In this document: one piece after another, positions 1-52,438 of the stretch | Layout: every line of letters starts with the position of its first letter | How positions within the stretch are numbered: the first letter of the stretch is position 1 | Source of the DNA: a virus | Taxonomy: Duplodnaviria; Caudoviricetes | Length of the DNA: 52,438 nucleotides | Reading direction: 5' to 3' (one strand) | IMG/VR virus record: IMGVR_UViG_3300016656_000038 | Location: 1 to 52,438 of that record | Made by a program: the position numbers and the translations under genes | The notes under the pieces: model-generated | The model's input: only the letters and a program-made list of their open reading frames with translations | The model's database searches: none | What the model was told of the DNA's origin: nothing

Positions 1-22
1 CCGGCCGAATAGGCCTGGATGC
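1..22. repeat. Terminal direct repeat (circular assembly overlap), left copy
   Basis: ccggccgaataggcctggatgc at 1-22 is identical to 52417-52438; the DUF2213 frame continues across the join. Confidence 0.95.
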
Positions 23-110
23 CGGTCCGCGAGAGAACGGCGTCGACCTGAAGGAAGCCGTTCGGCAGTTCCCGGCGGGTCGACATACTGGCCTTGTCGC
101 GGATCAACAT
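1..110 (-). CDS. 5' part of DUF2213 head maturation/scaffold protein (continues at window end)
   Basis: ATG at 110 with upstream GGAG; MLIRDKASMSTRRELPNGFLQVDAVLSRTGIQAYSAG joins ELGLKDRRPGEMVNVWRPESEVF across the junction. Confidence 0.9.
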   Translation of the reverse strand, partial: MLIRDKASMSTRRELPNGFLQVDAVLSRTGIQAYSA

Positions 111-180
111 ATGGCGCTCCGAGGGCTTAGAGGCCCCACAGATACCGCTTCACGCCCCCCGCGCATAGAGGGGGATGCAT

Positions 181-999
181 TCAGTCTAACCGGAGATGGG
201 CGCGCGCCTTGCATCCGCAGTTCGGTTCGGTCCCCGGATGGCCGCCCAGAGGGGGCTTGTTCCAGCTGTAGATCAGGCCGTTGCGGGCGACGTGCGCCAA
301 GCGGGGATGAAGCTTCCCGGACTTCATCCACTCATATTCCGTAATCCCGGCCTCCTCCTGGCGGGCCTGATCCAGCCGGGCGGCCATCTTCACCGTCTGG
401 TCGCTGGCGATGAAGAGCGCGCGGCGCCGGCTGATCTGGACGGCCTTCGCGATCTCGCGGGCGACCTCCCGCCTGGGGGTCCGCTCTTGGAAGCCGCGCC
501 AGACCGCGCCAGCGATCCGGCCGCGCGTGTCTTCGTCGATGTTGCGGATCAGCGCGAGGATGCTCTGGCGGAAGGCCTCCATGGTCTCGCCCTCGGGATT
601 GAGGAGGGTCGAGAGGTCGACGCCCGTCGGGCTAAGGACGGCCGCGATGAACTTCCGGCGATGCCAGCGCTCCAGCCGGATCGTCCAGTCGCGCAGCTTG
701 GGCGTCAGCGTCAGGACCAGACGGGTGATCTCGGCCTCGGCCGCGTCGATCTCGCCTTGGATGTCGTCGACCGTGTCATGGATGGATGCATCCATGGTAG
801 GGCGCCGCTCGGCCATGGTCCGATCATAGGCCGTCATGATCCGCCCGCGCGCCGCCGCGCTCCAAGCGCTGACAACCTGGTTCACGATGGCGGCCAGTTC
901 GAGCGCCTGGGAGGACGTCGGGTTGATCGCCCGGAGGGTGATCGTCTTCCGGCTGGTCTTTCCGGCGCGTCGGATCATGCGGGCGAGCGGGTAGGTCAT
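181..999 (-). CDS. Minor head morphogenesis protein (Mu gpF / SPP1 gp7 family)
   Basis: RALFIASDQ, YEWMKSG..HPRLAH, HPGTEPNCGC motifs; lies after portal; likely start MTYPL at 999. Confidence 0.85.
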   Translation of the reverse strand: MTYPLARMIRRAGKTSRKTITLRAINPTSSQALELAAIVNQVVSAWSAAARGRIMTAYDRTMAERRPTMDASIHDTVDDIQGEIDAAEAEITRLVLTLTPKLRDWTIRLERWHRRKFIAAVLSPTGVDLSTLLNPEGETMEAFRQSILALIRNIDEDTRGRIAGAVWRGFQERTPRREVAREIAKAVQISRRRALFIASDQTVKMAARLDQARQEEAGITEYEWMKSGKLHPRLAHVARNGLIYSWNKPPLGGHPGTEPNCGCKARAHLRLD

Positions 1000-1091
1000 C
1001 CGAAGATCACCTTCGCGAGGCCGACCCAGAAGGCCGCGAGGGCGAAGATGCAGCCGTTCAGGACGACGGCTCGGAAGGTCTGGCGGGTCAC
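996..1091 (-). CDS. 31-aa hydrophobic peptide (not in ORF track)
   Basis: GGAGATCGAGAC-GTG start; (M)TRQTFRAVVLNGCIFALAAFWVGLAKVIFG; stop overlaps the MuF start (ATGA). Confidence 0.6.
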   Translation of the reverse strand: MTRQTFRAVVLNGCIFALAAFWVGLAKVIFG

Positions 1092-1136
1092 GTCTCGATC
1101 TCCAGTGGCGAGGCGGGAACATCGCTCGCGACCGGG

Positions 1137-1171
1137 CAAAAGAAAACCCCCCGACCATGGCCGGAGGGGGA
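1137..1171 (-). terminator. Intrinsic terminator downstream of portal
   Basis: GC hairpin followed by TTTTCTTTT on the minus strand. Confidence 0.6.
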
Positions 1172-1271
1172 GATGGGATGCTCGGAGGGTTTCCTACGCG
1201 GCCGAAACTACCGGGCCAGGGCTGGTCGCTTGGAGACGACGGCCGAGACTTCTCCCGGCCGCGCCCCGTCG

Positions 1272-3233
1272 TCAAGCCTCCTGAATGGTCTCGCGCCAGT
1301 TTTCCACGATCTCCTCGAAGACCTCGGGGCCGAACTTCAGCGGACCCGGGAAGGGCTTCACCTTCTTGAGGTTCAGACCCTCGGGGGCCTTCCAGGTGAT
1401 GGTCACATGGGGCTGGTATTCGTCGAAGTCCCAGCTGGCCCCGGCGCGAACGATCTCGCCATGGCGATAGGCCAGGTTTCCCGAGGCGAACAGCAGGACC
1501 ACCGCGCCGGCCGAGCCCAGAGGTTCGACGATCCGCGCGCCGCCCGGCGGGACGTTCAGCGTCCCATCCTCGCCCGAGAAGGACCAGTCCGAGGAGACGG
1601 CCATCCAGTCGACCGGGCGCTTCGAGAACGCGATGGTCACATGGAGGTTGTCTTGGACGGTCTCGAAGCCTTGCTCCTTCGCCCAAGCGGTGAACTCGGC
1701 CGCGTTCAACAAGGGGCGATGCACATAGAGCGTCCGGGGCTTGGCGTCGCGGGCCTTGCGGGGATCGGGCCGCTGAACGACCGCTCGGACCGTCTGATCG
1801 CCGGCGACCAGCTTCAGCGTCCGAGGCTTGTTCGCTTCCTGCTCGGCCGCCGCGCGCGCCGCCGGGTTGCGCGGGTCGGTCTCCGGGTAGGGCTGACCCG
1901 TCTTGGGATCGATGTCGTTCCCGTCATCGGCCGGGTCTTCGAACGGAAGAAGTGTTCCCGCCTTGGCGTCCTCAATGGCCTGTTCCAGCCCGGGCCAGCG
2001 GCCGCTCTCGATCAAACGGTTCTGGAAGCTGACCTCTAGGGCGGCCATCGGGACCAGACCGGAGTCCGCGATGGATTTCGCCACGTCGGCCTCGCTCTTC
2101 TCGATCTCGGCCGCTTCCTTGGGCGTCGGGATACGGAGCGGGTTCCACTTCGACCAGGTCGCCTTGTCGGGCGCCTTCCCCAAGGCGGAGATCAGCAGGG
2201 CGTGATCCAGCCGGTCCATGCGGGGGTCGAGGTCGTTCCGCTGTTTGGCGCCGATCATGGCCTCATAGTTCTGGAGGTCGCTTTCTCCGGTCGCGTTCAT
2301 CCCTTGGGGGGACTGGCCGATCATCCGCGTGGCGGGAATGTCCGCCGCGCCGCTGACCACCTGGAGGAACAGCTTCGCGACGTCCGTCAGGCCGTTGAAG
2401 GCGACTTCCTTCCGCTCCCACTCTTCGGTCCCGTCGATCAGGAGGATGTTGTTCGTCGCCTTCAGGACCGCCGCCAGTTCCCAGCGGGTCATCATGTGGT
2501 CGCGGAACTCCTTCGTGATGCTCTGGCCGAGCAGCCCGGGGACCTTGACGACGTCGATCTTCGCTTCCTCGATCAGGGACGCGATCCCCTGGTTGGTCGC
2601 GCTGGCCTGCATCACCGCATCGCGGACGGCCATCAGGATAGGGTCGCCATAGACCTTCGTTTCGCCCGAGCCGGTTTCGTCGTCCGGGATGGGGGCGCCC
2701 ATGAAGGTGATCACGCGCGAGTGGTGAACCTGGGTCGTTCCCCGCTGGCCGCCCGCGAGGTTGTAATAGATCGGGAGGTCGAAGTTTCCGTCCGGGTCGT
2801 ATGGGTCCCACTGGACCGGCCCGGCCGTCAAGCGGTTGCGCGGGAGAACCAGGACTTGCTTCAGGCCGCCCACGCCGGAGATGTCGAGCGGACGCATCAG
2901 GTCCATGGCGCCGTCGTCGAGGACCAGCCCGGCGCCGCCCCGCAGGCGAGCCCACCAGATGGCCTTATGGACCTTCTGGCGAATCCCCAGCCGCTTCTCC
3001 TCGGCCTCCATGGTGCTGATGTCCTTCCGGTCGATCTGGAAGGTTCGCCATTCGCGGGTCATGTCGAAGGCCGGGATGTCGACGATCTTCCGGGCGATCC
3101 AGTCGCCCCGATAGGCGAAGTCGGCCTCGGCCTGGTTCATCTGCTGGAGGACGAACTGGCGATGAGCCGCCTTGTCCTTCCCCCAGACGCCAAGGCCAGA
3201 CGTCAAGTTCATGAGCGTGTCGCGGAGTTGCAT
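1272..3233 (-). CDS. Portal protein (DUF1073 family) with C-terminal Acb1-like 2H phosphodiesterase domain
   Basis: Portal motifs YRGDWIARKIVDIPA and ADIPATRMIGQSPQGMNATGESD; C-terminal LHVTIAFS...QPHVTITW (two HxT motifs); follows terL. Confidence 0.88.
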   Translation of the reverse strand: MQLRDTLMNLTSGLGVWGKDKAAHRQFVLQQMNQAEADFAYRGDWIARKIVDIPAFDMTREWRTFQIDRKDISTMEAEEKRLGIRQKVHKAIWWARLRGGAGLVLDDGAMDLMRPLDISGVGGLKQVLVLPRNRLTAGPVQWDPYDPDGNFDLPIYYNLAGGQRGTTQVHHSRVITFMGAPIPDDETGSGETKVYGDPILMAVRDAVMQASATNQGIASLIEEAKIDVVKVPGLLGQSITKEFRDHMMTRWELAAVLKATNNILLIDGTEEWERKEVAFNGLTDVAKLFLQVVSGAADIPATRMIGQSPQGMNATGESDLQNYEAMIGAKQRNDLDPRMDRLDHALLISALGKAPDKATWSKWNPLRIPTPKEAAEIEKSEADVAKSIADSGLVPMAALEVSFQNRLIESGRWPGLEQAIEDAKAGTLLPFEDPADDGNDIDPKTGQPYPETDPRNPAARAAAEQEANKPRTLKLVAGDQTVRAVVQRPDPRKARDAKPRTLYVHRPLLNAAEFTAWAKEQGFETVQDNLHVTIAFSKRPVDWMAVSSDWSFSGEDGTLNVPPGGARIVEPLGSAGAVVLLFASGNLAYRHGEIVRAGASWDFDEYQPHVTITWKAPEGLNLKKVKPFPGPLKFGPEVFEEIVENWRETIQEA

Positions 3234-3253
3234 TTGGTCCTCGGTCCAGGGGG

Positions 3254-4846
3254 TCAGCTGACGCCCGAAAGGTCATAGATGGTCAGCGACGATAGCACAC
3301 GGATCAAATCCGAGAGCGCGTCGACGATGTCGTCGTGTTTGGAGCCCGGGAAGTTGCAGACTTCGTCCAAGAAGGGCTTGTTCCACGGCCCCCGAACCAG
3401 CTTGATCTTCCCGAACTCCGCCTGGGAGGCGGCCGGGCCGGCGCGGACTTCCTTGTCGCCGGAGACGATCTCGCTCTTGACCGTATAGGCGGCCAGCAGG
3501 GAGACCAGGAACTCGATCTGGAACTTCGCGGCTTGGCCGGGGTCCTGGGGGATCGAGATCACCGTCCCGAAGCCGTCCTGACTGGCCGTGTTCTTGATCG
3601 TCGAGGCGATCTTCCCGGGCGTGTCCCGAAGGTGAACCAGGTCGGTAATCCAGAAGTTGCCATCTGGGGTCCGCTTGCCCTTCAGGCCGGCGGTCCAGTC
3701 GGGGTCCTTCGAGGTCTGGTTCTTCTTGGTCCCCGCGAGGTCCCAGCACCGGGCGTCGCGGCCGCCCATCGGATAGGCGTCGACGATCTCGAACCACTCG
3801 CGCTTGAACAGCCCGCCCTCGCGCGGCGTCGGCCGTTGTTGCATCTGGCCCGCCACCGAATAGGCGGTCATCTCCTTCTCGGTCCGGTCGACGGCCTCGC
3901 GGTCGAAGCGCTCCTGGAAGAGGAGTTCGCCGTCATAGACGCGCCGATCCCGGAGCAGTTCGGTCCCGTCCTTCTTGTAAACGATGCATCGGCGGTCCGG
4001 CTCGAACCTCATCGGCATCATCAGATGGGAATACCCCAGCTTCTCCGAGAGGATCATCCCGGAGACGTCCTCTTCGTGAACCCGCTGCATGATGACCAGG
4101 ATCGCGGACTTCTTCGGGTTGTTGAGGCGCGTCGGGATGGTTTCGCGCATCACCCGGACGGTCTTCTCGCGGCTGACCTTGCTCTCCCCGCCCTCGATGC
4201 TGTGGGGGTCGTCGACGATGACCCAGTCGCCCCGGTCGCCGGTTAGGGATTGCATCGGCCGGCCCTTGCGCCAGCCGGTCCGGTTGTTCTGGAAGTGGTC
4301 GTCGGCGCCGCGCCCGATGACCTTCACATGGGGATAAAGGTCGGTGAACCAGTCGGAGGTCACAAGGGACCGCATCTTCCCGGTATCGCGGGCCGCGTGT
4401 TCTTCCTTGAACGACGTCCCGAGGATGCGGAGGCCCGGCCGCTCCAGCGGCCCCCAGCCATAGGCCGGGAAGAAGACGCCCGACATGAGCGACTTCATCA
4501 TCCCGGGCGGGATGTTGATCAGGCCGCGAATGATCTCCCCGTCCGCGATGGCCTGAAGGAACTCCGCGATAGCGTCGAGCGCCCAGCCCCAGACGAACTC
4601 GGTCTCCGGCTCCAGGACGTGCCAGCCCTCGCGGACGAACCCCGGGAGGGTTTTGCATCGCTCGCGGATTTCTTCCAGCTGGCCGGCGCGCTCCTTCCGC
4701 TCGCGCTCGCGCTGGCGGCGTTCGGCGTCGCGGGCCAGGACCTCTTCGGCCTTGGCCCTATTGGAGGGATCGAGGCTCCATCGGAGCCACGCCATCGGGT
4801 CCGATGTTGGCGGCCCGGAGGGTATCGAACGCGGCGCGTTGTTCAT
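3254..4846 (-). CDS. terL: Terminase large subunit
   Basis: INIPPGMMKS Walker A, VIVDDPH Walker B, IMQRVH, C-terminal nuclease WDLA...HDDIVDALS; alternative start at 4795. Confidence 0.93.
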   Translation of the reverse strand: MNNAPRSIPSGPPTSDPMAWLRWSLDPSNRAKAEEVLARDAERRQRERERKERAGQLEEIRERCKTLPGFVREGWHVLEPETEFVWGWALDAIAEFLQAIADGEIIRGLINIPPGMMKSLMSGVFFPAYGWGPLERPGLRILGTSFKEEHAARDTGKMRSLVTSDWFTDLYPHVKVIGRGADDHFQNNRTGWRKGRPMQSLTGDRGDWVIVDDPHSIEGGESKVSREKTVRVMRETIPTRLNNPKKSAILVIMQRVHEEDVSGMILSEKLGYSHLMMPMRFEPDRRCIVYKKDGTELLRDRRVYDGELLFQERFDREAVDRTEKEMTAYSVAGQMQQRPTPREGGLFKREWFEIVDAYPMGGRDARCWDLAGTKKNQTSKDPDWTAGLKGKRTPDGNFWITDLVHLRDTPGKIASTIKNTASQDGFGTVISIPQDPGQAAKFQIEFLVSLLAAYTVKSEIVSGDKEVRAGPAASQAEFGKIKLVRGPWNKPFLDEVCNFPGSKHDDIVDALSDLIRVLSSLTIYDLSGVS

Positions 4847-5201
4847 CCGTCAGGCTTCCGAGGAACTGGGCCAGCGCGGCCGGGTCGAAGAGGGGGGCAT
4901 CGTTCTTGCCTGTTAGCTGGAGTTTCGCGCCATAGCCTCGGTCTCGGGCGTGATGGTCGAGGAAGTATTGGACCCACTTCATCTCCCCGTTGACCACCGC
5001 CTGGAACAGCTTCCCTTCCGCGACGTCCTTCAGCTTGTCGAGCGCGAGGTTCTTCAGGGCCGCAAGGTCGGGATGGCGCTTGATCCAGTGATGCACGTTC
5101 GAGGGGTCGCAGCCGAGTTCCATCGCGGCCTGCGTCGGAAGCCCGCCGTTCTTTTCCAGGGCGGCTCGAACTTGAGCCTTCGTCAGTCGTGGTCCAGCCA
5201 T
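4758..5201 (-). CDS. terS: Terminase small subunit (HTH)
   Basis: HTH TQAAMELGCDPSNVHHW, RGYG..LTGKND motif; immediately upstream of terL. Confidence 0.75.
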   Translation of the reverse strand: MAGPRLTKAQVRAALEKNGGLPTQAAMELGCDPSNVHHWIKRHPDLAALKNLALDKLKDVAEGKLFQAVVNGEMKWVQYFLDHHARDRGYGAKLQLTGKNDAPLFDPAALAQFLGSLTDEQRAAFDTLRAANIGPDGVAPMEPRSLQ

Positions 5202-5269
5202 ATGCGCGCGCGAGGTTGAAGTCGTGAAGTTGACGCGCGACCCTACCCCTTCCCTCCGGTTCGCACAAA

Positions 5270-5361
5270 GGATGCACTTTCCCGTTGACTGCTGATCCTC
5301 CAGCATGGGAGGGATGCACTTCGCCCGCCGGCGCCAACCGGCCTAGATCGAGACCACTCTG
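5270..5361 (+). promoter_or_regulatory. Early promoter/leader copy 1
   Basis: GGATGCACTT at 5270 and 5312, TTGACT at 5285, hairpin GCCGG-CGCCAA-CCGGC at 5327-5342, GATCGAGAC at 5346. Confidence 0.7.
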
Positions 5362-5598
5362 ATGAACTTCACCCTCTCGGCCATTGCGGCCTCCAGTTCC
5401 TCGCCCTTGGGCCTTCAGGTTCCCGACCGTTTGGTTCGGGCCAGGTCTGCTCGCGTCTTCCAGGCTCTCGGCTTCCAGGGCTCGGGCGCGACCTTCGCCC
5501 ATCGGTTCCTCGGGCCGGTTCACGGCCGGGGCATCCTCGACGCCAAAAAGGCCGGGGGATGCATCGTCGTCTCCGGGACGGGAATGTTCTTCGTCTAA
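5362..5598 (+). CDS. Hypothetical early protein
   Basis: ORF directly after the repeated leader. Confidence 0.6.
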   Translation: MNFTLSAIAASSSSPLGLQVPDRLVRARSARVFQALGFQGSGATFAHRFLGPVHGRGILDAKKAGGCIVVSGTGMFFV

Positions 5599-5693
5599 CC
5601 CGCCACCGCTCAAAAAATCGAACGGGGGCCTCGCCCCCTTTACCCCCGCCTTCAGTTTCCCGCCGCGCCGCCGGCTTCAAAGGAGAAGACAGA

Positions 5694-6722
5694 GTGACCG
5701 ATTTCCAGATGCCGCCCGTCGACGGGCCGCTTCATCTCCGGCGCGAGGCGCGGCGGGCCATGGGCGAAGCTATCGAGCGCCTGTCCGAAGAGACCGGCTA
5801 TCGGTTCGGCCCTCGCGGCTGGGCCTATTACGCCGAAGGTCTGGGCCTGATCACGAAAGGCGAGTTCGCCCGGTTCGAGAAGCTGCTGACCGATATGCGG
5901 AAGGACGGCGAACTGGACCCGGACGTCATCGAGCCCGACGCCTCTCGCATGGCGACCGAGGTCAACGACTTTGAGGCCAGCGAGGAGACGCCCGAGGAAC
6001 TGGCGGAATACGCCGTGAGCCGGATCGGGGAGGAGTTGAACGACTGGGCGCGCTCCTACCGCGAGACAGGATACTGGGACGGGCTCGATTACTATGTCGA
6101 GATGATCGTCGAGAAGAAGGACCTGGTCCAAATCTTCAAATCGACGGCCGACCGCTACAATGTCCGCATAACGAACGGGAAGGGCGACACCGACATCCAC
6201 ACCCGCCTCGCTATGCTGAAGCGGTTCAAGGCTCACGCTGAAGCTGGGCGCGAGTGTCGCCTGCTCGCCATCGGGGACCATGATCCCAAGGGTCTTAGCA
6301 TCGTCGATGGGCTGACGCGGACGATCATGTCCTGCGCCAACCTGAAGGGCCTCGACTGGGATTATCCCGAGTTCGAGGTCGTCAACATCGGCCTGACCGA
6401 GGAGCAAATCGACACTCTGGGCCTGATGAAGATCGGGAACCTGGAAACCGGCGGCGGCCGCGATCTTTCCGACCGCAACCACCCCGACCACTACAAGGCG
6501 TATGTCCAAGATTACATGGCCCGTTTCGGGGTCTGGAAGTGCGAGGCGAACGCTCTAGTCGGCCACCCTCGGAAGGCGGAGAACCTTCTGGAAGACGCCA
6601 TCAACCGCTTCATTCCCGGAAGTCATCCATCCATGGTCCGCTCTAGGAACCGCCCGGGCCAGGCCGCCGTGAGAAACGAGATCGCTCGCCTGATGGAAGA
6701 TTGGACGTTCTCCGATGAATAG
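5694..6722 (+). CDS. TOPRIM-domain protein (Topo VI-A / JetD-like)
   Basis: AGGAG RBS and GTG start; EMIVEKKD (E-K) and IGDHDPKG (DxD) motifs. Confidence 0.7.
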   Translation: MTDFQMPPVDGPLHLRREARRAMGEAIERLSEETGYRFGPRGWAYYAEGLGLITKGEFARFEKLLTDMRKDGELDPDVIEPDASRMATEVNDFEASEETPEELAEYAVSRIGEELNDWARSYRETGYWDGLDYYVEMIVEKKDLVQIFKSTADRYNVRITNGKGDTDIHTRLAMLKRFKAHAEAGRECRLLAIGDHDPKGLSIVDGLTRTIMSCANLKGLDWDYPEFEVVNIGLTEEQIDTLGLMKIGNLETGGGRDLSDRNHPDHYKAYVQDYMARFGVWKCEANALVGHPRKAENLLEDAINRFIPGSHPSMVRSRNRPGQAAVRNEIARLMEDWTFSDE

Positions 6723-6996
6723 GTCGGCCATCATCTCGGCCCTTGAGGCCTATCGCATCCAGCGCGGCTCGGGGGTATCGGAACCCCTCCGGGCGGTCGA
6801 CGTGGTCGGTATTGCGGACGCGATCATAGCCGCAACCGATGCCGACATGAAAACGGCTCTCAAACTCTTGGATCGCTGGGACGCAACAAGGTCCGAGGTT
6901 AGCGGCAAAGGCACGGTTGAGACCCTGACGCGCGAGTTCATCGCCAAAATGGGAGGTTTGCCCGTTCCTACCGGAAACTATCATCACCGCCCATGA
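6715..6996 (+). CDS. Hypothetical protein
   Basis: ORF overlapping the upstream stop, same operon. Confidence 0.6.
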   Translation: MNRSAIISALEAYRIQRGSGVSEPLRAVDVVGIADAIIAATDADMKTALKLLDRWDATRSEVSGKGTVETLTREFIAKMGGLPVPTGNYHHRP

Positions 6997-6998
6997 CA

Positions 6999-7090
6999 GG
7001 TCGAAACCTAGCGGGGCCAGTTTGCCGATTTGCGCAAACTACGCCCCGCGATGGTCCGCCGGTATCCTCCGGCGCTGATGAGACCAGGAG
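6999..7090 (+). ncRNA. Type II hammerhead ribozyme
   Basis: GGTC-GAAA (6999-7006), long stem III, GUC triplet 7054-7056, stem I CGCCGG/CCGGCG, CUGAUGA 7075-7081, GACC closing stem II. Confidence 0.88.
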
Positions 7091-7095
7091 TCCAA

Positions 7096-7293
7096 ATGCA
7101 GACGACCGCCCAAACCCCGCGCTTCACCCAGTGGAACGCCCAGCGCTCCGGCGCTTCCCAGACCGTTGTCGGCCTTGAAGATGGCCGAGCCCGAAAGATC
7201 GCTGGGGTCTATAGGATCAACCGAACGCCAGACGGCCAAGGATACGCCGAAGGGCTGAACGCCAAGGGCGAGGTTATCGTCTTCCTCGATTGA
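7096..7293 (+). CDS. Hypothetical protein downstream of the ribozyme
   Basis: AGGAG at 7086-7090, ATG at 7096 (MQTTAQTPRF). Confidence 0.7.
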   Translation: MQTTAQTPRFTQWNAQRSGASQTVVGLEDGRARKIAGVYRINRTPDGQGYAEGLNAKGEVIVFLD

Positions 7294-7325
7294 TCCGACC
7301 GCCATCCCCTGGGCCTCGGCCTGGG

Positions 7326-7409
7326 GGATGCACTTTTCGCTTTACTGCGCCCGGGGAGCATGGGATGCACTTCGGGTCGCCCGCGCCAACGGGTTAGGAG
7401 ATCGAGACA
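7326..7409 (+). promoter_or_regulatory. Early promoter/leader copy 2
   Basis: Two GGATGCACTT boxes, TTTACT, hairpin CCCG-CGCCAA-CGGG at 7380-7393, AGGAGATCGAGAC. Confidence 0.7.
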
Positions 7410-7898
7410 ATGCTTAACGCCCTTCTAGTTTCTTGCGCCCTCGGGTTCGGTTCCGCGACCCCGATCACGGCTGACACCTTCGTCAGCGCCCGCCACGTCT
7501 TCCTGAACGACGTCTGTAACGTCGCCGGCCGCGAGGTCGAGATCGTCTTCCAGGACGCCGAATCCGACATCCTGATCGGCCGGGTGAAGCGCCCGTTCGA
7601 CGCGCCGCTGGCCGTATCCTGCGCCCGACTGGAGACCGGCTCGACCTATCGGCTGGTCGGCGCCAAGGATCGCTCGCGCGCCCGGGCGACAGCGACCTAT
7701 TACGACATCCGGGTCGAGACCGGCATCGTCCGCGATATGCGCGGCCTGACCGGCCGGGCCGAGCCGGGAATGTCCGGCGGGGCCGTCCTGAACGATCAGG
7801 GCGCCATCGTCGGGATCATCTCGGCCGAGGGCCGGAACGGCGTCGTCGGGGTCCGGGAGTTCGCCACCACTGGTCTATGCGAAGGCATGGGCCAATGA
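7410..7898 (+). CDS. Trypsin-like serine protease, probably exported
   Basis: SARHV (His), SDILI (Asp), PGMSGG (Ser); hydrophobic N-terminus. Confidence 0.75.
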   Translation: MLNALLVSCALGFGSATPITADTFVSARHVFLNDVCNVAGREVEIVFQDAESDILIGRVKRPFDAPLAVSCARLETGSTYRLVGAKDRSRARATATYYDIRVETGIVRDMRGLTGRAEPGMSGGAVLNDQGAIVGIISAEGRNGVVGVREFATTGLCEGMGQ

Positions 7899-8209
7899 GC
7901 GAGGGCGGGTCCTTCGGGTTGGTCTGCCCTCATTGCGAGGGCGGGTCCAATCTGGTGAAGGACAGCCGCCCGAACTCCATCGGGATACGCCGTCGTCACC
8001 TTTGCGGCGATTGCGGCGGGCGCTTCACCACCCAAGAGATCGTCGTCGAGGAGGGTGTCGGGATGGTTGTCCAGAACAACGGGAACCACCCTCCGCTCTG
8101 CGAGCCCCTTTCGTTCCACCTGAAGCGCGTCGAGGACGCCATGGCGGACAAGTTCGCCGCAGCGATCGGTCGCTTCTTTTCCGCCTTCGTCAAAACCGAG
8201 GACTTCTGA
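7895..8209 (+). CDS. NrdR-like zinc-ribbon protein
   Basis: CPHC...VKDSR...IRRRHLCGDCGGRFTTQE. Confidence 0.7.
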   Translation: MSEGGSFGLVCPHCEGGSNLVKDSRPNSIGIRRRHLCGDCGGRFTTQEIVVEEGVGMVVQNNGNHPPLCEPLSFHLKRVEDAMADKFAAAIGRFFSAFVKTEDF

Positions 8210-8352
8210 TGGCCTACTCGCCCCCGCCCAGCCGCGACCCGGTTCCCGGCCTTGTCCGCTTGGTCCTGATGATCTTCGCCGCGCTGGTCGCCCTTGTGAT
8301 CAGCAGCCCCGTCATCCTGCGCGCCGTCATCGCTTTGTTTGCGACGCTCTGA
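8209..8352 (+). CDS. Small membrane protein
   Basis: TGATG coupling on both sides; hydrophobic 47 aa. Confidence 0.6.
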   Translation: MAYSPPPSRDPVPGLVRLVLMIFAALVALVISSPVILRAVIALFATL

Positions 8353-8768
8353 TGGCTCGCCAGCCTGTCCAGAACATCGAGCCGATCTGCATCGAGTGCG
8401 GCAAGCTGGCCGAGCAAACCGACGGCCGGCCGATCTATCCAGACCGTCCCGAGTTCTGGGATCGCGTCTATTTCCGGTGCGAGTGCGGCGCCTACGTCGG
8501 CGCCCATCCGGGGACCGACATCCCGCTCGGTTATCCGGCTGGGCCGCATACGCGCCGCGCCCGCTCGCAAGCCCATGCGGCCTTCGACCCCCTCTGGATG
8601 CGGAAGGCCAACCGAGACAAGATCGGCAAGGGGAAGGCCCGGGGCCTGGGCTATAAATGGCTCGCGGAGCAGCTGGGGATCGAGCCCGCCGCCTGCCACA
8701 TCAGCCACTTTGACGCCGCGACCTGTCAGAAGGTCGTCCGGCTTTGCATGGGAGACCGCTCCAGATGA
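8352..8768 (+). CDS. Zinc-finger protein (DUF3268-like)
   Basis: CIEC...CECGAYVGAH...AHAAFDPLW...CHISHF. Confidence 0.75.
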   Translation: MARQPVQNIEPICIECGKLAEQTDGRPIYPDRPEFWDRVYFRCECGAYVGAHPGTDIPLGYPAGPHTRRARSQAHAAFDPLWMRKANRDKIGKGKARGLGYKWLAEQLGIEPAACHISHFDAATCQKVVRLCMGDRSR

Positions 8769-9097
8769 ACGACCCGACCATAGACCCCGAGGCCGCCCTT
8801 CGAATGGAGATCGCCGCCCATAGCGTCACCCAAGCGAAACTCCTCGATGCGGAGGCCGCCTTGGACATCTGTCGCCAAACGATCCAAGACCAGAAGAGCG
8901 CGCGCATCGATCCCGATATGCCGATCCTCTCGAAGGAGGCAAGGGATCGCCTTCACGACAGCGCCATGGCCTCGCAGGCGATGGCCGAAACCCGCGAGGA
9001 ACGCGTCGAGGCGGCCGCCTTGATCATGCTCTTGGAGTGGCAGGACGAAGCGATCCGCAAGCGTCCTGAAATCCGTTACCTGGTTGACCGTCGATGA
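8765..9097 (+). CDS. Hypothetical protein
   Basis: ATGA coupling with upstream gene. Confidence 0.6.
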   Translation: MNDPTIDPEAALRMEIAAHSVTQAKLLDAEAALDICRQTIQDQKSARIDPDMPILSKEARDRLHDSAMASQAMAETREERVEAAALIMLLEWQDEAIRKRPEIRYLVDRR

Positions 9098-9336
9098 ACG
9101 TCTATCGTTGCCGCTTCATGCTGATTTGTCCGGCGAACGGAATCGCCGTCACCTACGCGCTGGAGGTCGAGGCCGTCCACATGATCCGGGTCGAGGCCAT
9201 ACAGACGGCGATCCTCGATCTGGGCGAAACCGGCTTCCATGAAGACGCGGCGGACAAGCTGTTCGTCGCCTTGGGCGGCCGACAGACGCTCCGCGCGCAT
9301 CACCACGGCGTTGACATCGAGACCTTTCGCGGCTGA
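9094..9336 (+). CDS. Small QueF-like (T-fold) protein
   Basis: F-x3-CP...VE...FHE pattern resembling QueF; coupled to the DpdA-like gene. Confidence 0.5.
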   Translation: MNVYRCRFMLICPANGIAVTYALEVEAVHMIRVEAIQTAILDLGETGFHEDAADKLFVALGGRQTLRAHHHGVDIETFRG

Positions 9337-9986
9337 TGGACCTCTTCGCCACCCGGACAGGGACCCGGCGGAACCTCCAGCTTATGGCCGCCGGGGGATG
9401 GTCCCTCCTCCTCAATCCATTCTGCGACCTCTCGCCTTTGCCGGAAGTCGTCCTCGAAGACGGGACCGTCTATCGGTTCAAGAAGGCGTTCGACAACGGC
9501 GCCTGGACGGCCGACCAGCAAGGCATCCCGTTCGACGTCGACGCCTTCTGGCGCGGTCTGGAGCGGGTCGCGGAGGGTTGCGAGTGGATTGTCGCCCCAG
9601 ACATCGTTCGGGGCGGCCTTGCGAGCCTTGATCTCTCGCTGTCGTTCCTTCCAACCCTCCTTCAGGTCGGCCCCACGGTTCTGATCCCGCTCCAGGATGG
9701 AATGACCCCCGCCCACATCGAGCCGATCCTGGCCTCCCACGGCAAGAAGGTTGGGCTCTTCATGGGCGGATCAACCGAGTGGAAACTGGCCGAGATGAAA
9801 GCTTGGGGCGTCGTCGCGGGCCGTTGGGGCGTTCACTATCACGTCGGCCGGGTCAACACGGCCAAGCGCCTGCATCTCGCCAGCTGGTCGGGAGCGAACT
9901 CCGTCGACGGAACGTCCGCGTCGAAGTTCGCCCAGTCGATCCCCGCCTTGACCTACGCTGCGCGCCAGCTGGACCTCCTCGCATGA
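9336..9986 (+). CDS. DpdA/TGT-like transglycosylase (candidate DNA 7-deazaguanine insertion enzyme)
   Basis: Motifs DNGAW, APDIV, PLQDG, FMGG, HVG, SVDGT in the order seen in the TGT/DpdA TIM barrel. Confidence 0.6.
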   Translation: MDLFATRTGTRRNLQLMAAGGWSLLLNPFCDLSPLPEVVLEDGTVYRFKKAFDNGAWTADQQGIPFDVDAFWRGLERVAEGCEWIVAPDIVRGGLASLDLSLSFLPTLLQVGPTVLIPLQDGMTPAHIEPILASHGKKVGLFMGGSTEWKLAEMKAWGVVAGRWGVHYHVGRVNTAKRLHLASWSGANSVDGTSASKFAQSIPALTYAARQLDLLA

Positions 9987-10354
9987 CTGACGAACCCAAG
10001 CGCCGCCCAATGACCCCGGCGCGGATGAAGCGTATCTGGGAGCGGGAGGGCGGCTTATGTGGCGAGTGTCGCCAGCCCGTCCCGATGCGCGGCGGCGACC
10101 TGGTCCGATACGATCACCGCATCCCGTTCGAGGTCTGCCTTCACGACGAAGACTGGAACATCTTCCCGATCCATCGGGACCCCTGCGACCTCGCCAAGAC
10201 GGCCCGCGACCAGGCGGACATCGCCCGCGCGCGTCGGCGCCGCAACAAGGCCGCCGGCATCGTGACGCGCCAGAAGGCGGCGATCCCGACCCGGGGATTC
10301 CAGAAGGGACCGAAACGCGCCTGGGCGAAGCGGCCGTTCCCTTCTCGCAAATAG
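9983..10354 (+). CDS. HNH-like endonuclease
   Basis: CGEC...YDHRIP...WNIFPIH..PC. Confidence 0.7.
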   Translation: MTDEPKRRPMTPARMKRIWEREGGLCGECRQPVPMRGGDLVRYDHRIPFEVCLHDEDWNIFPIHRDPCDLAKTARDQADIARARRRRNKAAGIVTRQKAAIPTRGFQKGPKRAWAKRPFPSRK

Positions 10355-10434
10355 TGCATCTTTTCGGTTGCTGCGCGCGCCGGAGCATGGGATGCACTTC
10401 TTCACCGGCGCCAACCGGATAGGAGATCGAGACG
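10353..10434 (+). promoter_or_regulatory. Early promoter/leader copy 3
   Basis: Inverted box AGTGCATC at 10353, GGATGCACTT at 10390, hairpin CCGG-CGCCAA-CCGG at 10405-10418, AGGAGATCGAGAC. Confidence 0.7.
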
Positions 10435-10743
10435 ATGAAGACCGCCGAACTGACCAAATCCGAACGCGCCAAGATGGAAGCCATGTGGGCGTCCCGCGTT
10501 CAACAGCGCGTCGCCGCCTCTAACGCGCTGGTCGCCGCCATCCGCTCCGCCATGATCCGCACGAACTGGAGGGTCAGCGTCGATTATCGAGATGGGAAAG
10601 CGACCGTCGGTCTTTTGGCCTATAACATCCGCGCCGGGAAGCCCGTTGGCTTCGCGACCCACAGGGGCCTTGCGGTCTTTCAGAAGGACGAGACCGACAA
10701 AATCATCGATTTCTTGAACGCCCTCGAAGCCCCGGTCGCCTGA
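10435..10743 (+). CDS. Hypothetical protein
   Basis: RBS and repeated leader upstream. Confidence 0.65.
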   Translation: MKTAELTKSERAKMEAMWASRVQQRVAASNALVAAIRSAMIRTNWRVSVDYRDGKATVGLLAYNIRAGKPVGFATHRGLAVFQKDETDKIIDFLNALEAPVA

Positions 10744-11477
10744 TGCGCGTCGCCGTCTGCATGGAGACCAGCGGTCACGTCCGCGAGGCGTTCCGCCGCT
10801 TGGGTCATTACGCGATCAGCGTCGACTTCCTCCCGTCGCAAGACGGCGGAAACCATCATCAGGGCGACGTCTTCGAGTTCATCGAGAAACGACCGTTCGA
10901 GTTCGATCTGGCGATCTTCCACCCTGAATGCACCTTCCATACGGTTTCGGCCGCTTGGGCCTTCAGGGACCCCGACTTCGAGCGCTATCCGGGCGTCGGC
11001 TATCACATGAAGCTGAAGCCCGGGACGAAGACGGGGGCCGAGCGCCGCGCCGCGCGCCAGCAGGCCGAGGCCGACTTCCTTCGGATCGTGACGGCGCCAG
11101 TCCGCCGGAAGGTCATCGAGAACCCCAAGGGAACGATTCCGACGCGGCTCGGCCTGAAGCCTGACCAGATTGTCCAACCGTATGAGTTTGGCGACGACGC
11201 CAGCAAGGGGACGTGCTTCTGGTATTTCGACGACCAAGGCCAGCGCATCCCCTCGATGCGGCTCCCCATCGACCCGTCGAAGCGCTTTCCGGGCCGCTGG
11301 GTCGAATACCCCAAGGGGTCGGGAAATATGGTCGAGCGCTGGTCGAACCAGACCGACAGCGGCCAGAACAACGTCACGCCCAGCGATAGCCGCTGGCAGC
11401 ATCGAAGCGACACCTATCCCGGGATCGCGGAAGCCATGGCGGCCCACTGGGCCGGCCCCGCCCCCGAGTTCATCTAA
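10743..11477 (+). CDS. Phage C5-cytosine DNA methyltransferase-like protein
   Basis: ETSGHVREAF, HPECT (catalytic Cys), IENP, RSDTYPGIAEAMA. Confidence 0.72.
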   Translation: MRVAVCMETSGHVREAFRRLGHYAISVDFLPSQDGGNHHQGDVFEFIEKRPFEFDLAIFHPECTFHTVSAAWAFRDPDFERYPGVGYHMKLKPGTKTGAERRAARQQAEADFLRIVTAPVRRKVIENPKGTIPTRLGLKPDQIVQPYEFGDDASKGTCFWYFDDQGQRIPSMRLPIDPSKRFPGRWVEYPKGSGNMVERWSNQTDSGQNNVTPSDSRWQHRSDTYPGIAEAMAAHWAGPAPEFI

Positions 11478-11498
11478 GCCTCGCCAAAGGAGAAGCCT

Positions 11499-11906
11499 AT
11501 GCCAACCACACAACCGGCCGAAAAGCCGAAGACCACCCGCCACCGGATAAACGAGGTCCCCGGCCGGACCACCCCGGCGCCGGGCCAGCCCCAGCCGGTC
11601 AAACAGACCCCGGCGGAGAAGCGCGCCCAGCTGGCCGACCTGAAGGCCACCGTGAAGGAGATCGACAAAAAGAAGAAGGTCGATCAGATGATCGAGATGA
11701 TGCGGCGACCCCAAGGGGCCAGCGGCGCCGAACTGGTCGACCTGACGGGCTGGAAGGATCATTCCGTCCGGGCCTTCATCTCCCGGAACCTCAAAGGCCT
11801 GAAGGGCCTCCCCGTCACCCGCAAGAAGGACGGCCTGAACGGCGTCACCGTCTATTCGCTCCCGCCAGCCGATCAGGTCGCGGCCGAAACCGAGGAGTTC
11901 ATCTGA
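11499..11906 (+). CDS. DUF3489 winged-helix protein
   Basis: MMRRPQGAS..EL...TGWKDHSVRAFIS. Confidence 0.75.
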   Translation: MPTTQPAEKPKTTRHRINEVPGRTTPAPGQPQPVKQTPAEKRAQLADLKATVKEIDKKKKVDQMIEMMRRPQGASGAELVDLTGWKDHSVRAFISRNLKGLKGLPVTRKKDGLNGVTVYSLPPADQVAAETEEFI

Positions 11907-12265
11907 TGGGCGAGATCGCAGAGATGCTGCTCGACGGGACGATGGACTTCGAGACCGGCGAGTGGAACTTCGACGGCGCCGACGGTCCGGGCTTCCCCAT
12001 GACGACCAGCCAAGCCAAGGCCTATCGGCTCGGTCAGCGCGATTTCCAAGAGCGCCGCAAGTTTTGGGGAGATTGGATGACCGTCGCCCAGTTCGCGCGC
12101 GATGCGGGCGTCGCCAGCCGAGCCGATCTCCGCAAGGCGATGGGCTGGTCCAGAAAGAAATCCGGGGGGATTATCGCCGCCATGACGAATGCGGACTTCA
12201 TCCGATGCAAGGGCGACACCTTTAGCCTGACGACCAAGGGCGAAAAAACCCTGGAGGCTTCCTGA
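11906..12265 (+). CDS. Hypothetical protein
   Basis: TGATG coupling. Confidence 0.6.
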   Translation: MGEIAEMLLDGTMDFETGEWNFDGADGPGFPMTTSQAKAYRLGQRDFQERRKFWGDWMTVAQFARDAGVASRADLRKAMGWSRKKSGGIIAAMTNADFIRCKGDTFSLTTKGEKTLEAS

Positions 12266-12639
12266 TGGGCCGCCACACGATGACCCCCGAGGACGCCGAC
12301 AACCACGTCTCCGAGTTCGGGACAGGCGGCCGTTCGAACGATGACGCTCACGCGAAGGACGTCGCTCTGATGGTCGCCCAAGGCGCGATCCTGGTCGCCA
12401 TGGCCGACGAACAGCGGGACATCGCCATGGCGGCGACGGAGCGCGCGGGCGAGACGGAGGCCTGGACGGAGAAGTGGCGGACCCAGTCGAACCTCGCGCC
12501 GGCGCTGAAGGCCGAAGCTTGGTTCGATCATCGCGCCACCATCGCGGAGACATACCGGGAGGAGGCCGACATCGCTCGGCGCCGTCAGGCGGCCCTAGAG
12601 GCGGGTGCCAGGGCGCTAGGCGTCATCCTCCCGACCTAG
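12265..12639 (+). CDS. Hypothetical protein
   Basis: TGATG coupling; last gene of the plus-strand block. Confidence 0.6.
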   Translation: MGRHTMTPEDADNHVSEFGTGGRSNDDAHAKDVALMVAQGAILVAMADEQRDIAMAATERAGETEAWTEKWRTQSNLAPALKAEAWFDHRATIAETYREEADIARRRQAALEAGARALGVILPT

Positions 12640-13904
12640 ACCGCCTCGGCCCGGCTCGCCTCGACTTCCGCGAACAGCTGGCCCGTCTCCTCCAGGCGGG
12701 CCTTTTCGCCTGTGAAGGCCTCCCAGCGCTTCACCGTGACGTCCACATAGGCCGGGTCGAGTTCGACCGCGAGGCAGATGCGCTTCGTCATCTGGGCCGC
12801 GATGATCGTCGTCCCCGATCCGCTGAAGGGTTCATAGACGCGGTCGCCCGGCTCGGAGTTGTTCTCGATGGGCCGGCGCATAGCCTCGACCGGCTTCTGG
12901 GTCCCATGGCCGGTGTCGCTCTTGCGGTGATCGATGTCCCAGACGGTCGACTCTTTCCGCGACCCCTGCCAGTGACCCTTCCCGCCCTTGCGGACCACAT
13001 ACCAGCAAGGTTCGTGCTGCCAGTGGAAGTGTCCGCGCCCGATGATCGAGCGCGACTTCCTCCAGATGATCTGCGCGCGCGGCTCGAAGCCGACCGCCTG
13101 AAGGCTCGCCAGGACCTCGGCCGTCGCAAGTCCGCCGTGCCAGATATAGGCGACCTCGCCCGGGAAGAGCGCCCAAGCCTCGCGCCAGTCGGCCTTGTGG
13201 TCGTTCTTGACCAGGCCGCGCTTCACCGTCGGGTCGGAGTTCAGCTTGCGGCCGTCGGCCCGTTCGGCCTGGTTCCGCCATTCGGCGTCGTATTCGACCC
13301 CATAGGGCGGGTCGGAGACCATCAGATGGGGCTTCGTCCCGCGAAGGACCGCCTCGACCACCTTCGGGTCGGTCGAATCCCCGCAGGCCAGCCGGTGATC
13401 GCCCAGAAGCCAAACGTCACCCGCTCGGGATACTGGAGCCGCTGGGGGATCGCCAGCGTCCGCGTCCGCGTCGCGGAGCATCTTCGGGGTCTTGAAGAGG
13501 TCCAGGACCTCCTTTTCGTCGAAGCCGGTCATGTCGAGCGAGAGGCCGGCCTTCTTGAGGTCCAGCATCTCGGTTCGAAGGATGTCCATATCCCAGTCCG
13601 CGTCGAGCGCGATCCGGTTGTCCGCGATGGCGAAGGCTCGCCATTCGTCTTCGCTCAACCCCAAGACGGTGATCGTCGGGATGCGCTCCAGGCCCTCCTC
13701 GATGGCGGCCTCGACGCGACCGTTTCCGGCCCCGATGGTCTCGCCGTCATCCTTCAGGAGGACCGGGTTCCTGAAGCCGAACCGCCGGAAGGCCGTCCGC
13801 AGCTTCTTGATCTGGGAAGCCGGGTGACGGCGGGCGTTGCGCGGGTCTGGGCGGAGGTCGTTCGGGTCCCGATAGACGATTTCTAGATCTGCGAACTGGG
13901 TCAT
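12636..13904 (-). CDS. ParB-N domain / N6-N4 DNA methyltransferase fusion
   Basis: RNARRH..FGFRNPVL..GNGR..ADNR; SDPPY; HGTQKP; EPFSGSGTT. Confidence 0.88.
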   Translation of the reverse strand: MTQFADLEIVYRDPNDLRPDPRNARRHPASQIKKLRTAFRRFGFRNPVLLKDDGETIGAGNGRVEAAIEEGLERIPTITVLGLSEDEWRAFAIADNRIALDADWDMDILRTEMLDLKKAGLSLDMTGFDEKEVLDLFKTPKMLRDADADAGDPPAAPVSRAGDVWLLGDHRLACGDSTDPKVVEAVLRGTKPHLMVSDPPYGVEYDAEWRNQAERADGRKLNSDPTVKRGLVKNDHKADWREAWALFPGEVAYIWHGGLATAEVLASLQAVGFEPRAQIIWRKSRSIIGRGHFHWQHEPCWYVVRKGGKGHWQGSRKESTVWDIDHRKSDTGHGTQKPVEAMRRPIENNSEPGDRVYEPFSGSGTTIIAAQMTKRICLAVELDPAYVDVTVKRWEAFTGEKARLEETGQLFAEVEASRAEAV

Positions 13905-14188
13905 GCGGTCTTCTCGGAGGAGATCAGGGTCAGGCGGGGACGGCCTTCAGGTTCGGCCGGGCGGATTTGCGGATCGACCTCGCCCGTCCCGTCGAGAAGC
14001 GCAAGGGCGTTGCAGATGGCGCGGGCCTGGCCCTGATACATGGCGGCGAGCGCGTCCTGATCTTCCGCCAGCGCGTGATCCCCAACGGCGCGACACCACT
14101 CGGCCTTAGCCTCGCAGCCCACGGCCTCTAGGTTGGCTTGGGCCATCATCTCGGCCAGGACCTCCAAGTCGGCCGCCTCGATCTTCAC
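13901..14188 (-). CDS. Hypothetical protein
   Basis: GTG start coupled to upstream stop (KIEAADLE...). Confidence 0.55.
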   Translation of the reverse strand: MKIEAADLEVLAEMMAQANLEAVGCEAKAEWCRAVGDHALAEDQDALAAMYQGQARAICNALALLDGTGEVDPQIRPAEPEGRPRLTLISSEKTA

Positions 14189-14271
14189 CGGCCGGCGCCT
14201 TCGTAATCGTCCGCCACAAGCGCGACGACCATCTCGCCCAGCGCCTCTAGGATCGCCCGTAACCAGCCCAT
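14185..14271 (-). CDS. 28-aa peptide
   Basis: MGWLRAILEALGEMVVALVADDYEGAGR; coupled on both sides. Confidence 0.45.
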   Translation of the reverse strand: MGWLRAILEALGEMVVALVADDYEGAGR

Positions 14272-15080
14272 CAGATAGCCTCCGGGACGGCCGCAAGAGC
14301 CCGCGCGGCTCTGATTTTTCGGACGTCGTCGGCAGTCTTGTCCTTGTGGCAGGCGTTGCACAAGCCCTGGAGGTTCATCGGCCCCCAATAGCGCCACTGG
14401 TCGGCCGGCGGGATCAGGAGGACCACAAGGGCCAAGGCGAGCGCGTGGTCGACCTCCAGACCAGACGCCCAGCTGATCGAGCAGAACGGTCCGACATAGG
14501 TCGCGGCCGGATAGGCTTTGCGCCAGTATGGGTCCGGCCGGGCGCGGCGCTCGACCGGGTCGACGTCGCCCAGACGCGACCACCGCCCCGAGACCTTTCC
14601 GCATCCGGCGCAACATGGCCCTTGCCGGTGAAGGAGTTCGATCAGCTGCTCGGGCTGGCGCGTGTGGCAGTAAAAGTCCCAGAGACAATCCGGTTCGGTT
14701 CCCTTGCCCGAATGCCAGGTCCGCCGCTTGTCGACCGCATGGCCGTCAGGCCGGAGGATTTCGCCAGCACACCAGGTGCAACGCCCCGGCCGGTCGCCCA
14801 TTTGTTCGTGAACTTTGGCCCATTGGTCGTCCGTCAGGCCCGTTCCGCCGAACCCGTCGACCAGCGCCTTGAACTTGGCCTTCCGGGCCTGCTGGACGTC
14901 GTTCCCGGGGAACTTCCGATAGGAGGACGCCTCGGCCTTCCGATGGCGCTCCCAGCTGGCCTTCCGGTCGCAACGGTCGGGATGGTGAAGGCAGGACCAG
15001 CCGAAGCAATGATCGCCGTGTCCGAGGTTCTTCTGGGGGTTCTTCTTGGCCCAAGCGCAGGGCTTCGTTTCACGCTTCAC
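14271..15080 (-). CDS. HNH-domain protein
   Basis: CAGC...LEVDH...NLQGLCNACHKDKT. Confidence 0.72.
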   Translation of the reverse strand: MKRETKPCAWAKKNPQKNLGHGDHCFGWSCLHHPDRCDRKASWERHRKAEASSYRKFPGNDVQQARKAKFKALVDGFGGTGLTDDQWAKVHEQMGDRPGRCTWCAGEILRPDGHAVDKRRTWHSGKGTEPDCLWDFYCHTRQPEQLIELLHRQGPCCAGCGKVSGRWSRLGDVDPVERRARPDPYWRKAYPAATYVGPFCSISWASGLEVDHALALALVVLLIPPADQWRYWGPMNLQGLCNACHKDKTADDVRKIRAARALAAVPEAI

Positions 15081-15216
15081 GGTCGCGCGCCGTGTCTATG
15101 CACTCCCCGCGACAACGCGGACACCGGACGGGCTCGGCCGGGCGTCCCATCTGGGCCTCTCGGACGACAACCCCGGCGCCGTGGCATTGCCGGCAGAGCG
15201 GGTTAGGCTTTTTCAC
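15070..15216 (-). CDS. 48-aa DnaJ-type zinc-finger peptide (not in ORF track)
   Basis: (M)KKPNPLCRQCHGAG...CPRCRGEC; fills the gap between neighbours. Confidence 0.55.
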   Translation of the reverse strand: MKKPNPLCRQCHGAGVVVREAQMGRPAEPVRCPRCRGECIDTARDREA

Positions 15217-15454
15217 GCGGGACGATCTTAATCTTCGCCTCAACCCGGCGGGTCTTCATAACCCCAGAGGGGGTGCGCTCGATCTTCCCGGCCTTGTCCC
15301 GGACGGCCTGAACGAACCAACCGTTGAAGGCGTCGGCCTCGACGACGTCAGGGATCACGCGGCCGCCGGCGGCGCGCTTAACAACCAGGTCGCGCCAGTT
15401 CTTCGGCGCCCCGTTGGAGCCCGCGCGGACGTATAGGACGGGCTTGTCGGTCAT
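15203..15454 (-). CDS. Hypothetical protein
   Basis: MTDKPVLYVRAG start with ATGA coupling. Confidence 0.6.
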   Translation of the reverse strand: MTDKPVLYVRAGSNGAPKNWRDLVVKRAAGGRVIPDVVEADAFNGWFVQAVRDKAGKIERTPSGVMKTRRVEAKIKIVPREKA

Positions 15455-15531
15455 AGGAAAGCGCCGATCAGTCGAACCGTCTTGGCGAACCATTGGAAGC
15501 CGACGTGCGCGAAGTAGAAGACATAGCCCAT
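15451..15531 (-). CDS. 26-aa peptide
   Basis: MGYVFYFAHVGFQWFAKTVRLIGAFL; TGATG and ATGA coupling. Confidence 0.45.
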   Translation of the reverse strand: MGYVFYFAHVGFQWFAKTVRLIGAFL

Positions 15532-16280
15532 CAGATGGCCTCCTCGACTTCCTCGACCAGCGGCGGCGGCGCGCTGATCTGGGGAAGCGGCTCCTCCCCG
15601 CTGGCGATCCGGCGAAGACGCTCGGCCATGGCCTGCTTTGTCTCGCCCGGCGGGCCGACGCGGCGCGACTGGTCGGTCTTGAAGTTCAGGATGACCTTCC
15701 CGTCCGCGTCCAGGATACCGGCGGCCTTGGCGGCCTCGACGTCGGCCCGGCGTTGCTCCTCGGTCTTCGGCGGCGGGTTATCCTCGACGAACGCGGCCGC
15801 CCGCTTGGCCCGATAGGAGGCCATCCATAGTTCCTTCGCGTAGGGCTCGGCCCGCTGGAACAGCTGCTCCGGCTTGGGATAGAACCCGCTCCCGTCGCGC
15901 CCCCAGATGACGAAAGCCTCCCGGATCGCCTCGATGGGGAGAGGGGCCAGAGCGCGCAGATAGATCGAGAAGAGGGCCTGATACTCGCCCGGCGACTTGT
16001 TCCCGAGGCCGTAAACCGACGAATGCTCGACCAGCAGGCCCATGATGTCGACCGGATCGGCCCGGGCGGCGCGCGCCTCTAGGTCGGCCGCGACCTCGAC
16101 CGCCTTGTCCTTCAGCTTGGGGACCCGGGCGATCTGGCGAACGACTTCATCGGCCTTCGCGCTGGAATCCGTTAAGCGCGCCCAGAGCGCCGTCCCGCAT
16201 AGCGTCGATGCGTTCGCCGCGAGATGCTGGCCCCCGACCAGTTCCAAGCCCGGAGCCGTATTGGTTAGAGCGGTAGTCAT
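15531..16280 (-). CDS. Putative helicase loader (lambda P-like position)
   Basis: Follows the initiator gene; IREAF..W..FYPKP motif. Confidence 0.45.
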   Translation of the reverse strand: MTTALTNTAPGLELVGGQHLAANASTLCGTALWARLTDSSAKADEVVRQIARVPKLKDKAVEVAADLEARAARADPVDIMGLLVEHSSVYGLGNKSPGEYQALFSIYLRALAPLPIEAIREAFVIWGRDGSGFYPKPEQLFQRAEPYAKELWMASYRAKRAAAFVEDNPPPKTEEQRRADVEAAKAAGILDADGKVILNFKTDQSRRVGPPGETKQAMAERLRRIASGEEPLPQISAPPPLVEEVEEAI

Positions 16281-16866
16281 TGGACCGTCCTTTCAGGTCG
16301 TCATTGTGGGTTCGAAGCCAACGGTGGAACGCACGATCAAAGTCAGTTTTCCCGGCGGCGAACTCCCACTCGCGGAAGCGGGCCAGCTGCTCCTCGAATA
16401 TACCATCGGGCCAGCCGAACGCCGATACCTTCTCCCGATGGGCGTCCTTCGGCTCCCAGTCATCCGGGACCAGATGCATTTTCCCTCGCGCTTTAGGAGA
16501 GGGGGAGGATTGACGGTTAGATGATGGTTTGGGCGAACGTGCTTCCCCCCCGCCCGAAGCCCATTCGGGCGAAGCATCTTCGGGGGACGAATATCCTTCG
16601 GGTCTGATTTTGTAGATCACGCCTCGACCGGGCTTAGGGTCTCGCGTCAGATGGCCGGCCGTTTCCAGACGGGTGATCGCCATGCTGACGGTTCGGTCGG
16701 TCAAGCTGGTTTTCTTGACCAGGTCCGCCTTGTCGGATCGCTTCGACGTGATCGCTATCCAAGTCACGCCCGCGTCGTTGGCGGCGTCCGCCAGGGCGAG
16801 CAGGACCATTTTGTCGGTCGAATGAAGGTCCATCATCCAGACGTGGGTCATCAGTCGAATGCTCAT
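16147..16866 (-). CDS. Replication initiator (N-terminal winged HTH)
   Basis: KMVLLALADAANDAG..LVKKTSLTDRTV..AITRLE..G; C-terminal DFDRAFHRW. Confidence 0.7.
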   Translation of the reverse strand: MSIRLMTHVWMMDLHSTDKMVLLALADAANDAGVTWIAITSKRSDKADLVKKTSLTDRTVSMAITRLETAGHLTRDPKPGRGVIYKIRPEGYSSPEDASPEWASGGGEARSPKPSSNRQSSPSPKARGKMHLVPDDWEPKDAHREKVSAFGWPDGIFEEQLARFREWEFAAGKTDFDRAFHRWLRTHNDDLKGRSNDYRSNQYGSGLGTGRGPASRGERIDAMRDGALGALNGFQREGR

Positions 16867-17123
16867 TTGGCGATGATCCTTGTCTCGGTTCTCTGGCCCG
16901 GGTTGACCTTCCTCTCGATCATCCCGCGTTCGACCAGGACCTTGAGGCCACCTTGGAGGCCGCGCTCGGACATTCCCGTCGCCTTCATCAGTTCCGGCAA
17001 AGTGGCGTAGGAGATGCCGACCGGACCAGCGAAGCGCGACAGGGCAAGAAACGCCATCTTGCCCGCGACGGTCGGGATGCGCGGCAAGAGGCGCCACGCG
17101 AGGTCTTCGTGATAACGGTTCAT
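16863..17123 (-). CDS. Small winged-HTH protein
   Basis: LPELMKATGMSERGLQGGLKVLVERGMI; alternative start at 17141. Confidence 0.7.
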   Translation of the reverse strand: MNRYHEDLAWRLLPRIPTVAGKMAFLALSRFAGPVGISYATLPELMKATGMSERGLQGGLKVLVERGMIERKVNPGQRTETRIIAK

Positions 17124-17182
17124 CCTCTTGCGCTCCCCCATCGGGTCGGCATATGGATTCGGCAGGCCTGGCGGCAGTTCAT

Positions 17183-17298
17183 GGGTTTGGTCTCGATCAA
17201 GTTCCGCCCATCGGACGGTCAGAGTTTAGGGGCTGGCGACCTTTGGCGAGGCGCCAGCCCCGTTTGTTTCAGTCCTATGCGTCGACGGGGTCCGTCAA
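17183..17298 (-). promoter_or_regulatory. Replication-gene promoter/leader with CGCCAA hairpin
   Basis: TTGACG on the minus strand, hairpin GGGGCTGGCG-CCT-CGCCAA-AGG-T-CGCCAGCCCC at 17229-17261, GATCGAGAC at 17190-17198. Confidence 0.6.
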
Positions 17299-17302
17299 GC
17301 GC

Positions 17303-17971
17303 TTAGAACATGGAAGGCTGGCGAGCGTCGTCCTGACGGTCCAGCGTCCGAAGAAGCGTCTCCCCCTGGTGTTTCTTGTCCCAGATGAACCAGCCGTTCA
17401 GCATGGGCGGCGAGCCCTGGCCGGTGAAGTCGATCTTCCAGCGCATGATGTAGGCGCGCGCCGGCGGGTGTTTGGCCCAGAAGGGACCCAGCCCTCCAGC
17501 GCCCGGCCAAGTCCAGTTCAGCAAGAGGGCCATATAGTCGAGGTCGAGGACGTCGAGGGCGTGATAGAGCCATCGGGCCTTCCCGTTCCCCCATCCGCAC
17601 TGATCGAAAGGCGGGTTCTGGATGGTCGCGCGCGCCGGCGCCTCGGTGAAGTCATAGAAGCTTCTGATCTCGGCGCCGACGCCCCGGTCGACCAGGTCGG
17701 ACGAATAGGTCTTCAGGCCGACGGCCTGCATCTCCCGAACCAGCGCGTTATCGCCGCAGCTACCATCCCAGATGCAGTCGAAGTCCCGAAGGCGATCCAT
17801 CTCCGCCCGGAGAAGCGCGCGGATTGGCTCTGGCGGGGTTGGATAGAACTCGTCTTTCTCGCGCTCCAGGCCCTCGGGGTCCTTCACATAGGAGCCGTCG
17901 AGAAGGCGGCGCGCGACCGGCTTCCGGCGCTTGCCGGTTGCCCTGAAGAGGCCAGAGGCGGAGGCGGTCAT
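17303..17971 (-). CDS. Amino (N6-adenine-type) DNA methyltransferase
   Basis: EFYPTP, WDGSCGD (SAM binding), IQNPPF. Confidence 0.78.
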   Translation of the reverse strand: MTASASGLFRATGKRRKPVARRLLDGSYVKDPEGLEREKDEFYPTPPEPIRALLRAEMDRLRDFDCIWDGSCGDNALVREMQAVGLKTYSSDLVDRGVGAEIRSFYDFTEAPARATIQNPPFDQCGWGNGKARWLYHALDVLDLDYMALLLNWTWPGAGGLGPFWAKHPPARAYIMRWKIDFTGQGSPPMLNGWFIWDKKHQGETLLRTLDRQDDARQPSMF

Positions 17972-18666
17972 ATGGCTTCCTGAAGATGGGCCATCAGCTG
18001 GGCGCCGACGTGGCGCGTATAGGCCGGCGGAACCGCCTCGCTGATCTCGCCCATGCTGGCCCACGGCATCCCCATCAGCTGACGGGCCAAGGCGGGACGA
18101 TCTTCGCCTGGGAAGTCCACCGTCCGCCCCGTTCCCTTGCCGGTTCGATAGTCGCCGCCGCGCGCCCGAAGGTGTCCCCCATAGACGTTCGCGATGGGAT
18201 AGCGGGCGCCCGGATCATCTGGCGCCTGAAGCGGGAAGTTCGTTTCGAACAGCCGCTCGCGCGATAGGTCGAACCGCTGGCCCCGCGACGTCACCAGATG
18301 GCAATCGAACATCGTCCCGAAGAGCGAGACCGGATCGATCAGTTCGTCGCGCGCCCCCCGGACGTTCTCGATCACATACGGCAGGCCCGAGGCCTTCAGA
18401 AGAGCCCGCGTCTGGGGGATCAGGTTAAGCCATCGGCTCTTGTCGTTGTTCATCTCGGTTAAGCCCTGGCAGGGCGGCGACGCGTGAACGGCGTCGAACA
18501 TCCGAAGGAACTCCAGCGGCAGGGCCAAAACGTCCGCGACGATCAGCGGATGGGGGTTCCGGCGGTGCTGGACCAAATCGACGCCCATCACGTCGAAGCC
18601 GGCCTGACGATAGCCCTCGCCGGCGCCGCCGGCGCAAGCGAAGAGGTCGAGGATGCGAGGGCTCAT
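17968..18666 (-). CDS. C5-cytosine DNA methyltransferase
   Basis: LDLFACAGG, ASPPCQ, IENV, EAVPP. Confidence 0.85.
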   Translation of the reverse strand: MSPRILDLFACAGGAGEGYRQAGFDVMGVDLVQHRRNPHPLIVADVLALPLEFLRMFDAVHASPPCQGLTEMNNDKSRWLNLIPQTRALLKASGLPYVIENVRGARDELIDPVSLFGTMFDCHLVTSRGQRFDLSRERLFETNFPLQAPDDPGARYPIANVYGGHLRARGGDYRTGKGTGRTVDFPGEDRPALARQLMGMPWASMGEISEAVPPAYTRHVGAQLMAHLQEAI

Positions 18667-18863
18667 TTGCGAAGGTCCCAGAGGACCGAAAGCGCGATCT
18701 GGCGCGCGACATTCGTCCAGTATCGGCTAGGCGTCGACGACCCGCCCAGCCGCGCCCAGCTGGCGAGGTCCCGGTTTGCGGCGGTATCGAAGCCCCCCAT
18801 GATCCGGGCGGCGCGTTCCGGGCCGTGACACCACGCGAGGCGCCGATGAAGTTCGTCGTTCAT
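18663..18863 (-). CDS. Hypothetical protein
   Basis: ATGA coupling on both sides. Confidence 0.55.
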   Translation of the reverse strand: MNDELHRRLAWCHGPERAARIMGGFDTAANRDLASWARLGGSSTPSRYWTNVARQIALSVLWDLRK

Positions 18864-19402
18864 AGAAGGCCCCCTCGGCCCTTACTCCAGATGATGCGGT
18901 CCCACCGTTCGTTTTGGCGGGGGTTGAGTTCGCGGATGCCGATCTTCCAGCCGGCGAAAGCGTCGGCCGCGTCTTCTTGGCCTTCCTTCTTCGTCGGAGG
19001 GAGATCGATCCCGCAGAGAAGTGCGACCTCGACCATGTCGGCCTTGCTGGCGTCGTGACGGCCCGTCAGTTCCTTCTTCAGGTCGCGAAGGTCCTTCTCG
19101 AAGGTCGGGATTTCGTGACGCGCCGCGACCGTCTCCAGGATCACCCCGAGGCCATAGATTTTCCTGATCTTCAGCAGCGTGTCGGTCGGGGTCAGGATCG
19201 GGCTTTCGTAACCGATCGATGTCGGCCGGAAGGTCGCGATGTGGGTCTCGACCCAGCGCTCGAAGAAGAGGCCCATCGCCCCCAGGTCCTCGCCAAAGTC
19301 GGGGATGCGGAAGGCCCCGCAGACGGGACGGGTCTCGCCCGTCCCGCTGCAAAAGCCGGTCAGCCCTGGCGCGAGGTCAAAGAAGCTGACCTGGTCGACC
19401 AT
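18860..19402 (-). CDS. RuvC-like Holliday junction resolvase
   Basis: FDLAPGLTG, GYESP, KKELTG...ASKADM, DAADA. Confidence 0.75.
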   Translation of the reverse strand: MVDQVSFFDLAPGLTGFCSGTGETRPVCGAFRIPDFGEDLGAMGLFFERWVETHIATFRPTSIGYESPILTPTDTLLKIRKIYGLGVILETVAARHEIPTFEKDLRDLKKELTGRHDASKADMVEVALLCGIDLPPTKKEGQEDAADAFAGWKIGIRELNPRQNERWDRIIWSKGRGGLL

Positions 19403-20154
19403 CAGACCGCCTCGGCGCCGTCGTCGTCGCCGCTCGGGTCGGACCCCTCGATGGTCGACGGGCGCGACGTCTGGGCCGCCAGTTCGTCGGCCGTGGCCTC
19501 GAAGTCATCCCGGGTTTGCTCGGGCTCGACCGAAGGCGGCACCGCCATGGAAGGACCTTCCGGCTTGGGCTTCTTGTCCGGCGCCAGGCTCCAGGCGTTC
19601 ATCTCCTGGCCGCGATCATATTCCTGCATCCAAGGTTGCCAGAACCGTTCGGGGACGCCCGCCTCCTTCGGGTCGCGCTTGTCCGCCCGAAGGCCGGCCG
19701 TGTAGCCGTGACCGCGCCAGTCCAGTTCGTCCTTCGCGGCTTCCGGCATCCGGTCGAGGAGATCGCCTTGGGTTCCGACAGGCAGGCCCAGATATTCGCG
19801 GAAGCGCGTCCGACGCTCTTCGACCTCGCGGAGGTCCTTTCGGGTCCCCTTGACCGCGCTGTCCTTCAGGAGGTCGCGGATTTCGCCCTTCTTGAAGCCG
19901 GCCGCCTGGGCCTGGTCGAGGATCGAGTTAACGGCGTCGCGCTTTTCCTTCACGACGGCTTGCGCCTTCTCGACCTCCGCCTGGGCGGTCCGCATCTTCG
20001 CCATCACGGATAGAAGCTGGGCCTGTTCGGCCTCGCGGATGGCCTCTAGGTTGTTCTTCGGGGCGCCGTCATCTTTCCGCCCGGTCTCGGTCGGGGGCGG
20101 GGAGTGAAGGTCCCGGATTTTGTCGCTTTGCGACTTTGGCTTTCGTCCCGCCAT
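19402..20154 (-). CDS. Protein with a GapR/DUF2312-like segment
   Basis: Coiled coil then AQAAGFKKGEIRDLLK...YLGL; acidic tail. Confidence 0.5.
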   Translation of the reverse strand: MAGRKPKSQSDKIRDLHSPPPTETGRKDDGAPKNNLEAIREAEQAQLLSVMAKMRTAQAEVEKAQAVVKEKRDAVNSILDQAQAAGFKKGEIRDLLKDSAVKGTRKDLREVEERRTRFREYLGLPVGTQGDLLDRMPEAAKDELDWRGHGYTAGLRADKRDPKEAGVPERFWQPWMQEYDRGQEMNAWSLAPDKKPKPEGPSMAVPPSVEPEQTRDDFEATADELAAQTSRPSTIEGSDPSGDDDGAEAV

Positions 20155-20205
20155 CGGGTCGGTCTCCTGGGCGCCGCAGGGCCGGGGGCGCCATCCGGTA
20201 TCCCG

Positions 20206-20631
20206 TCAGGGATTGGTCGATCCGATCTCTTTCAAAGCCTTTTCGGCCGCTCGGATGATAACGGTCTGCGCATCGATCTTCTTCTGGACCAGAAGCCTTG
20301 AAGCCTCGAACCGGACCAGCTTTATCCGGGCGGCCGCGATCTCTTGGCGCAGTTTCTGAACCTTCTCCCGTTGATACGGATCAACGCTGAATGAGGACTC
20401 CGGGGAAGCGCTGATCCGTCTAAGAGCCGCCTCGACGAAGGGGATCGCTTTCATGGGGATCGCGTCACGATAGGCCCACATGCGGACGCGGACGTCGCTC
20501 ACTGGAAAGCCGACGTCGGTTAAATCGCGAGCCATGGCGGCGCGAGAGGGCCATTTGGAGAAGACCCTGGCGAAGGTCTCTTTTGTCTCGATCATGGGCT
20601 GCAAACTGGTTCGGGCCGTTACGTCCGTCAA
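20206..20631 (-). CDS. Cro-like HTH regulator
   Basis: SRAAMARDL..VSDVRVRMWAYRDAIP; first gene left of the divergent promoter. Confidence 0.6.
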   Translation of the reverse strand: MTDVTARTSLQPMIETKETFARVFSKWPSRAAMARDLTDVGFPVSDVRVRMWAYRDAIPMKAIPFVEAALRRISASPESSFSVDPYQREKVQKLRQEIAAARIKLVRFEASRLLVQKKIDAQTVIIRAAEKALKEIGSTNP

Positions 20632-20729
20632 GCACGATTTTTCCGTCTTGCGGTGTAACGCGATGCATGGCTTATAGTCTGGCTATCGAGACCACCCAGC
20701 GCCGGCGCCAACCGGCAGGAGAACCCCAG
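20632..20729. promoter_or_regulatory. Divergent promoter region with leader copy
   Basis: AT-richer gap; TTGCGG and TATAGT; ATCGAGAC at 20685; GCCGG-CGCCAA-CCGGC at 20701-20716; AGGAG. Confidence 0.65.
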
Positions 20730-20966
20730 ATGACAGACACCCCCGCCGCCCCTTCGGCCGAGCAACAAGCCGATGTCGGCCGCGTCGACGTTCCCGGTGC
20801 CGTCCGCGACGTCATTGTGACGATCCGCGCCCGCGCGCTCCGGCTGGACCGGACGCTGAACGCCCATTGGACGTCGCTCGAAAAGCGCAACGCGGCCGAA
20901 GAGGAACTTCTGGTTCTGGCCGAAGACGCCCTGTCGGCCCATCGGCTCCTCCGGTCGCTCCGTTGA
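20730..20966 (+). CDS. Hypothetical protein
   Basis: AGGAG RBS; MTDTPAAP. Confidence 0.65.
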   Translation: MTDTPAAPSAEQQADVGRVDVPGAVRDVIVTIRARALRLDRTLNAHWTSLEKRNAAEEELLVLAEDALSAHRLLRSLR

Positions 20967-21130
20967 GCCCGCCGCGCGAACCCCAGTCGGCCGAGGAGGT
21001 CCTTTCGGTCCTCGCGATGGCCGCCGGAGGCCTGAAGCGCCTCCAGACCGCAACCCCGCAGGAGGTCGCTCGCCTCCGCATCCTGATCGCAGACTTGGAC
21101 CGCCAGATGGTCCTTAAATGGAGGGCCTGA
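20963..21130 (+). CDS. Hypothetical protein
   Basis: TTGA overlap with upstream stop. Confidence 0.5.
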   Translation: MSPPREPQSAEEVLSVLAMAAGGLKRLQTATPQEVARLRILIADLDRQMVLKWRA

Positions 21131-21381
21131 TGGCCGAAGAAGAGTATCGATTGGCGGTTAATCCCGGCTTTCAGGTTGGCGACAAAGTCATCCCCGACAC
21201 CTTGGCGCGCGATAATGACGGGTCGCTGATTATTCTAACCGGACGCGGTGAGAAATCCCGTCGCGCTCTAATCATCCCTCGGGTCATTCGCCTGAAGCGC
21301 GGCGCTCCATACGACACGCCAGACCCCGAACAAGAACGTCTGGCGCGCAATATCCTCAACCTGTTGAACGGGAAAGCCTGA
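21130..21381 (+). CDS. Hypothetical protein
   Basis: TGATG coupling. Confidence 0.55.
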   Translation: MAEEEYRLAVNPGFQVGDKVIPDTLARDNDGSLIILTGRGEKSRRALIIPRVIRLKRGAPYDTPDPEQERLARNILNLLNGKA

Positions 21382-22679
21382 TGGCCGACAAGACCTATCG
21401 CATCGTCGAACTTCAGGCGGAGAACTTCAAACGCCTGAAGGCCGTCTCTATCCGGCCGGACGCTGACGTCGTCGAGATCACCGGCCGCAACGGGCAGGGG
21501 AAGACCTCGATCCTCGACGCCATTCTGGGCGGACTGGGCGGCGGCCGGGCGCTTCCGATGAAGCCGATCCGCGCCGGGCAGGAGAGCGCCGTCATCCGCT
21601 TGGACCTTGGCGACCTGAAGGTGACGCGCCGGTTCAAGACCAGCGAGACGAACGCCAAGGGCTGGACGACCGACGTCATCGTCGAGAGCGAGATGGGCGG
21701 CCGCTTCCAGAAACCGCAGGACGTCCTCGACGCGCTGGTCGGGGAGTTCACCTTCGACCCGCTCGGCTTCACCCGCCTGAAGGAGGACGAACAGTTCGAG
21801 GCCCTGAAGGCGTTCGTCCCCGACTTCCAGTTCGAGGAGTCCGCCGGTCTGGACCGGACCGACTTCGCCACGCGGACCGAGGTCAACCGTGACGCCAAGG
21901 CTCTGCGCGCGCAGGCCGAGGCGATCACCCTTCCGGCCGGCAAGGTCCCGGCGGCCGTCGACGTCGCGGCCCTGGAGGCGAAACTGGCCGAGGCCGGGAC
22001 CCATAACGCCAGCATCGCCCAACGGAAGGCGCGGCGGGAACAGGTCGACGAACGCATCTCCCAGCTGAACGCGGAGATCGAGCGCCTTCAGGCCGAACTC
22101 GCCGGTCTGGAGGAGGCCAAGGCGCAGGCCGAACCGCTCCCCGAACCCATCGACACCGCCCAAGTTCAGGAAGCCCTCGCGGCTGGCCGCGCGGCGAATG
22201 CCGTCCGGGAGCAGGCCGCGCGCCGCGACGCGCTGAACGCCCAAGCGGCCGCGAAGGAGGCCGAATCCGCCAAGCTGACTAAGGCCATGGAGGACCGCGA
22301 GGCCGCCCGTCAGGCCGCGATCAAGGCGGCGAAGATGCCCGTCCCCGGATTGGGCTTCGACCCGGCCGGGTTTATCACCCTGAACGGCCAACCCTTCAGT
22401 CAGGCCAGCGACGCGGAGCAGCTGCGCGCGAGCATCGCCATCGCGGCCGCCAAGAACCCCCAGCTTCGCATCGCTCGCGTTCGGGACGGTTCGCTCCTCG
22501 ATGACGTCGCGATGGTCGAACTTAAGCGGTTTGCGGCCGAGAACGACCTTCAGGTCTGGATCGAGCGCGTCGACTCCTCGGGGACCGTCGGCTTCGTCCT
22601 GGAGGACGGCGAACTGAAGGACGACGACTGGGGCGAGCGCGTCGCGGCGCCTGTCGACGACGGCGAGGAGGCGATCTGA
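21381..22679 (+). CDS. SMC/SbcC-like AAA ATPase
   Basis: ENFKRL, GRNGQGKTS Walker A, coiled coil, SDAEQ signature, RDGSLLD. Confidence 0.85.
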   Translation: MADKTYRIVELQAENFKRLKAVSIRPDADVVEITGRNGQGKTSILDAILGGLGGGRALPMKPIRAGQESAVIRLDLGDLKVTRRFKTSETNAKGWTTDVIVESEMGGRFQKPQDVLDALVGEFTFDPLGFTRLKEDEQFEALKAFVPDFQFEESAGLDRTDFATRTEVNRDAKALRAQAEAITLPAGKVPAAVDVAALEAKLAEAGTHNASIAQRKARREQVDERISQLNAEIERLQAELAGLEEAKAQAEPLPEPIDTAQVQEALAAGRAANAVREQAARRDALNAQAAAKEAESAKLTKAMEDREAARQAAIKAAKMPVPGLGFDPAGFITLNGQPFSQASDAEQLRASIAIAAAKNPQLRIARVRDGSLLDDVAMVELKRFAAENDLQVWIERVDSSGTVGFVLEDGELKDDDWGERVAAPVDDGEEAI

Positions 22680-22933
22680 TGGCCTATTCCATTCGGACCT
22701 ATGAGATCACGCAGAACCAAGGCGCCTTTCCCGGGCCAGCGCCCGAGGGGGAGCGGTTCGTCGCTATCATCAGGCGCGGACCGAACCTTGCATCCTTCAC
22801 GTTCGCCGCGACCGAGGAGGAAGCGGAGGGGAAGGCCGAGGCCTTCGTCGCCGCGAACCCTGAACCCGAGCCGCGCAAACCGCGCGCGCCGAAAACCACC
22901 ACCCCAGCCGAAGAGATCGAGGAAGCGATTTGA
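22679..22933 (+). CDS. Hypothetical protein
   Basis: Coupled on both sides. Confidence 0.6.
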   Translation: MAYSIRTYEITQNQGAFPGPAPEGERFVAIIRRGPNLASFTFAATEEEAEGKAEAFVAANPEPEPRKPRAPKTTTPAEEIEEAI

Positions 22934-24000
22934 CCGACCTAGCCCCACACCTGACCGTCATCCCTTGGGACGGGAAACCGATCTCCCAGCCGGGAATCTA
23001 TTCCGGGATACCGATGTCGGCTTATCACTCGGCCGCGATCTGTGACGGCCCCAGCGTCTCCTCCTCGATCCTTCGCAAGGTCGAAGAGTTGCAGGACATG
23101 AGCAAGGTCTTCGACAAGCACTGGCCCGGGAACCCAGACCGCGAGCCGGAGCCCGAGAAGGAGGCCTATATCAAGGGCCGCGCCCGTCACACGCTGCTGC
23201 TGGGCGAAGAGGGCTTCCGCGAGGAGTTCCTGATCCGCCCGGAAACCTACCCGGACGGCGCGACCTATCCGAGCGAGGTCGGGACGCAGAAGCCGTGGCA
23301 TGGTGGGGCCAAGTGGTGCAAGGCCTGGATGGCCGCCGCCGCCCTGGCCGGGAAGTCGGTCCTGAAGGCTGACGAACTCCCGAACATTCGCGGCGCGGCC
23401 GAGCGGCTGGCGGCCCATCCGGCAATCCAAGCCGGCCTGCTGAACGGTCTTATCGAACATTCGATCTTCTATCGGGACCAGAAGACGGGCCTGTGGGTCA
23501 AGGTTCGCCCGGACTCCATCCCGACCTCGGGGACGATGGTCGCTGACTACAAGGGGACCGACAGCGTCCACCCCCAGAAGGTCCGCAAGGCGATAACCGA
23601 GTTCGGCTATCATCAGCAGCTTGCGTTGATCGCGGACGCCTTCTTCGAGGTCGCCGGGATCACGCTCGGGATCGATGACCACGTTCTGGTCTTCCAAGAG
23701 TGGAACCGCCCTTGGTCGATCAACAACAAGCCCCTGACCCCAACGGCGATCTATCGCGGCCGCCAGCAGAACCGCCGGGCGCTCGACCGGATCGCTGAAT
23801 GCATCCAGACCGGCGTCTGGCCCGGCCCAGATGACGACATGGTCCCGGCCGACCTTCAGGACTTCCGCGAAAAGCAGCTGAAGTTCGAAGAAGAGCATGG
23901 TCTGCTCCCCGAGGTCGAGGAGCCGAACGCCTCGCCTCGCCAACCCTCTGCCGCCTCCCAAGCGATCCGCGCCCAAGCGGACGCCGAAGAAGCGATCTAA
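22930..24000 (+). CDS. RecE/exonuclease VIII-like PD-(D/E)XK nuclease (DUF3799)
   Basis: YH...SVSSS, KVRPD, ADYK, FGYHQQ. Confidence 0.82.
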   Translation: MTDLAPHLTVIPWDGKPISQPGIYSGIPMSAYHSAAICDGPSVSSSILRKVEELQDMSKVFDKHWPGNPDREPEPEKEAYIKGRARHTLLLGEEGFREEFLIRPETYPDGATYPSEVGTQKPWHGGAKWCKAWMAAAALAGKSVLKADELPNIRGAAERLAAHPAIQAGLLNGLIEHSIFYRDQKTGLWVKVRPDSIPTSGTMVADYKGTDSVHPQKVRKAITEFGYHQQLALIADAFFEVAGITLGIDDHVLVFQEWNRPWSINNKPLTPTAIYRGRQQNRRALDRIAECIQTGVWPGPDDDMVPADLQDFREKQLKFEEEHGLLPEVEEPNASPRQPSAASQAIRAQADAEEAI

Positions 24001-24033
24001 CCCAGCCCCTCAACCCCAAAGGCAAATCTTAAC

Positions 24034-25908
24034 ATGACCGATCAGACCCTAATGGTCCGCCCCCAGAGGGAGGTCCGCGTCGTCGAAGACGTGATCCCCA
24101 TCCTGGACACCGCTCGCTTCGAGCATATCCAGCGGATCGCTTCCGCCATGGCGAACTCCAGCCTCATTCCCGAGACCCTTCGGGGCGTGAAGGATGGGAA
24201 CAAGTTTGTCCCCTTCGAGAACCAGGTCGTCGTCGCGAACGTCTTCCGCATCGTCTCCCAAGCGGTCGGCTGGAACATGAACCCCTTCTCGGTGATCGAC
24301 CACTGCTCGGTCGTTCATGGCCGCCTGATGTATGAAGGGAAGCTGATCCATGCGGTCGTCGAAGCCAGGTTGGGGATCAGGCTCCGATATGTCTTCGGCC
24401 GTATGATCGAGGTCGCCCAGTCGAGCGGCGCCAAGGTCCTTCGGTTCGATTCCTCCGAGGAGGGCGCGGGCGTCAATCTGGCGGTTCAGGTGATCGGCCA
24501 GTTCGACGACGAAGACGAACCCCGGACCATCGAGGGGACGGTCGAGCAGTGGAAGACCAGCGGGAATAACTCCCCATGGGGAAACCCGCTGAACTTCAAG
24601 CGTCAGCTGCGCTATCGCGGCGCGCGCGAATGGTCCCGCGCTCACTCGCCGGGAACGATCCTGGGCGTCGTCACCGAGGACGAAATCGAGGACGATCTGG
24701 ACCAGCAGGAGCGGATCACGACGACCCGTCGCGGCCCGCGTCAGAAGGCCGACCTGGTCGGCAAGCTGGAAGGTCCCAAGGCGGACGCCGGTTTCAACCA
24801 AGACCACGTCACCCGCGAGACCGCCACCGCGCCGGACGGGACCGAGCATGATGCGAAGACCGGCGAGGTCATCGAGGGCGAGGCGACCGAGGTCCGCCCT
24901 ACCGAGACGGGTTCTGTCCAGGGTGCGGAGGACAAACCGGACACGTCGGCCTCTGCATCGGATGCGTCAGACGCTACGCCGGACCCGAAGGCCTCTGGCC
25001 CGCAGGACTCCGACGAAACCTCGAACGCGAAAATCAGCGACGACGGGCCAGCGGCCGAGGATGACGACCACTTGGAAAACCTGAAGCTGACGGCCTTCGA
25101 GGACGGCTATCAGGGCGAGCCCGTCCAGGCGGTTCTCGCGGAGTGCGAGGACGACGACGAACGCGCCATCGCGGCGGCCGAGCATGAACGCGGCCGACTG
25201 GCCCGGATCGAGAAGGACGCGGCCGACGAAGCCAAGAGCGCAGACGAAGCGCTGAACGGCGCCAAGCCGACCGAGCCGGAGTTCGAGCCGGAGGACGTCG
25301 CGGGACCGGCGCCGAAGGGCGTCCGCTATATCCTCCAGAAGGACTCGATCTGGAACGGCCAACTGCCCGTCTATATCGACGGGAAGATGGTCGGGAAGAC
25401 GGGCGTCCCGGTCGAGAAGATCGCGAAGGATGGCCTGAAGCGATACGACGGCCACCCGGAGCCGACCGACCCCGCGCTGGCCTCCCAGAGCGGCGGGACC
25501 GGCGAGAAGCCGAAGGAAGCCCCGAAGGGCGGCCTCTATGCGGAGATCGCCGGGATGGAATCCTGGTTGGTCATCAAGCCCCGTCTGGGCCAGCTTTACC
25601 AGACCGACGACTTCAAGGCTCTGGACCCCGCCGATCAAGCCGCCACCCGGGCGAACCTCTTCGGCGCCGTGCTGGAGATGAAGGAGCGGACCCGCGACCC
25701 GGTCGACTGGGCCGCCGATCCGTCAGCCTTCACGCTCTGGGCCGATCACATGGCCCTGTCGGGCGACCCTGACGCGGCCGACGCCATCGACGGGACCTTC
25801 CAGACCCTCCAGGCGTCCGCCGCCTTCGGTCGCATGAAGGACGAACAGAAGACCACGCTGGGCGCTCGCGTCGCCGGCATGATCTCGAAGCTGAAGGAGA
25901 AGCGCTGA
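24034..25908 (+). CDS. RecT-like annealing protein with long acidic extension
   Basis: QAVGWNMNPFSV..GRLMYEGKL..QLRYRGAREWSR..PGTILGV; follows the RecE-like gene. Confidence 0.72.
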   Translation: MTDQTLMVRPQREVRVVEDVIPILDTARFEHIQRIASAMANSSLIPETLRGVKDGNKFVPFENQVVVANVFRIVSQAVGWNMNPFSVIDHCSVVHGRLMYEGKLIHAVVEARLGIRLRYVFGRMIEVAQSSGAKVLRFDSSEEGAGVNLAVQVIGQFDDEDEPRTIEGTVEQWKTSGNNSPWGNPLNFKRQLRYRGAREWSRAHSPGTILGVVTEDEIEDDLDQQERITTTRRGPRQKADLVGKLEGPKADAGFNQDHVTRETATAPDGTEHDAKTGEVIEGEATEVRPTETGSVQGAEDKPDTSASASDASDATPDPKASGPQDSDETSNAKISDDGPAAEDDDHLENLKLTAFEDGYQGEPVQAVLAECEDDDERAIAAAEHERGRLARIEKDAADEAKSADEALNGAKPTEPEFEPEDVAGPAPKGVRYILQKDSIWNGQLPVYIDGKMVGKTGVPVEKIAKDGLKRYDGHPEPTDPALASQSGGTGEKPKEAPKGGLYAEIAGMESWLVIKPRLGQLYQTDDFKALDPADQAATRANLFGAVLEMKERTRDPVDWAADPSAFTLWADHMALSGDPDAADAIDGTFQTLQASAAFGRMKDEQKTTLGARVAGMISKLKEKR

Positions 25909-26609
25909 TGGCCGACGCGCCTAAGCACCTGGAGGCGGTCCCCCAAGGGGGGCCGTCATTCCAAGAGATGGCCGTCGAGACCGACGCGGCCGTCTTCAAC
26001 ATGATGACCGAACTCCGCGCCAGCCATCCGGGCCTCGGGGGCGCCATCGTCGCCGGGACCGCTGGCGGTCTGGCCCGCTATCAGCTGCAAGGGATGCCGG
26101 ACGGGACCAGCGCCCAACAGGTCCTCGAAGTCTTGGCGCCGACCATCCGCAAGGTCGCGGCCCAGATTGTCGAAGCCCAGCGCCAGCGCCAGGGTCGACC
26201 CGTCCCGAAGGTCCCGGTCCTGCCTCCCCAGAAGACGGCTTTCGACCGGCTTCAGTCGGCCCTCGCGACGGCGCCGTTCCCGACCTACTGCATTTCGGAA
26301 GGCGGCCGCGTGATCCTGATCTCCTCCATGGTCGCCTCGAATGGCGTCTTGACCCATGGGTCCGTCGCCAACCTGGAGGGCGCGACCAATCGGCCGGAGG
26401 AGGTCATCCACGCCCACTGCATGGCCGCCGCCGTTCGCTGGAAGGCCGACACCGAACTCTTGGAGCGCGTGAAGGAGCGCGCGGCCGAGATCAAGAGGAC
26501 CGCAACCCCACAGAACATGATCGCGGCTGACGCCGAGGTCTTCGCGCTCGATTGGGTCGCCCGCCTGATCGAGAACCCCGAAGGAGAGACCCATGTTGGA
26601 AACGCCTAA
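25908..26609 (+). CDS. Hypothetical protein
   Basis: TGATG coupling. Confidence 0.6.
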   Translation: MADAPKHLEAVPQGGPSFQEMAVETDAAVFNMMTELRASHPGLGGAIVAGTAGGLARYQLQGMPDGTSAQQVLEVLAPTIRKVAAQIVEAQRQRQGRPVPKVPVLPPQKTAFDRLQSALATAPFPTYCISEGGRVILISSMVASNGVLTHGSVANLEGATNRPEEVIHAHCMAAAVRWKADTELLERVKERAAEIKRTATPQNMIAADAEVFALDWVARLIENPEGETHVGNA

Positions 26610-26784
26610 GCCCAAGTCGAAGCGCGGCTTCGCCTCTATGGACCCCGAGCGGCGGCGCGAGATCGCCCGGCTGGGCGGGGCCAGCGTCAAGCCCGAGAAC
26701 CGTTCGTTCAGCCGGAACGCGACCCTTGCGTCCGTCTCTGGCGCCAAGGGCGGCTCGGCCAAGCGGAAGGAGCCTTCAGCATGA
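26593..26784 (+). CDS. KGG-repeat (general stress/Con-10-like) protein
   Basis: RGFASMDPERRREIARLGG...GAKGG. Confidence 0.8.
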   Translation: MLETPKPKSKRGFASMDPERRREIARLGGASVKPENRSFSRNATLASVSGAKGGSAKRKEPSA

Positions 26785-27107
26785 AGGTGATCGCACAAAC
26801 TGACGGCGGCTATCTGGTCGAGGCCACGCTGGGCGAACTGGTCCACGTCGCGGGCGAGTCCTACATCAACAAGGTCGACTTCACGAAAGAGGTCCCGGCC
26901 GGTTACGGCAAAAAATGGACGATCCCCATCGGGTCGACCGTCAACGTGTCCGAGCGGTTCAAAATCCTTCAGGCCATGGAAGAGAGCCGCGACCGCGTCA
27001 TGGGCTCCGCCGCCGCCCTGCGCGGTATGGCCGAACTGATCGACAAATCCATCCCGGAGGGCCTGACGCTCCCGCCGGCGCCGAAGGAGGGTCAGGCCGA
27101 TGGCTGA
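26781..27107 (+). CDS. Hypothetical protein
   Basis: ATGA coupling; AAGGAG RBS. Confidence 0.6.
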   Translation: MKVIAQTDGGYLVEATLGELVHVAGESYINKVDFTKEVPAGYGKKWTIPIGSTVNVSERFKILQAMEESRDRVMGSAAALRGMAELIDKSIPEGLTLPPAPKEGQADG

Positions 27108-28173
27108 AGAAACCGGCATCAGCTGGGCCGACATGACCTTTAACCCCTGGATCGGGTGCGCCAAGGTCTCGCCGGCTTGCGACGGCTGCTATGCGGACGC
27201 TCTGATGGGCGCGAGCGGCCGCCACAAGCGGGCCGAATGGGGAGGTCCTGGCGTCGGCGCCGGGACCCGCTCCCGGACCGCCCCGTCGAACTGGGCGCAG
27301 CCTCGCCGCTGGGACAAGAAGGCGGCCGCCGAAGGGACCCGGCCGTTCGTCTTTTGCGCCAGCCTGGCGGACGTCTTCGATAACGAGGTCCCGCACGAAT
27401 GGCGGCGCGATCTCTTCGATCTGATCCGCGCGACCCCGAACCTGACCTGGCTCCTCCTGACGAAGCGGCCGGGAATGATCCTGAAGCTGTTCGAGGAAGC
27501 TTCTCGCATTCAGCCTGACGGGACCCGATGGACGTCCTCGCTCCCGGAGGCTGGGTTCATGTGGCCCCGGAACGCCGCCATCGGATGCACCGTCGTGAAC
27601 CAAGAGGAGGTCGACCGCGACATCCCGAAGTTGATCCGAGCGAAGAACGCGCTCAATCCGGCTTTCGCCTTCCTTTCGATGGAGCCGCTTCTGGGACCGA
27701 TCGATCTCCAGTATCCCGTCGGGGTCTGGCCCTATGGCGAGCCCCGATGCTGCGACGGTCGGGAATGCGGCTGCATGGGCCAGCCGGTCGACCCGCCGCT
27801 CTGGTATGGGATCGACTGGATCATTACCGGAGGCGAGACGTCGCAGGGCGGCCACAAGGCCCGCCCCCAGCATCCCGACTGGTTCCGCTCTCTGCGCGAT
27901 CAGGCCGTCGCCGCTCGGATCGCCTTCCATCACAAACAGAATGGCGAGTTCGCACCCGGCGAGGTTTTGGGTCCGGTGACAGGACCACAGACCGGCCTCT
28001 ATCTCCATGGGGACGGCCGCTGGACCGAAACCCGGTTCACCCGCGAGGCCCTAGAAGGGCTTCACGTCGAGGATGAACCCGACGTCTGGAAGGTCGGGAA
28101 AGAGCGCGCCGGCCGGATGCTGGACGGCCGCGTCTGGGATGAACGCCCGTTTCTGGAGGTCGTCGGACAATGA
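27100..28173 (+). CDS. DUF5131 (phage Gp37/Gp68) family protein
   Basis: ISWADMTFNPWIGCAKVSPACDGCYA, FCASLAD, LLTKRP, SMEPLLGP, WIITGGE. Confidence 0.88.
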   Translation: MAEETGISWADMTFNPWIGCAKVSPACDGCYADALMGASGRHKRAEWGGPGVGAGTRSRTAPSNWAQPRRWDKKAAAEGTRPFVFCASLADVFDNEVPHEWRRDLFDLIRATPNLTWLLLTKRPGMILKLFEEASRIQPDGTRWTSSLPEAGFMWPRNAAIGCTVVNQEEVDRDIPKLIRAKNALNPAFAFLSMEPLLGPIDLQYPVGVWPYGEPRCCDGRECGCMGQPVDPPLWYGIDWIITGGETSQGGHKARPQHPDWFRSLRDQAVAARIAFHHKQNGEFAPGEVLGPVTGPQTGLYLHGDGRWTETRFTREALEGLHVEDEPDVWKVGKERAGRMLDGRVWDERPFLEVVGQ

Positions 28174-28796
28174 CCGAACCCGCTCAACGCTTCCCGCTCC
28201 AATGGCCCCAGCATCGGCCGCGCAAGGTGTCCCAGCAGCGCCGCGCGGGGACTTTCACGGCCGGAGGGAAGGCCATCAGCTTCTCCGCCGCCTGTGACCG
28301 CCTGGAGGACCAGATAACGCGCCTCGGAGGCCAAGACCCGGTCCTCTCGACGAACGTCCCGCTACGGATGGACGGCCGCCCCAAGGTCGACACCCGCGAG
28401 CGGATAGCCGACCCCGGCGTTTGCGTCTGGTTCACCCTGAAGGGGCGTCCGCTGGCGCTCCCATGCGACACCTTCACGACGCCCCAGATGAACGTCGCGG
28501 CCATCGCGGAGCATATCTCGGCTCTCCGTCGACAAGAGGCCTATGGGGTCGCCACCGTCGAGGAGAGCCTTCAGGCCTTCGCGGCGCTCCCCGGGCCGTC
28601 GACTATCGCCTTGGGCGGCCGCGACCGCTGGGCCGTCCTCGGGATCGAGCGCCCCCGAATGGGAAGTCCATCGTCGCGAGGGGTGATCCAGACCGCCTAT
28701 CGCAAGCGCGCGAAGGAGATCGGGACGGATGACCCGATGGCGCTCTCGGAGTTGAACGTCGCGCGGGACCTGGCCCTTCAGGAGTTCCCAGAGTGA
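28170..28796 (+). CDS. Protein with degenerate C-terminal J domain
   Basis: FPLQWP..STNVPLR..DPGVCVWF; WAVLGI..AYRKRAKE(IGTD)..LNVA. Confidence 0.7.
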   Translation: MTEPAQRFPLQWPQHRPRKVSQQRRAGTFTAGGKAISFSAACDRLEDQITRLGGQDPVLSTNVPLRMDGRPKVDTRERIADPGVCVWFTLKGRPLALPCDTFTTPQMNVAAIAEHISALRRQEAYGVATVEESLQAFAALPGPSTIALGGRDRWAVLGIERPRMGSPSSRGVIQTAYRKRAKEIGTDDPMALSELNVARDLALQEFPE

Positions 28797-29002
28797 CGCC
28801 CCGCCAGTGTCGCGCCGCCCGGGCGCTTCTGGGCTGGAAACAGAACCGCCTCGCCTATCAGGCGGGGATCAGCCTCTCGGCCGTCGCCCAGTTCGAGGGC
28901 GGCCAAACGCGGACCTACCCCCGCAACATCGAAGCCATGGAGAGGGCGCTTAACGACGCCGGCGTCCGCTTCATCCGAACCTCTGGAGTAATCGTCCGAT
29001 GA
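28793..29002 (+). CDS. XRE-family HTH regulator
   Basis: QCRAARALLGWKQ..LA..AGIS..AVAQFE. Confidence 0.85.
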   Translation: MTPRQCRAARALLGWKQNRLAYQAGISLSAVAQFEGGQTRTYPRNIEAMERALNDAGVRFIRTSGVIVR

Positions 29003-29589
29003 AGGCCGCCTACATCCTCTTTTCCGGGTCGATGATCTGCGCCTTGCGCGCCGGATCGAAGACCCAGACCCGCCGGACGGCCGCGCCGCGCTGGGAGCCC
29101 GGCGACCTCTTGGTCGTCCGGGAGGCCTTCCAGCTTCTCCAACCGCTGGATAACCAGAAGCCGTCGATAATGATGCGCCAGACGCCGATCCACTACATGG
29201 CCGACGGCAAGGCTCCGGCGGGATACGGAAAGGGGCGGCCGTCGATCCATATGCCGCGCCTCGCCTCCCGCCTGACGCTCCGGGTCCAAGAGGTCCGGGC
29301 GGAGCCGCTTCTGGAGATCAGCGAAGCCGACGCCATCGCGGAGGGGATCACAGTCGAACAGGTCATCCTCGGCGCCGACTGTCCAGGCGGAGTTCATCGC
29401 GAGATCACCGGGGAGCGGGCCTTCTATCCTGGATGTCCCGAGGAAGGTTTCGAAGACCCCGAGGAGGCCTACTTCCATCTCTGGGATCACATCAACGGCG
29501 AGGGGGCGAGCGCCGCCAACCCCCAGGTCTTCGCGACCACCTTCGAGGTCATCGAGAAGAACGTCGACGACGTCCTGAAGGCCGCATAG
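28999..29589 (+). CDS. ASCH/PUA-like protein
   Basis: GSKTQTRR, GDLLVVREAF, PSIHMPR, ISEADAIAEG. Confidence 0.78.
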   Translation: MKAAYILFSGSMICALRAGSKTQTRRTAAPRWEPGDLLVVREAFQLLQPLDNQKPSIMMRQTPIHYMADGKAPAGYGKGRPSIHMPRLASRLTLRVQEVRAEPLLEISEADAIAEGITVEQVILGADCPGGVHREITGERAFYPGCPEEGFEDPEEAYFHLWDHINGEGASAANPQVFATTFEVIEKNVDDVLKAA

Positions 29590-29618
29590 GGAAACGGATC
29601 GGCCCAGACGAGAAACAG

Positions 29619-29652
29619 AAAGGCCCCCCGGCGGAAAGCTGGGGGGCCTTTT
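29619..29652. terminator. Bidirectional terminator between convergent units
   Basis: AAAGGCCCCCCGGC-GGAAA-GCTGGGGGGCCTTTT. Confidence 0.8.
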
Positions 29653-29686
29653 GATATGGCCTCGACCCGAAGGGAGGCCCGGGGAT

Positions 29687-29763
29687 TGGGTGCGGGGGGG
29701 AGATTTGAACTCCCGACCTTCGGGTTATGAACCCAACGCGCTACCGAACTGCGCTACCCCGCC
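29687..29763 (-). tRNA. tRNA-Met(CAT), initiator-like
   Basis: 77-nt cloverleaf, anticodon loop UUCAUAA, three G-C pairs in the anticodon stem, 1:72 mismatch, encoded CCA. Confidence 0.9.
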
Positions 29764-29771
29764 AGGACCGT

Positions 29772-30098
29772 TTAAGGCGGTCCTGAAGGTTGGGTCAATC
29801 GGATGGATGTCCTCGCAGCATCCACCCTGGCCCAACCGTCTCTCGCCCAGTCGGGATAGGTCACGGTGAACCACTCCCACCAGGCCTTAGCCCCGTCTTC
29901 GCCCAGAGCGCCCGTCAGGAACCCCAGGAAGCCCTCGACCGACAACCCGGCCGGCATGGCCGGTTCGGACCTACTGGGCGCGACCAGCGCGGCCGGCATC
30001 AGCGCCGCCGGGCTTGTAGGCGCCGCTCCCGAATAGCCCGGAGAGGTCGGTTTCGCCGTCGCGCAGGCCGCCAGGGCCAGAGACGCCGCTAGGGCCAT
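29772..30098 (-). CDS. o-spanin (Rz1-like lipoprotein)
   Basis: Lipobox LAAC, Pro-rich; overlaps the i-spanin gene. Confidence 0.7.
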   Translation of the reverse strand: MALAASLALAACATAKPTSPGYSGAAPTSPAALMPAALVAPSRSEPAMPAGLSVEGFLGFLTGALGEDGAKAWWEWFTVTYPDWARDGWARVDAARTSIRLTQPSGPP

Positions 30099-30513
30099 GA
30101 TCGCCGTTCTGTTGGGACGCAAGGTTCCCTCCGCATCGCTGAAGGCCAACGGCGCGGCCGGCCGCGTAGCCTTGGTTAAAGGCGGCGCCGGAAGCGGCCG
30201 CCCGTTGATCCGAGGCGCGCGTTACCGCGTCGGCCGCGTCGGATTGTTCCTTGAGACGCTGGGCCTCGCATTGACCAGCCGCGCTCTTCCAGCCGTCACG
30301 CGAGACCTCGGTCTGATGAAGCCGGGCCTTCCAGCCGGTTATCGGCGCCTCGATCCGTTCCTCCAGCTGGGCGCGCTTCGCCTCCAGGCCCCAAGGCGAC
30401 AGATGCTCCCAAGCGATGGTCCCGGCCGCACCGGCGGCGATCAGGACCGCGCTCCCCCCGAGGGCCGCCGCGAGGCGCCTCGCCGGAGAGAGGGCCAGCA
30501 GGGCGGCGATCAT
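29971..30513 (-). CDS. i-spanin (Rz-like)
   Basis: N-terminal TM plus coiled coil; follows endolysin. Confidence 0.7.
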   Translation of the reverse strand: MIAALLALSPARRLAAALGGSAVLIAAGAAGTIAWEHLSPWGLEAKRAQLEERIEAPITGWKARLHQTEVSRDGWKSAAGQCEAQRLKEQSDAADAVTRASDQRAAASGAAFNQGYAAGRAVGLQRCGGNLASQQNGDHGPSGVSGPGGLRDGETDLSGLFGSGAYKPGGADAGRAGRAQ

Positions 30514-31196
30514 CGGCCGCCCGCCGCGCGATAGGCCGCCGCCAGCTTCACGTCATAGGCGTTCTTCTTGTAGCCGGTGCCGTTGTAGCCGCGCGCGAAC
30601 GTCGCCCAGTCATGGCGGGCGAGAGGCGCTTGGAGACCCTTCGCGATCAGGAAGCGTTCGAACGCCTGAAGCTGGGTCGCTTCGTCGCGCGCCATGGCGA
30701 CCGCGAACTCGAAGGCCGAGCCATAGCCGCACATCCGATGGTTCTCGCCCATGATCTGGAACCGACCGTAGCTGGCCGAACCGAAGCCCGCGTCGACGTC
30801 GAGGCGGACCATCTGAATGAGGACATCGTATCGGCCCTCTTGGGTTTTGGGATACGGGCGCGAACCCCAGACCGGATAGGAGATCGCCGGATGGGTCTTG
30901 TCGAACCGGCCCTTCGTCGCCTTCGAGAACCGATGCGGCTCCGGGAGGATTTTGGGGAACCCATTCTGGAAGCCCGCCCCGTTCGCCTCGACCTGGTCGA
31001 CGGCGATCATCGAGGGGACGTCGATCCCGAGCCGACCAGCGGCGGCCGCGAGGTCGGCCGACGTCAGCTTCGTGTCCGGGCCGTCTTCAAGGGCCGTCAG
31101 GATAGCGGCGCGGGTTCGGGCGCCCCAGAGGCCATCCAGCGGGCCAGGGTCGCGGCCGGAGTTCTTAAGTCGGGTCTGAAGTTCGAGAAGGTCCAT
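30510..31196 (-). CDS. Endolysin, N-acetylmuramidase (DUF3380) with peptidoglycan-binding domain
   Basis: DGLWGART, VEANG, SASYGRFQIMGEN, FARGYNG. Confidence 0.9.
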   Translation of the reverse strand: MDLLELQTRLKNSGRDPGPLDGLWGARTRAAILTALEDGPDTKLTSADLAAAAGRLGIDVPSMIAVDQVEANGAGFQNGFPKILPEPHRFSKATKGRFDKTHPAISYPVWGSRPYPKTQEGRYDVLIQMVRLDVDAGFGSASYGRFQIMGENHRMCGYGSAFEFAVAMARDEATQLQAFERFLIAKGLQAPLARHDWATFARGYNGTGYKKNAYDVKLAAAYRAAGGR

Positions 31197-31512
31197 CGGA
31201 GGCTCCGTCCGGCCCCGGGGTTGGCGCCGTCGTCATGGGGCCGGAGGCTGCGACGGTCTGGGCGAGGGCGGCCGAAGTAGCGGCCGTTTGCGTTGCGGTC
31301 TGGCCCATCTGATCGCCCAAGCGGTCGACCGAGCGCTGGGTCCAGCGTTCCTTGATGGCGCCGACGATCAGCGTCAGAACGACCAGATAGGCCGAGGGGT
31401 CGAAAGGCTTCTCGGTCGTCTGGGTGAAGTGACCGATCCCCATCAGGGCGATCACCCCGACGGCTATCGCGGCCAGAAGGCCAATCTCGCTGTTGTGGTC
31501 GCGGGGCGTCAT
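31165..31512 (-). CDS. Putative holin
   Basis: Two hydrophobic segments; directly upstream of endolysin. Confidence 0.55.
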   Translation of the reverse strand: MTPRDHNSEIGLLAAIAVGVIALMGIGHFTQTTEKPFDPSAYLVVLTLIVGAIKERWTQRSVDRLGDQMGQTATQTAATSAALAQTVAASGPMTTAPTPGPDGASDGPSRTSDPT

Positions 31513-31545
31513 GGCCGGGAAGGTCGCATGGCGCGATGCATCCGT

Positions 31546-32028
31546 CTAGGGGAGCGAGCGGAGGGTCTGGGCTGCGTCCAGAACGACCTCGGGTCCCTCT
31601 AAGGGAGCGGCGACCAGAAGGCCATCGGCGGCCAGTTTCGCGAGGACGGTCCCTTGGGGTCCGGCTTTGGACAACCGTTTGGCCCGTTCGACCCGGGCCT
31701 GGAGGCGGCGCCAGAGGCCTTCGTCCAGCCGCAGGGACATGATGGCCGACAGAAGGAAGGTCAGGAAGAAGGCCAAGGCGCCCGCGCTCGCCAGTCGGCC
31801 GATGACTTGGTCCAGCGGCATCATGGGGATGGCGTCCAGTTGGGCCGCCCGGAGCGTGAAGAAGCCATGGCCCGCAAGGATCGTCGTCAGGACGCGGGCG
31901 GCCCAAATGAGTTTCTTCGATACGCAGGGGAACCGGCCGCTATTCGGACCCAAGGCGATCTCGATCAGCCCAAGGGCGGCGGCGGAGGTCAGGATCAGTC
32001 CTCCCAGGATGTATCCGAAGGCCATCAT
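31546..32028 (-). CDS. Membrane protein (lysis region)
   Basis: About three hydrophobic segments. Confidence 0.55.
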   Translation of the reverse strand: MMAFGYILGGLILTSAAALGLIEIALGPNSGRFPCVSKKLIWAARVLTTILAGHGFFTLRAAQLDAIPMMPLDQVIGRLASAGALAFFLTFLLSAIMSLRLDEGLWRRLQARVERAKRLSKAGPQGTVLAKLAADGLLVAAPLEGPEVVLDAAQTLRSLP

Positions 32029-32381
32029 GCGCTCTTCTCGTTTCCCAAGGTGTCCACTCGATCACCGATCTTCTTCAACAATCGCGGCAAGAGATAGTTC
32101 GAGACCCACCCCACGGTCAATGCGACGGCGATCTGGTCGGGCTCTAGCCGGAAGTTGACGCCGTTCACATTCACGCCAGCGTCGAGAACTCCGACCAGCG
32201 GCCGGGTGATGCCGGCGGCCGCGATCCCGCCGGTCGTCAGCGCCACGATGAACTCGACCACCGCGCGAATCCGTTGCGGTTTCGTCGAGGCGTCATTCCA
32301 CAGTCCGAGGATCAGGGCGTTGGCCGCGTAGATGAAAGAGCCGGCCGCCCCCCATCCGAACAGCGCCAAAATCCCGAGCAT
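32025..32381 (-). CDS. Membrane protein (holin-like)
   Basis: About three hydrophobic segments, basic C-terminus. Confidence 0.55.
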   Translation of the reverse strand: MLGILALFGWGAAGSFIYAANALILGLWNDASTKPQRIRAVVEFIVALTTGGIAAAGITRPLVGVLDAGVNVNGVNFRLEPDQIAVALTVGWVSNYLLPRLLKKIGDRVDTLGNEKSA

Positions 32382-32486
32382 GGAAACTTCCCCACGACGG
32401 GCGAAGCCCCGACGCCCCTATATCGCCATCATCGAGAAGATGCACAACCCAATCAACGCCGTCTGCGCGCGCCGGGCTTCTTCCGT

Positions 32487-32930
32487 TCAGCCTTGCGGAT
32501 GGCGAGGAAGACCCAGAGCCCGGGGATTACCCAGCTGAACGCCAAGGCGGCGGAGAGGAGATTCCAGAACATCGATCATCCCGGGAAGGGCCACGGCGAA
32601 CAGTTCAACCGCGAATAGCACGTTGAGGATGATCTGGCGCGACCTCGGGAGGTCGAAGAACGTCATGTGGGTGATCAGTTGCAGGAAGAACGCGAGCCCG
32701 AGGATTTCGACCCAGCGGCCGCGATGATCCATTCGGACCAGCAGGGCCGCATAAAAGCCCGCCGCGTCGACCCAAGGGTCCAACCATGGGTCGGTCATGT
32801 TCGCCAAGCCCCAGAAGCCGAGAAGCATCAGGGCCATGCGGAAGGACGGATGGCGCCGCCCCTTCGTCAGAAAGGACAGCGCCACCACCACCAGGGCCGC
32901 GACTAGGAAGCTGATCGCGACCCAAGGCAT
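32487..32930 (-). CDS. Multi-pass membrane protein
   Basis: MPWVAISFLV...; TGATG coupling. Confidence 0.55.
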   Translation of the reverse strand: MPWVAISFLVAALVVVALSFLTKGRRHPSFRMALMLLGFWGLANMTDPWLDPWVDAAGFYAALLVRMDHRGRWVEILGLAFFLQLITHMTFFDLPRSRQIILNVLFAVELFAVALPGMIDVLESPLRRLGVQLGNPRALGLPRHPQG

Positions 32931-33175
32931 CAGCCGGCGCTCGGCTGGTCGCTGGCGGGCTTCTCTTCGCCGCCCGAGAACGACGCGGCGACGTCGGCGC
33001 CGGCGTTTCGGGCCTCCAGATAGTCCGCGCGCGCGGCCTCGCACTTCTGATGAAGGTCGGCCTCCAGGTCGAGAAGCGTCTGGTCGCCGTTCGCCTGGGC
33101 GTGTGCCTTGATCGCGTTCAGGCCCTCACGGATGGCCGCGACGTGATCGGCGGCCTTGTTGAGTTCGTCTTCCAT
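32930..33175 (-). CDS. Hypothetical protein
   Basis: AGAGG RBS. Confidence 0.6.
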   Translation of the reverse strand: MEDELNKAADHVAAIREGLNAIKAHAQANGDQTLLDLEADLHQKCEAARADYLEARNAGADVAASFSGGEEKPASDQPSAG

Positions 33176-33246
33176 GATGTCCTCTTGTTCCCCCGCCCGG
33201 ATCGGCGGGCGCGCGGAAAGTGACGTGCGACCCGGTCGCAGGCAAG

Positions 33247-33277
33247 AAAAAACCCCCGCCGGGGAGACGGGGGCTTT
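33247..33277 (-). terminator. Intrinsic terminator
   Basis: GCCCCCGTC/GGCGGGGGT stem followed by a T run. Confidence 0.75.
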
Positions 33278-33294
33278 CGGGATACTGAAGCGCT

Positions 33295-33591
33295 TCAGGC
33301 TTCAGGCGGCGGGCTGTTCAAGGCGATCAGCGACCGGACCTTGTCGTTCATGGTCATCAGCAAGTCCGCGCCCGTCAGGGCCATGGATTGAAGATGCGGC
33401 TCGAAGGTTCCGAGCGTCTGGGCGTTGTCGCGGAACAGCTTCGCGATCTCCGGCAGGGCGTCGCCGCCGATGCCCGCGTCGACGAAGGGCTTCAGAAGCG
33501 CCAGATTGGCTTCCTTGGCCTTGGCGGCCGCCTCCGCGTCAGCCTTGGCGACCTTCGCCCGCATGACCTCGATGTCGTCTTTGTCGGCCAT
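33295..33591 (-). CDS. Hypothetical protein
   Basis: TGATG coupling. Confidence 0.6.
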   Translation of the reverse strand: MADKDDIEVMRAKVAKADAEAAAKAKEANLALLKPFVDAGIGGDALPEIAKLFRDNAQTLGTFEPHLQSMALTGADLLMTMNDKVRSLIALNSPPPEA

Positions 33592-34064
33592 CAGTTGCTC
33601 CCTTTCGCGATGGATTTGTCGACCGCGTCCATGTTCGCGTCGGTCGGATCGACGTCAACGGATATTTCCTGGCCGTCGTGGCGACGGAAATAGACCCGAA
33701 GGATGCGGGGGGTTCCGTCGAAGTCCTTCAGGACGCTTGTTTCATAGCCCGTCGGGGAGCCGTCCGCGATAAACGACAGGTCGCCGCCGCTCTGGAGCGT
33801 GATCCATTCGGGGCGAGGGGCGGCCTTCTTAAGCCTGATCTTCGGCGCGTGATCCAGGTTGGACTCCATGACGGCCCGAACTTCGCGCGAGGTCATTGCG
33901 AGCAGGAAGGACGTCGCGCCCCTGAAGCTGGTCACGATCAGCGAGAGGGCCTTTTGGTCGTCCTCGCCCTTCTTGAGGTAGGTCGCCGCCATGATGGCGG
34001 TTATCGATCCGGCCGGGAGGTTCAGGACCTCGCCGTCGGCCTTCGTCAGGCGGATATTTGACAT
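33591..34064 (-). CDS. Hypothetical protein
   Basis: GAGGGAG RBS; start MSNIRL. Confidence 0.6.
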   Translation of the reverse strand: MSNIRLTKADGEVLNLPAGSITAIMAATYLKKGEDDQKALSLIVTSFRGATSFLLAMTSREVRAVMESNLDHAPKIRLKKAAPRPEWITLQSGGDLSFIADGSPTGYETSVLKDFDGTPRILRVYFRRHDGQEISVDVDPTDANMDAVDKSIAKGSN

Positions 34065-34129
34065 TGTGTGATCTCCCTCGGGTCTGGCGTAACCCGGTGA
34101 TGACGGTATGGCCGAAGGCGCATCGGCCG

Positions 34130-34852
34130 TCAAAGGCCCGAGACGTCGACCAGAAGGATCGTCGCCTTCATGTCCTGGAGGCGCCAGCCCGTCGGATAAC
34201 TGTTCCCGTCCTTCTGAAGCGCGGCGATGCGAGAGGGTTGTCCGAACCCGGTCGAATCCGGCGCCCCCCACATGGCCCGAGCCTCCAGCCATCGCCAAGC
34301 GCCGCTGACAGACGTCTCCGAACCGGACTGGACCGCGCCAAACGGACGACCGACACAAACCGCCCAGTCGCCCGCCCGCCCGGCATCGACGCGCGCCAGG
34401 TTGCCGTCATTGATGAACGCCTCGATTTTCATCGGCCGGCCGGCGCTGGACCAGGACATCAAGCCGTCGTCGTTCTTCGCCCAGGCGCCATAGGTTTCGG
34501 GGTTGCCGGCCGGTCGACCGAACGCCCACCAATCCACAATCGGGAGGGTTCCGTCGTTCAAGCCAGATGCCACGAACTCGACCGACCGCGTCTCGCCGCC
34601 GATTTCGTCCCAGACCCCGACGGGGCGATCATTGTATCTTGCCCTGAAGGCGTAGAAGCGCGCGCCGGGGACCGTGACGAAAGGGTCTGAACTGGCTCGC
34701 CAGATGTTATTATAGGACGGCGCCGTCGAGGACGACTGGCGCTGGTTGAGCGTCTTTGACCCCTTGGCGAGGAAAGCAGCCGTCACCGATCCGGTGTTGT
34801 TGACCTGGGGGTTTCCGGCGTTGCCGAAAAGCTGGACGCCGAAGTCGGCCAT
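34130..34852 (-). CDS. Tail-tip accessory protein
   Basis: MADFGVQLF N-terminus typical of post-J tail proteins. Confidence 0.55.
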   Translation of the reverse strand: MADFGVQLFGNAGNPQVNNTGSVTAAFLAKGSKTLNQRQSSSTAPSYNNIWRASSDPFVTVPGARFYAFRARYNDRPVGVWDEIGGETRSVEFVASGLNDGTLPIVDWWAFGRPAGNPETYGAWAKNDDGLMSWSSAGRPMKIEAFINDGNLARVDAGRAGDWAVCVGRPFGAVQSGSETSVSGAWRWLEARAMWGAPDSTGFGQPSRIAALQKDGNSYPTGWRLQDMKATILLVDVSGL

Positions 34853-35140
34853 CTAGCGGGCTCCATAGAAAACGGTGAAGCCCAAGGCGACCGGACCTTG
34901 CCAGTCCCACCGGGCCGTCGAGGCGTTGAAGATGATCGACGGCCGGTCGTAGAAGTCCGCGCCGCCGCTCACCTGGACCAGATAGAAGATTGAACGGCCG
35001 GCGATAGAGGCGTCCTGGAAAAACCCCGTCCCCTGTCCGCCGGCCACCGTAAACGACCCCTTAAAGAGACCGGCCCGAATATTCGGTCCCATGGTCTCCC
35101 GACTGAAGTCGTCCCAGGTCTGGGCTCCCCAGTCGGCCAT
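34853..35140 (-). CDS. Tail-tip accessory protein
   Basis: MADWGAQTWD; coupled to the J-like gene. Confidence 0.55.
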   Translation of the reverse strand: MADWGAQTWDDFSRETMGPNIRAGLFKGSFTVAGGQGTGFFQDASIAGRSIFYLVQVSGGADFYDRPSIIFNASTARWDWQGPVALGFTVFYGAR

Positions 35141-38100
35141 CAGTTCAGCTTTCCGATCCGCATCTTGAGGGTCCCAGCCTCGTTATAAATGTCGATCCTC
35201 TGGTTCGGGCCGTCGATCTCCAGTCGGGCTCCAGTCGGGTTCCCGATGACCAGTTTCCCGGTGATGAAGACGATACCGTTCTGGATACGCATCACGCGGA
35301 TGATCTGGCCCCCGACGACGTTCGAGAAGGCGATCTCCGACGCGACCAGAGCGGCAAGCGACCCCGACTGGTCGGCTCGGATCAGCAGTTGCGCCGGGTC
35401 GGACCCGGCCGCCGCGATGACCTCGAACCGCGCCGATGACAGGCGGGTTTGAGCATCAGCCGCAACAGCCGCCGTGACACTAAGTTGGGCCGAAAGTTCC
35501 GACGCCTGGCCCCCGCCGGCTGGAGCAACCCAATCTGGAACGACCGTCGCATCGGGACGAAGACGGGCAAACATAGGCTTGCGAAGCCACAGGGCGAAGT
35601 TTGAAGCCGCGCCGCCGGTCCCGTAGATATAGATTTCAACCCCGAGATAACCGTCCCCCGGCGCGGTTTCGATCTTCTCGCGGCGGTGCCATCCGGTGTT
35701 TCGCGCCGTATAGACCTCGGCCCCGAGGTCCTGAACATAATTACCGTTCAGGTCGAAGAAGTGGAATGAGATATGCCCCTCGACCGGCTGGAAGCCGCCG
35801 AAGATAGCCTCATCCAGGAACTCGGCCGCGAAGCCCAGCCGCTCGCCTTGATAGACCCGCCATGTCTTGAAACCGAACGCAACAGCAGACCTTGGCGTCG
35901 GGCCTCCCTCCATGTGCCAGGACCCGGCGAGGCCGTCAGCTTGGCAGGAACCGTTCTTTTTGATGAACGCGAAGTTTTGATAAAATCCGCGATCCGGTTG
36001 GACTCCGGTGCCGCCGTCCCAGCCGTAATCGAGACCCTTGTTGCCTTGTGCAAAGTCGGCGTTCCAGAACTCATTTTGAACCCCGACGCGCGCGGCAAGG
36101 TTGGCGCTGATCGACGCGGCGGCGGCCGAGGAACTGGCGCTGGCGGCCGAAGTCAAGGCGGCGGCGGCCGAGGCGGCGGCCGAGGCGCTTTCGGTTACAT
36201 CCTCGCATCGGAGAACGGCTAGGTCCCACGTTGCCCCGGAATCTCCGCCACCCTGGTTAACCCCGCCGTGGAAACAGGGGCGAATATAGGCCGCGCCGGA
36301 ATAGGCCGATGCAAGCGCCTCAGTCGTGACGGACTTTGCGTCTGTGATCCAACCGCCAGCCGCCGTTCGGCTAGGGAAGTCGAACCAATAGCCGACGATC
36401 ACGGCCGAAGAGTTGTAAACGATAAACCCGTTCCGCATGACGTTATCGGAGCCGGGGGACACAACGCGCGAGACGGCCGTGTATCGATATGTTCGACCGG
36501 CCTCCAGCTTCCTCCAGCCGCGTGAAGCGACGGGGATAGACCCGGTGAAGCGACGGACGGTCCCCTGGTCTGTCGTCGCGACGTTCGTCCCGGCCGTCAA
36601 AGCCGGTGCGTTTTCTGGAAGCTGGGCGCCCAAGTTTGCGTCGTAAAAGTCGGCGGGTCGTTCGGGCCGATCCGGCATCAAGCGATTGGCAACCGATTGC
36701 GCCGATGTGGCGCTGACGCCCGCGCTGATCGCCGCCGTGTTGGCGTTCCCGGCCGAGGTCGAGGCCTGGGAGGCGAAGGTCTGGGCCTGCCCGGCCGACG
36801 TATTGGCGGCAGTCGCGGAGCCGCTGGACGCACTTGCGAAGTCGCCCGCCTGGTCCCGGTAGGCGAGCGCTTGGGACGCGCTGGTCACGGCGGCCCCGGC
36901 GGAGTTCCCGGCGCTATCGGCCGCGACTTGAGCAGCCAGTTTCGACGCATTGGCCGCGATGGCGCTTTGACCCGCTTCGTCCGCCTTGGTCGAGGCGATG
37001 CCGGCCGATACGTTCGAGGCCGAAGCCGCGTCCCCGGCCTCTCCGGCCTTAAGGACCGCGAGGTTCGCCGCTTGCCCGGCCTCTAGGGCCGACTGGGCCG
37101 CGCTAACCGTGTCCCCATAGATGTCTTCTAGGTCTTGGACCGCTTGGGCGTTCAGCGCGGAGATCGCCTCGACCGACAACAGGCGATCCGTCAGGGTCGA
37201 GGCCGGGATGCCGTTCACGGCGCCGGTGTCGCTGGAGACGTTCGAACCGCCCGGGATGGCGACCTCTTCTTGGACAGCCCAAGGCCCCGGCCAGTTGTCC
37301 GACCTGATCCAGCGGGCGCGGACATTGAACCCCGGAGGACCGGAGGCCAGGCCCATGAGGTCCCCTTGGGCGCGTCGGGCCGAGATCAGGCCGCCCGTCG
37401 GAGTGACCCATTCGCCCCCGCTGGCAGGCTGGACTTCGACTTCGAGCGTCTGGATGTCGCCGGTCGAGATGGGCGCGGCCGAGACCTCGATGGCGCCGAA
37501 CGAAGAACCGTCAGTGGCGGACGTCCGGGTGACGCCCAGCGCCATGAAGGAGGCCGGCGTCGGGATGTCGGCAAGAACCGGGATGGCGCCGACCAGCGTC
37601 GGCAAGCTGCTGTCGCCGTTCCGAAGAATCGTCCTGACCTCCAGGTCAATCGTGACCTGTTGCCCGTCGGCCGGCGGATGGGCGGCGCCGCTGATCGCGG
37701 GCGTCCTGATGATCCCGCCGCCAACCGGGACCGGGTCGAGGTTCTGCCAGGGCGTCGTCGATACGCCCTCCTCCAGGTCGACCGTCGTCACGCGGAAGCG
37801 AGCGACGAAGCCGGAGATGGGAACGCCCGTCCAAGGGCCGACCGAGACCTGGGCGTTCAGACCGGAGGGTTCCGCGAAGTCCGGGCGGGTCACGATGGGC
37901 CTCGGCGCGGCCTCGCGCTCGGTGATGACCGAAGGCAAGGGCGGGATCGGGTTATTGATCGCCCCCGCGATGGCGTCCGCGATGTAGGGGATGCCTCGGA
38001 ACGTAACCGTCATGTCGTCTTGAGGCTCGACGTCGACGATTTCTAGATCTTCCGAGATGACCCCCGTCTCCCCGAAGACGACTAGATCGCCCCGGGATGG

Positions 38101-40281
38101 CGAGACCTCGACGGCGCGCGGCGCGGCGAACCTCAGGACGTTGGTCCGCCCGGGGACGTTCAGAATAGGGATCGATCGGATGACGCCATCGGCCAGCCGG
38201 ACGTCGACCCCATAGGTCTTCCCGGCCTCCATCTCGACATCTTCATCGAGGCGGAAGCCCGAGACCAGCGCGCCCGCGAAGGTGCGGTTCACCACCCGGC
38301 CGTCGGCCAGCCCATAGAGGGTCGCCGGATGGCGGACCAGGACGCGGTCCCCGTAGGTCGTCGCGATGGCCTCGGCGCCGGCGGTCCATTCGTGCATCTC
38401 GACCTGAAGGAGCCGCTTCGCCATATAGACCCGGCCCTCTTGGAAGGCCCGCTCGGCCGAGCAGCCGAAGTCCAAGTCCAAGGTCTCGATCAGCGTCGCG
38501 TTGTCCGCGTTGTAGCCGTCCGCATAGACGTAGAGTTCATCATCGACCGAGCCGCCGTCGATGTTGAGGAACTGGACGAAGACCGCATGGATGGGCTCCG
38601 GGAAGGTCCGGCGGTAGCGATAGCCGCTGGCGTTGCGGCCGCTGAAGACCTGGCGCGGCGCCTCGCGGACCCAGTCGGGGACGAAGCAAAGGCGCGAGCC
38701 GTTCCAGAAGGTCGAGAACCGGCCCATCTTCCCGAGGCCGACCATGACGTCCTGCTGGGACTTGTCGTCTGTGACCAGAAGGGAGCCCTTCCAAGTCGGG
38801 TTCGCCTCGATCAGCTGATAGGTCGCCTCGCAGCTGGAGTGGAAGTCCAGGCCGACCAGCGGCCGCGCGGCCGGTTCGCCCATCAGGACCCAGCGGAGCA
38901 GGGCAGCCGCGTTCGAGGTCCGCGCCTCCGTATCCCAGTTCCCGCCGCTATAGATCGGGACGATGGGCTCGCACTCCCCAGTGATCAGCGGGAGGTTGCC
39001 GTTCAGGTCGTCCGAGGACTTGATCCGCAGGAAGATCACCGAGAGCGTCTGGTCGACGACCGGAAGCTGGTTCTCGATGGTCCGCAGGGCCGTCCAATAG
39101 GACGTGTCGGTCAGTTCGTCCTCGGGCTCGCCGCTATCGGGGTTCCAGACCCGAACCCGGACGTTGTATTGGCCCTTTTGGGCGAAGTCGAAGCCGAAGG
39201 TTCGGCGGATCGGGTCCTTCGTCTTTCCGCTGATGTAGAACTCGCCGGCCGGCAGAGCGACGCCGTTCTTGTTGTAGAACTGGCCGATCTGGGCCGCGAC
39301 CCATCCGCCGCCCCCGACCAGCTGGACCTCGATCCGGCCTTGGACCTCTTGGGGAACGATCTTCCCCGACGACTTGGCCCATCGCAGACCATTGGGAAGG
39401 CCGATGTCGACCTCGCCCCGGTCGGCCTCGATGGCCGTCGTGTGAACCTCCCAGTCGCCGCCCTTGTCGAGTTTGTCCTGGAAGTTCTCCTGAACGACGC
39501 GGTTCGGGTAAAGGCTAGACTGGCGCGGGACGCCTGGCTCCAAGAAGGTCTCGACCGCGATCTCGCCGGCCGGATAGTCCTCCAGACGGGTCTCCCCGAT
39601 CTTCAGGTTCCCGACCCAGCAGCGCCCGTAGTGCGGGGCGAGCGCGATGTTCAGATAGACGTCGTCCCCGATTAGTTGCGTGTATGGCGGGGCCGCGAGG
39701 TCGAAGGCCCAGCGACGGAACCCCAGGCAGAGCGGCATCGGGGCGCGCGGCCGATAGGAGTTGGAGCCGTCCTGAAGGGCGCCGCTGCTGTTCGCCTCGG
39801 CCAGTTTGTCGTTATCCGGGGCGAAGATGGCGCTCACGGCCATCTGACCCCCGACGGCGACGGCCGCAGAGGCGGCGGCCCTAACCCAAGGGGCGGCGGC
39901 CGCCAAAGGACCACCGGCCCCGCCGGTCCAGATGGAGAGCGCCACGACGGCCAGCGTGAGGACCGTCTGGAGAACCTTGTCGCCGCCCCCGCCGCCGCCG
40001 TTCTGGACGACGACGACCAGGTTCACGATCTCGCCCGGTTTGGGGACGTAGCGCATCGCCGCCAAGCGCTCCTCCCGCGTATCGGCGGGGAGCGGGACGC
40101 CGTCCACATGAACCCGAAGGCGACGGATGGTGTCCGCGTCGTCCGCAAGCTTGCCCTGACGGATGGCGGCCGCGACCAGGTCGGAAACCTTCTGGCCCAG
40201 CGCGGGGACCTCCAGGACCTCCGCCCGGGGCGTGAAGGGCTCCGGCGAGAGGATGACCTGGGGGAGATGCTGATCAGTCAT
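35140..40281 (-). CDS. Central tail fibre / host-specificity J-like protein
   Basis: 1713 aa; TSNAAALLRWVL, Ala/Ser-rich stalk, C-terminal LKMRIGKL; position after NlpC/P60. Confidence 0.85.
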   Translation of the reverse strand: MTDQHLPQVILSPEPFTPRAEVLEVPALGQKVSDLVAAAIRQGKLADDADTIRRLRVHVDGVPLPADTREERLAAMRYVPKPGEIVNLVVVVQNGGGGGGDKVLQTVLTLAVVALSIWTGGAGGPLAAAAPWVRAAASAAVAVGGQMAVSAIFAPDNDKLAEANSSGALQDGSNSYRPRAPMPLCLGFRRWAFDLAAPPYTQLIGDDVYLNIALAPHYGRCWVGNLKIGETRLEDYPAGEIAVETFLEPGVPRQSSLYPNRVVQENFQDKLDKGGDWEVHTTAIEADRGEVDIGLPNGLRWAKSSGKIVPQEVQGRIEVQLVGGGGWVAAQIGQFYNKNGVALPAGEFYISGKTKDPIRRTFGFDFAQKGQYNVRVRVWNPDSGEPEDELTDTSYWTALRTIENQLPVVDQTLSVIFLRIKSSDDLNGNLPLITGECEPIVPIYSGGNWDTEARTSNAAALLRWVLMGEPAARPLVGLDFHSSCEATYQLIEANPTWKGSLLVTDDKSQQDVMVGLGKMGRFSTFWNGSRLCFVPDWVREAPRQVFSGRNASGYRYRRTFPEPIHAVFVQFLNIDGGSVDDELYVYADGYNADNATLIETLDLDFGCSAERAFQEGRVYMAKRLLQVEMHEWTAGAEAIATTYGDRVLVRHPATLYGLADGRVVNRTFAGALVSGFRLDEDVEMEAGKTYGVDVRLADGVIRSIPILNVPGRTNVLRFAAPRAVEVSPSRGDLVVFGETGVISEDLEIVDVEPQDDMTVTFRGIPYIADAIAGAINNPIPPLPSVITEREAAPRPIVTRPDFAEPSGLNAQVSVGPWTGVPISGFVARFRVTTVDLEEGVSTTPWQNLDPVPVGGGIIRTPAISGAAHPPADGQQVTIDLEVRTILRNGDSSLPTLVGAIPVLADIPTPASFMALGVTRTSATDGSSFGAIEVSAAPISTGDIQTLEVEVQPASGGEWVTPTGGLISARRAQGDLMGLASGPPGFNVRARWIRSDNWPGPWAVQEEVAIPGGSNVSSDTGAVNGIPASTLTDRLLSVEAISALNAQAVQDLEDIYGDTVSAAQSALEAGQAANLAVLKAGEAGDAASASNVSAGIASTKADEAGQSAIAANASKLAAQVAADSAGNSAGAAVTSASQALAYRDQAGDFASASSGSATAANTSAGQAQTFASQASTSAGNANTAAISAGVSATSAQSVANRLMPDRPERPADFYDANLGAQLPENAPALTAGTNVATTDQGTVRRFTGSIPVASRGWRKLEAGRTYRYTAVSRVVSPGSDNVMRNGFIVYNSSAVIVGYWFDFPSRTAAGGWITDAKSVTTEALASAYSGAAYIRPCFHGGVNQGGGDSGATWDLAVLRCEDVTESASAAASAAAALTSAASASSSAAAASISANLAARVGVQNEFWNADFAQGNKGLDYGWDGGTGVQPDRGFYQNFAFIKKNGSCQADGLAGSWHMEGGPTPRSAVAFGFKTWRVYQGERLGFAAEFLDEAIFGGFQPVEGHISFHFFDLNGNYVQDLGAEVYTARNTGWHRREKIETAPGDGYLGVEIYIYGTGGAASNFALWLRKPMFARLRPDATVVPDWVAPAGGGQASELSAQLSVTAAVAADAQTRLSSARFEVIAAAGSDPAQLLIRADQSGSLAALVASEIAFSNVVGGQIIRVMRIQNGIVFITGKLVIGNPTGARLEIDGPNQRIDIYNEAGTLKMRIGKLN

Positions 40282-40684
40282 AAACGCCTCGGAGCCTTCG
40301 TTCCCATTGTGGTTCGCGGTCGAAGTCGACGATCACGGTCCCGACCCCTCCCGAACAATGGATGAAGTCCCGAGGCGAGAGCGCGACCCCGACGTGTGAC
40401 GCGGAACCGAAGTAATGAAATAGCAGGACCGCGCCCGGCCGCATATCCGCAAGGCGATTCCCGAGAAGGGTCCAGTCTGACAAGCGGGCTGCGATCTTCT
40501 CGGCCCTGGCGCAAGCGGAGACGGCTTCCTCGGCCCCATACTCGACGCCGTCGCTGTGCCATGGGCGGTCGAAGAGCGCCCGGACGTGGCGGGCGCAGGC
40601 CAGGCAGTCCCAGCCGTCCAGCGTGGCGCCGTTCAGCTGGTAGGGCGTCCCGACCAGCTGGCCCGCTCTCTGGTAGGGGGTCAC
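40274..40684 (-). CDS. NlpC/P60 tail-tip protein (lambda K-like)
   Basis: GTPY..GWDC..HVGV..FIH. Confidence 0.82.
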   Translation of the reverse strand: MTPYQRAGQLVGTPYQLNGATLDGWDCLACARHVRALFDRPWHSDGVEYGAEEAVSACARAEKIAARLSDWTLLGNRLADMRPGAVLLFHYFGSASHVGVALSPRDFIHCSGGVGTVIVDFDREPQWERRLRGVYD

Positions 40685-41160
40685 ATCAGGCCGGGAACGC
40701 GCGCGCCGATATAGCGGGCCTGGTTCGCCGGCTCGGTGTCGAAGGCGCGGGGTTCGATGTTCGCCGTCACCTTGGGGTCGTCGCTCTCGACATCGCCAAC
40801 CCGGGCGCCGACGACGGCCATCTCGACTTCGTCCGGGTCGTCTATCAGGACCAGTTCGGCCGACGCGCTGACCTGGGCGCCCGCCGGGAGCGAGCGGACG
40901 GCCCGCATGATCCGCGCGTCCGTGTTGGCGATCTCCAGCTTCGCCCCCCGGGAGGGTTCATCCTGCCCGGCGCCGCCGAACACGAAGGAGAATGGGAAGT
41001 GCTGGAACTCCAGGCCTCGGCTTGTCGTCCCGTCCGGGTCGCTGGACGCGCGGATCGGGTCTTCCAAGTTCGGGCTATCCAAGGTGATCAGCAGGGCCGT
41101 AGCCGGGCCGTCCTCGGAATAGATTTGCTCGATAGCCTCGGGGGAGAAGTCGCGCGCCAT
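40681..41160 (-). CDS. Tail-tip protein (DUF1833-like)
   Basis: LLITLD..PIR..FPF..LEIAN; position in the tail cluster. Confidence 0.7.
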   Translation of the reverse strand: MARDFSPEAIEQIYSEDGPATALLITLDSPNLEDPIRASSDPDGTTSRGLEFQHFPFSFVFGGAGQDEPSRGAKLEIANTDARIMRAVRSLPAGAQVSASAELVLIDDPDEVEMAVVGARVGDVESDDPKVTANIEPRAFDTEPANQARYIGARVPGLM

Positions 41161-41969
41161 CAGGGGACCATCAGCTGAAGTTTGAACTGGGTCCTACGTC
41201 GCCCGGGCAGCTGGCCCGCGTCAACCGGCTCTCCGTCGGCCATCCATTGGGCCAGACAGACCTCGCGGGTGTCCGGCCGGGTGAACCAGAACTTGCCCGG
41301 GTCTTCGTCGAAGAAGTCCATCAGGTCGTCCCGCTGGGCCGTCGTGAGGTCGACCTGGGCGGACATCTGGTAACGGCGCGAGCGCGTGATCCGGCGGGTC
41401 GCCTCGACGCCAGCGTCGCCCGAGAAGCCCTTGCGGGTCGGGATCGGGTCGAACTGGAGGCCTTCGTCCATGATGGCCGGAAGATGGGCGGGCCAGGACG
41501 GATAGTTGAGATCGAGGTTCGTGTGGGGGCCGGATTGCCAGATACAGGGCTTCAGGCCGTCCGCGCTCGCATAGGGCTTGGTCAGGCGGGCGTCCGGGCC
41601 GGTCACATAGAGGGCGAACTGGGTCGCGCCACCCGGGGCCGCGACGTATCCCTTCGCCAGCTTGAAGCCCCCGACGCGGCCGCGCGATGCCTGACTTGTC
41701 GCCTGACGTTCAGTCGGGAGGGCGACGTCCTGAACGGTTCCGCCACCGGCGTCGAGGAAGCGAACGCCCGCCCCCACCCCAAGGAAGCGCACAACCCCCC
41801 AGACGCCCGTCCGGCCGTTCAGCGGACGGGGAGTCGACCGGACGGTTCCCGTCGACGTCAGAACCAATCGGCCCCGGCCGCCGATCCCCGTCGAGGCGAC
41901 CGCCAGGTTCGGGCCGCTCCAGTCGTTTACGTCATCGAGGAACGTCGCGTTCAACAGTTCATTCGCCAT
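41160..41969 (-). CDS. Distal tail (gpM-like) protein
   Basis: Follows tape measure; C-terminal RRITR..FWFTRP. Confidence 0.55.
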   Translation of the reverse strand: MANELLNATFLDDVNDWSGPNLAVASTGIGGRGRLVLTSTGTVRSTPRPLNGRTGVWGVVRFLGVGAGVRFLDAGGGTVQDVALPTERQATSQASRGRVGGFKLAKGYVAAPGGATQFALYVTGPDARLTKPYASADGLKPCIWQSGPHTNLDLNYPSWPAHLPAIMDEGLQFDPIPTRKGFSGDAGVEATRRITRSRRYQMSAQVDLTTAQRDDLMDFFDEDPGKFWFTRPDTREVCLAQWMADGEPVDAGQLPGRRRTQFKLQLMVP

Positions 41970-41972
41970 GGA

Positions 41973-44900
41973 TCAGGCCCTCTTCTTCGGCTGGGGCGAC
42001 TTCATCAAGGCCCGCTTCAGCTTACCAGAGCGACCGGCGCCTTCGATCATCTGGTTTCCGATGGGCTCCAGCGTAATCTTCTGGTCCCCGGTTTGGTCGT
42101 CGCGCTCGACCACCGGGACGGCCGGAACGCCGGTGTTGTTGACGATCTGGACGTTCCCTCCGGCGGCCGGGCGCGTCGAGCGGGTCTCGACTTGCGGCAT
42201 ATAGGGCGAGATCACCCCCGAGCCGCTGGGCCAGAAGACTTCGGGCCTGTTCTCCCCGACCAGCACCGGGAGGTTCTGGGATACGTTGCCCCCGATGGCG
42301 CGCGCGCCGCCGGACCCGATGGCGGACCCGATGGTCGAGATCAGGTCCGATCCGCTTTGGCTGGCGGCCGCCGCAGCCGCTTGGAGCATGGCCTGCTGGA
42401 GGACCGCCGCCGCCGTGGTCAGCGTGGCGAGCGAGGTCGAGGCCGCCGTGGCGGACGTCGAGAGCGCCGTCGAGGAGATGGCCGCCTGGGCGTCCGCGTT
42501 GGTCTTGGCGCTGGTCGCGGCCGTTCCGAAGAGGCTGTCGAGGCCCTGACGCATCAGGTCGGCCAGCGGGGCGACGATGATCGACTGATAGACCTCGGCC
42601 AGAACCCCCTCGACGACGCTCTTCCCGGTCTGGAGCAGGGCGTCCCCGAACCCTTCGGCCTCCAGGCTGGCGCGGGCCAGCGATGACGCCAGACCGTCCA
42701 GTTCGGAGGCCGCGATGTTCTCGACGATCTCCCGGCGCTGCTGGGGGTCGTTCGTCTGGTTGCGGCGCTCGGTCTCCCCGAGGCGTTCCAGAGGCGTAAG
42801 GTTCTGGCGCCGAAGGGCCTCGGCCTGGGCGGCCTGAAGGCGCGGCAGGAAGGCCAGGCGCTCGCGGGCGATCTGTTGCTCCGCCTCGGAGGATTCCTGG
42901 GACGCCAGAACGCCCTCCAGCTGGGCGCGCTCTTGCTGCTGGGCCAAGGCGAGAAGCTGGCGATCCAGTTCGGCGCGGGCGGCCGACGTCTGGGCGAGAT
43001 CGCGGTCGGCCGTCAGCCCGTCCCGCTGGTTTTCGAAGCGGCTCTCTTGGACCTGGAGCCATCCCGCGAGGACGCGGTTCGCGCTGGCCTGGATGGCCGT
43101 CTGTTCGTCGATCCCGGCGGTCGCCCGATAGAGCGCCGTCAGCTGGTCGACGCGCGCCTGGGTGTATTCCTTCGACCCCTTGGGGCCGCGCTCCTCGGCT
43201 TCCGCGATGGCGTCGTCGCGGCTCTGGCGGATGCGGCGAATGTCGTTCGCCAGGATGTCGCTTTCGGCGCGCGCCTGGGCCGCTCGGGCGTCGAGAACTT
43301 GCCGGTTGGCGTCCCGTAGGTCGTCCGCGAAGCGACGCTCGATGCGAAGCCGTTCGTTCTCGATCTCCTCGGCCGACTTGCCTTGGCGCCCCTTCGGGGT
43401 CTTGGCCGCGACCGGCGCGATGGTCGGGGCGTTCCGATAGGAGCCGTCCGCAAGGCCCTGCTGGATCGCCGCCAGCCGCTCCAAGGCGGCCTGTTCTTGC
43501 TCAACCGCCTTAAGGGCGGCCTGTTCGGCGTCAGCGGCGCGACGGTCCGCGCGGATCGACTGGCCCGCCAGCAGGCCCGGATAGGGCGTCCCGACGCCAC
43601 CGCCGGAGGCTTGGCGATCCGCCTCGCGAGCCTCGGCCGCCCGCTGGTTCGCCAGAGCGGCCGTGCGCTCCCGCAGGGCCATGGCGGCCCGGACGGCCTC
43701 TTGGGCCTCGATCCGCATCGCGTTGGCGTTCGCGATGGCCTGGGATGCATTCTCCGCCGTGGCGTTCGCGGCGTTGCGGGCGGCCTTTTCGTATTCGTCC
43801 AGCGCGTTTCCGGTCGCAGTCGCGGAGTTCCCGAGTTCCCGCTGGAGGATCGCCGCCTCGGAATATTTGCTGTTTAGATAGACCATGCCGGCCGCCAGCG
43901 CGGCGACCGCCAGGACCGTAACCCCGATGGGACCTCCCGCCAGGGCCAGCAGGCCGGAGCCGAGCCCGCGCGCCGCCGTGGCGGCCGAGAGGCTGGTCGC
44001 GGCCTGATAGTTCAGGGCGGCCGTCGCCGGCAGCGTCAGGGCCGTGAGGCGAGCGTTCGCGGCGGCCTGGGCGTTGAGCGCGACCGTATAGGCGGCGGCG
44101 TTCTGGGCCGCGAGAAGATCGGCGCGCGCCTTCCCGACGGTCGCGACCGTGGCGGCGACCATAGAGCCGACGTATCGAACCCCGATCAGGCCGACAAGAA
44201 CGGTAAGCGCCGGAACGATGGTGTCGAGGTTGTTCGCCAGCGCCTCGATAGCGGCGGAGATGCGCTGGGTCGCGGAGAGGCTGGCGTCGGTCTGGCCGAC
44301 ATAGACCCCCAGGGCGTTGTTCAAGGTCTGGAGGCTGACCGCGATGGTCAGGTTCGCCTTGCCGGCCTTGGCTTCCAGCTGGTCCGAGCCCTTTAGGAAG
44401 GCCTGATAGAACTCCTGCGAAGAGACCTTCCCGTCAATGACGGCGTTCCGCAGGGCGTTGACCGAGCCCTTGAAGCGGTCGGAGCCGTCCGCGACCGCCT
44501 GAAGGATCGGCCGAGCGCCCTCGTTAATCGAGTTGTATTCCTCCGCCCGGACGACGGCGCCGCCCAGCGCTTGAGACAGCTGGAGCAAGGCGCCTTTCGC
44601 GGCCTCGGTCGACGACCCTTGCACCTTGATCGCCGCCGCGACCCCGTCGGTGAACTTCAGAAGGTCCTCTTGGGTCGCCCCGAGTTCCTTCCCGGCTTGG
44701 GCGACGCGGCCATAGAGAACCCCCAGGCTCTCCAGTTCGACGCCGTATTTCTGGGCCGAGCGGAAGAGGTCTTCCTGGACGCCCGATAGGGCGGACCCTT
44801 CGAGGCCGGCGATTTTTAGCTGGTTGGTGAACCGCGTGTAGCTGTCCGCCAGGTCGGTAACGCTTTTCGCGGTGAAGCCCGCCGCAAGGGCGGACGTCGC

Positions 44901-45086
44901 TCCCAGCAGAGCCGTCTTGATCCCCGCGCTGGACGCCCGGATGCGGCGCTCTGCGTTCTCGGCCGTCTGGGCCATGCCTCCGACCGAGCGGTCGAAGAGG
45001 GCCTTCGAGGACCGAACGTCCGCGTTGTATTGGCCCAGACGGGCCGTCAGTTCGACGATGACCTTGTTAACGACCGCGTCCGACAT
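41973..45086 (-). CDS. Tape measure protein
   Basis: ALLQLSQAL..RAEEYNSINE; C-terminal VGENRPEVF; Ala-rich helical. Confidence 0.92.
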   Translation of the reverse strand: MSDAVVNKVIVELTARLGQYNADVRSSKALFDRSVGGMAQTAENAERRIRASSAGIKTALLGATSALAAGFTAKSVTDLADSYTRFTNQLKIAGLEGSALSGVQEDLFRSAQKYGVELESLGVLYGRVAQAGKELGATQEDLLKFTDGVAAAIKVQGSSTEAAKGALLQLSQALGGAVVRAEEYNSINEGARPILQAVADGSDRFKGSVNALRNAVIDGKVSSQEFYQAFLKGSDQLEAKAGKANLTIAVSLQTLNNALGVYVGQTDASLSATQRISAAIEALANNLDTIVPALTVLVGLIGVRYVGSMVAATVATVGKARADLLAAQNAAAYTVALNAQAAANARLTALTLPATAALNYQAATSLSAATAARGLGSGLLALAGGPIGVTVLAVAALAAGMVYLNSKYSEAAILQRELGNSATATGNALDEYEKAARNAANATAENASQAIANANAMRIEAQEAVRAAMALRERTAALANQRAAEAREADRQASGGGVGTPYPGLLAGQSIRADRRAADAEQAALKAVEQEQAALERLAAIQQGLADGSYRNAPTIAPVAAKTPKGRQGKSAEEIENERLRIERRFADDLRDANRQVLDARAAQARAESDILANDIRRIRQSRDDAIAEAEERGPKGSKEYTQARVDQLTALYRATAGIDEQTAIQASANRVLAGWLQVQESRFENQRDGLTADRDLAQTSAARAELDRQLLALAQQQERAQLEGVLASQESSEAEQQIARERLAFLPRLQAAQAEALRRQNLTPLERLGETERRNQTNDPQQRREIVENIAASELDGLASSLARASLEAEGFGDALLQTGKSVVEGVLAEVYQSIIVAPLADLMRQGLDSLFGTAATSAKTNADAQAAISSTALSTSATAASTSLATLTTAAAVLQQAMLQAAAAAASQSGSDLISTIGSAIGSGGARAIGGNVSQNLPVLVGENRPEVFWPSGSGVISPYMPQVETRSTRPAAGGNVQIVNNTGVPAVPVVERDDQTGDQKITLEPIGNQMIEGAGRSGKLKRALMKSPQPKKRA

Positions 45087-45092
45087 GGGGGC

Positions 45093-45365
45093 TTAGAACC
45101 TTTCGTCTTCGAGAGCGACGCTTCGGAACCGGCGGCGGGCCGCGCTGCGTTCTTCGACCGTCGGAGGGGGGGCGCCGTCATCCGGCATCAGGCCGTCTTT
45201 TTCGGTCTTCGGGGGCTTGGGCTGGCGCCGGTTGAACTCCCAGACCATCGCGCCATGTTCCCACAGCGAGAGACGCTTGGATTCCTCGACCGTCAGGCCG
45301 CAAGTGATCCCGTCCCCGATGATCCGTTCGAGGTCTATTCCGCCGTCGCCCTTGGGGCGTTTCCC
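45093..45365 (-). CDS. -1 frameshift extension of tail assembly chaperone (gpGT-like)
   Basis: Slippery G-GGA-AAC at 45365-45359; -1 frame reads GKRPK...GLTVEESKRLSLWE...DERF to TAA at 45095-45093. Confidence 0.8.
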   Translation of the reverse strand, partial: GKRPKGDGGIDLERIIGDGITCGLTVEESKRLSLWEHGAMVWEFNRRQPKPPKTEKDGLMPDDGAPPPTVEERSAARRRFRSVALEDERF

Positions 45366-45817
45366 GGGTCCCCATCCTCCCCCTTGGCGCCGTCGTCATC
45401 CGTCTTCGGGGGAGTGAAGCCTACGCAGACCGCGCCGATGATCGCATAGGCCAGCTTCCATTGATCGTCGGTCGTCATGGGGTCGAAATATTCCTCGACC
45501 AGGTCCAAGGCGATGACTGCCTCGACCTTGACCTCCGTCCGGGAGTTCTTCGGGCCGATGACCCCACGGCCGCCGCCGATCAGGCCCAGCCGGACGATCT
45601 CCCGAAGGTCGCCGGCGTCATATTCGCCGGACGCGACTTCGCGCCAGATAAGGCCGAACGGCTTCCGCTTGTGGCCGACGGCCCCATCGGGCCAGACAAC
45701 CTTCCACCCCCGCGCCTCCTGGAGGCTCGCAAGTTGAACCGCCGGCAGGGCGAACGTGTAAAACCCATCCCCAAAGGGAAGGGTGATCTCGCGGGGGTGA
45801 AAGGTTGCTTCCGACAT
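45335..45817 (-). CDS. Tail assembly chaperone (GTA gp10-like)
   Basis: FGDGFYTFAL, IVRLGLIGGG; lies between tail tube and tape measure. Confidence 0.8.
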   Translation of the reverse strand: MSEATFHPREITLPFGDGFYTFALPAVQLASLQEARGWKVVWPDGAVGHKRKPFGLIWREVASGEYDAGDLREIVRLGLIGGGRGVIGPKNSRTEVKVEAVIALDLVEEYFDPMTTDDQWKLAYAIIGAVCVGFTPPKTDDDGAKGEDGDPGNAPRATAE

Positions 45818-46254
45818 CAGGGGATCGGGGTCTCGACCGGCGAGGCCGTGAACTTGATCGTGATGTTGAAGCGGCCAGACTGGCGACGTTCCCAGGACTT
45901 CTCGCGGTTCGTGCAGACGGCCGGGCCAGTGATCCGAACGCCTTCCTTGAGGTCGACGATGCGGATGTTCTTCGTCAGGCCGCCCCGAATCCAAGGATCG
46001 ATCTTGGCCTTCTGGTCCTTGTCGACGTAACCCTGAATCTGGAGGGTGTCACCGACGGCCGTCACGGTCGGGCTGATATACCCGGGCTTGTCGTCGTCCT
46101 CGCAGTCCGGGAGGTCTTCGGTCGTTTCGTTGGTCGCGGTCGTCCAGTTATAGGACGTGATCCCGCACATGGATGTGAAGAGTTCCGTCGGGGTCTCGCC
46201 GCCGCCGAAGAGGAGCGAGATGTCCTGGAACTTGGTAGTGTCCTGCGTTGCCAT
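45817..46254 (-). CDS. Major tail tube protein
   Basis: CGITS...LPDCEDDD motif; position. Confidence 0.78.
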   Translation of the reverse strand: MATQDTTKFQDISLLFGGGETPTELFTSMCGITSYNWTTATNETTEDLPDCEDDDKPGYISPTVTAVGDTLQIQGYVDKDQKAKIDPWIRGGLTKNIRIVDLKEGVRITGPAVCTNREKSWERRQSGRFNITIKFTASPVETPIP

Positions 46255-46320
46255 GGGGCTTAGGGGTCTCCAAAGTAAAAGCCGGCGGGATTGCCGGATC
46301 GCCTCGAAGTCCCCCTGGTT

Positions 46321-46782
46321 TCAGGCCTCTTCGGCCGTCCGCGCGGAGAACTCGACCCGCGCATGATAAGCGCCCGGTTCGTCGTCGTCGATGCGGACGA
46401 TGCTATTCGTCGCGAAGAGTTCCACAACCTCGGGAACCGGACCCTCCTCGCCGGGCTCCAGCTGGAGTTCCAAGGCGGTTCGCGACAGCGCCTTCTTGAT
46501 CCGTTTCACCGCCTTGAAGGCCTCGGCTTCCGCGTCGGGGAGTGCATCGGTCGGCTTGACGAACTCGTTAACGAAGAAGGTCCGCTCTTCCCCGATGGAG
46601 CAGGAATCTTCGTCCGCGACGGCGTCGTCGATCTCGACCCGCTGGAAGGGCCAGCCGGGGATCGGGCTCGGGGACGTCTTCCCATAGACGCGGTCTGCGA
46701 CCCGGGCGGCGTTGGCGGGATCAGCGAGAAGCCTCGCGATGACCCCGCCCCGCAGCGCGAGACCGTGGTCGGTCTCGGCCAT
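46321..46782 (-). CDS. Tail terminator (DUF3168-like)
   Basis: VADRVY..WPF; position. Confidence 0.7.
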   Translation of the reverse strand: MAETDHGLALRGGVIARLLADPANAARVADRVYGKTSPSPIPGWPFQRVEIDDAVADEDSCSIGEERTFFVNEFVKPTDALPDAEAEAFKAVKRIKKALSRTALELQLEPGEEGPVPEVVELFATNSIVRIDDDEPGAYHARVEFSARTAEEA

Positions 46783-46785
46783 GGA

Positions 46786-47046
46786 TCAGCCCTTCGTCTT
46801 CGTGTCGCCAGCCGGGGCTTCGGCGGGCTTGCGGTCGACGACCTGACCGGACTTGTCGGTCCCCTTGTCGGCCGGCGCCGGGACTTCCTCGGCCGCATTG
46901 GCTTCGAGAAGTTGCTTCAGCTGGTCGGTCGTCACCGGGACGGGTTCATCGCTGGCGACGAAGTCCGCCTCCGACATCGGCTTTCCCGCCTTCGACCGCT
47001 TCAGGGTAACGGTGTGGTTCTTCAGGATTTTGGCCCATTTGGTCAC
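46786..47046 (-). CDS. Hypothetical virion-region protein
   Basis: Coupled ORF in the neck cluster. Confidence 0.55.
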   Translation of the reverse strand: MTKWAKILKNHTVTLKRSKAGKPMSEADFVASDEPVPVTTDQLKQLLEANAAEEVPAPADKGTDKSGQVVDRKPAEAPAGDTKTKG

Positions 47047-47465
47047 GTCTGCGCTCCTTTTCTTGCTACGCGCGCGACTGCTTTTCTCACGAGTTCGGTC
47101 GCGGCGCTACGCTCCTTCCGGGCGGCCGGTCCCATGAATGGGCGCGCGGCCATCTTCGAGGTTCCCAGTTCGAGCGCCGCCGAATAGGGCGCATTCGACG
47201 TCACCTTGACCTTCATGTTCTTGCGGTCGCCGGTCGTTTCGATGCTGGTATCCAGAAGCCGGGTGTCCGCGTTGGGGGGCTCTCCGGGCGCGCTGGGGAC
47301 GTGGTTCTTACCCGAGACCGACCCGGACGTGATCGAGAGTTCGGCCGCGATCTCGATCCGGTTCCCAGCCGCGAACAGAGCCTTGAAGATTTCGTCTTCC
47401 ATCTCCCGGCTGGTCAGGCGGCCCAAGAGATCGCTATGGGCCTTCGCGCCGGTGATCTTCGCCAT
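47043..47465 (-). CDS. HK97 gp10-like neck protein
   Basis: SAPGEPPNADT..YSAALELGTSKMAARPFMGPA. Confidence 0.85.
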   Translation of the reverse strand: MAKITGAKAHSDLLGRLTSREMEDEIFKALFAAGNRIEIAAELSITSGSVSGKNHVPSAPGEPPNADTRLLDTSIETTGDRKNMKVKVTSNAPYSAALELGTSKMAARPFMGPAARKERSAATELVRKAVARVARKGAQT

Positions 47466-47884
47466 CAGGGTTCCTCGGGCTGTTCCGGCGCGGGAGGGAC
47501 GATCTCGGCCTCGATGGGCGTCCCCCGGAAGGTCCAGGCGGCCATCGCGGGGTCTTGGGCGATGGGAGCCGCGACCCTATGGGTCTGGCCCCGCAAGTTG
47601 CAGACGTCGCCCTCGACCGGCTCCGGGATGGGCTCGCCGGTTGGCGTCAGCTGCAACATGACGATCTGAACGTCGCGGTTCCCATAGCCGTTCGACCGCA
47701 TCCGGTCGGTCACGGTCTCATAGAACGCCTTGCAGTCCAGGGCGGGCGGTCGCTGGCCCTGGATGATCCGCCCCCGGTCGTCGCGGGTCTGGGCGGTGAT
47801 CTGACGCTGGAACTTGCCCGTCAGGAGGATGGCCCCGAAGGCCCCAAGGGCGACGCGCTGGAGACCGCCGTCGAGGAGCCCCAT
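47465..47884 (-). CDS. Head-closure protein
   Basis: Position; QDPAMAAW motif. Confidence 0.6.
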   Translation of the reverse strand: MGLLDGGLQRVALGAFGAILLTGKFQRQITAQTRDDRGRIIQGQRPPALDCKAFYETVTDRMRSNGYGNRDVQIVMLQLTPTGEPIPEPVEGDVCNLRGQTHRVAAPIAQDPAMAAWTFRGTPIEAEIVPPAPEQPEEP

Positions 47885-48366
47885 CAGCCGTTCCCCTGCC
47901 AGGCGGACGCCAGACCAGGCAGACGGGGGACGTCTCGGGCGTTCGGGTTCGTCAGAGCGTCGGCGCCGCCGCCAGTGACCAGCGGACCGCCCGCGAAGCG
48001 CGCCGCGATGGCGAGGAACCGCTGGCCGTAGGTCGTCGAGTTCAGCCCGTCGAGGAAGGCGTTCCCGGTCCGGGATGCATCGCTCTTGTCGAACTGGGAG
48101 AGCGACAGGGAACCCAGCTTGATCGACTGGAAGTTCCCCACGCCTTCCGCGTTCAGCTGGGCCTCGGTTCCCGCCCCGATCCCGTCCAGCGTCAGGACGT
48201 GCGCCGCGTAAAGCATCCGCCCCATGGCGAAGTCACCCTCGGGCCAGCTTTCGTCGACGACGCGCGCGGCTTCGTCGAGACCCTGCTGGAGGACGGATTC
48301 GTCAACGGCGGCGAACTTCGGGAAGCGCGCCTTCATCTGGGCGGGGGTCGGGGGGGAATAGGCCAT
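47884..48366 (-). CDS. Head-tail adaptor (DUF4054-like)
   Basis: RFPKF..LYAAHVL..TTYGQRF. Confidence 0.8.
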   Translation of the reverse strand: MAYSPPTPAQMKARFPKFAAVDESVLQQGLDEAARVVDESWPEGDFAMGRMLYAAHVLTLDGIGAGTEAQLNAEGVGNFQSIKLGSLSLSQFDKSDASRTGNAFLDGLNSTTYGQRFLAIAARFAGGPLVTGGGADALTNPNARDVPRLPGLASAWQGNG

Positions 48367-48369
48367 GGG

Positions 48370-49158
48370 TTAGACTGCCTCGCCGGTGTCGGCCTCGCGG
48401 GCCTTCTTCAAGAGGGTTTCGCGCTTGGCGTTCGGATGGGGTTCCTTCCCGGTCTGGGCCAGGATGAACTTCCGCAGGGCCGCATCGTCCATGTCGTCGA
48501 AGTGGTCCTTCCGGTCGCCGTCAGCACCGACCCCGGGGGCCTGCTGGGACTGGTTTTCGCCGGTCTGGTCGGTCGTTTCAGCACCGGCCGCGCCGCCCGG
48601 CTTCAGGTCGCCGTCCGGGTCGAACTTGGCGAACGGCTCGAAGGCGGCCTCGATGGCGTCAAGGACCAGCTGGACGTCGGAGAAGTTCTGGATGTCGAAC
48701 GCCTTCAGGACCTTCTCGACGAACGGGCCGACCGTGTAGGTCTTGGTTTCGTCGTCTCCCTCGCGGGCCTCGGCTTCCTTGGTCAACCGATCGATCTCTT
48801 CGGCCTGGCGCTGGATGGTCTCCTCGCGGTTCTCCAGGTCGGCCTTGATGCTCTCCAGAGCCTTGTCGACGGCTTCCTGGATGCCCTCGCCGGAGATCGC
48901 GACGGTCTGCGTCTTGGGGCTCTCGCCATTCTGGGCCGGCGCGTCCGATCCGGTCGGAAGAGCGATCTCGCCCATGTCCTCCAGTTCGACCTCGGGCTTA
49001 TCGCCCATCGCCATCTTCTGGAGCAGCTGGAAGACGTTGTCCGCGACCTCCAAGGTCTCGGTCTGGCCGCGCGCGAGGGTCGTCGGGTCCTTCTTGCCTA
49101 GTTCAGGCCAGCCTCTCGGCCCAAGCGCCAGATTGGTAACTGATACGCGCCTTCCCAT
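48370..49158 (-). CDS. Hypothetical acidic protein after MCP
   Basis: AAGGAG RBS; C-terminal small helical domain (LRKFI..GKEPHPNAKRETL). Confidence 0.65.
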   Translation of the reverse strand: MGRRVSVTNLALGPRGWPELGKKDPTTLARGQTETLEVADNVFQLLQKMAMGDKPEVELEDMGEIALPTGSDAPAQNGESPKTQTVAISGEGIQEAVDKALESIKADLENREETIQRQAEEIDRLTKEAEAREGDDETKTYTVGPFVEKVLKAFDIQNFSDVQLVLDAIEAAFEPFAKFDPDGDLKPGGAAGAETTDQTGENQSQQAPGVGADGDRKDHFDDMDDAALRKFILAQTGKEPHPNAKRETLLKKAREADTGEAV

Positions 49159-49233
49159 CGGGTGATCTCCTTCGTCGAGGGGGTTCGGAGCGGGGACGAT
49201 AGCGCATCACGCACGATGCGGCGAGCGGCCACG

Positions 49234-49267
49234 AAAAAGCCCGTCCAGCGGCGGGCCAGACGGGCTT
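49234..49267 (-). terminator. Terminator 3 after MCP
   Basis: AAGCCCGTC/GACGGGCTT stem with T run. Confidence 0.65.
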
Positions 49268-49380
49268 CTGTCGACTTCTCCAACCCGGCGGTTCTCGGCT
49301 CCCCTTACCCGCCCGGCCGGTCCTTCGTTCGACGCCTTGTCCCCTGGGCCTCAAATCCCAGGGCGTCCCCCTCATACGAC

Positions 49381-49409
49381 AAAGGCCCCTCCGTTTCCAG
49401 AGGGGCCTT
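49381..49409 (-). terminator. Terminator 2 after MCP
   Basis: AAGGCCCCTC/GAGGGGCCTT stem. Confidence 0.6.
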
Positions 49410-49546
49410 CTCGGGCTGGGCCGGGGACCGGGAGCAAGGGTTCTTCTCTAACCTCGGACGGCGCCCTTCCCGGAAACGCCGCCCCTATGACTTTCCCCAC
49501 CTTTCGGCAAAGGCCTCTCGGGGTGTATGGCCGAACCATGAATGAC

Positions 49547-49574
49547 AAAGGCCCCCGGCGTCAACCGGGGGCCT
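49547..49574 (-). terminator. Terminator 1 after MCP
   Basis: AGGCCCCCGG/CCGGGGGCCT stem followed by TT. Confidence 0.65.
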
Positions 49575-49606
49575 CCGATCTCCTCCAGGCGAACCCGGAG
49601 ACGCCG

Positions 49607-50554
49607 TCAGGAGATGCCGTCGACGTAGCGGATATAGACCGGGCGCTTCACGTCCAGGCCACCCAGACGGAAGATTCCGGGGACCTCATAGATCAGCGGG
49701 CCAGTCCGCATCGGGTCGAGGAAGCGGTGACGCATGGGGACGTGCATCTTTAGGACCTTGGGGTCCTTCCGATAAATCACCATCCGGCCCGAGCCGCCCT
49801 GACCAGCCGTTTCCAGACCGCGAACCGGCTCGATGGTCAGCGCTTGGCGCGAGCGCGCCGTGACCAGGTTCTTCTTCGCGATCCAGTCGAGGATCGTGTC
49901 GTCGCCTTGTGGGTGAAGGCGGGTCGTCGCCAGATAGGCGAAGTCCTCGGGCGGAAGAAGGACCGTGTCGGGCATCCCGGTCATGCCGGAGGCGACCCAG
50001 ACGGCAGTCAGGTTGTCGTTGAAGTCCCGAAGGATTTCATCGGCCGACTTGTTGCGCCATTGGGTCGAGGTCCCGGCTTGGTTCTGGGCGGCCAGAACGG
50101 CCGTGATGCCCGGATAGTCCAGCAGGCCGAAGAAGTTCTTGTCCGAGTTGCCGCGCAGGGCGATTTCGTCGGTGAAGAACTCATAGGCCTGCTTCGCCGC
50201 GTCGGCCTTGTCGGTCGTCAGAGCAACGCCGGCAAGCTGCGCCTGGGAGAGTTCTTCCAGGTTGTAGCCGTAGCCGATAGCCGCCATCTCGACGGTCGTT
50301 TCGTATTTCTGGCGGTCGACGTCCGCGCGGGGAACGTCGCGGGCGTTGGCGTGGAACCAGTCCGCCTTACCGACCACGTCCGAAGAGTAGTAGGTGACGG
50401 TTTTGGTCCACTCGGGAGCCGAGAAGTCGACGGGGATCAAGTCCGGGTATTGAACCTCGGGATACTCGATCTTCTCGACTTCCGTCTCGATGTGGGTCGC
50501 CTGGTTCTGAAGGTAGGTCAGAGCGGCCTGGGCGTCGATCAGCTTAACGGTCAT
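49607..50554 (-). CDS. Major capsid protein (DUF2184 family)
   Basis: GYGYNLEEL..GLLDYP..GGLDVKRP. Confidence 0.88.
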   Translation of the reverse strand: MTVKLIDAQAALTYLQNQATHIETEVEKIEYPEVQYPDLIPVDFSAPEWTKTVTYYSSDVVGKADWFHANARDVPRADVDRQKYETTVEMAAIGYGYNLEELSQAQLAGVALTTDKADAAKQAYEFFTDEIALRGNSDKNFFGLLDYPGITAVLAAQNQAGTSTQWRNKSADEILRDFNDNLTAVWVASGMTGMPDTVLLPPEDFAYLATTRLHPQGDDTILDWIAKKNLVTARSRQALTIEPVRGLETAGQGGSGRMVIYRKDPKVLKMHVPMRHRFLDPMRTGPLIYEVPGIFRLGGLDVKRPVYIRYVDGIS

Positions 50555-50571
50555 TGGGTCTTCGCCCTCCC

Positions 50572-51330
50572 TTACAGATGCGAGACGCGAACTTGGACCA
50601 GTTCGCCGTTGGCGGTCGCGCTGGTCTCGAAGGTCACGTTCGGAAGTTCCCGACCGCCCGCAGCGACGTGCCGCTTCGTGGTCGGATCGAAGAAGGCTTG
50701 ATTGCCAGCCTTCACGGCGCCACCGGCGACAACCCAGATGACGCCGTCGACCAGCAGGCCCATGTTGTCGCCCTTGCGGAACGTATCAACCGGGGTGCCT
50801 TCGGAGCGAACCAGGGTTTTGTCCTCGATGGTGTAGCCTCGGAAGGCGGTTCCGCCCTCTTCAGCGTCGACGGTGATGCGGAAAGAGTCGCCCGTCGCGA
50901 AGTCGGTCGCGCCGTCCGCAATGGTGAAGGGACCGATGCCGCCCAGAGTAGCGGGGACGCCGACCTTCACGGTTCCCAGATATTCGCCGTCCGGGTTCTC
51001 CATGCGGAAGGAGCCGCCGTTTGCAGCGGGGGTTTCTTCCGCGACCAGCGTATAGACGCCAGCCTGGGCGCCCGCGCCAGCGGTCGGGGCGGCGGTGATC
51101 GTGCCGTTCCCGGTGTTGCCAGCGGCCGCGACGGCGGCGGCGATCAGCGCCTCGGAGCCCAGCAGGAGGGCGCCCTTATCGCTGACGCCCTGAACGACCG
51201 GAAGGCCGAAGCCGATCCCGTCGGGGGTCTCGCAAAGTCGAGTGATGGAGTTCTGGGTCTCCATGTTGACGACCAGGCCAGGCCGGCCCGGGCGCATCGT
51301 TTGCGTGTAGGAGGTTTGAATAGCCGGCAT
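50572..51330 (-). CDS. Capsid cement/decoration protein
   Basis: IGFGLPVVQG..GVIWV with an inserted GNTGNGT..FATGDSF domain; upstream of MCP. Confidence 0.7.
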   Translation of the reverse strand: MPAIQTSYTQTMRPGRPGLVVNMETQNSITRLCETPDGIGFGLPVVQGVSDKGALLLGSEALIAAAVAAAGNTGNGTITAAPTAGAGAQAGVYTLVAEETPAANGGSFRMENPDGEYLGTVKVGVPATLGGIGPFTIADGATDFATGDSFRITVDAEEGGTAFRGYTIEDKTLVRSEGTPVDTFRKGDNMGLLVDGVIWVVAGGAVKAGNQAFFDPTTKRHVAAGGRELPNVTFETSATANGELVQVRVSHL

Positions 51331-51332
51331 GG

Positions 51333-52438
51333 TCAGGCGGCGTCCTTCTTGGCTTTCCAACGGTTCGCCATGCGTTCCTCATAGGAGGAGCCCTTGGCGT
51401 CGTTCGTCGGGTTGGGTTCAGGCTTCAGCGCGTCGCGCAGTCCGCCGGGGGGCTGGTTGTCCCGAGCGCCCGTCTGCTCGGCGGGTTCTTGGTCGACCAG
51501 GTAGTCGAAGGCGCCGACGAAGAAGCTGTCGGCCTTGTCCTTCACCTTGTCCTCGCCCTGGCGGGCGGTGACAGCGGCCTTCTTGATCTCCAGGTCCGAG
51601 AGGCCGTCGACGACCAGTTTGTCGTCTCCAGCAACGCGGCGCGCGTCGGTGATCAGTTGCGCGCGAGCGGCGACGCGGGCGTCCAGGGCGGCGGTGTCTT
51701 CCACCTTCGCCGTCAGTTCCGCGATCTCCGTATCCTTGGCCGCCAGGGCCTCGGAATGGGCGGTCGCGGCCGCGCTGGCGGCGCCGGCGGCGGCGTCCAG
51801 CTGGGTTTGAAGATCGGCGGCCTTCTTCGTCAGGCTGTCGATGACGGCGAAGGATTCCTCCGTCCCCTCGACCAGGCCGACCCCGTCGATCATTCGTTTC
51901 TTCAGGCCATCGGCCATAGCCGGTTCTCCTCGGCAGTTGCAGGGTTGCTCGGACGCGCAATCCGCGACGGGCGTCGGGCTCTTGTCGAGAACCCGGCAAT
52001 CGCCGCCACACCGCCCCGCGTCCACAAGGGCGACGTGATTTCCGATGATGTTCCGCTGGATGCCGTCATAGGCCTTCCCGGCGTCACGTTGACCTTCCGG
52101 GACGATCCCGGGGGTCCAGTCGATGTCGGTGTCGTAACCGTTCGAGAGTTCGTTCTTCCCGCCCTTCAGCTTGTCGATGATCGACTTCGCGCTGAAGGTG
52201 ATCGGGGCCTTCAGGAAGTCGCCGTCCCGGTAGGGCCGACCGACCCAACCCTTCGCCAGGCGCTCCGAGTTGTCGGGGGTGACGTCCTCCGACGGATGGT
52301 CATCCGTCAGGGCGACGGAGTCGAAGGATGCAATCGAGGCATCGCTGAAGACTTCGCTCTCTGGGCGCCAGACGTTGACCATCTCGCCCGGGCGGCGGTC
52401 TTTCAGGCCCAGTTCCCCGGCCGAATAGGCCTGGATGC
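51333..52438 (-). CDS. DUF2213 head maturation/scaffold protein (3' part; start at 110 across the junction)
   Basis: TDDHP, ELSNGY, QRNIIGNHVALVDAGRCG. Confidence 0.88.
   Translation of the reverse strand, partial: IQAYSAGELGLKDRRPGEMVNVWRPESEVFSDASIASFDSVALTDDHPSEDVTPDNSERLAKGWVGRPYRDGDFLKAPITFSAKSIIDKLKGGKNELSNGYDTDIDWTPGIVPEGQRDAGKAYDGIQRNIIGNHVALVDAGRCGGDCRVLDKSPTPVADCASEQPCNCRGEPAMADGLKKRMIDGVGLVEGTEESFAVIDSLTKKAADLQTQLDAAAGAASAAATAHSEALAAKDTEIAELTAKVEDTAALDARVAARAQLITDARRVAGDDKLVVDGLSDLEIKKAAVTARQGEDKVKDKADSFFVGAFDYLVDQEPAEQTGARDNQPPGGLRDALKPEPNPTNDAKGSSYEERMANRWKAKKDAA
52417..52438. repeat. Terminal direct repeat, right copy
   Basis: Identical to 1-22. Confidence 0.95.

Follow-up and report, generated by a model that had tools for sequence, protein, structure and literature searches.

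In translational operator hairpins, a protein reads the bases of the loop and sets the translation of the downstream gene. In the coat protein/replicase operators of RNA phages, and in that of Mu Com at the mom leader, the hairpin is at or near the ribosome-binding site. T4 RegA has many targets and binds unstructured RNA. The boxB of lambdoid nut sites is a short stem of free sequence with a conserved loop, which is carried on the nascent RNA of early operons and read by a small phage protein. The PeSL (promoter-early stem-loop) cassettes of T4-type phages unite promoter and stem-loop with a Shine-Dalgarno sequence and start codon (PMC4122927; PMC2839356).

The window analysed here is the whole stretch of 52,438 nt, which represents an uncultivated 52-kb freshwater siphovirus, probably of an alphaproteobacterial host. 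A first-pass annotation had described hairpins with the loop CGCCAA and a nearby ATCGAGAC box, and all its coordinates for both were found again in the sequence. Inspection of the sequence indicates that the repeat unit is larger than hairpin and box alone, and is a cassette of about 90-100 nt (Table 1). In the 5' part, two GATGCAC boxes flank a -35-like hexamer and an invariant CATGG; in the 3' part, a hairpin of 4-5 bp with the loop CGCCAA is followed by GGAG (0-2 nt later, in most copies), the ATCGAGAC spacer and ATG. The element first described is real; its promoter- or operator-like half, its role at mosaic joints and the coding of Ile-Glu-Thr had been missed. Several early and accessory genes have the hairpin directly 5' of their ribosome-binding sites. 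The cassettes at 5362, 7410 and 10435 are paralogues of one repeat of about 100 nt, and not independent copies.

Table 1. Coordinates of the cassettes, hairpins and start regions in the window.
Feature	Position	Strand	Details
Cassette 1	5266..5364	+	precedes ATG 5362 of 78-aa ORF
Cassette 1, boxes	5270-5280; 5312-5319	+	box1 GGATGCACTTT; box2 GGATGCAC
Cassette 1, promoter-like part	5285-5290; 5304-5310	+	-35-like TTGACT; CATGGGA
Cassette 1, hairpin	5327-5342	+	GCCGG-CGCCAA-CCGGC; -8.1 kcal/mol
Cassette 1, start region	5347-5354; 5362	+	ATCGAGAC, without GGAG; ATG
Cassette 2	7321..7412	+	precedes ATG 7410 of trypsin-like protease gene
Cassette 2, upstream part	7326-7333; 7341-7346; 7359-7365; 7363-7370	+	box1; TTTACT; CATGGGA, overlapping box2; box2
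Cassette 2, hairpin	7380-7393	+	CCCG/CGGG, outer G-U pair 7379-7394; -6.7 kcal/mol
Cassette 2, start region	7396-7400; 7401-7408; 7410	+	AGGAG; ATCGAGAC; ATG
Cassette 3	10348..10437	+	ATG 10435
Cassette 3, box1	10353-10360	+	inverted, AGTGCATC; overlaps stop codon of upstream HNH-like ORF
Cassette 3, promoter-like part	10367-10372; 10386-10392; 10390-10397	+	GTTGCT; CATGGGA; box2
Cassette 3, hairpin	10405-10418	+	CCGG-CGCCAA-CCGG; -5.8 kcal/mol
Cassette 3, start region	10421-10425; 10426-10433; 10435	+	AGGAG; ATCGAGAC; ATG
20701 module	20673..20732	+	hairpin preceded by another type of promoter, -10-like (TATAGT 20673-20678)
20701 module, hairpin	20701-20716	+	GCCGG-CGCCAA-CCGGC, then AGGAG 20717-20721
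20701 module, start	20730	+	ATG of first gene of rightward early operon
20701 module, box	20685-20692	+	ATCGAGAC, about at the presumed transcription start
Minimal internal copy	11475..11501	+	stop TAA 11475-11477; CCT-CGCCAA-AGG 11479-11490
11479 copy, start	11489-11492; 11499	+	3' arm within ribosome-binding site GGAG; ATG of DUF3489 gene
17229 hairpin	17229..17261	-	13 bp, T bulge, CCT/AGG closing the CGCCAA loop
Short ORF with box	17120..17200	-	TTG-ATCGAGAC opens 26-codon ORF MIETK...; ATCGAGAC at 17190-17197
Head-morphogenesis gene start	1089..1103	-	GGAG-ATCGAGAC-GTG; gene 181-1091
ATG-ATCGAGAC	20585..20595	-	opening codons (MIET) of first leftward early gene
TCAT-CGCCAA-ATGA	16863..16876	-	3' arm holds ATG (gene 16147-16866) and TGA (gene 16863-17141)

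CGCCAA occurs 76 times in the whole window (35.3 expected), mostly within genes. A flanking stem of at least 4 bp is present at 5 of these 76 sites, where 0.47 would be expected at the window-wide background rate of 0.62% per six-base loop position. For a non-circular test, cassettes were located by CATGG...GATGCA[CT] alone, without using the hairpin, in the window and three relatives. In 12/12 cassettes (11 distinct), the best hairpin within the 34 nt that follow has CGCCAA as its loop. The loop is unchanged on five different, fully paired stems (GCCGG, GCCCG/CGGGU, CCGG, TCGA and GGCCG), which supports the original description of a structure whose loop is conserved and whose stems are compensatory. 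An alignment of the cassettes (11 rows) shows no change in any of the six loop columns, and variation in those of stem, spacer and flanks. Among 13 distinct rows both sides change in three of the five pairs, and covariation scores 0.518, compared with 0.131 in shuffles (0/500 reach 0.518) and at most 0.169 with a slid partner; because only rows with a stem of 3 bp or more had been picked, the inner three pairs of this test are circular. The four contigs that supply all the evidence are closely related (TerL 95-96% identical), so that the 'covariation' is among paralogues, and template switching in quasi-palindromes could contribute to it.

The minimum-energy fold includes the hairpin in 9/9 leader segments with the loop, and leaves the ribosome-binding site and start codon mostly unpaired. 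In isolation the main copies have stabilities of -5.8 to -8.1 kcal/mol, and the TCGA version -2.2 kcal/mol; z-scores for whole-leader folding are unremarkable (-1.3 to +1.3). A covariance-model search of the window gave no further copy, the top non-training match having 15.5 bits (E 0.23).

All copies have the sense orientation in front of genes, as had been reported. The 3' end of the hairpin is 9-19 nt before the ATG, and where GGAG is present the hairpin ends 0-2 nt before it or overlaps the ribosome-binding site. Copies without the promoter-like part (20701, 11479 and one in the relative L074, which is 13 nt behind a stop codon) still adjoin the ribosome-binding site; since they keep this position, the hairpin travels with the start region and not with the promoter. 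Cassette 3 and its homologue in L074 have box1 in the inverted orientation, which fits a DNA site rather than an RNA motif. The 5' half would be functional at the DNA level, as a promoter accompanied by sites for an operator or activator; a scan for sigma-70 promoters called none within the element.

The ATCGAGAC box occurs 11 times in the window against 3.2 expected (0/100 shuffles reach 11), and by a rough gene map 6/11 fall in non-coding sequence, which makes up 10.6% of the window. It is mostly the spacer from the ribosome-binding site (GGAG) to the start codon, and of the window copies three have it 3' of the hairpin and one has it 5'; it was rejected as a boxA for both reasons. At 20585 (-), a seventh site besides the six first listed, and at 17190 the sequence reads NTG-ATC-GAG-AC, giving Ile-Glu-Thr as codons 2-4, and three more copies within genes (9316, 38483 (-) and 50484 (-)) are also in frame as Ile-Glu-Thr. 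Part of the count is explained by this coding. The start at 20585 (-) has no ribosome-binding site upstream, and the mRNA of this gene is possibly leaderless. The ATG behind the 17190 box opens an ORF of only 20-26 codons, and the 26-codon ORF that begins with TTG (minus strand) overlaps the start, at 17141, of a 92-aa winged-helix gene.

Two of the six hairpins first listed, 11479 and 17229, are weak or atypical, as is that at 16863..16876. The 11479 hairpin has 3 bp and -1.5 kcal/mol, and its covariance score of 21.9 bits is that of a training row of the model. The 17229 hairpin, directly after the stop codon of gene 17303-18064 (minus strand), is very stable and of a different type (-26.4 kcal/mol, z -5.0; 17.4 bits, again a training row), and its membership in the CGCCAA family is uncertain. 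It has no U tract on the minus strand; on the + strand GTTTGTTTC comes next, and 17229-17261 with GTTTGTTTC looks like a terminator on that strand. The hairpin at 16863..16876 is marginal (-0.7 kcal/mol) and compatible with chance, with about 0.45 such hairpins expected. At 1092 the reported box and CGCCAC variant are present, but there is no hairpin: CGCCAC lies within another predicted stem, and the start region at 1089..1103, which the covariance model scores at 10.3 bits (E 3.8), resembles a copy in decay.

Members of the family occur in no more than four near-identical contigs, namely the window and its only three relatives. Mosaic breakpoints between relatives fall exactly at the cassettes, and L074 has an extra small ORF between two identical hairpins. 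The contexts at 20701 and in L074 are independent, with no similarity outside the module. Since the same module of about 16-100 nt precedes unrelated genes, it serves as homology for cassette exchange.

We tentatively favour, at somewhat less than an even chance, the reading that the hairpin serves translation start regions as an mRNA operator, to which a putative trans-acting factor responds. The 3' half would act on the mRNA, where the hairpin would present the invariant loop immediately 5' to the ribosome-binding site and be followed by an unstructured GGAG-AUCGAGAC-AUG start region. The factor, most likely a phage-encoded RNA-binding protein, would recognise the loop and, because this is 4-27 nt before the start codon, would control 30S binding and possibly mRNA life. 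Its targets would be a few early and accessory genes, those at 5362, 7410, 10435 and 20730, perhaps with 11499 and the 17141 leader. For the three cassettes this reading presupposes a transcription start not downstream of the hairpin, which would then be transcribed; binding of the factor could either repress or activate. A translational control site was one of the two functions suggested initially, and it fits the anatomy, including that at promoter-less internal starts. No RNA sequencing runs holding the sequence were found. Protein scans (36, 42, 35 and 34 proteins, overlapping sets) recognised no RNA-binding regulator, no N-, Q- or other antiterminator family, and no integrase, HUH nuclease or transposase.

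The hairpin could also belong to a passive leader with no dedicated factor, insulating the ribosome-binding site from upstream sequence and perhaps also protecting the mRNA 5' end, primary or processed in the box2 region, with AUCGAGAC only keeping the start region unstructured. The constant hairpin position, the stability of small hairpins, the mostly unpaired start regions and the lack of a binding protein among those scanned agree with this, but we consider it unlikely, as it explains neither the invariance of six loop bases in 11 distinct cassettes whose stems, spacers and flanks drift, nor the retention of the weak TCGA version. The other function suggested initially was a nut-like site, with the hairpin in the place of boxB, loading a phage antiterminator on RNA polymerase, and ATCGAGAC or box2 in that of boxA. 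This now appears improbable. The hairpin is indeed small, sense-oriented and downstream of promoter-like sequences, with a conserved loop and free stem; the rightward early operon has one copy in its leader, and the phage has intrinsic terminators, so antitermination may exist. However, the order and spacing of ATCGAGAC and hairpin vary, and the hairpin always abuts a ribosome-binding site, even 13 nt behind a stop codon, which a nut site does not need. Downstream of the hairpins, their own operons have no intrinsic terminator that is convincing (Rho-dependent terminators being unpredictable here), and a terminator scan did not call the sole candidate, a stem at 5624-5638 (+ strand) with a 3-U tail. 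Clear terminators are found after 5598, at 17229-17261 itself, and in the late operon (about 1130-1165, minus strand), whose leader is hairpin-free. The scanned proteins include no antiterminator family.

Little probability is given to a DNA-level element, in which the inverted repeat with its fixed spacer would be bound by a protein or extruded as a hairpin, and would act as an attC-like or HUH-like recombination or nicking site that sets the cassette boundaries. It would account for the coincidence of mosaic joints with modules, the paired hairpins around the extra ORF in L074, and the 4-bp palindromes (CCGG, TCGA, GGCC) in 3/5 stems. Against this, different half-sites would not be tolerable for a double-stranded DNA binder, it leaves unexplained why the orientation is strictly sense and the spacing to the ribosome-binding site fixed, and the scanned proteins include no integrase, HUH nuclease or transposase. 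The phage also has its own RecT and exonuclease genes, whose products could recombine short homologies without a special site. Shared ancestry only, in which one leader was duplicated a few times with hairpin and ATCGAGAC as passengers, is more improbable still. The paralogy of the three main window copies, the restriction to four contigs and the contribution of Ile-Glu-Thr coding to the ATCGAGAC excess all suit it; it is already disfavoured by the five complementary stems around one loop, the independent contexts at 20701 and in L074, and the excess of hairpins over expectation.

The operator-like hairpin and its cassette can be compared with several known systems. Like PeSL, these are small repeated intergenic cassettes that combine promoter, stem-loop, Shine-Dalgarno and start codon, precede accessory genes, and are located at insertions, deletions and replacements between close relatives; the PeSL stem-loop, however, is described as lying upstream of the promoter and acting as a terminator (PMC4122927; PMC2839356). 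Here it has an invariant loop and no U tract and lies between the promoter-like part, which is not sigma-70-like by scan, and the ribosome-binding site, and the phage group is different. Like SAS/ESAS, the element is an asymmetric conserved motif in one orientation that includes the Shine-Dalgarno core, precedes the start codons of non-structural genes by a few bases, often follows closely on an inverted repeat, and is lineage-restricted; the function of SAS/ESAS was still untested in 2025 according to its papers. The sequence differs from SAS (GGGATAGGAGCCC), and copies are far fewer here. ESAS arms are 17 bp and its authors found little support for an RNA hairpin, whereas here there are 4-5 bp arms, compensatory changes and a fixed loop. 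The short stem of free sequence with a conserved loop resembles the lambdoid boxB, but there is no boxA in a fixed place, coupling to the ribosome-binding site is tight, intra-operon copies come right after stop codons, and neither a convincing downstream intrinsic terminator nor an antiterminator gene was recognised. As in the RNA-phage coat/replicase and Mu Com operators, a small hairpin is at or beside the ribosome-binding site, with a cognate protein that is putative here. Those operators serve one gene each, whereas in this phage at least four unrelated genes are preceded by a single type of hairpin, which is closer to the many-target logic of T4 RegA, although RegA binds unstructured RNA.

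All six CGCCAA-loop hairpins named in the first-pass annotation, and all six copies of the 8-nt box ATCGAGAC that it proposed as a possible boxA partner of the hairpin, were found in the sequence where it had placed them. CGCCAA itself is common in the window (76 copies), because it is frequent inside genes. A flanking stem of at least 4 bp occurs at 5 of the 76, against 0.47 expected from the window's own background, and four of these five are leader copies (5332, 7384, 10409 and 20706). For ATCGAGAC there are 11 copies against 3.2 expected. Five of them read as Ile-Glu-Thr codons in coding frames, and part of the excess is therefore mere coding; the non-coding copies at 1092 (-), 5347, 7401, 10426 and 20685 are more than expected for about 5.6 kb of non-coding sequence. 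MIETK starts, (A/T)TG-ATC-GAG-AC-AAA, occur at two minus-strand sites. The one at 20595 (-) begins the first leftward early gene, which has no ribosome-binding site and may be leaderless, and the one at 17200 (-) begins an ORF of 26 codons overlapping the start of a 92-aa winged-helix gene.

The copies before ATG 5362, 7410 and 10435 (cassettes 1, 2 and 3) are paralogues of one repeat of about 90-100 nt. Its 5' part consists, in order, of box1 (GGATGCACTTT), 4-6 bases, a -35-like hexamer (TTGACT, TTTACT or GTTGCT) and a variable stretch. These are followed by an invariant CATGG(GA), box2 (GGATGCAC), 2-8 variable bases and the hairpin, and then by 0-2 bases, AGGAG, ATCGAGAC or a GAGAC-rich variant, and ATG. 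AGGAG is absent or degenerate in some copies. Only three other contigs carry the element, two from IMG/VR (L054 and L074) and one from a metagenome (L183), and their TerL is 95-96% identical. All the evidence comes from four near-identical contigs of uncultivated phages; the relatives are still informative, as different cassettes occupy their accessory blocks.

In a non-circular test, cassettes were located by the promoter-like trigger alone and a hairpin was sought in the following 34 nt. Across the window and its relatives, the best hairpin has a CGCCAA loop in 12 of 12 cassettes (11 distinct). The compensatory stems that the first-pass annotation had reported were borne out: there are five different stems (GCCGG/CCGGC, GCCCG/CGGGU, CCGG/CCGG, TCGA/TCGA and GGCCG/CGGCC), with the loop unchanged and on the sense strand throughout. 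Covariation was measured on 13 distinct 30-nt rows, for which a stem of 3 bp or more was required, and the inner pairs accordingly pair by selection; both-sided changes were present in three of the five stem pairs. The score was 0.518, compared to 0.131 in shuffles (none of 500 reached 0.518) and at most 0.169 for slid partners. In the cassette alignment the six loop columns are invariant and the stem, spacer and flank columns vary.

The hairpin forms part of the minimum-energy fold in all nine leader segments that contain the loop. Isolated, it has a stability of -5.8 to -8.1 kcal/mol in the main copies and -2.2 kcal/mol in the TCGA version. A covariance model scored its six training sites in the window at 17.4 bits or more and the next match at 15.5 bits, and gave no further copy there. 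Rfam at gathering thresholds found only the tRNA in the whole window, and an Rfam E-value search of 5200-10500 gave four chance-level matches, none of them on a cassette. It is concluded that the CGCCAA hairpin is probably a selected RNA structure at start regions.

The hairpin is always found at a translation start region. Its end is 9-19 nt from the ATG and 0-2 nt from GGAG, where this is present, and the loop centre is about 14-27 nt upstream of the ATG. It therefore lies within or abuts the ribosome-binding region, as in protein-bound translational operators. Three copies have no promoter-like half (20701, one copy in L074 and the 3-bp version at 11479), and box2 is absent from the first two. 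At 1092 (-) only the GGAG-ATCGAGAC-GTG start region is left, next to a degenerate CGCCAC. A marginal hairpin at 16863-16876, with stem TCAT/ATGA, contains the ATG of the gene 16147-16866; it was dropped as a sure family member, having a stability of only -0.7 kcal/mol, with 0.45 such hairpins expected by chance. The same loop caps a 13-bp hairpin at 17229-17261, a possible member of the family that lies just 3' of a stop codon and is terminator-like on the opposite strand, a U-rich tail being present only in the plus-strand reading. The idea that this plus-strand reading gives a trans RNA whose UUGGCG loop kisses the leader loops was dropped, because the plus-strand loop closes to 4 nt via G-U pairs and no promoter was seen.

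In three genes, at 1092 (-), 7401 and 10426, ATCGAGAC is the 8-nt spacer from GGAG to the start codon. It ends 0-1 nt from the start codon at these sites and 7 nt from it at 5347, in the sense orientation in all. There is no GGAG at 5347 and its homologues, and the GAG of ATCGAGAC may provide the sole Shine-Dalgarno-like bases. At 5347, 7401 and 10426 ATCGAGAC follows the hairpin, and at 20685 it precedes it, about where TATAGT-driven transcription would start. This variable order and distance argues against a boxA-like partner, and we take ATCGAGAC to belong to an unstructured start region that is reused.

Cassette 3 and its homologue in one relative carry box1 as the reverse complement. This agrees with a site for a protein on double-stranded DNA but not with an RNA motif. 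The rightward early promoter region has a related motif, GATGCAT/GCATGG, between its -35-like and TATAGT hexamers. A scan with the sigma-70 consensus gave no match in any cassette or in this promoter region, and no RNA runs containing the sequence were listed. Promoters of the sigma-54, ECF or heat-shock type were rejected by eye against the consensus sequences, their spacings being unsuitable. A leader peptide from the ATG of CATGGGA was also rejected by eye, as frames and stops vary among copies. The idea that the CUUC tail of box2 sequesters the ribosome-binding site, with which it pairs in the predicted fold of cassette 3, was dropped, such pairing being possible in some copies but not in all. 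No Shine-Dalgarno sequence precedes the first late gene (ATG 5201, -). The region upstream of it (5202-5270, -) contains GGGTAGGGTC in all four related contigs (in one as GGATAGGGTC) together with CCTCGCGCGCG. Here TAGGGT, which has box1 immediately upstream, may be a -10 element, and box1 might therefore serve both divergent promoters.

At 52,438 bp and 65.9% G+C, the window comprises a complete IMG/VR virus record. The 'direct terminal repeat' of the record is a 22-nt identical overlap (1-22 / 52417-52438), as expected of a circular assembly and not of true long terminal repeats, and looks like the overlap of such an assembly. By TerL, the closest cultured phages (44% identity or less) have Rhizobium/Sinorhizobium, Erythrobacter and Paracoccus as hosts, apart from one Shewanella phage; because of these hosts, the phage probably infects an alphaproteobacterium. 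Family scans of the window proteins identified RecT-like and exonuclease genes, and no RNA polymerase, sigma factor, integrase or antiterminator families were seen. Four ORFs match PHROGs DNA methyltransferase families, one of them a ParB-like/methylase fusion. The ORF at 5694-6722 is a fifth, with DNA similarity to annotated methyltransferase genes, though its own PHROG is named topoisomerase. This number of methyltransferase-type ORFs is unusually high for a 52-kb phage.

Coordinates of features in the window and, where indicated, in the relative L074; genes are mapped from family scans (PHROGs, Pfam, NCBIfam).
Feature	Position	Strand	Remarks
Hairpin without promoter-like half	20701-20716	+	Behind TATAGT-type promoter region; followed by AGGAG and ATG of first rightward early gene
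Hairpin without promoter-like half	L074		13 nt after stop codon of small ORF
3-bp hairpin	11479	+	3' arm is part of ribosome-binding site of DUF3489 gene
ATCGAGAC copies read as Ile-Glu-Thr	9316; 38483 (-); 50484 (-); 20585 (-); 17190 (-)		20585 (-): codons 2-4 of first leftward early gene; 17190 (-): 26-codon ORF
Late operon	From 5201 across record ends	-	Starts with small helix-turn-helix (terminase-small-like) gene
TerL	3254-4846	-	Late operon
Portal	1272-3233	-	Late operon
Head-morphogenesis gene	181-1091	-	Late operon
Head, tail and lysis genes	52382 down to about 29970	-	Late operon, continued past record ends
Accessory block	5362-12639	+	Methyltransferases, trypsin-like protease, zinc-ribbon proteins, HNH-like ORF, DUF3489 gene
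Leftward early operon	20595 down to 12636	-	
Rightward early operon	20730-29589	+	
tRNA-Met (CAT)	29687-29763	-	Between rightward early operon and lysis genes
Methyltransferase-type ORFs	5694-6722; 10743-11477; 12636-13904; 17303-18064; 17968-18666		PHROGs or DNA similarity

The element was also sought further afield. Motif scans of IMG/VR returned 118 loci and 9 loci, among which only L054 and L074 are real, and a metagenome scan gave one contig, L183. A TerL-based search (53 loci, 595,256 nt) found leader CGCCAA hairpins only in the two relatives at 95-96% identity; the element is absent from TerL relatives at 52% identity or less, and two loci with relatives of the early-operon ATPase have no analogue of it. 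CGCCAA hairpins in L138, L150 and L163 are in coding-type sequence and look like chance. Of two genome scans for a prophage copy, one gave no matches and the other at least 120, with no hairpin among the matches listed. The pattern CGCCAA...AGATCGAGAC was found at 119 loci or more, with a stem of at least 3 bp in none of the 118 matches listed, and a search with a 102-aa protein recovered only L074. The pattern of hairpin plus ribosome-binding site gave four loci, of which L184, an unrelated viral contig of 55% G+C, is the only lone look-alike. It has CCCGG-CGCCAA-CCGGG at 13416-13450, 4 nt before AAGGAG and ATG. This hairpin may be chance, because no second copy occurs in the 14 kb examined.

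Homology between the window and its relatives is largely limited to the cassettes and ends at their edges. Window 7326-7409 corresponds to L054 9752-9833 and L074 (reverse complement) 5118-5199, and window 5268-5357 to L054 8048-8138, with unrelated genes beyond the ATG in both cases. The long homology block through the terminase genes stops at 5320, between box2 and the hairpin, and L074 has an extra small ORF between two identical hairpins. A contig from another sample, run X4, departs from the window at 10422, within the AGGAG immediately 3' of the hairpin. After 812 nt of other sequence it returns at 11505, just beyond ATG 11499 and the hairpin at 11479. A contig from run X7 parts from the window precisely at 7326, where box1 starts. 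The hairpin and start region might act as a 'regulatory socket', such that a gene recombined between two modules falls under one hairpin-specific phage translational regulator, although we regard this as unlikely. RecT-like and exonuclease genes could use such short homologies, and exchange at sockets could be by the phage's own RecT/exonuclease pair. A 47-codon membrane-like ORF (8210-8353) and a DUF3268 zinc-finger gene (8352-8768) have 78-95% identity in L054 and L074, in both of which their neighbours are replaced. The DUF3268 zinc-finger protein is a candidate regulator.

The reading that we tentatively put forward for the hairpin, at rather less than even chance, is an RNA operator bordering the ribosome-binding region and recognised by a putative loop-specific trans-acting factor. 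It is suggested by the invariant loop on a free stem, by the strict sense orientation, and by the coupling to ribosome-binding sites rather than promoters, before unrelated genes. Such a factor would set the translation, and perhaps the mRNA stability, of a small early/accessory regulon; scans of the window proteins recognised no candidate from an RNA-binding regulator family. A passive insulator or 5' stabiliser is a less likely explanation, since it leaves the frozen loop unexplained. Less likely again is a DNA-level recombination or binding site, for which no recombinase was found and which does not explain the orientation and spacing.

The nut-site (boxA/boxB) interpretation of the first-pass annotation is similarly improbable. 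A conserved-loop hairpin with a free-sequence stem, on the sense strand in 12 of 12 cassettes, is what such a site would look like, but the order and distance of ATCGAGAC to the hairpin vary, box2 is missing in some copies, and no linear box precedes the hairpin at a short, constant spacing. Even within operons the hairpin is next to the ribosome-binding site. Scans with PHROGs, Pfam and NCBIfam found no N, Q or other antiterminator family, many small ORFs having no family at all. There is also no convincing intrinsic terminator downstream in the hairpin-bearing operons, where terminator-like sites (intrinsic type only) are not in excess of shuffles (20 against 13.1, and 12 against 9.7). The same kind of scan called no leader hairpin as a terminator, their 3' flanks being ribosome-binding sites and not U tracts. 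The sole candidate downstream of a hairpin is the stem 5624-5638, with a 3-U tail on the plus strand, where it was not called. This GGGGGCCTCGCCCCC hairpin follows a 78-aa ORF, and its U tail is weak on the plus strand and better on the minus strand. The start codon of the next gene is GTG 5694, preceded by AGGAG, rather than the ATG at 5559 that opens the longest ORF, and the intergenic region 5599-5694 is conserved in L054, L074 and L183. A clear terminator is located in the hairpin-free late operon: at 1125-1170 (-), between the portal and head-morphogenesis genes, a strong stem CCCUCCGGCC...GGUCGGGGGG is followed by UUUUCUUUU. This site hints at attenuation or antitermination of late transcription.

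The signature is unusually clean, consisting of a tiny hairpin with an invariant loop and compensatory stems, tied to ribosome-binding sites in front of unrelated genes, and it is at these modules that gene cassettes are swapped. If a loop-specific factor exists, the RNA operator would define a post-transcriptional regulon new to phages of high-GC Proteobacteria and would offer a control part that is compact and portable. The socket, if true, would combine a many-target RNA operator system with integrase-free capture of gene cassettes.

The element matches no known family by sequence; boxB hairpins and operator hairpins of the coat-protein type are further near kinds. Repeated regulatory cassettes are known in few phage groups (PeSL and SAS/ESAS), with mechanisms largely untested as far as the consulted parts of the literature go. 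The SAS/ESAS of cluster K mycobacteriophages is a start-associated motif with an upstream inverted repeat; in the portions of PMC3203893 and PMC12699233 consulted, its function is untested and its hairpin reading is without compensatory support. The element shares with it a conserved asymmetric motif a few bases from start codons, in one orientation, but the 13-bp consensus in the consulted part of PMC3203893 is unlike GGAG-ATCGAGAC, only the AGGAG core being common. In the PeSL cassettes of T4-type phages, as described in the part of PMC4122927 consulted, a stem-loop lies upstream of a promoter and has a terminator role, whereas here box2 is 2-8 nt upstream of the hairpin, whose 3' neighbour is a ribosome-binding site and not a U tract. 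Both are repeated cassettes that end in a Shine-Dalgarno sequence and start codon, at mosaic joints of close relatives, and the joints seen here parallel the PeSL-mediated shuffling described for T4-type phages in that part of PMC4122927.

Follow-up and report, generated by a model that had tools for sequence, protein, structure and literature searches.

A recurrent C-terminal E-[AF]-[IV] tail at gene junctions of a high-GC phage, a possible clade-specific peptide tag

Introduction

Why do eleven unrelated proteins of one phage end in almost the same three residues, and do these residues serve the proteins or the start of the next gene? The question arises from a 52,438-nt stretch of high-GC phage DNA (IMGVR_UViG_3300016656_000038; Duplodnaviria; Caudoviricetes), which was analyzed over its whole length and is hereafter called the window. 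A preliminary description of this DNA had listed the eleven tails and had proposed that overlap with Shine–Dalgarno sites accounts for part of them and not for all, and that the tail may be a docking tag, a degron, or an anti-degron.

Results

Each of the 11 proteins terminates in E-[AF]-[IV] (Table 1), and the coordinates, residues, codons, and stop codons agree throughout with the preliminary description. The functions given there were supported for the DNA methyltransferases (10743, 12636, and 17968) and for the DUF3489, HNH, AAA/SbcC-like, and RecE-like/DUF3799 proteins; for the proteins labeled "P-like" (15531) and "GapR-like" (19402), neither of which matched any named family, the labels found no such support. 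With our own heuristic codon-likelihood gene caller, which was applied to the window and to the control loci alike, this ending was found in 11 of 75 window genes, where composition predicts 0.086. Measured against the frequency of the tripeptide inside window proteins (26 in 15,964), the binomial probability of at least 11 in 75 is 1e-18. Ile or Val is the last residue of 11 window genes, and E stands at −3 in each of them (11/7/0/57; Fisher 6e-9). Many early genes share the codon consensus GAG-GCN-ATC/GTC-stop, in which ATC (91% of the Ile codons of the window) and GTC (73% of the Val codons) are both the default, and across the clade the peptide takes the form [D/E]-[A/V/F]-[I/V]-COOH, often preceded by an acidic stretch.

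Table 1. C-terminal tails of the window, their codons, and the junctions at which they lie.
Tail	Codons	Position	Strand	Protein	Junction
E-F-I	GAG TTC ATC TAA	11466..11477	+	DNA methyltransferase, 10743-11477	Uncoupled; next start 21 nt off, with its own AAAGGAG site
E-F-I	GAG TTC ATC TGA	11895..11906	+	DUF3489 protein	TGATG overlap with gene 11906-12265
E-A-V	GAG GCG GTC TAG	12636..12647	-	ParB-like N6 DNA methyltransferase	Convergent with + gene 12265-12639, stops overlapping in CTAG, hence without a downstream gene on its own strand
E-A-I	GAG GCT ATC TGA	14271..14282	-	HNH endonuclease	TGATG overlap with an ORF of just 28 aa
E-A-I	GAG GCC ATC TGA	15531..15542	-	249-aa protein, no named family	TGATG, the ATG opening only a 26-aa ORF
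E-A-I	GAA GCC ATA TGA (rare ATA)	17968..17979	-	N-terminal half of split DNA methyltransferase	ATGA overlap with the C-terminal half, 17303-17971
E-A-V	GAG GCG GTC TGA	19402..19413	-	250-aa protein, phrog_26995 (unknown function)	TGATG overlap with RuvC-like gene 18860-19402
E-A-I	GAG GCG ATC TGA	22668..22679	+	AAA_23/SbcC-like ATPase	TGATG overlap with gene 22679-22933
E-A-I	GAA GCG ATT TGA (rare ATT)	22922..22933	+	84-aa protein, no family	TTGA overlap with the TTG start of the RecE-like gene
E-A-I	GAA GCG ATC TAA (GAA before)	23989..24000	+	RecE-like PD-(D/E)XK exonuclease	Uncoupled; 33-nt spacer ahead of the RecT-like gene; no GAGG
E-A-V	GAG GCA GTC TAA	48370..48381	-	262-aa protein after the major capsid gene	Next ATG 3 nt past the stop

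Outside the window the tail is rare. It ends 2 of 1981 de-duplicated genes from 120 high-GC phage loci that carry a RecE-like or AAA homologue and, being chosen by homology, are no random sample (window vs. controls, Fisher 5e-15). It was found in 1 of 183 genes of nine bacterial loci, in 0 of 549 genes of 33 further control loci, and in 0 of the 83 annotated CDS of Aminobacter phage Erebus, even by a looser pattern. An origin by chance and amino-acid composition might be favored by the definition of the motif after the data had been seen, and by the frequency of A, E, and V in high-GC genomes; the control frequencies and the binomial and Fisher figures refute it, and the tail recurs among near orthologues in each of the three families that were searched, so that we consider this origin extremely improbable. 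The junction sequence GAGGCSRTCTGATG, of which the 52-kb phage has three copies, was found no more than twice in any of 401 sampled alphaproteobacterial genomes (58 of them with a match), and a host-wide junction habit is rejected for these 401 genomes, a sample that may not include the host of the phage. A methylation site (GATC or GANTC) within the tail was rejected by inspection because GATC occurs in only some tails.

The next start lies at most 6 nt away for 8 of the 11 tails, that is, for all except 11477, 24000, and the convergent 12636. Each of the eight coupled starts is preceded by GAGG or AGGAA (a GGAG/GAGG-like site 5–10 nt before the start). GAG-GCN in the coupled tails forms the GAGG Shine–Dalgarno site of the next gene, 7–8 nt before the overlapping start, and as this GAGG encodes E-A, the residues at −3 and −2 are largely explained. 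In these respects the tails resemble ordinary translationally coupled junctions (TGATG/ATGA with an intragenic Shine–Dalgarno site). They differ in that such junctions in control phages end in E-A-A or assorted residues and not in I/V, and in that three tails here are without a coupled partner. Of 185 control TGATG junctions, 58 have E at −3, 23 of these with A at −2 and 10 with I or V as the last residue; E-A-A is the commonest control ending (53 of 1981 genes; 17 of the 185 TGATG junctions).

The enrichment, which the preliminary description had expected to vanish if coupling were its whole cause, persists when coupling is controlled. Among overlapping junctions the tail is present in 6 of 37 in the window vs. 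1 of 785 in controls. Among far and convergent ones it is present in 4 of 26 vs. 0 of 719, the window count following the classes of the script and becoming 3 of 26 without 15531, a TGATG case; the binomial probability of at least 3 uncoupled tails in 26 is 1e-5. As had been proposed, Shine–Dalgarno overlap explains some of the pattern and not the whole: it accounts for the E-A derived from GAGG and not for the three uncoupled tails. The final Ile or Val is left unexplained by the ribosome-binding site of the next gene. NNA-TGA overlaps that shape the last codon are described by Weber et al. (2020; PMC7246954). Two NTGA overlaps of the window retain Ile through ATA and ATT, which make up 2.3% and 6.6% of its Ile codons, and the remaining NTGA junctions of the window end in G, Q, R, A, L, M, T, or E. 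Codons therefore shift with the need of the junction while the peptide stays (GAG in all five TGATG cases, GAA GAA in the uncoupled RecE-like tail, ATA/ATT at NTGA). Since the ribosome-binding site largely covers the first two residues and not the last, the tail has the look of a lineage-specific peptide tag.

Conservation was followed at the protein level in three families (RecE-like, methyltransferase 10743, and ParB-methyltransferase), and the DNA of tail-bearing relatives came from L132, L224, and L232, which together with L131 are short IMG/VR fragments and the only close relatives. A 43-nt tRNA-like match was all that megablast of 24 kb found among 50,697 phage records, and single-protein scans returned remote relatives or none. 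When viral, metagenome, and genome collections were scanned with a RecE-like profile, the relatives obtained had at most 54% identity and none of them carried the tail, and the ParB-methyltransferase profile scan likewise yielded no tail-bearing close relatives.

In all three families near orthologues hold [DE]-hydrophobic-[IV] despite divergence of the linker, and distant ones lack it; the tail is limited to the clade. RecE-like orthologues carry the strict tail in 7 of 9 cases at ≥60% identity, 9 of 22 at 50–60%, and 4 of 83 at 40–50%. Orthologues of methyltransferase 10743 end in EFI at 99% identity, LEAI at 83%, and GDFV at 66%, and beyond that the count is 0 of 110. ParB-methyltransferase orthologues, which often end in E-V-V or E-V-I, have the strict tail in 3 of 8 cases and a loose one in 5 of 8 at ≥60% identity. 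A RecE-like tree of 66 rows, from which the last 35 residues had been taken out and in which path lengths are near 1 change per site, contains at least seven I/V switches at the last residue and seven gains or losses of the whole tail; none of the 66 rows has E-A followed by a residue other than I/V. The sisters P0010 (GEAV) and P0013 (GQTA) are different at all three positions, and several subclades have lost the tail.

At the DNA level, L232 (84–94% nucleotide identity) keeps AEAV on the methyltransferase together with the convergent arrangement, and L224 retains the HNH tail and has a 40-aa equivalent of the 26-aa ORF that follows 15531. In L132 the orthologue of the 48370 protein still ends in DTGEAV; its DNA differs there by two synonymous changes, and another ORF follows. 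This capsid-module tail lies within a 60-residue block that is conserved in any case. Genes come and go at the junctions: in L232 the TGATG that follows the DUF3489 tail harbors an additional, inserted gene of 132 aa, which ends in QRGRG, not in the tail. Contigs of four sequencing runs were compared over 10700-24100, using junction-exact indels only, and among the best-supported variants are contigs from three runs without gene 21118-21381, which lies between two GCCTGATGGCCGA junctions, and a relative contig from one run (X7) with module replacements that start at 11909 and at 17967.

Discussion

The reading that we consider best, with a probability of about one half, is a dual-use gene junction that also encodes a clade-specific peptide tag on early DNA-handling proteins. 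It has to be weighed against a purely RNA-level account, in which the whole tail is the translation-initiation signal of the downstream gene and the uncoupled tails are relics of past coupling. GAGG would be the Shine–Dalgarno core, and G-Y-G-R-U-C after it would lengthen the duplex with the 16S rRNA 3′ tail, whose perfect complement would encode E-V-I. Because [AG]TC at the last codon prolongs complementarity to this 3′ tail past the anti-Shine–Dalgarno (A-U or G.U), the account could extend to the I/V of coupled genes, and R-U-C is met only by Ile AUC and Val GUC. Coupling of most tails, the invariant GAG at TGATG, and the frequent E-V-V/E-V-I endings of ParB-methyltransferase orthologues fit it as well, and V is the last residue in 9 of the 58 control TGATG junctions that have E at −3, somewhat more than the 6.5% Val content would predict. 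GAGGTG is missing from both strands of the window, which could explain why Ala (GCG) is found there instead of Val (GTG). However, the 16S 3′ tail is near-universal, and neither the control phages nor the 401 alphaproteobacterial genomes have such a habit. Just 5 of 11 tails have a −2 codon that ends in G, the others using TTC, GCC, GCT, or GCA; Ile is preserved by ATA and ATT although R-U-C is thereby broken; D-F-V and D-V-V tails exist without GAGG; and RTC occurs 0 times at −5 to −3 of the non-overlapping starts of the window. Pairing up to 2 nt from the start codon seems sterically doubtful, and of the three uncoupled tails one is still uncoupled in L232. We therefore regard the RNA-level account as possible and, on this evidence, rather unlikely.

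Alternatively, the tail might be a functionless hitchhiker at cassette boundaries, copied from an ancestral adaptor (GAGGCGATCTGATG) as recombination in short shared junctions moves genes. The gain and loss of genes exactly at junctions, as seen in L232, around gene 21118-21381, and in X7, speaks for this, as do the adjacent tails 11477 and 11906, which are identical over 10 bases as far as the stop codon and have GAGTTCATCT in common. A search, however, found no junction repeat longer than the motif itself, and the tail codons are as diverse as codon usage permits. A neutral last codon should drift, and at the path lengths of the RecE-like tree it only toggles between I and V; moreover, the gene inserted in L232 gained no tail. 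We judge such hitchhiking improbable.

A peptide tag of this kind can be compared with known C-terminal tails. The tip of bacterial SSB and the tails of T7 gp2.5 and gp4 are acidic C-terminal docking tails, those of T7 binding T7 DNA polymerase; they end in an aromatic Phe, have known partners, and in T7 occur on more than one protein. The tails described here would resemble them in combining an acidic run with a hydrophobic end on DNA-metabolism proteins. The last 30 residues of the 11 carriers contain 3–11 acidic residues, acid exceeding base in 9 of 11, and in the AlphaFold2 model of the RecE-like protein the tail stands at the end of a lower-confidence segment, the overall mean pLDDT being 89.7, which falls to ~74–80 at residues 331–350 and to 55 for the last six, with a helix predicted at 341–354 and a linker sequence that varies among orthologues. 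They differ in ending in Ile/Val and not Phe, in the motif of 3–4 residues, and in their 11 unrelated carriers.

Among C-terminal degradation tags, ssrA ends in LAA and MuA has a C-terminal ClpX signal, and neither is known to have Glu at −3. A short non-polar extreme C-terminus on unrelated proteins would be common to these degrons and to our tails; the tails here have Glu at −3, and their A/F then I/V would suit an AAA+ protease or adaptor. Weber et al. (2020; PMC7246954) mention ssrA and report that C-termini across 1,582 genomes are depleted in V, I, L, M, Y, and W and that hydrophobic ends are degraded faster in Mycoplasma pneumoniae. A Pfam scan of 20 of the 75 window proteins detected neither PDZ nor TPR families, and the 162-aa trypsin-like peptidase at 7410-7898 lacks a PDZ domain. 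The pattern of PDZ class III ligands is [DE]-x-hydrophobic-COOH, for which the 20 scanned proteins offer no PDZ reader.

In the dual-use reading, the last codons of many early genes would supply the GAGG ribosome-binding site, the spacer, and the overlapping stop/start of the next gene, and the peptide that they encode would itself be held constant in the phage clade as a recognition tag. The tag would mark early DNA-handling proteins (methyltransferases, HNH, the SbcC-like ATPase, and the RecE-like exonuclease), and the likeliest readers would be a host protease or adaptor setting the lifetime of the carriers, or a shared docking partner. Several observations speak against a tag: GAGG by itself yields E-A at the eight coupled junctions, ATC and GTC are the default codons of the window, RecE-like subclades have lost the tail more than once, the gene inserted in L232 ends otherwise, and the capsid-module tail belongs to a block that is conserved in any case. 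More tentatively, and at less than even odds, we suggest that a single reader, either a host AAA+ protease or adaptor that times removal or a docking hub, may recognize a three-residue address [D/E]-hydrophobic-[I/V]-COOH on a cohort of unrelated early proteins (three methyltransferase polypeptides, HNH, SbcC-like ATPase, RecE-like exonuclease, DUF3489, and others), with the same bases starting translation of the next gene.

This phage group exchanges gene cassettes exactly at stop/start junctions. For annotation, shared C-termini in compact phage genomes should neither be dismissed as ribosome-binding sites nor accepted as protein motifs before coupled and uncoupled genes have been separated. 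A peptide that is indeed read would give the phage a compact, transferable tag for the control of a whole set of early enzymes, and the junction would then clearly exemplify two selected messages, one a protein tag and the other a translation start signal, within the same dozen bases.

Gene Modules and Sequence Features of the Phage

The window is a whole assembly of 52,438 bp with a G+C content of 63–71%. Genes for a portal, a large terminase, and a major capsid protein lie in its head module, and the early module has several DNA methyltransferases alongside an HNH endonuclease, an SbcC-like ATPase, DUF3489, a RecT-like protein, and a RecE-like PD-(D/E)XK exonuclease. Among named phages, Aminobacter phage Erebus and Rhizobium phages have the most similar capsid protein (47–48% identity). 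Short contigs approximately 98–99% identical to parts of 14200–24100 are present in two isolate-type sequencing runs of one organism, which may point to a cultured host or a lysogen.

The early region also encodes a 162-aa protein with a trypsin-like peptidase domain (PF13365, E 1.7e-7), from which a PDZ domain is absent, and a tRNA-Met gene, containing a 41–43-nt stretch with 98% identity to cyanophage PSS2 records, separates two convergent gene blocks. An intergenic element of 45 nt occurs twice with 80% identity and ends in AGGAGATCGAGAC plus the start codon (ATG) of gene 7410 in one copy and gene 10435 in the other; it is probably a shared promoter/RBS cassette. Palindromes of 6 bp are strongly avoided: CCGCGG, GGGCCC, GGATCC, TCCGGA, TGGCCA, CTCGAG, GATATC, and ACCGGT are each absent from the window (35–150 copies expected under an order-2 model), and GAGGTG/CACCTC is missing from both strands, with GAGGT occurring 137 times. 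The lack of these hexamers suggests restriction-site avoidance.

Positions of tails and other features in the window
Feature	Position (strand)	Junction or remark
Tail, methyltransferase 10743	11477	next gene 21 nt off, with its own site
Tail, DUF3489	11906	TGATG overlap
Tail, ParB-like methyltransferase	12636	convergent gene; stops overlap in CTAG
Tail	14271	TGATG overlap
Tail	15531	TGATG overlap
Tail	17968	ATGA or TTGA overlap
Tail	19402	TGATG overlap
Tail	22679	TGATG overlap
Tail	22933	ATGA or TTGA overlap
Tail, RecE-like	24000	33-nt spacer; codons GAA GAA GCG ATC
Tail	48370	TAA-CCC-ATG
Mini-ORF	14185–14271 (−)	28 codons
Mini-ORF	15454–15531 (−)	26 codons; hydrophobic
Trypsin-like peptidase protein	7410–7898 (+)	
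45-nt element	7377–7421	
45-nt element	10402–10446	
Split DNA methyltransferase	17303–18666 (−)	ATGA overlap between polypeptides
First polypeptide	17968–18666	matches first part of phrog_363
Second polypeptide	17303–17971	matches later part of phrog_799
Exchanged second half	17298–17967	
Gene absent from contigs of three runs	21118–21381	
tRNA-Met	29687–29763 (−)	

Enrichment of the C-Terminal Tail

Eleven proteins, 10 of them early and one from the head module, end in E-[AF]-[IV], and the positions, residues, codons, and stop codons quoted for them in the preliminary description all proved correct on the window sequence. A codon-likelihood gene caller trained on long ORFs of high-GC loci, the calls of which are heuristic, predicted 75 genes in the window; 11 of these carry the tail, against a composition-based expectation of 0.086, and the internal frequency of the tripeptide (26/15,964 positions) gives a binomial P of ~1e-18. 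The last residue is I or V in 11 window genes, and all 11 have E at −3 (Fisher 6e-9). With the same caller, and in control loci chosen by homology as a non-random sample, the tail was found in 2/1981 genes (after de-duplication) of 120 phage-like loci retrieved via RecE-like or AAA homology, in 1/183 genes of nine bacterial loci, and in 0/549 genes of 33 further loci. None of the 83 annotated CDS of Erebus has the tail, even when a looser pattern is included.

Contribution of Translational Coupling

A start codon directly follows eight of the eleven tails. The frames after those at 14271 and 15531 are just mini-ORFs, both beginning MG[YW]; in L224, a short fragment closely related to the window, the ORF behind the 15531 orthologue has 40 codons and is ATGA-coupled to the following gene. 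Because GAG-GCN places GAGG 7–8 nt upstream of ATG in coupled junctions, and because control TGATG junctions are biased likewise (E at −3 in 58/185, with A at −2 in 23 of these 58), the E and A of the tail are largely a footprint of coupling. This bears out the earlier proposal that Shine-Dalgarno overlap and TGATG coupling account for some cases.

Control coupling mostly yields E-A-A (53/1981 genes; 17/185 TGATG junctions), and I or V is last in only 10 of the 58 TGATG junctions with E at −3. The enrichment persists when coupled and uncoupled genes are separated: E-[AF]-[IV] is present at 6/37 overlap junctions of the window vs 1/785 in the controls. The tails at 11477, 24000, and 12636 have no nearby downstream start, and the far and convergent classes of controls contain the tail in 0/719 genes, in agreement with the previous view that coupling leaves these three unexplained. 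At 17968 and 22933, the NTGA overlap obliges the last codon to end in A or T, and Ile is retained via ATA and ATT, which represent 2.3% and 6.6% of Ile codons; last residues at the remaining NTGA junctions of the window are varied. Of 401 alphaproteobacterial genomes sampled evenly, 58 contain GAGGCSRTCTGATG, with no more than two matches in any one of them (five matches for a reversed control pattern), whereas the 52-kb phage has three copies, and a host-wide translation habit is therefore an unlikely source of the tail.

In the control loci L001–L121, Ala is last in 497/1981 called genes, and x-A-A endings are well above expectation (EAA as counted above; VAA, AAA, and RAA 21 each), also at TGATG junctions, where the start leaves the last codon unfixed. 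Such endings in high-GC phage-like loci may represent a second, broader tail habit.

Orthologues and Phylogeny

Protein searches covered the families of the three uncoupled genes. Among the RecE-like matches listed, the strict tail is found in 7/9 at ≥60% identity, 9/22 at 50–60%, and 4/83 at 40–50%, and the linker before it is unalignable. For the ParB-like methyltransferase, the matches listed at ≥60% include 3/8 strict and 5/8 loose ([DE]-hydrophobic-[IV]-type) endings, and those at 50–60% include 1/112 strict, 11 loose (EVV, EVI, DVV), and 41 x-A-A endings. Matches listed for methyltransferase 10743 end in EFI at 99%, LEAI at 83%, and GDFV at 66%, with 0/110 below that.

When 66 RecE-like proteins, shortened by their last 35 residues, were placed in a maximum-likelihood tree, tail bearers fell in one broad clade. 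The tree requires at least seven I/V switches and seven events in which the entire tail was gained or lost. None of the 66 has E-A followed by a residue other than I or V, and the sister proteins P0010 and P0013 end in GEAV and GQTA. This pattern indicates that the last position is constrained and that the three positions act as one unit.

Close-relative DNA was compared in three fragments. L132 retains DTGEAV despite two synonymous substitutions, and the ORF that follows is not the same, but its entire C-terminal block is conserved; L224 keeps both of its tails; and L232 (84–94% nucleotide identity) still has EFI twice and AEAV once, the latter on a methyltransferase that is still convergent. 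The conservation in related phages raised in the preliminary description holds for these fragments and for most RecE-like proteins at ≥60% identity, but largely not for those at 40–50%.

Interpretation of the Tail

We favor, with a probability of about 0.5, a putative peptide tag whose codons double as the coupling signal. Acidic residues outnumber basic ones in the last 30 residues of nine of the eleven proteins, and the RecE-like model is confident to approximately residue 322, with a pLDDT of 55 over the last six residues. A somewhat unlikely alternative is that selection acts on RNA, the tail codons extending pairing with the 16S rRNA 3′ tail, to which GAG-G[U/C]G-[A/G]UC adds complementarity. 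AUC and GUC alone match the R-U-C part, and E-V-V and E-V-I endings would suit such pairing, but it leaves the clade restriction unexplained, the third base of the −2 codon is mixed, and the ATA and ATT codons, endings in D-F-V and D-V-V, and tails without coupling are unaccounted for.

More doubtful still is a role of the tail sequence as a junction adaptor in gene exchange. Genes are gained and lost precisely where one gene's stop meets the next start: in L232, an additional 132-aa gene (9161–9559 of that fragment) sits at the TGATG behind the DUF3489 gene, and window gene 21118–21381, which lies between two GCCTGATGGCCGA junctions, is missing from contigs of three runs. Two adjacent tails also carry identical GAGTTCATCT. 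However, a neutral last codon would be expected to drift, and the gene inserted in L232 ends differently. Separately, a relative contig of approximately 90% identity has the second half of the split methyltransferase swapped for 715 other bases.

With regard to the function of a peptide tag, no tail reader protein was found in our analysis. Docking tails of the SSB or T7 gp2.5 kind offer one model, which we rank second. In one study, 1,582 bacterial genomes showed a depletion of hydrophobic C-termini, and such ends raised degradation in Mycoplasma pneumoniae (PMC7246954). Since such C-termini are depleted and speed degradation, our most economical guess is that the tail would serve as a turnover tag for the early enzymes.
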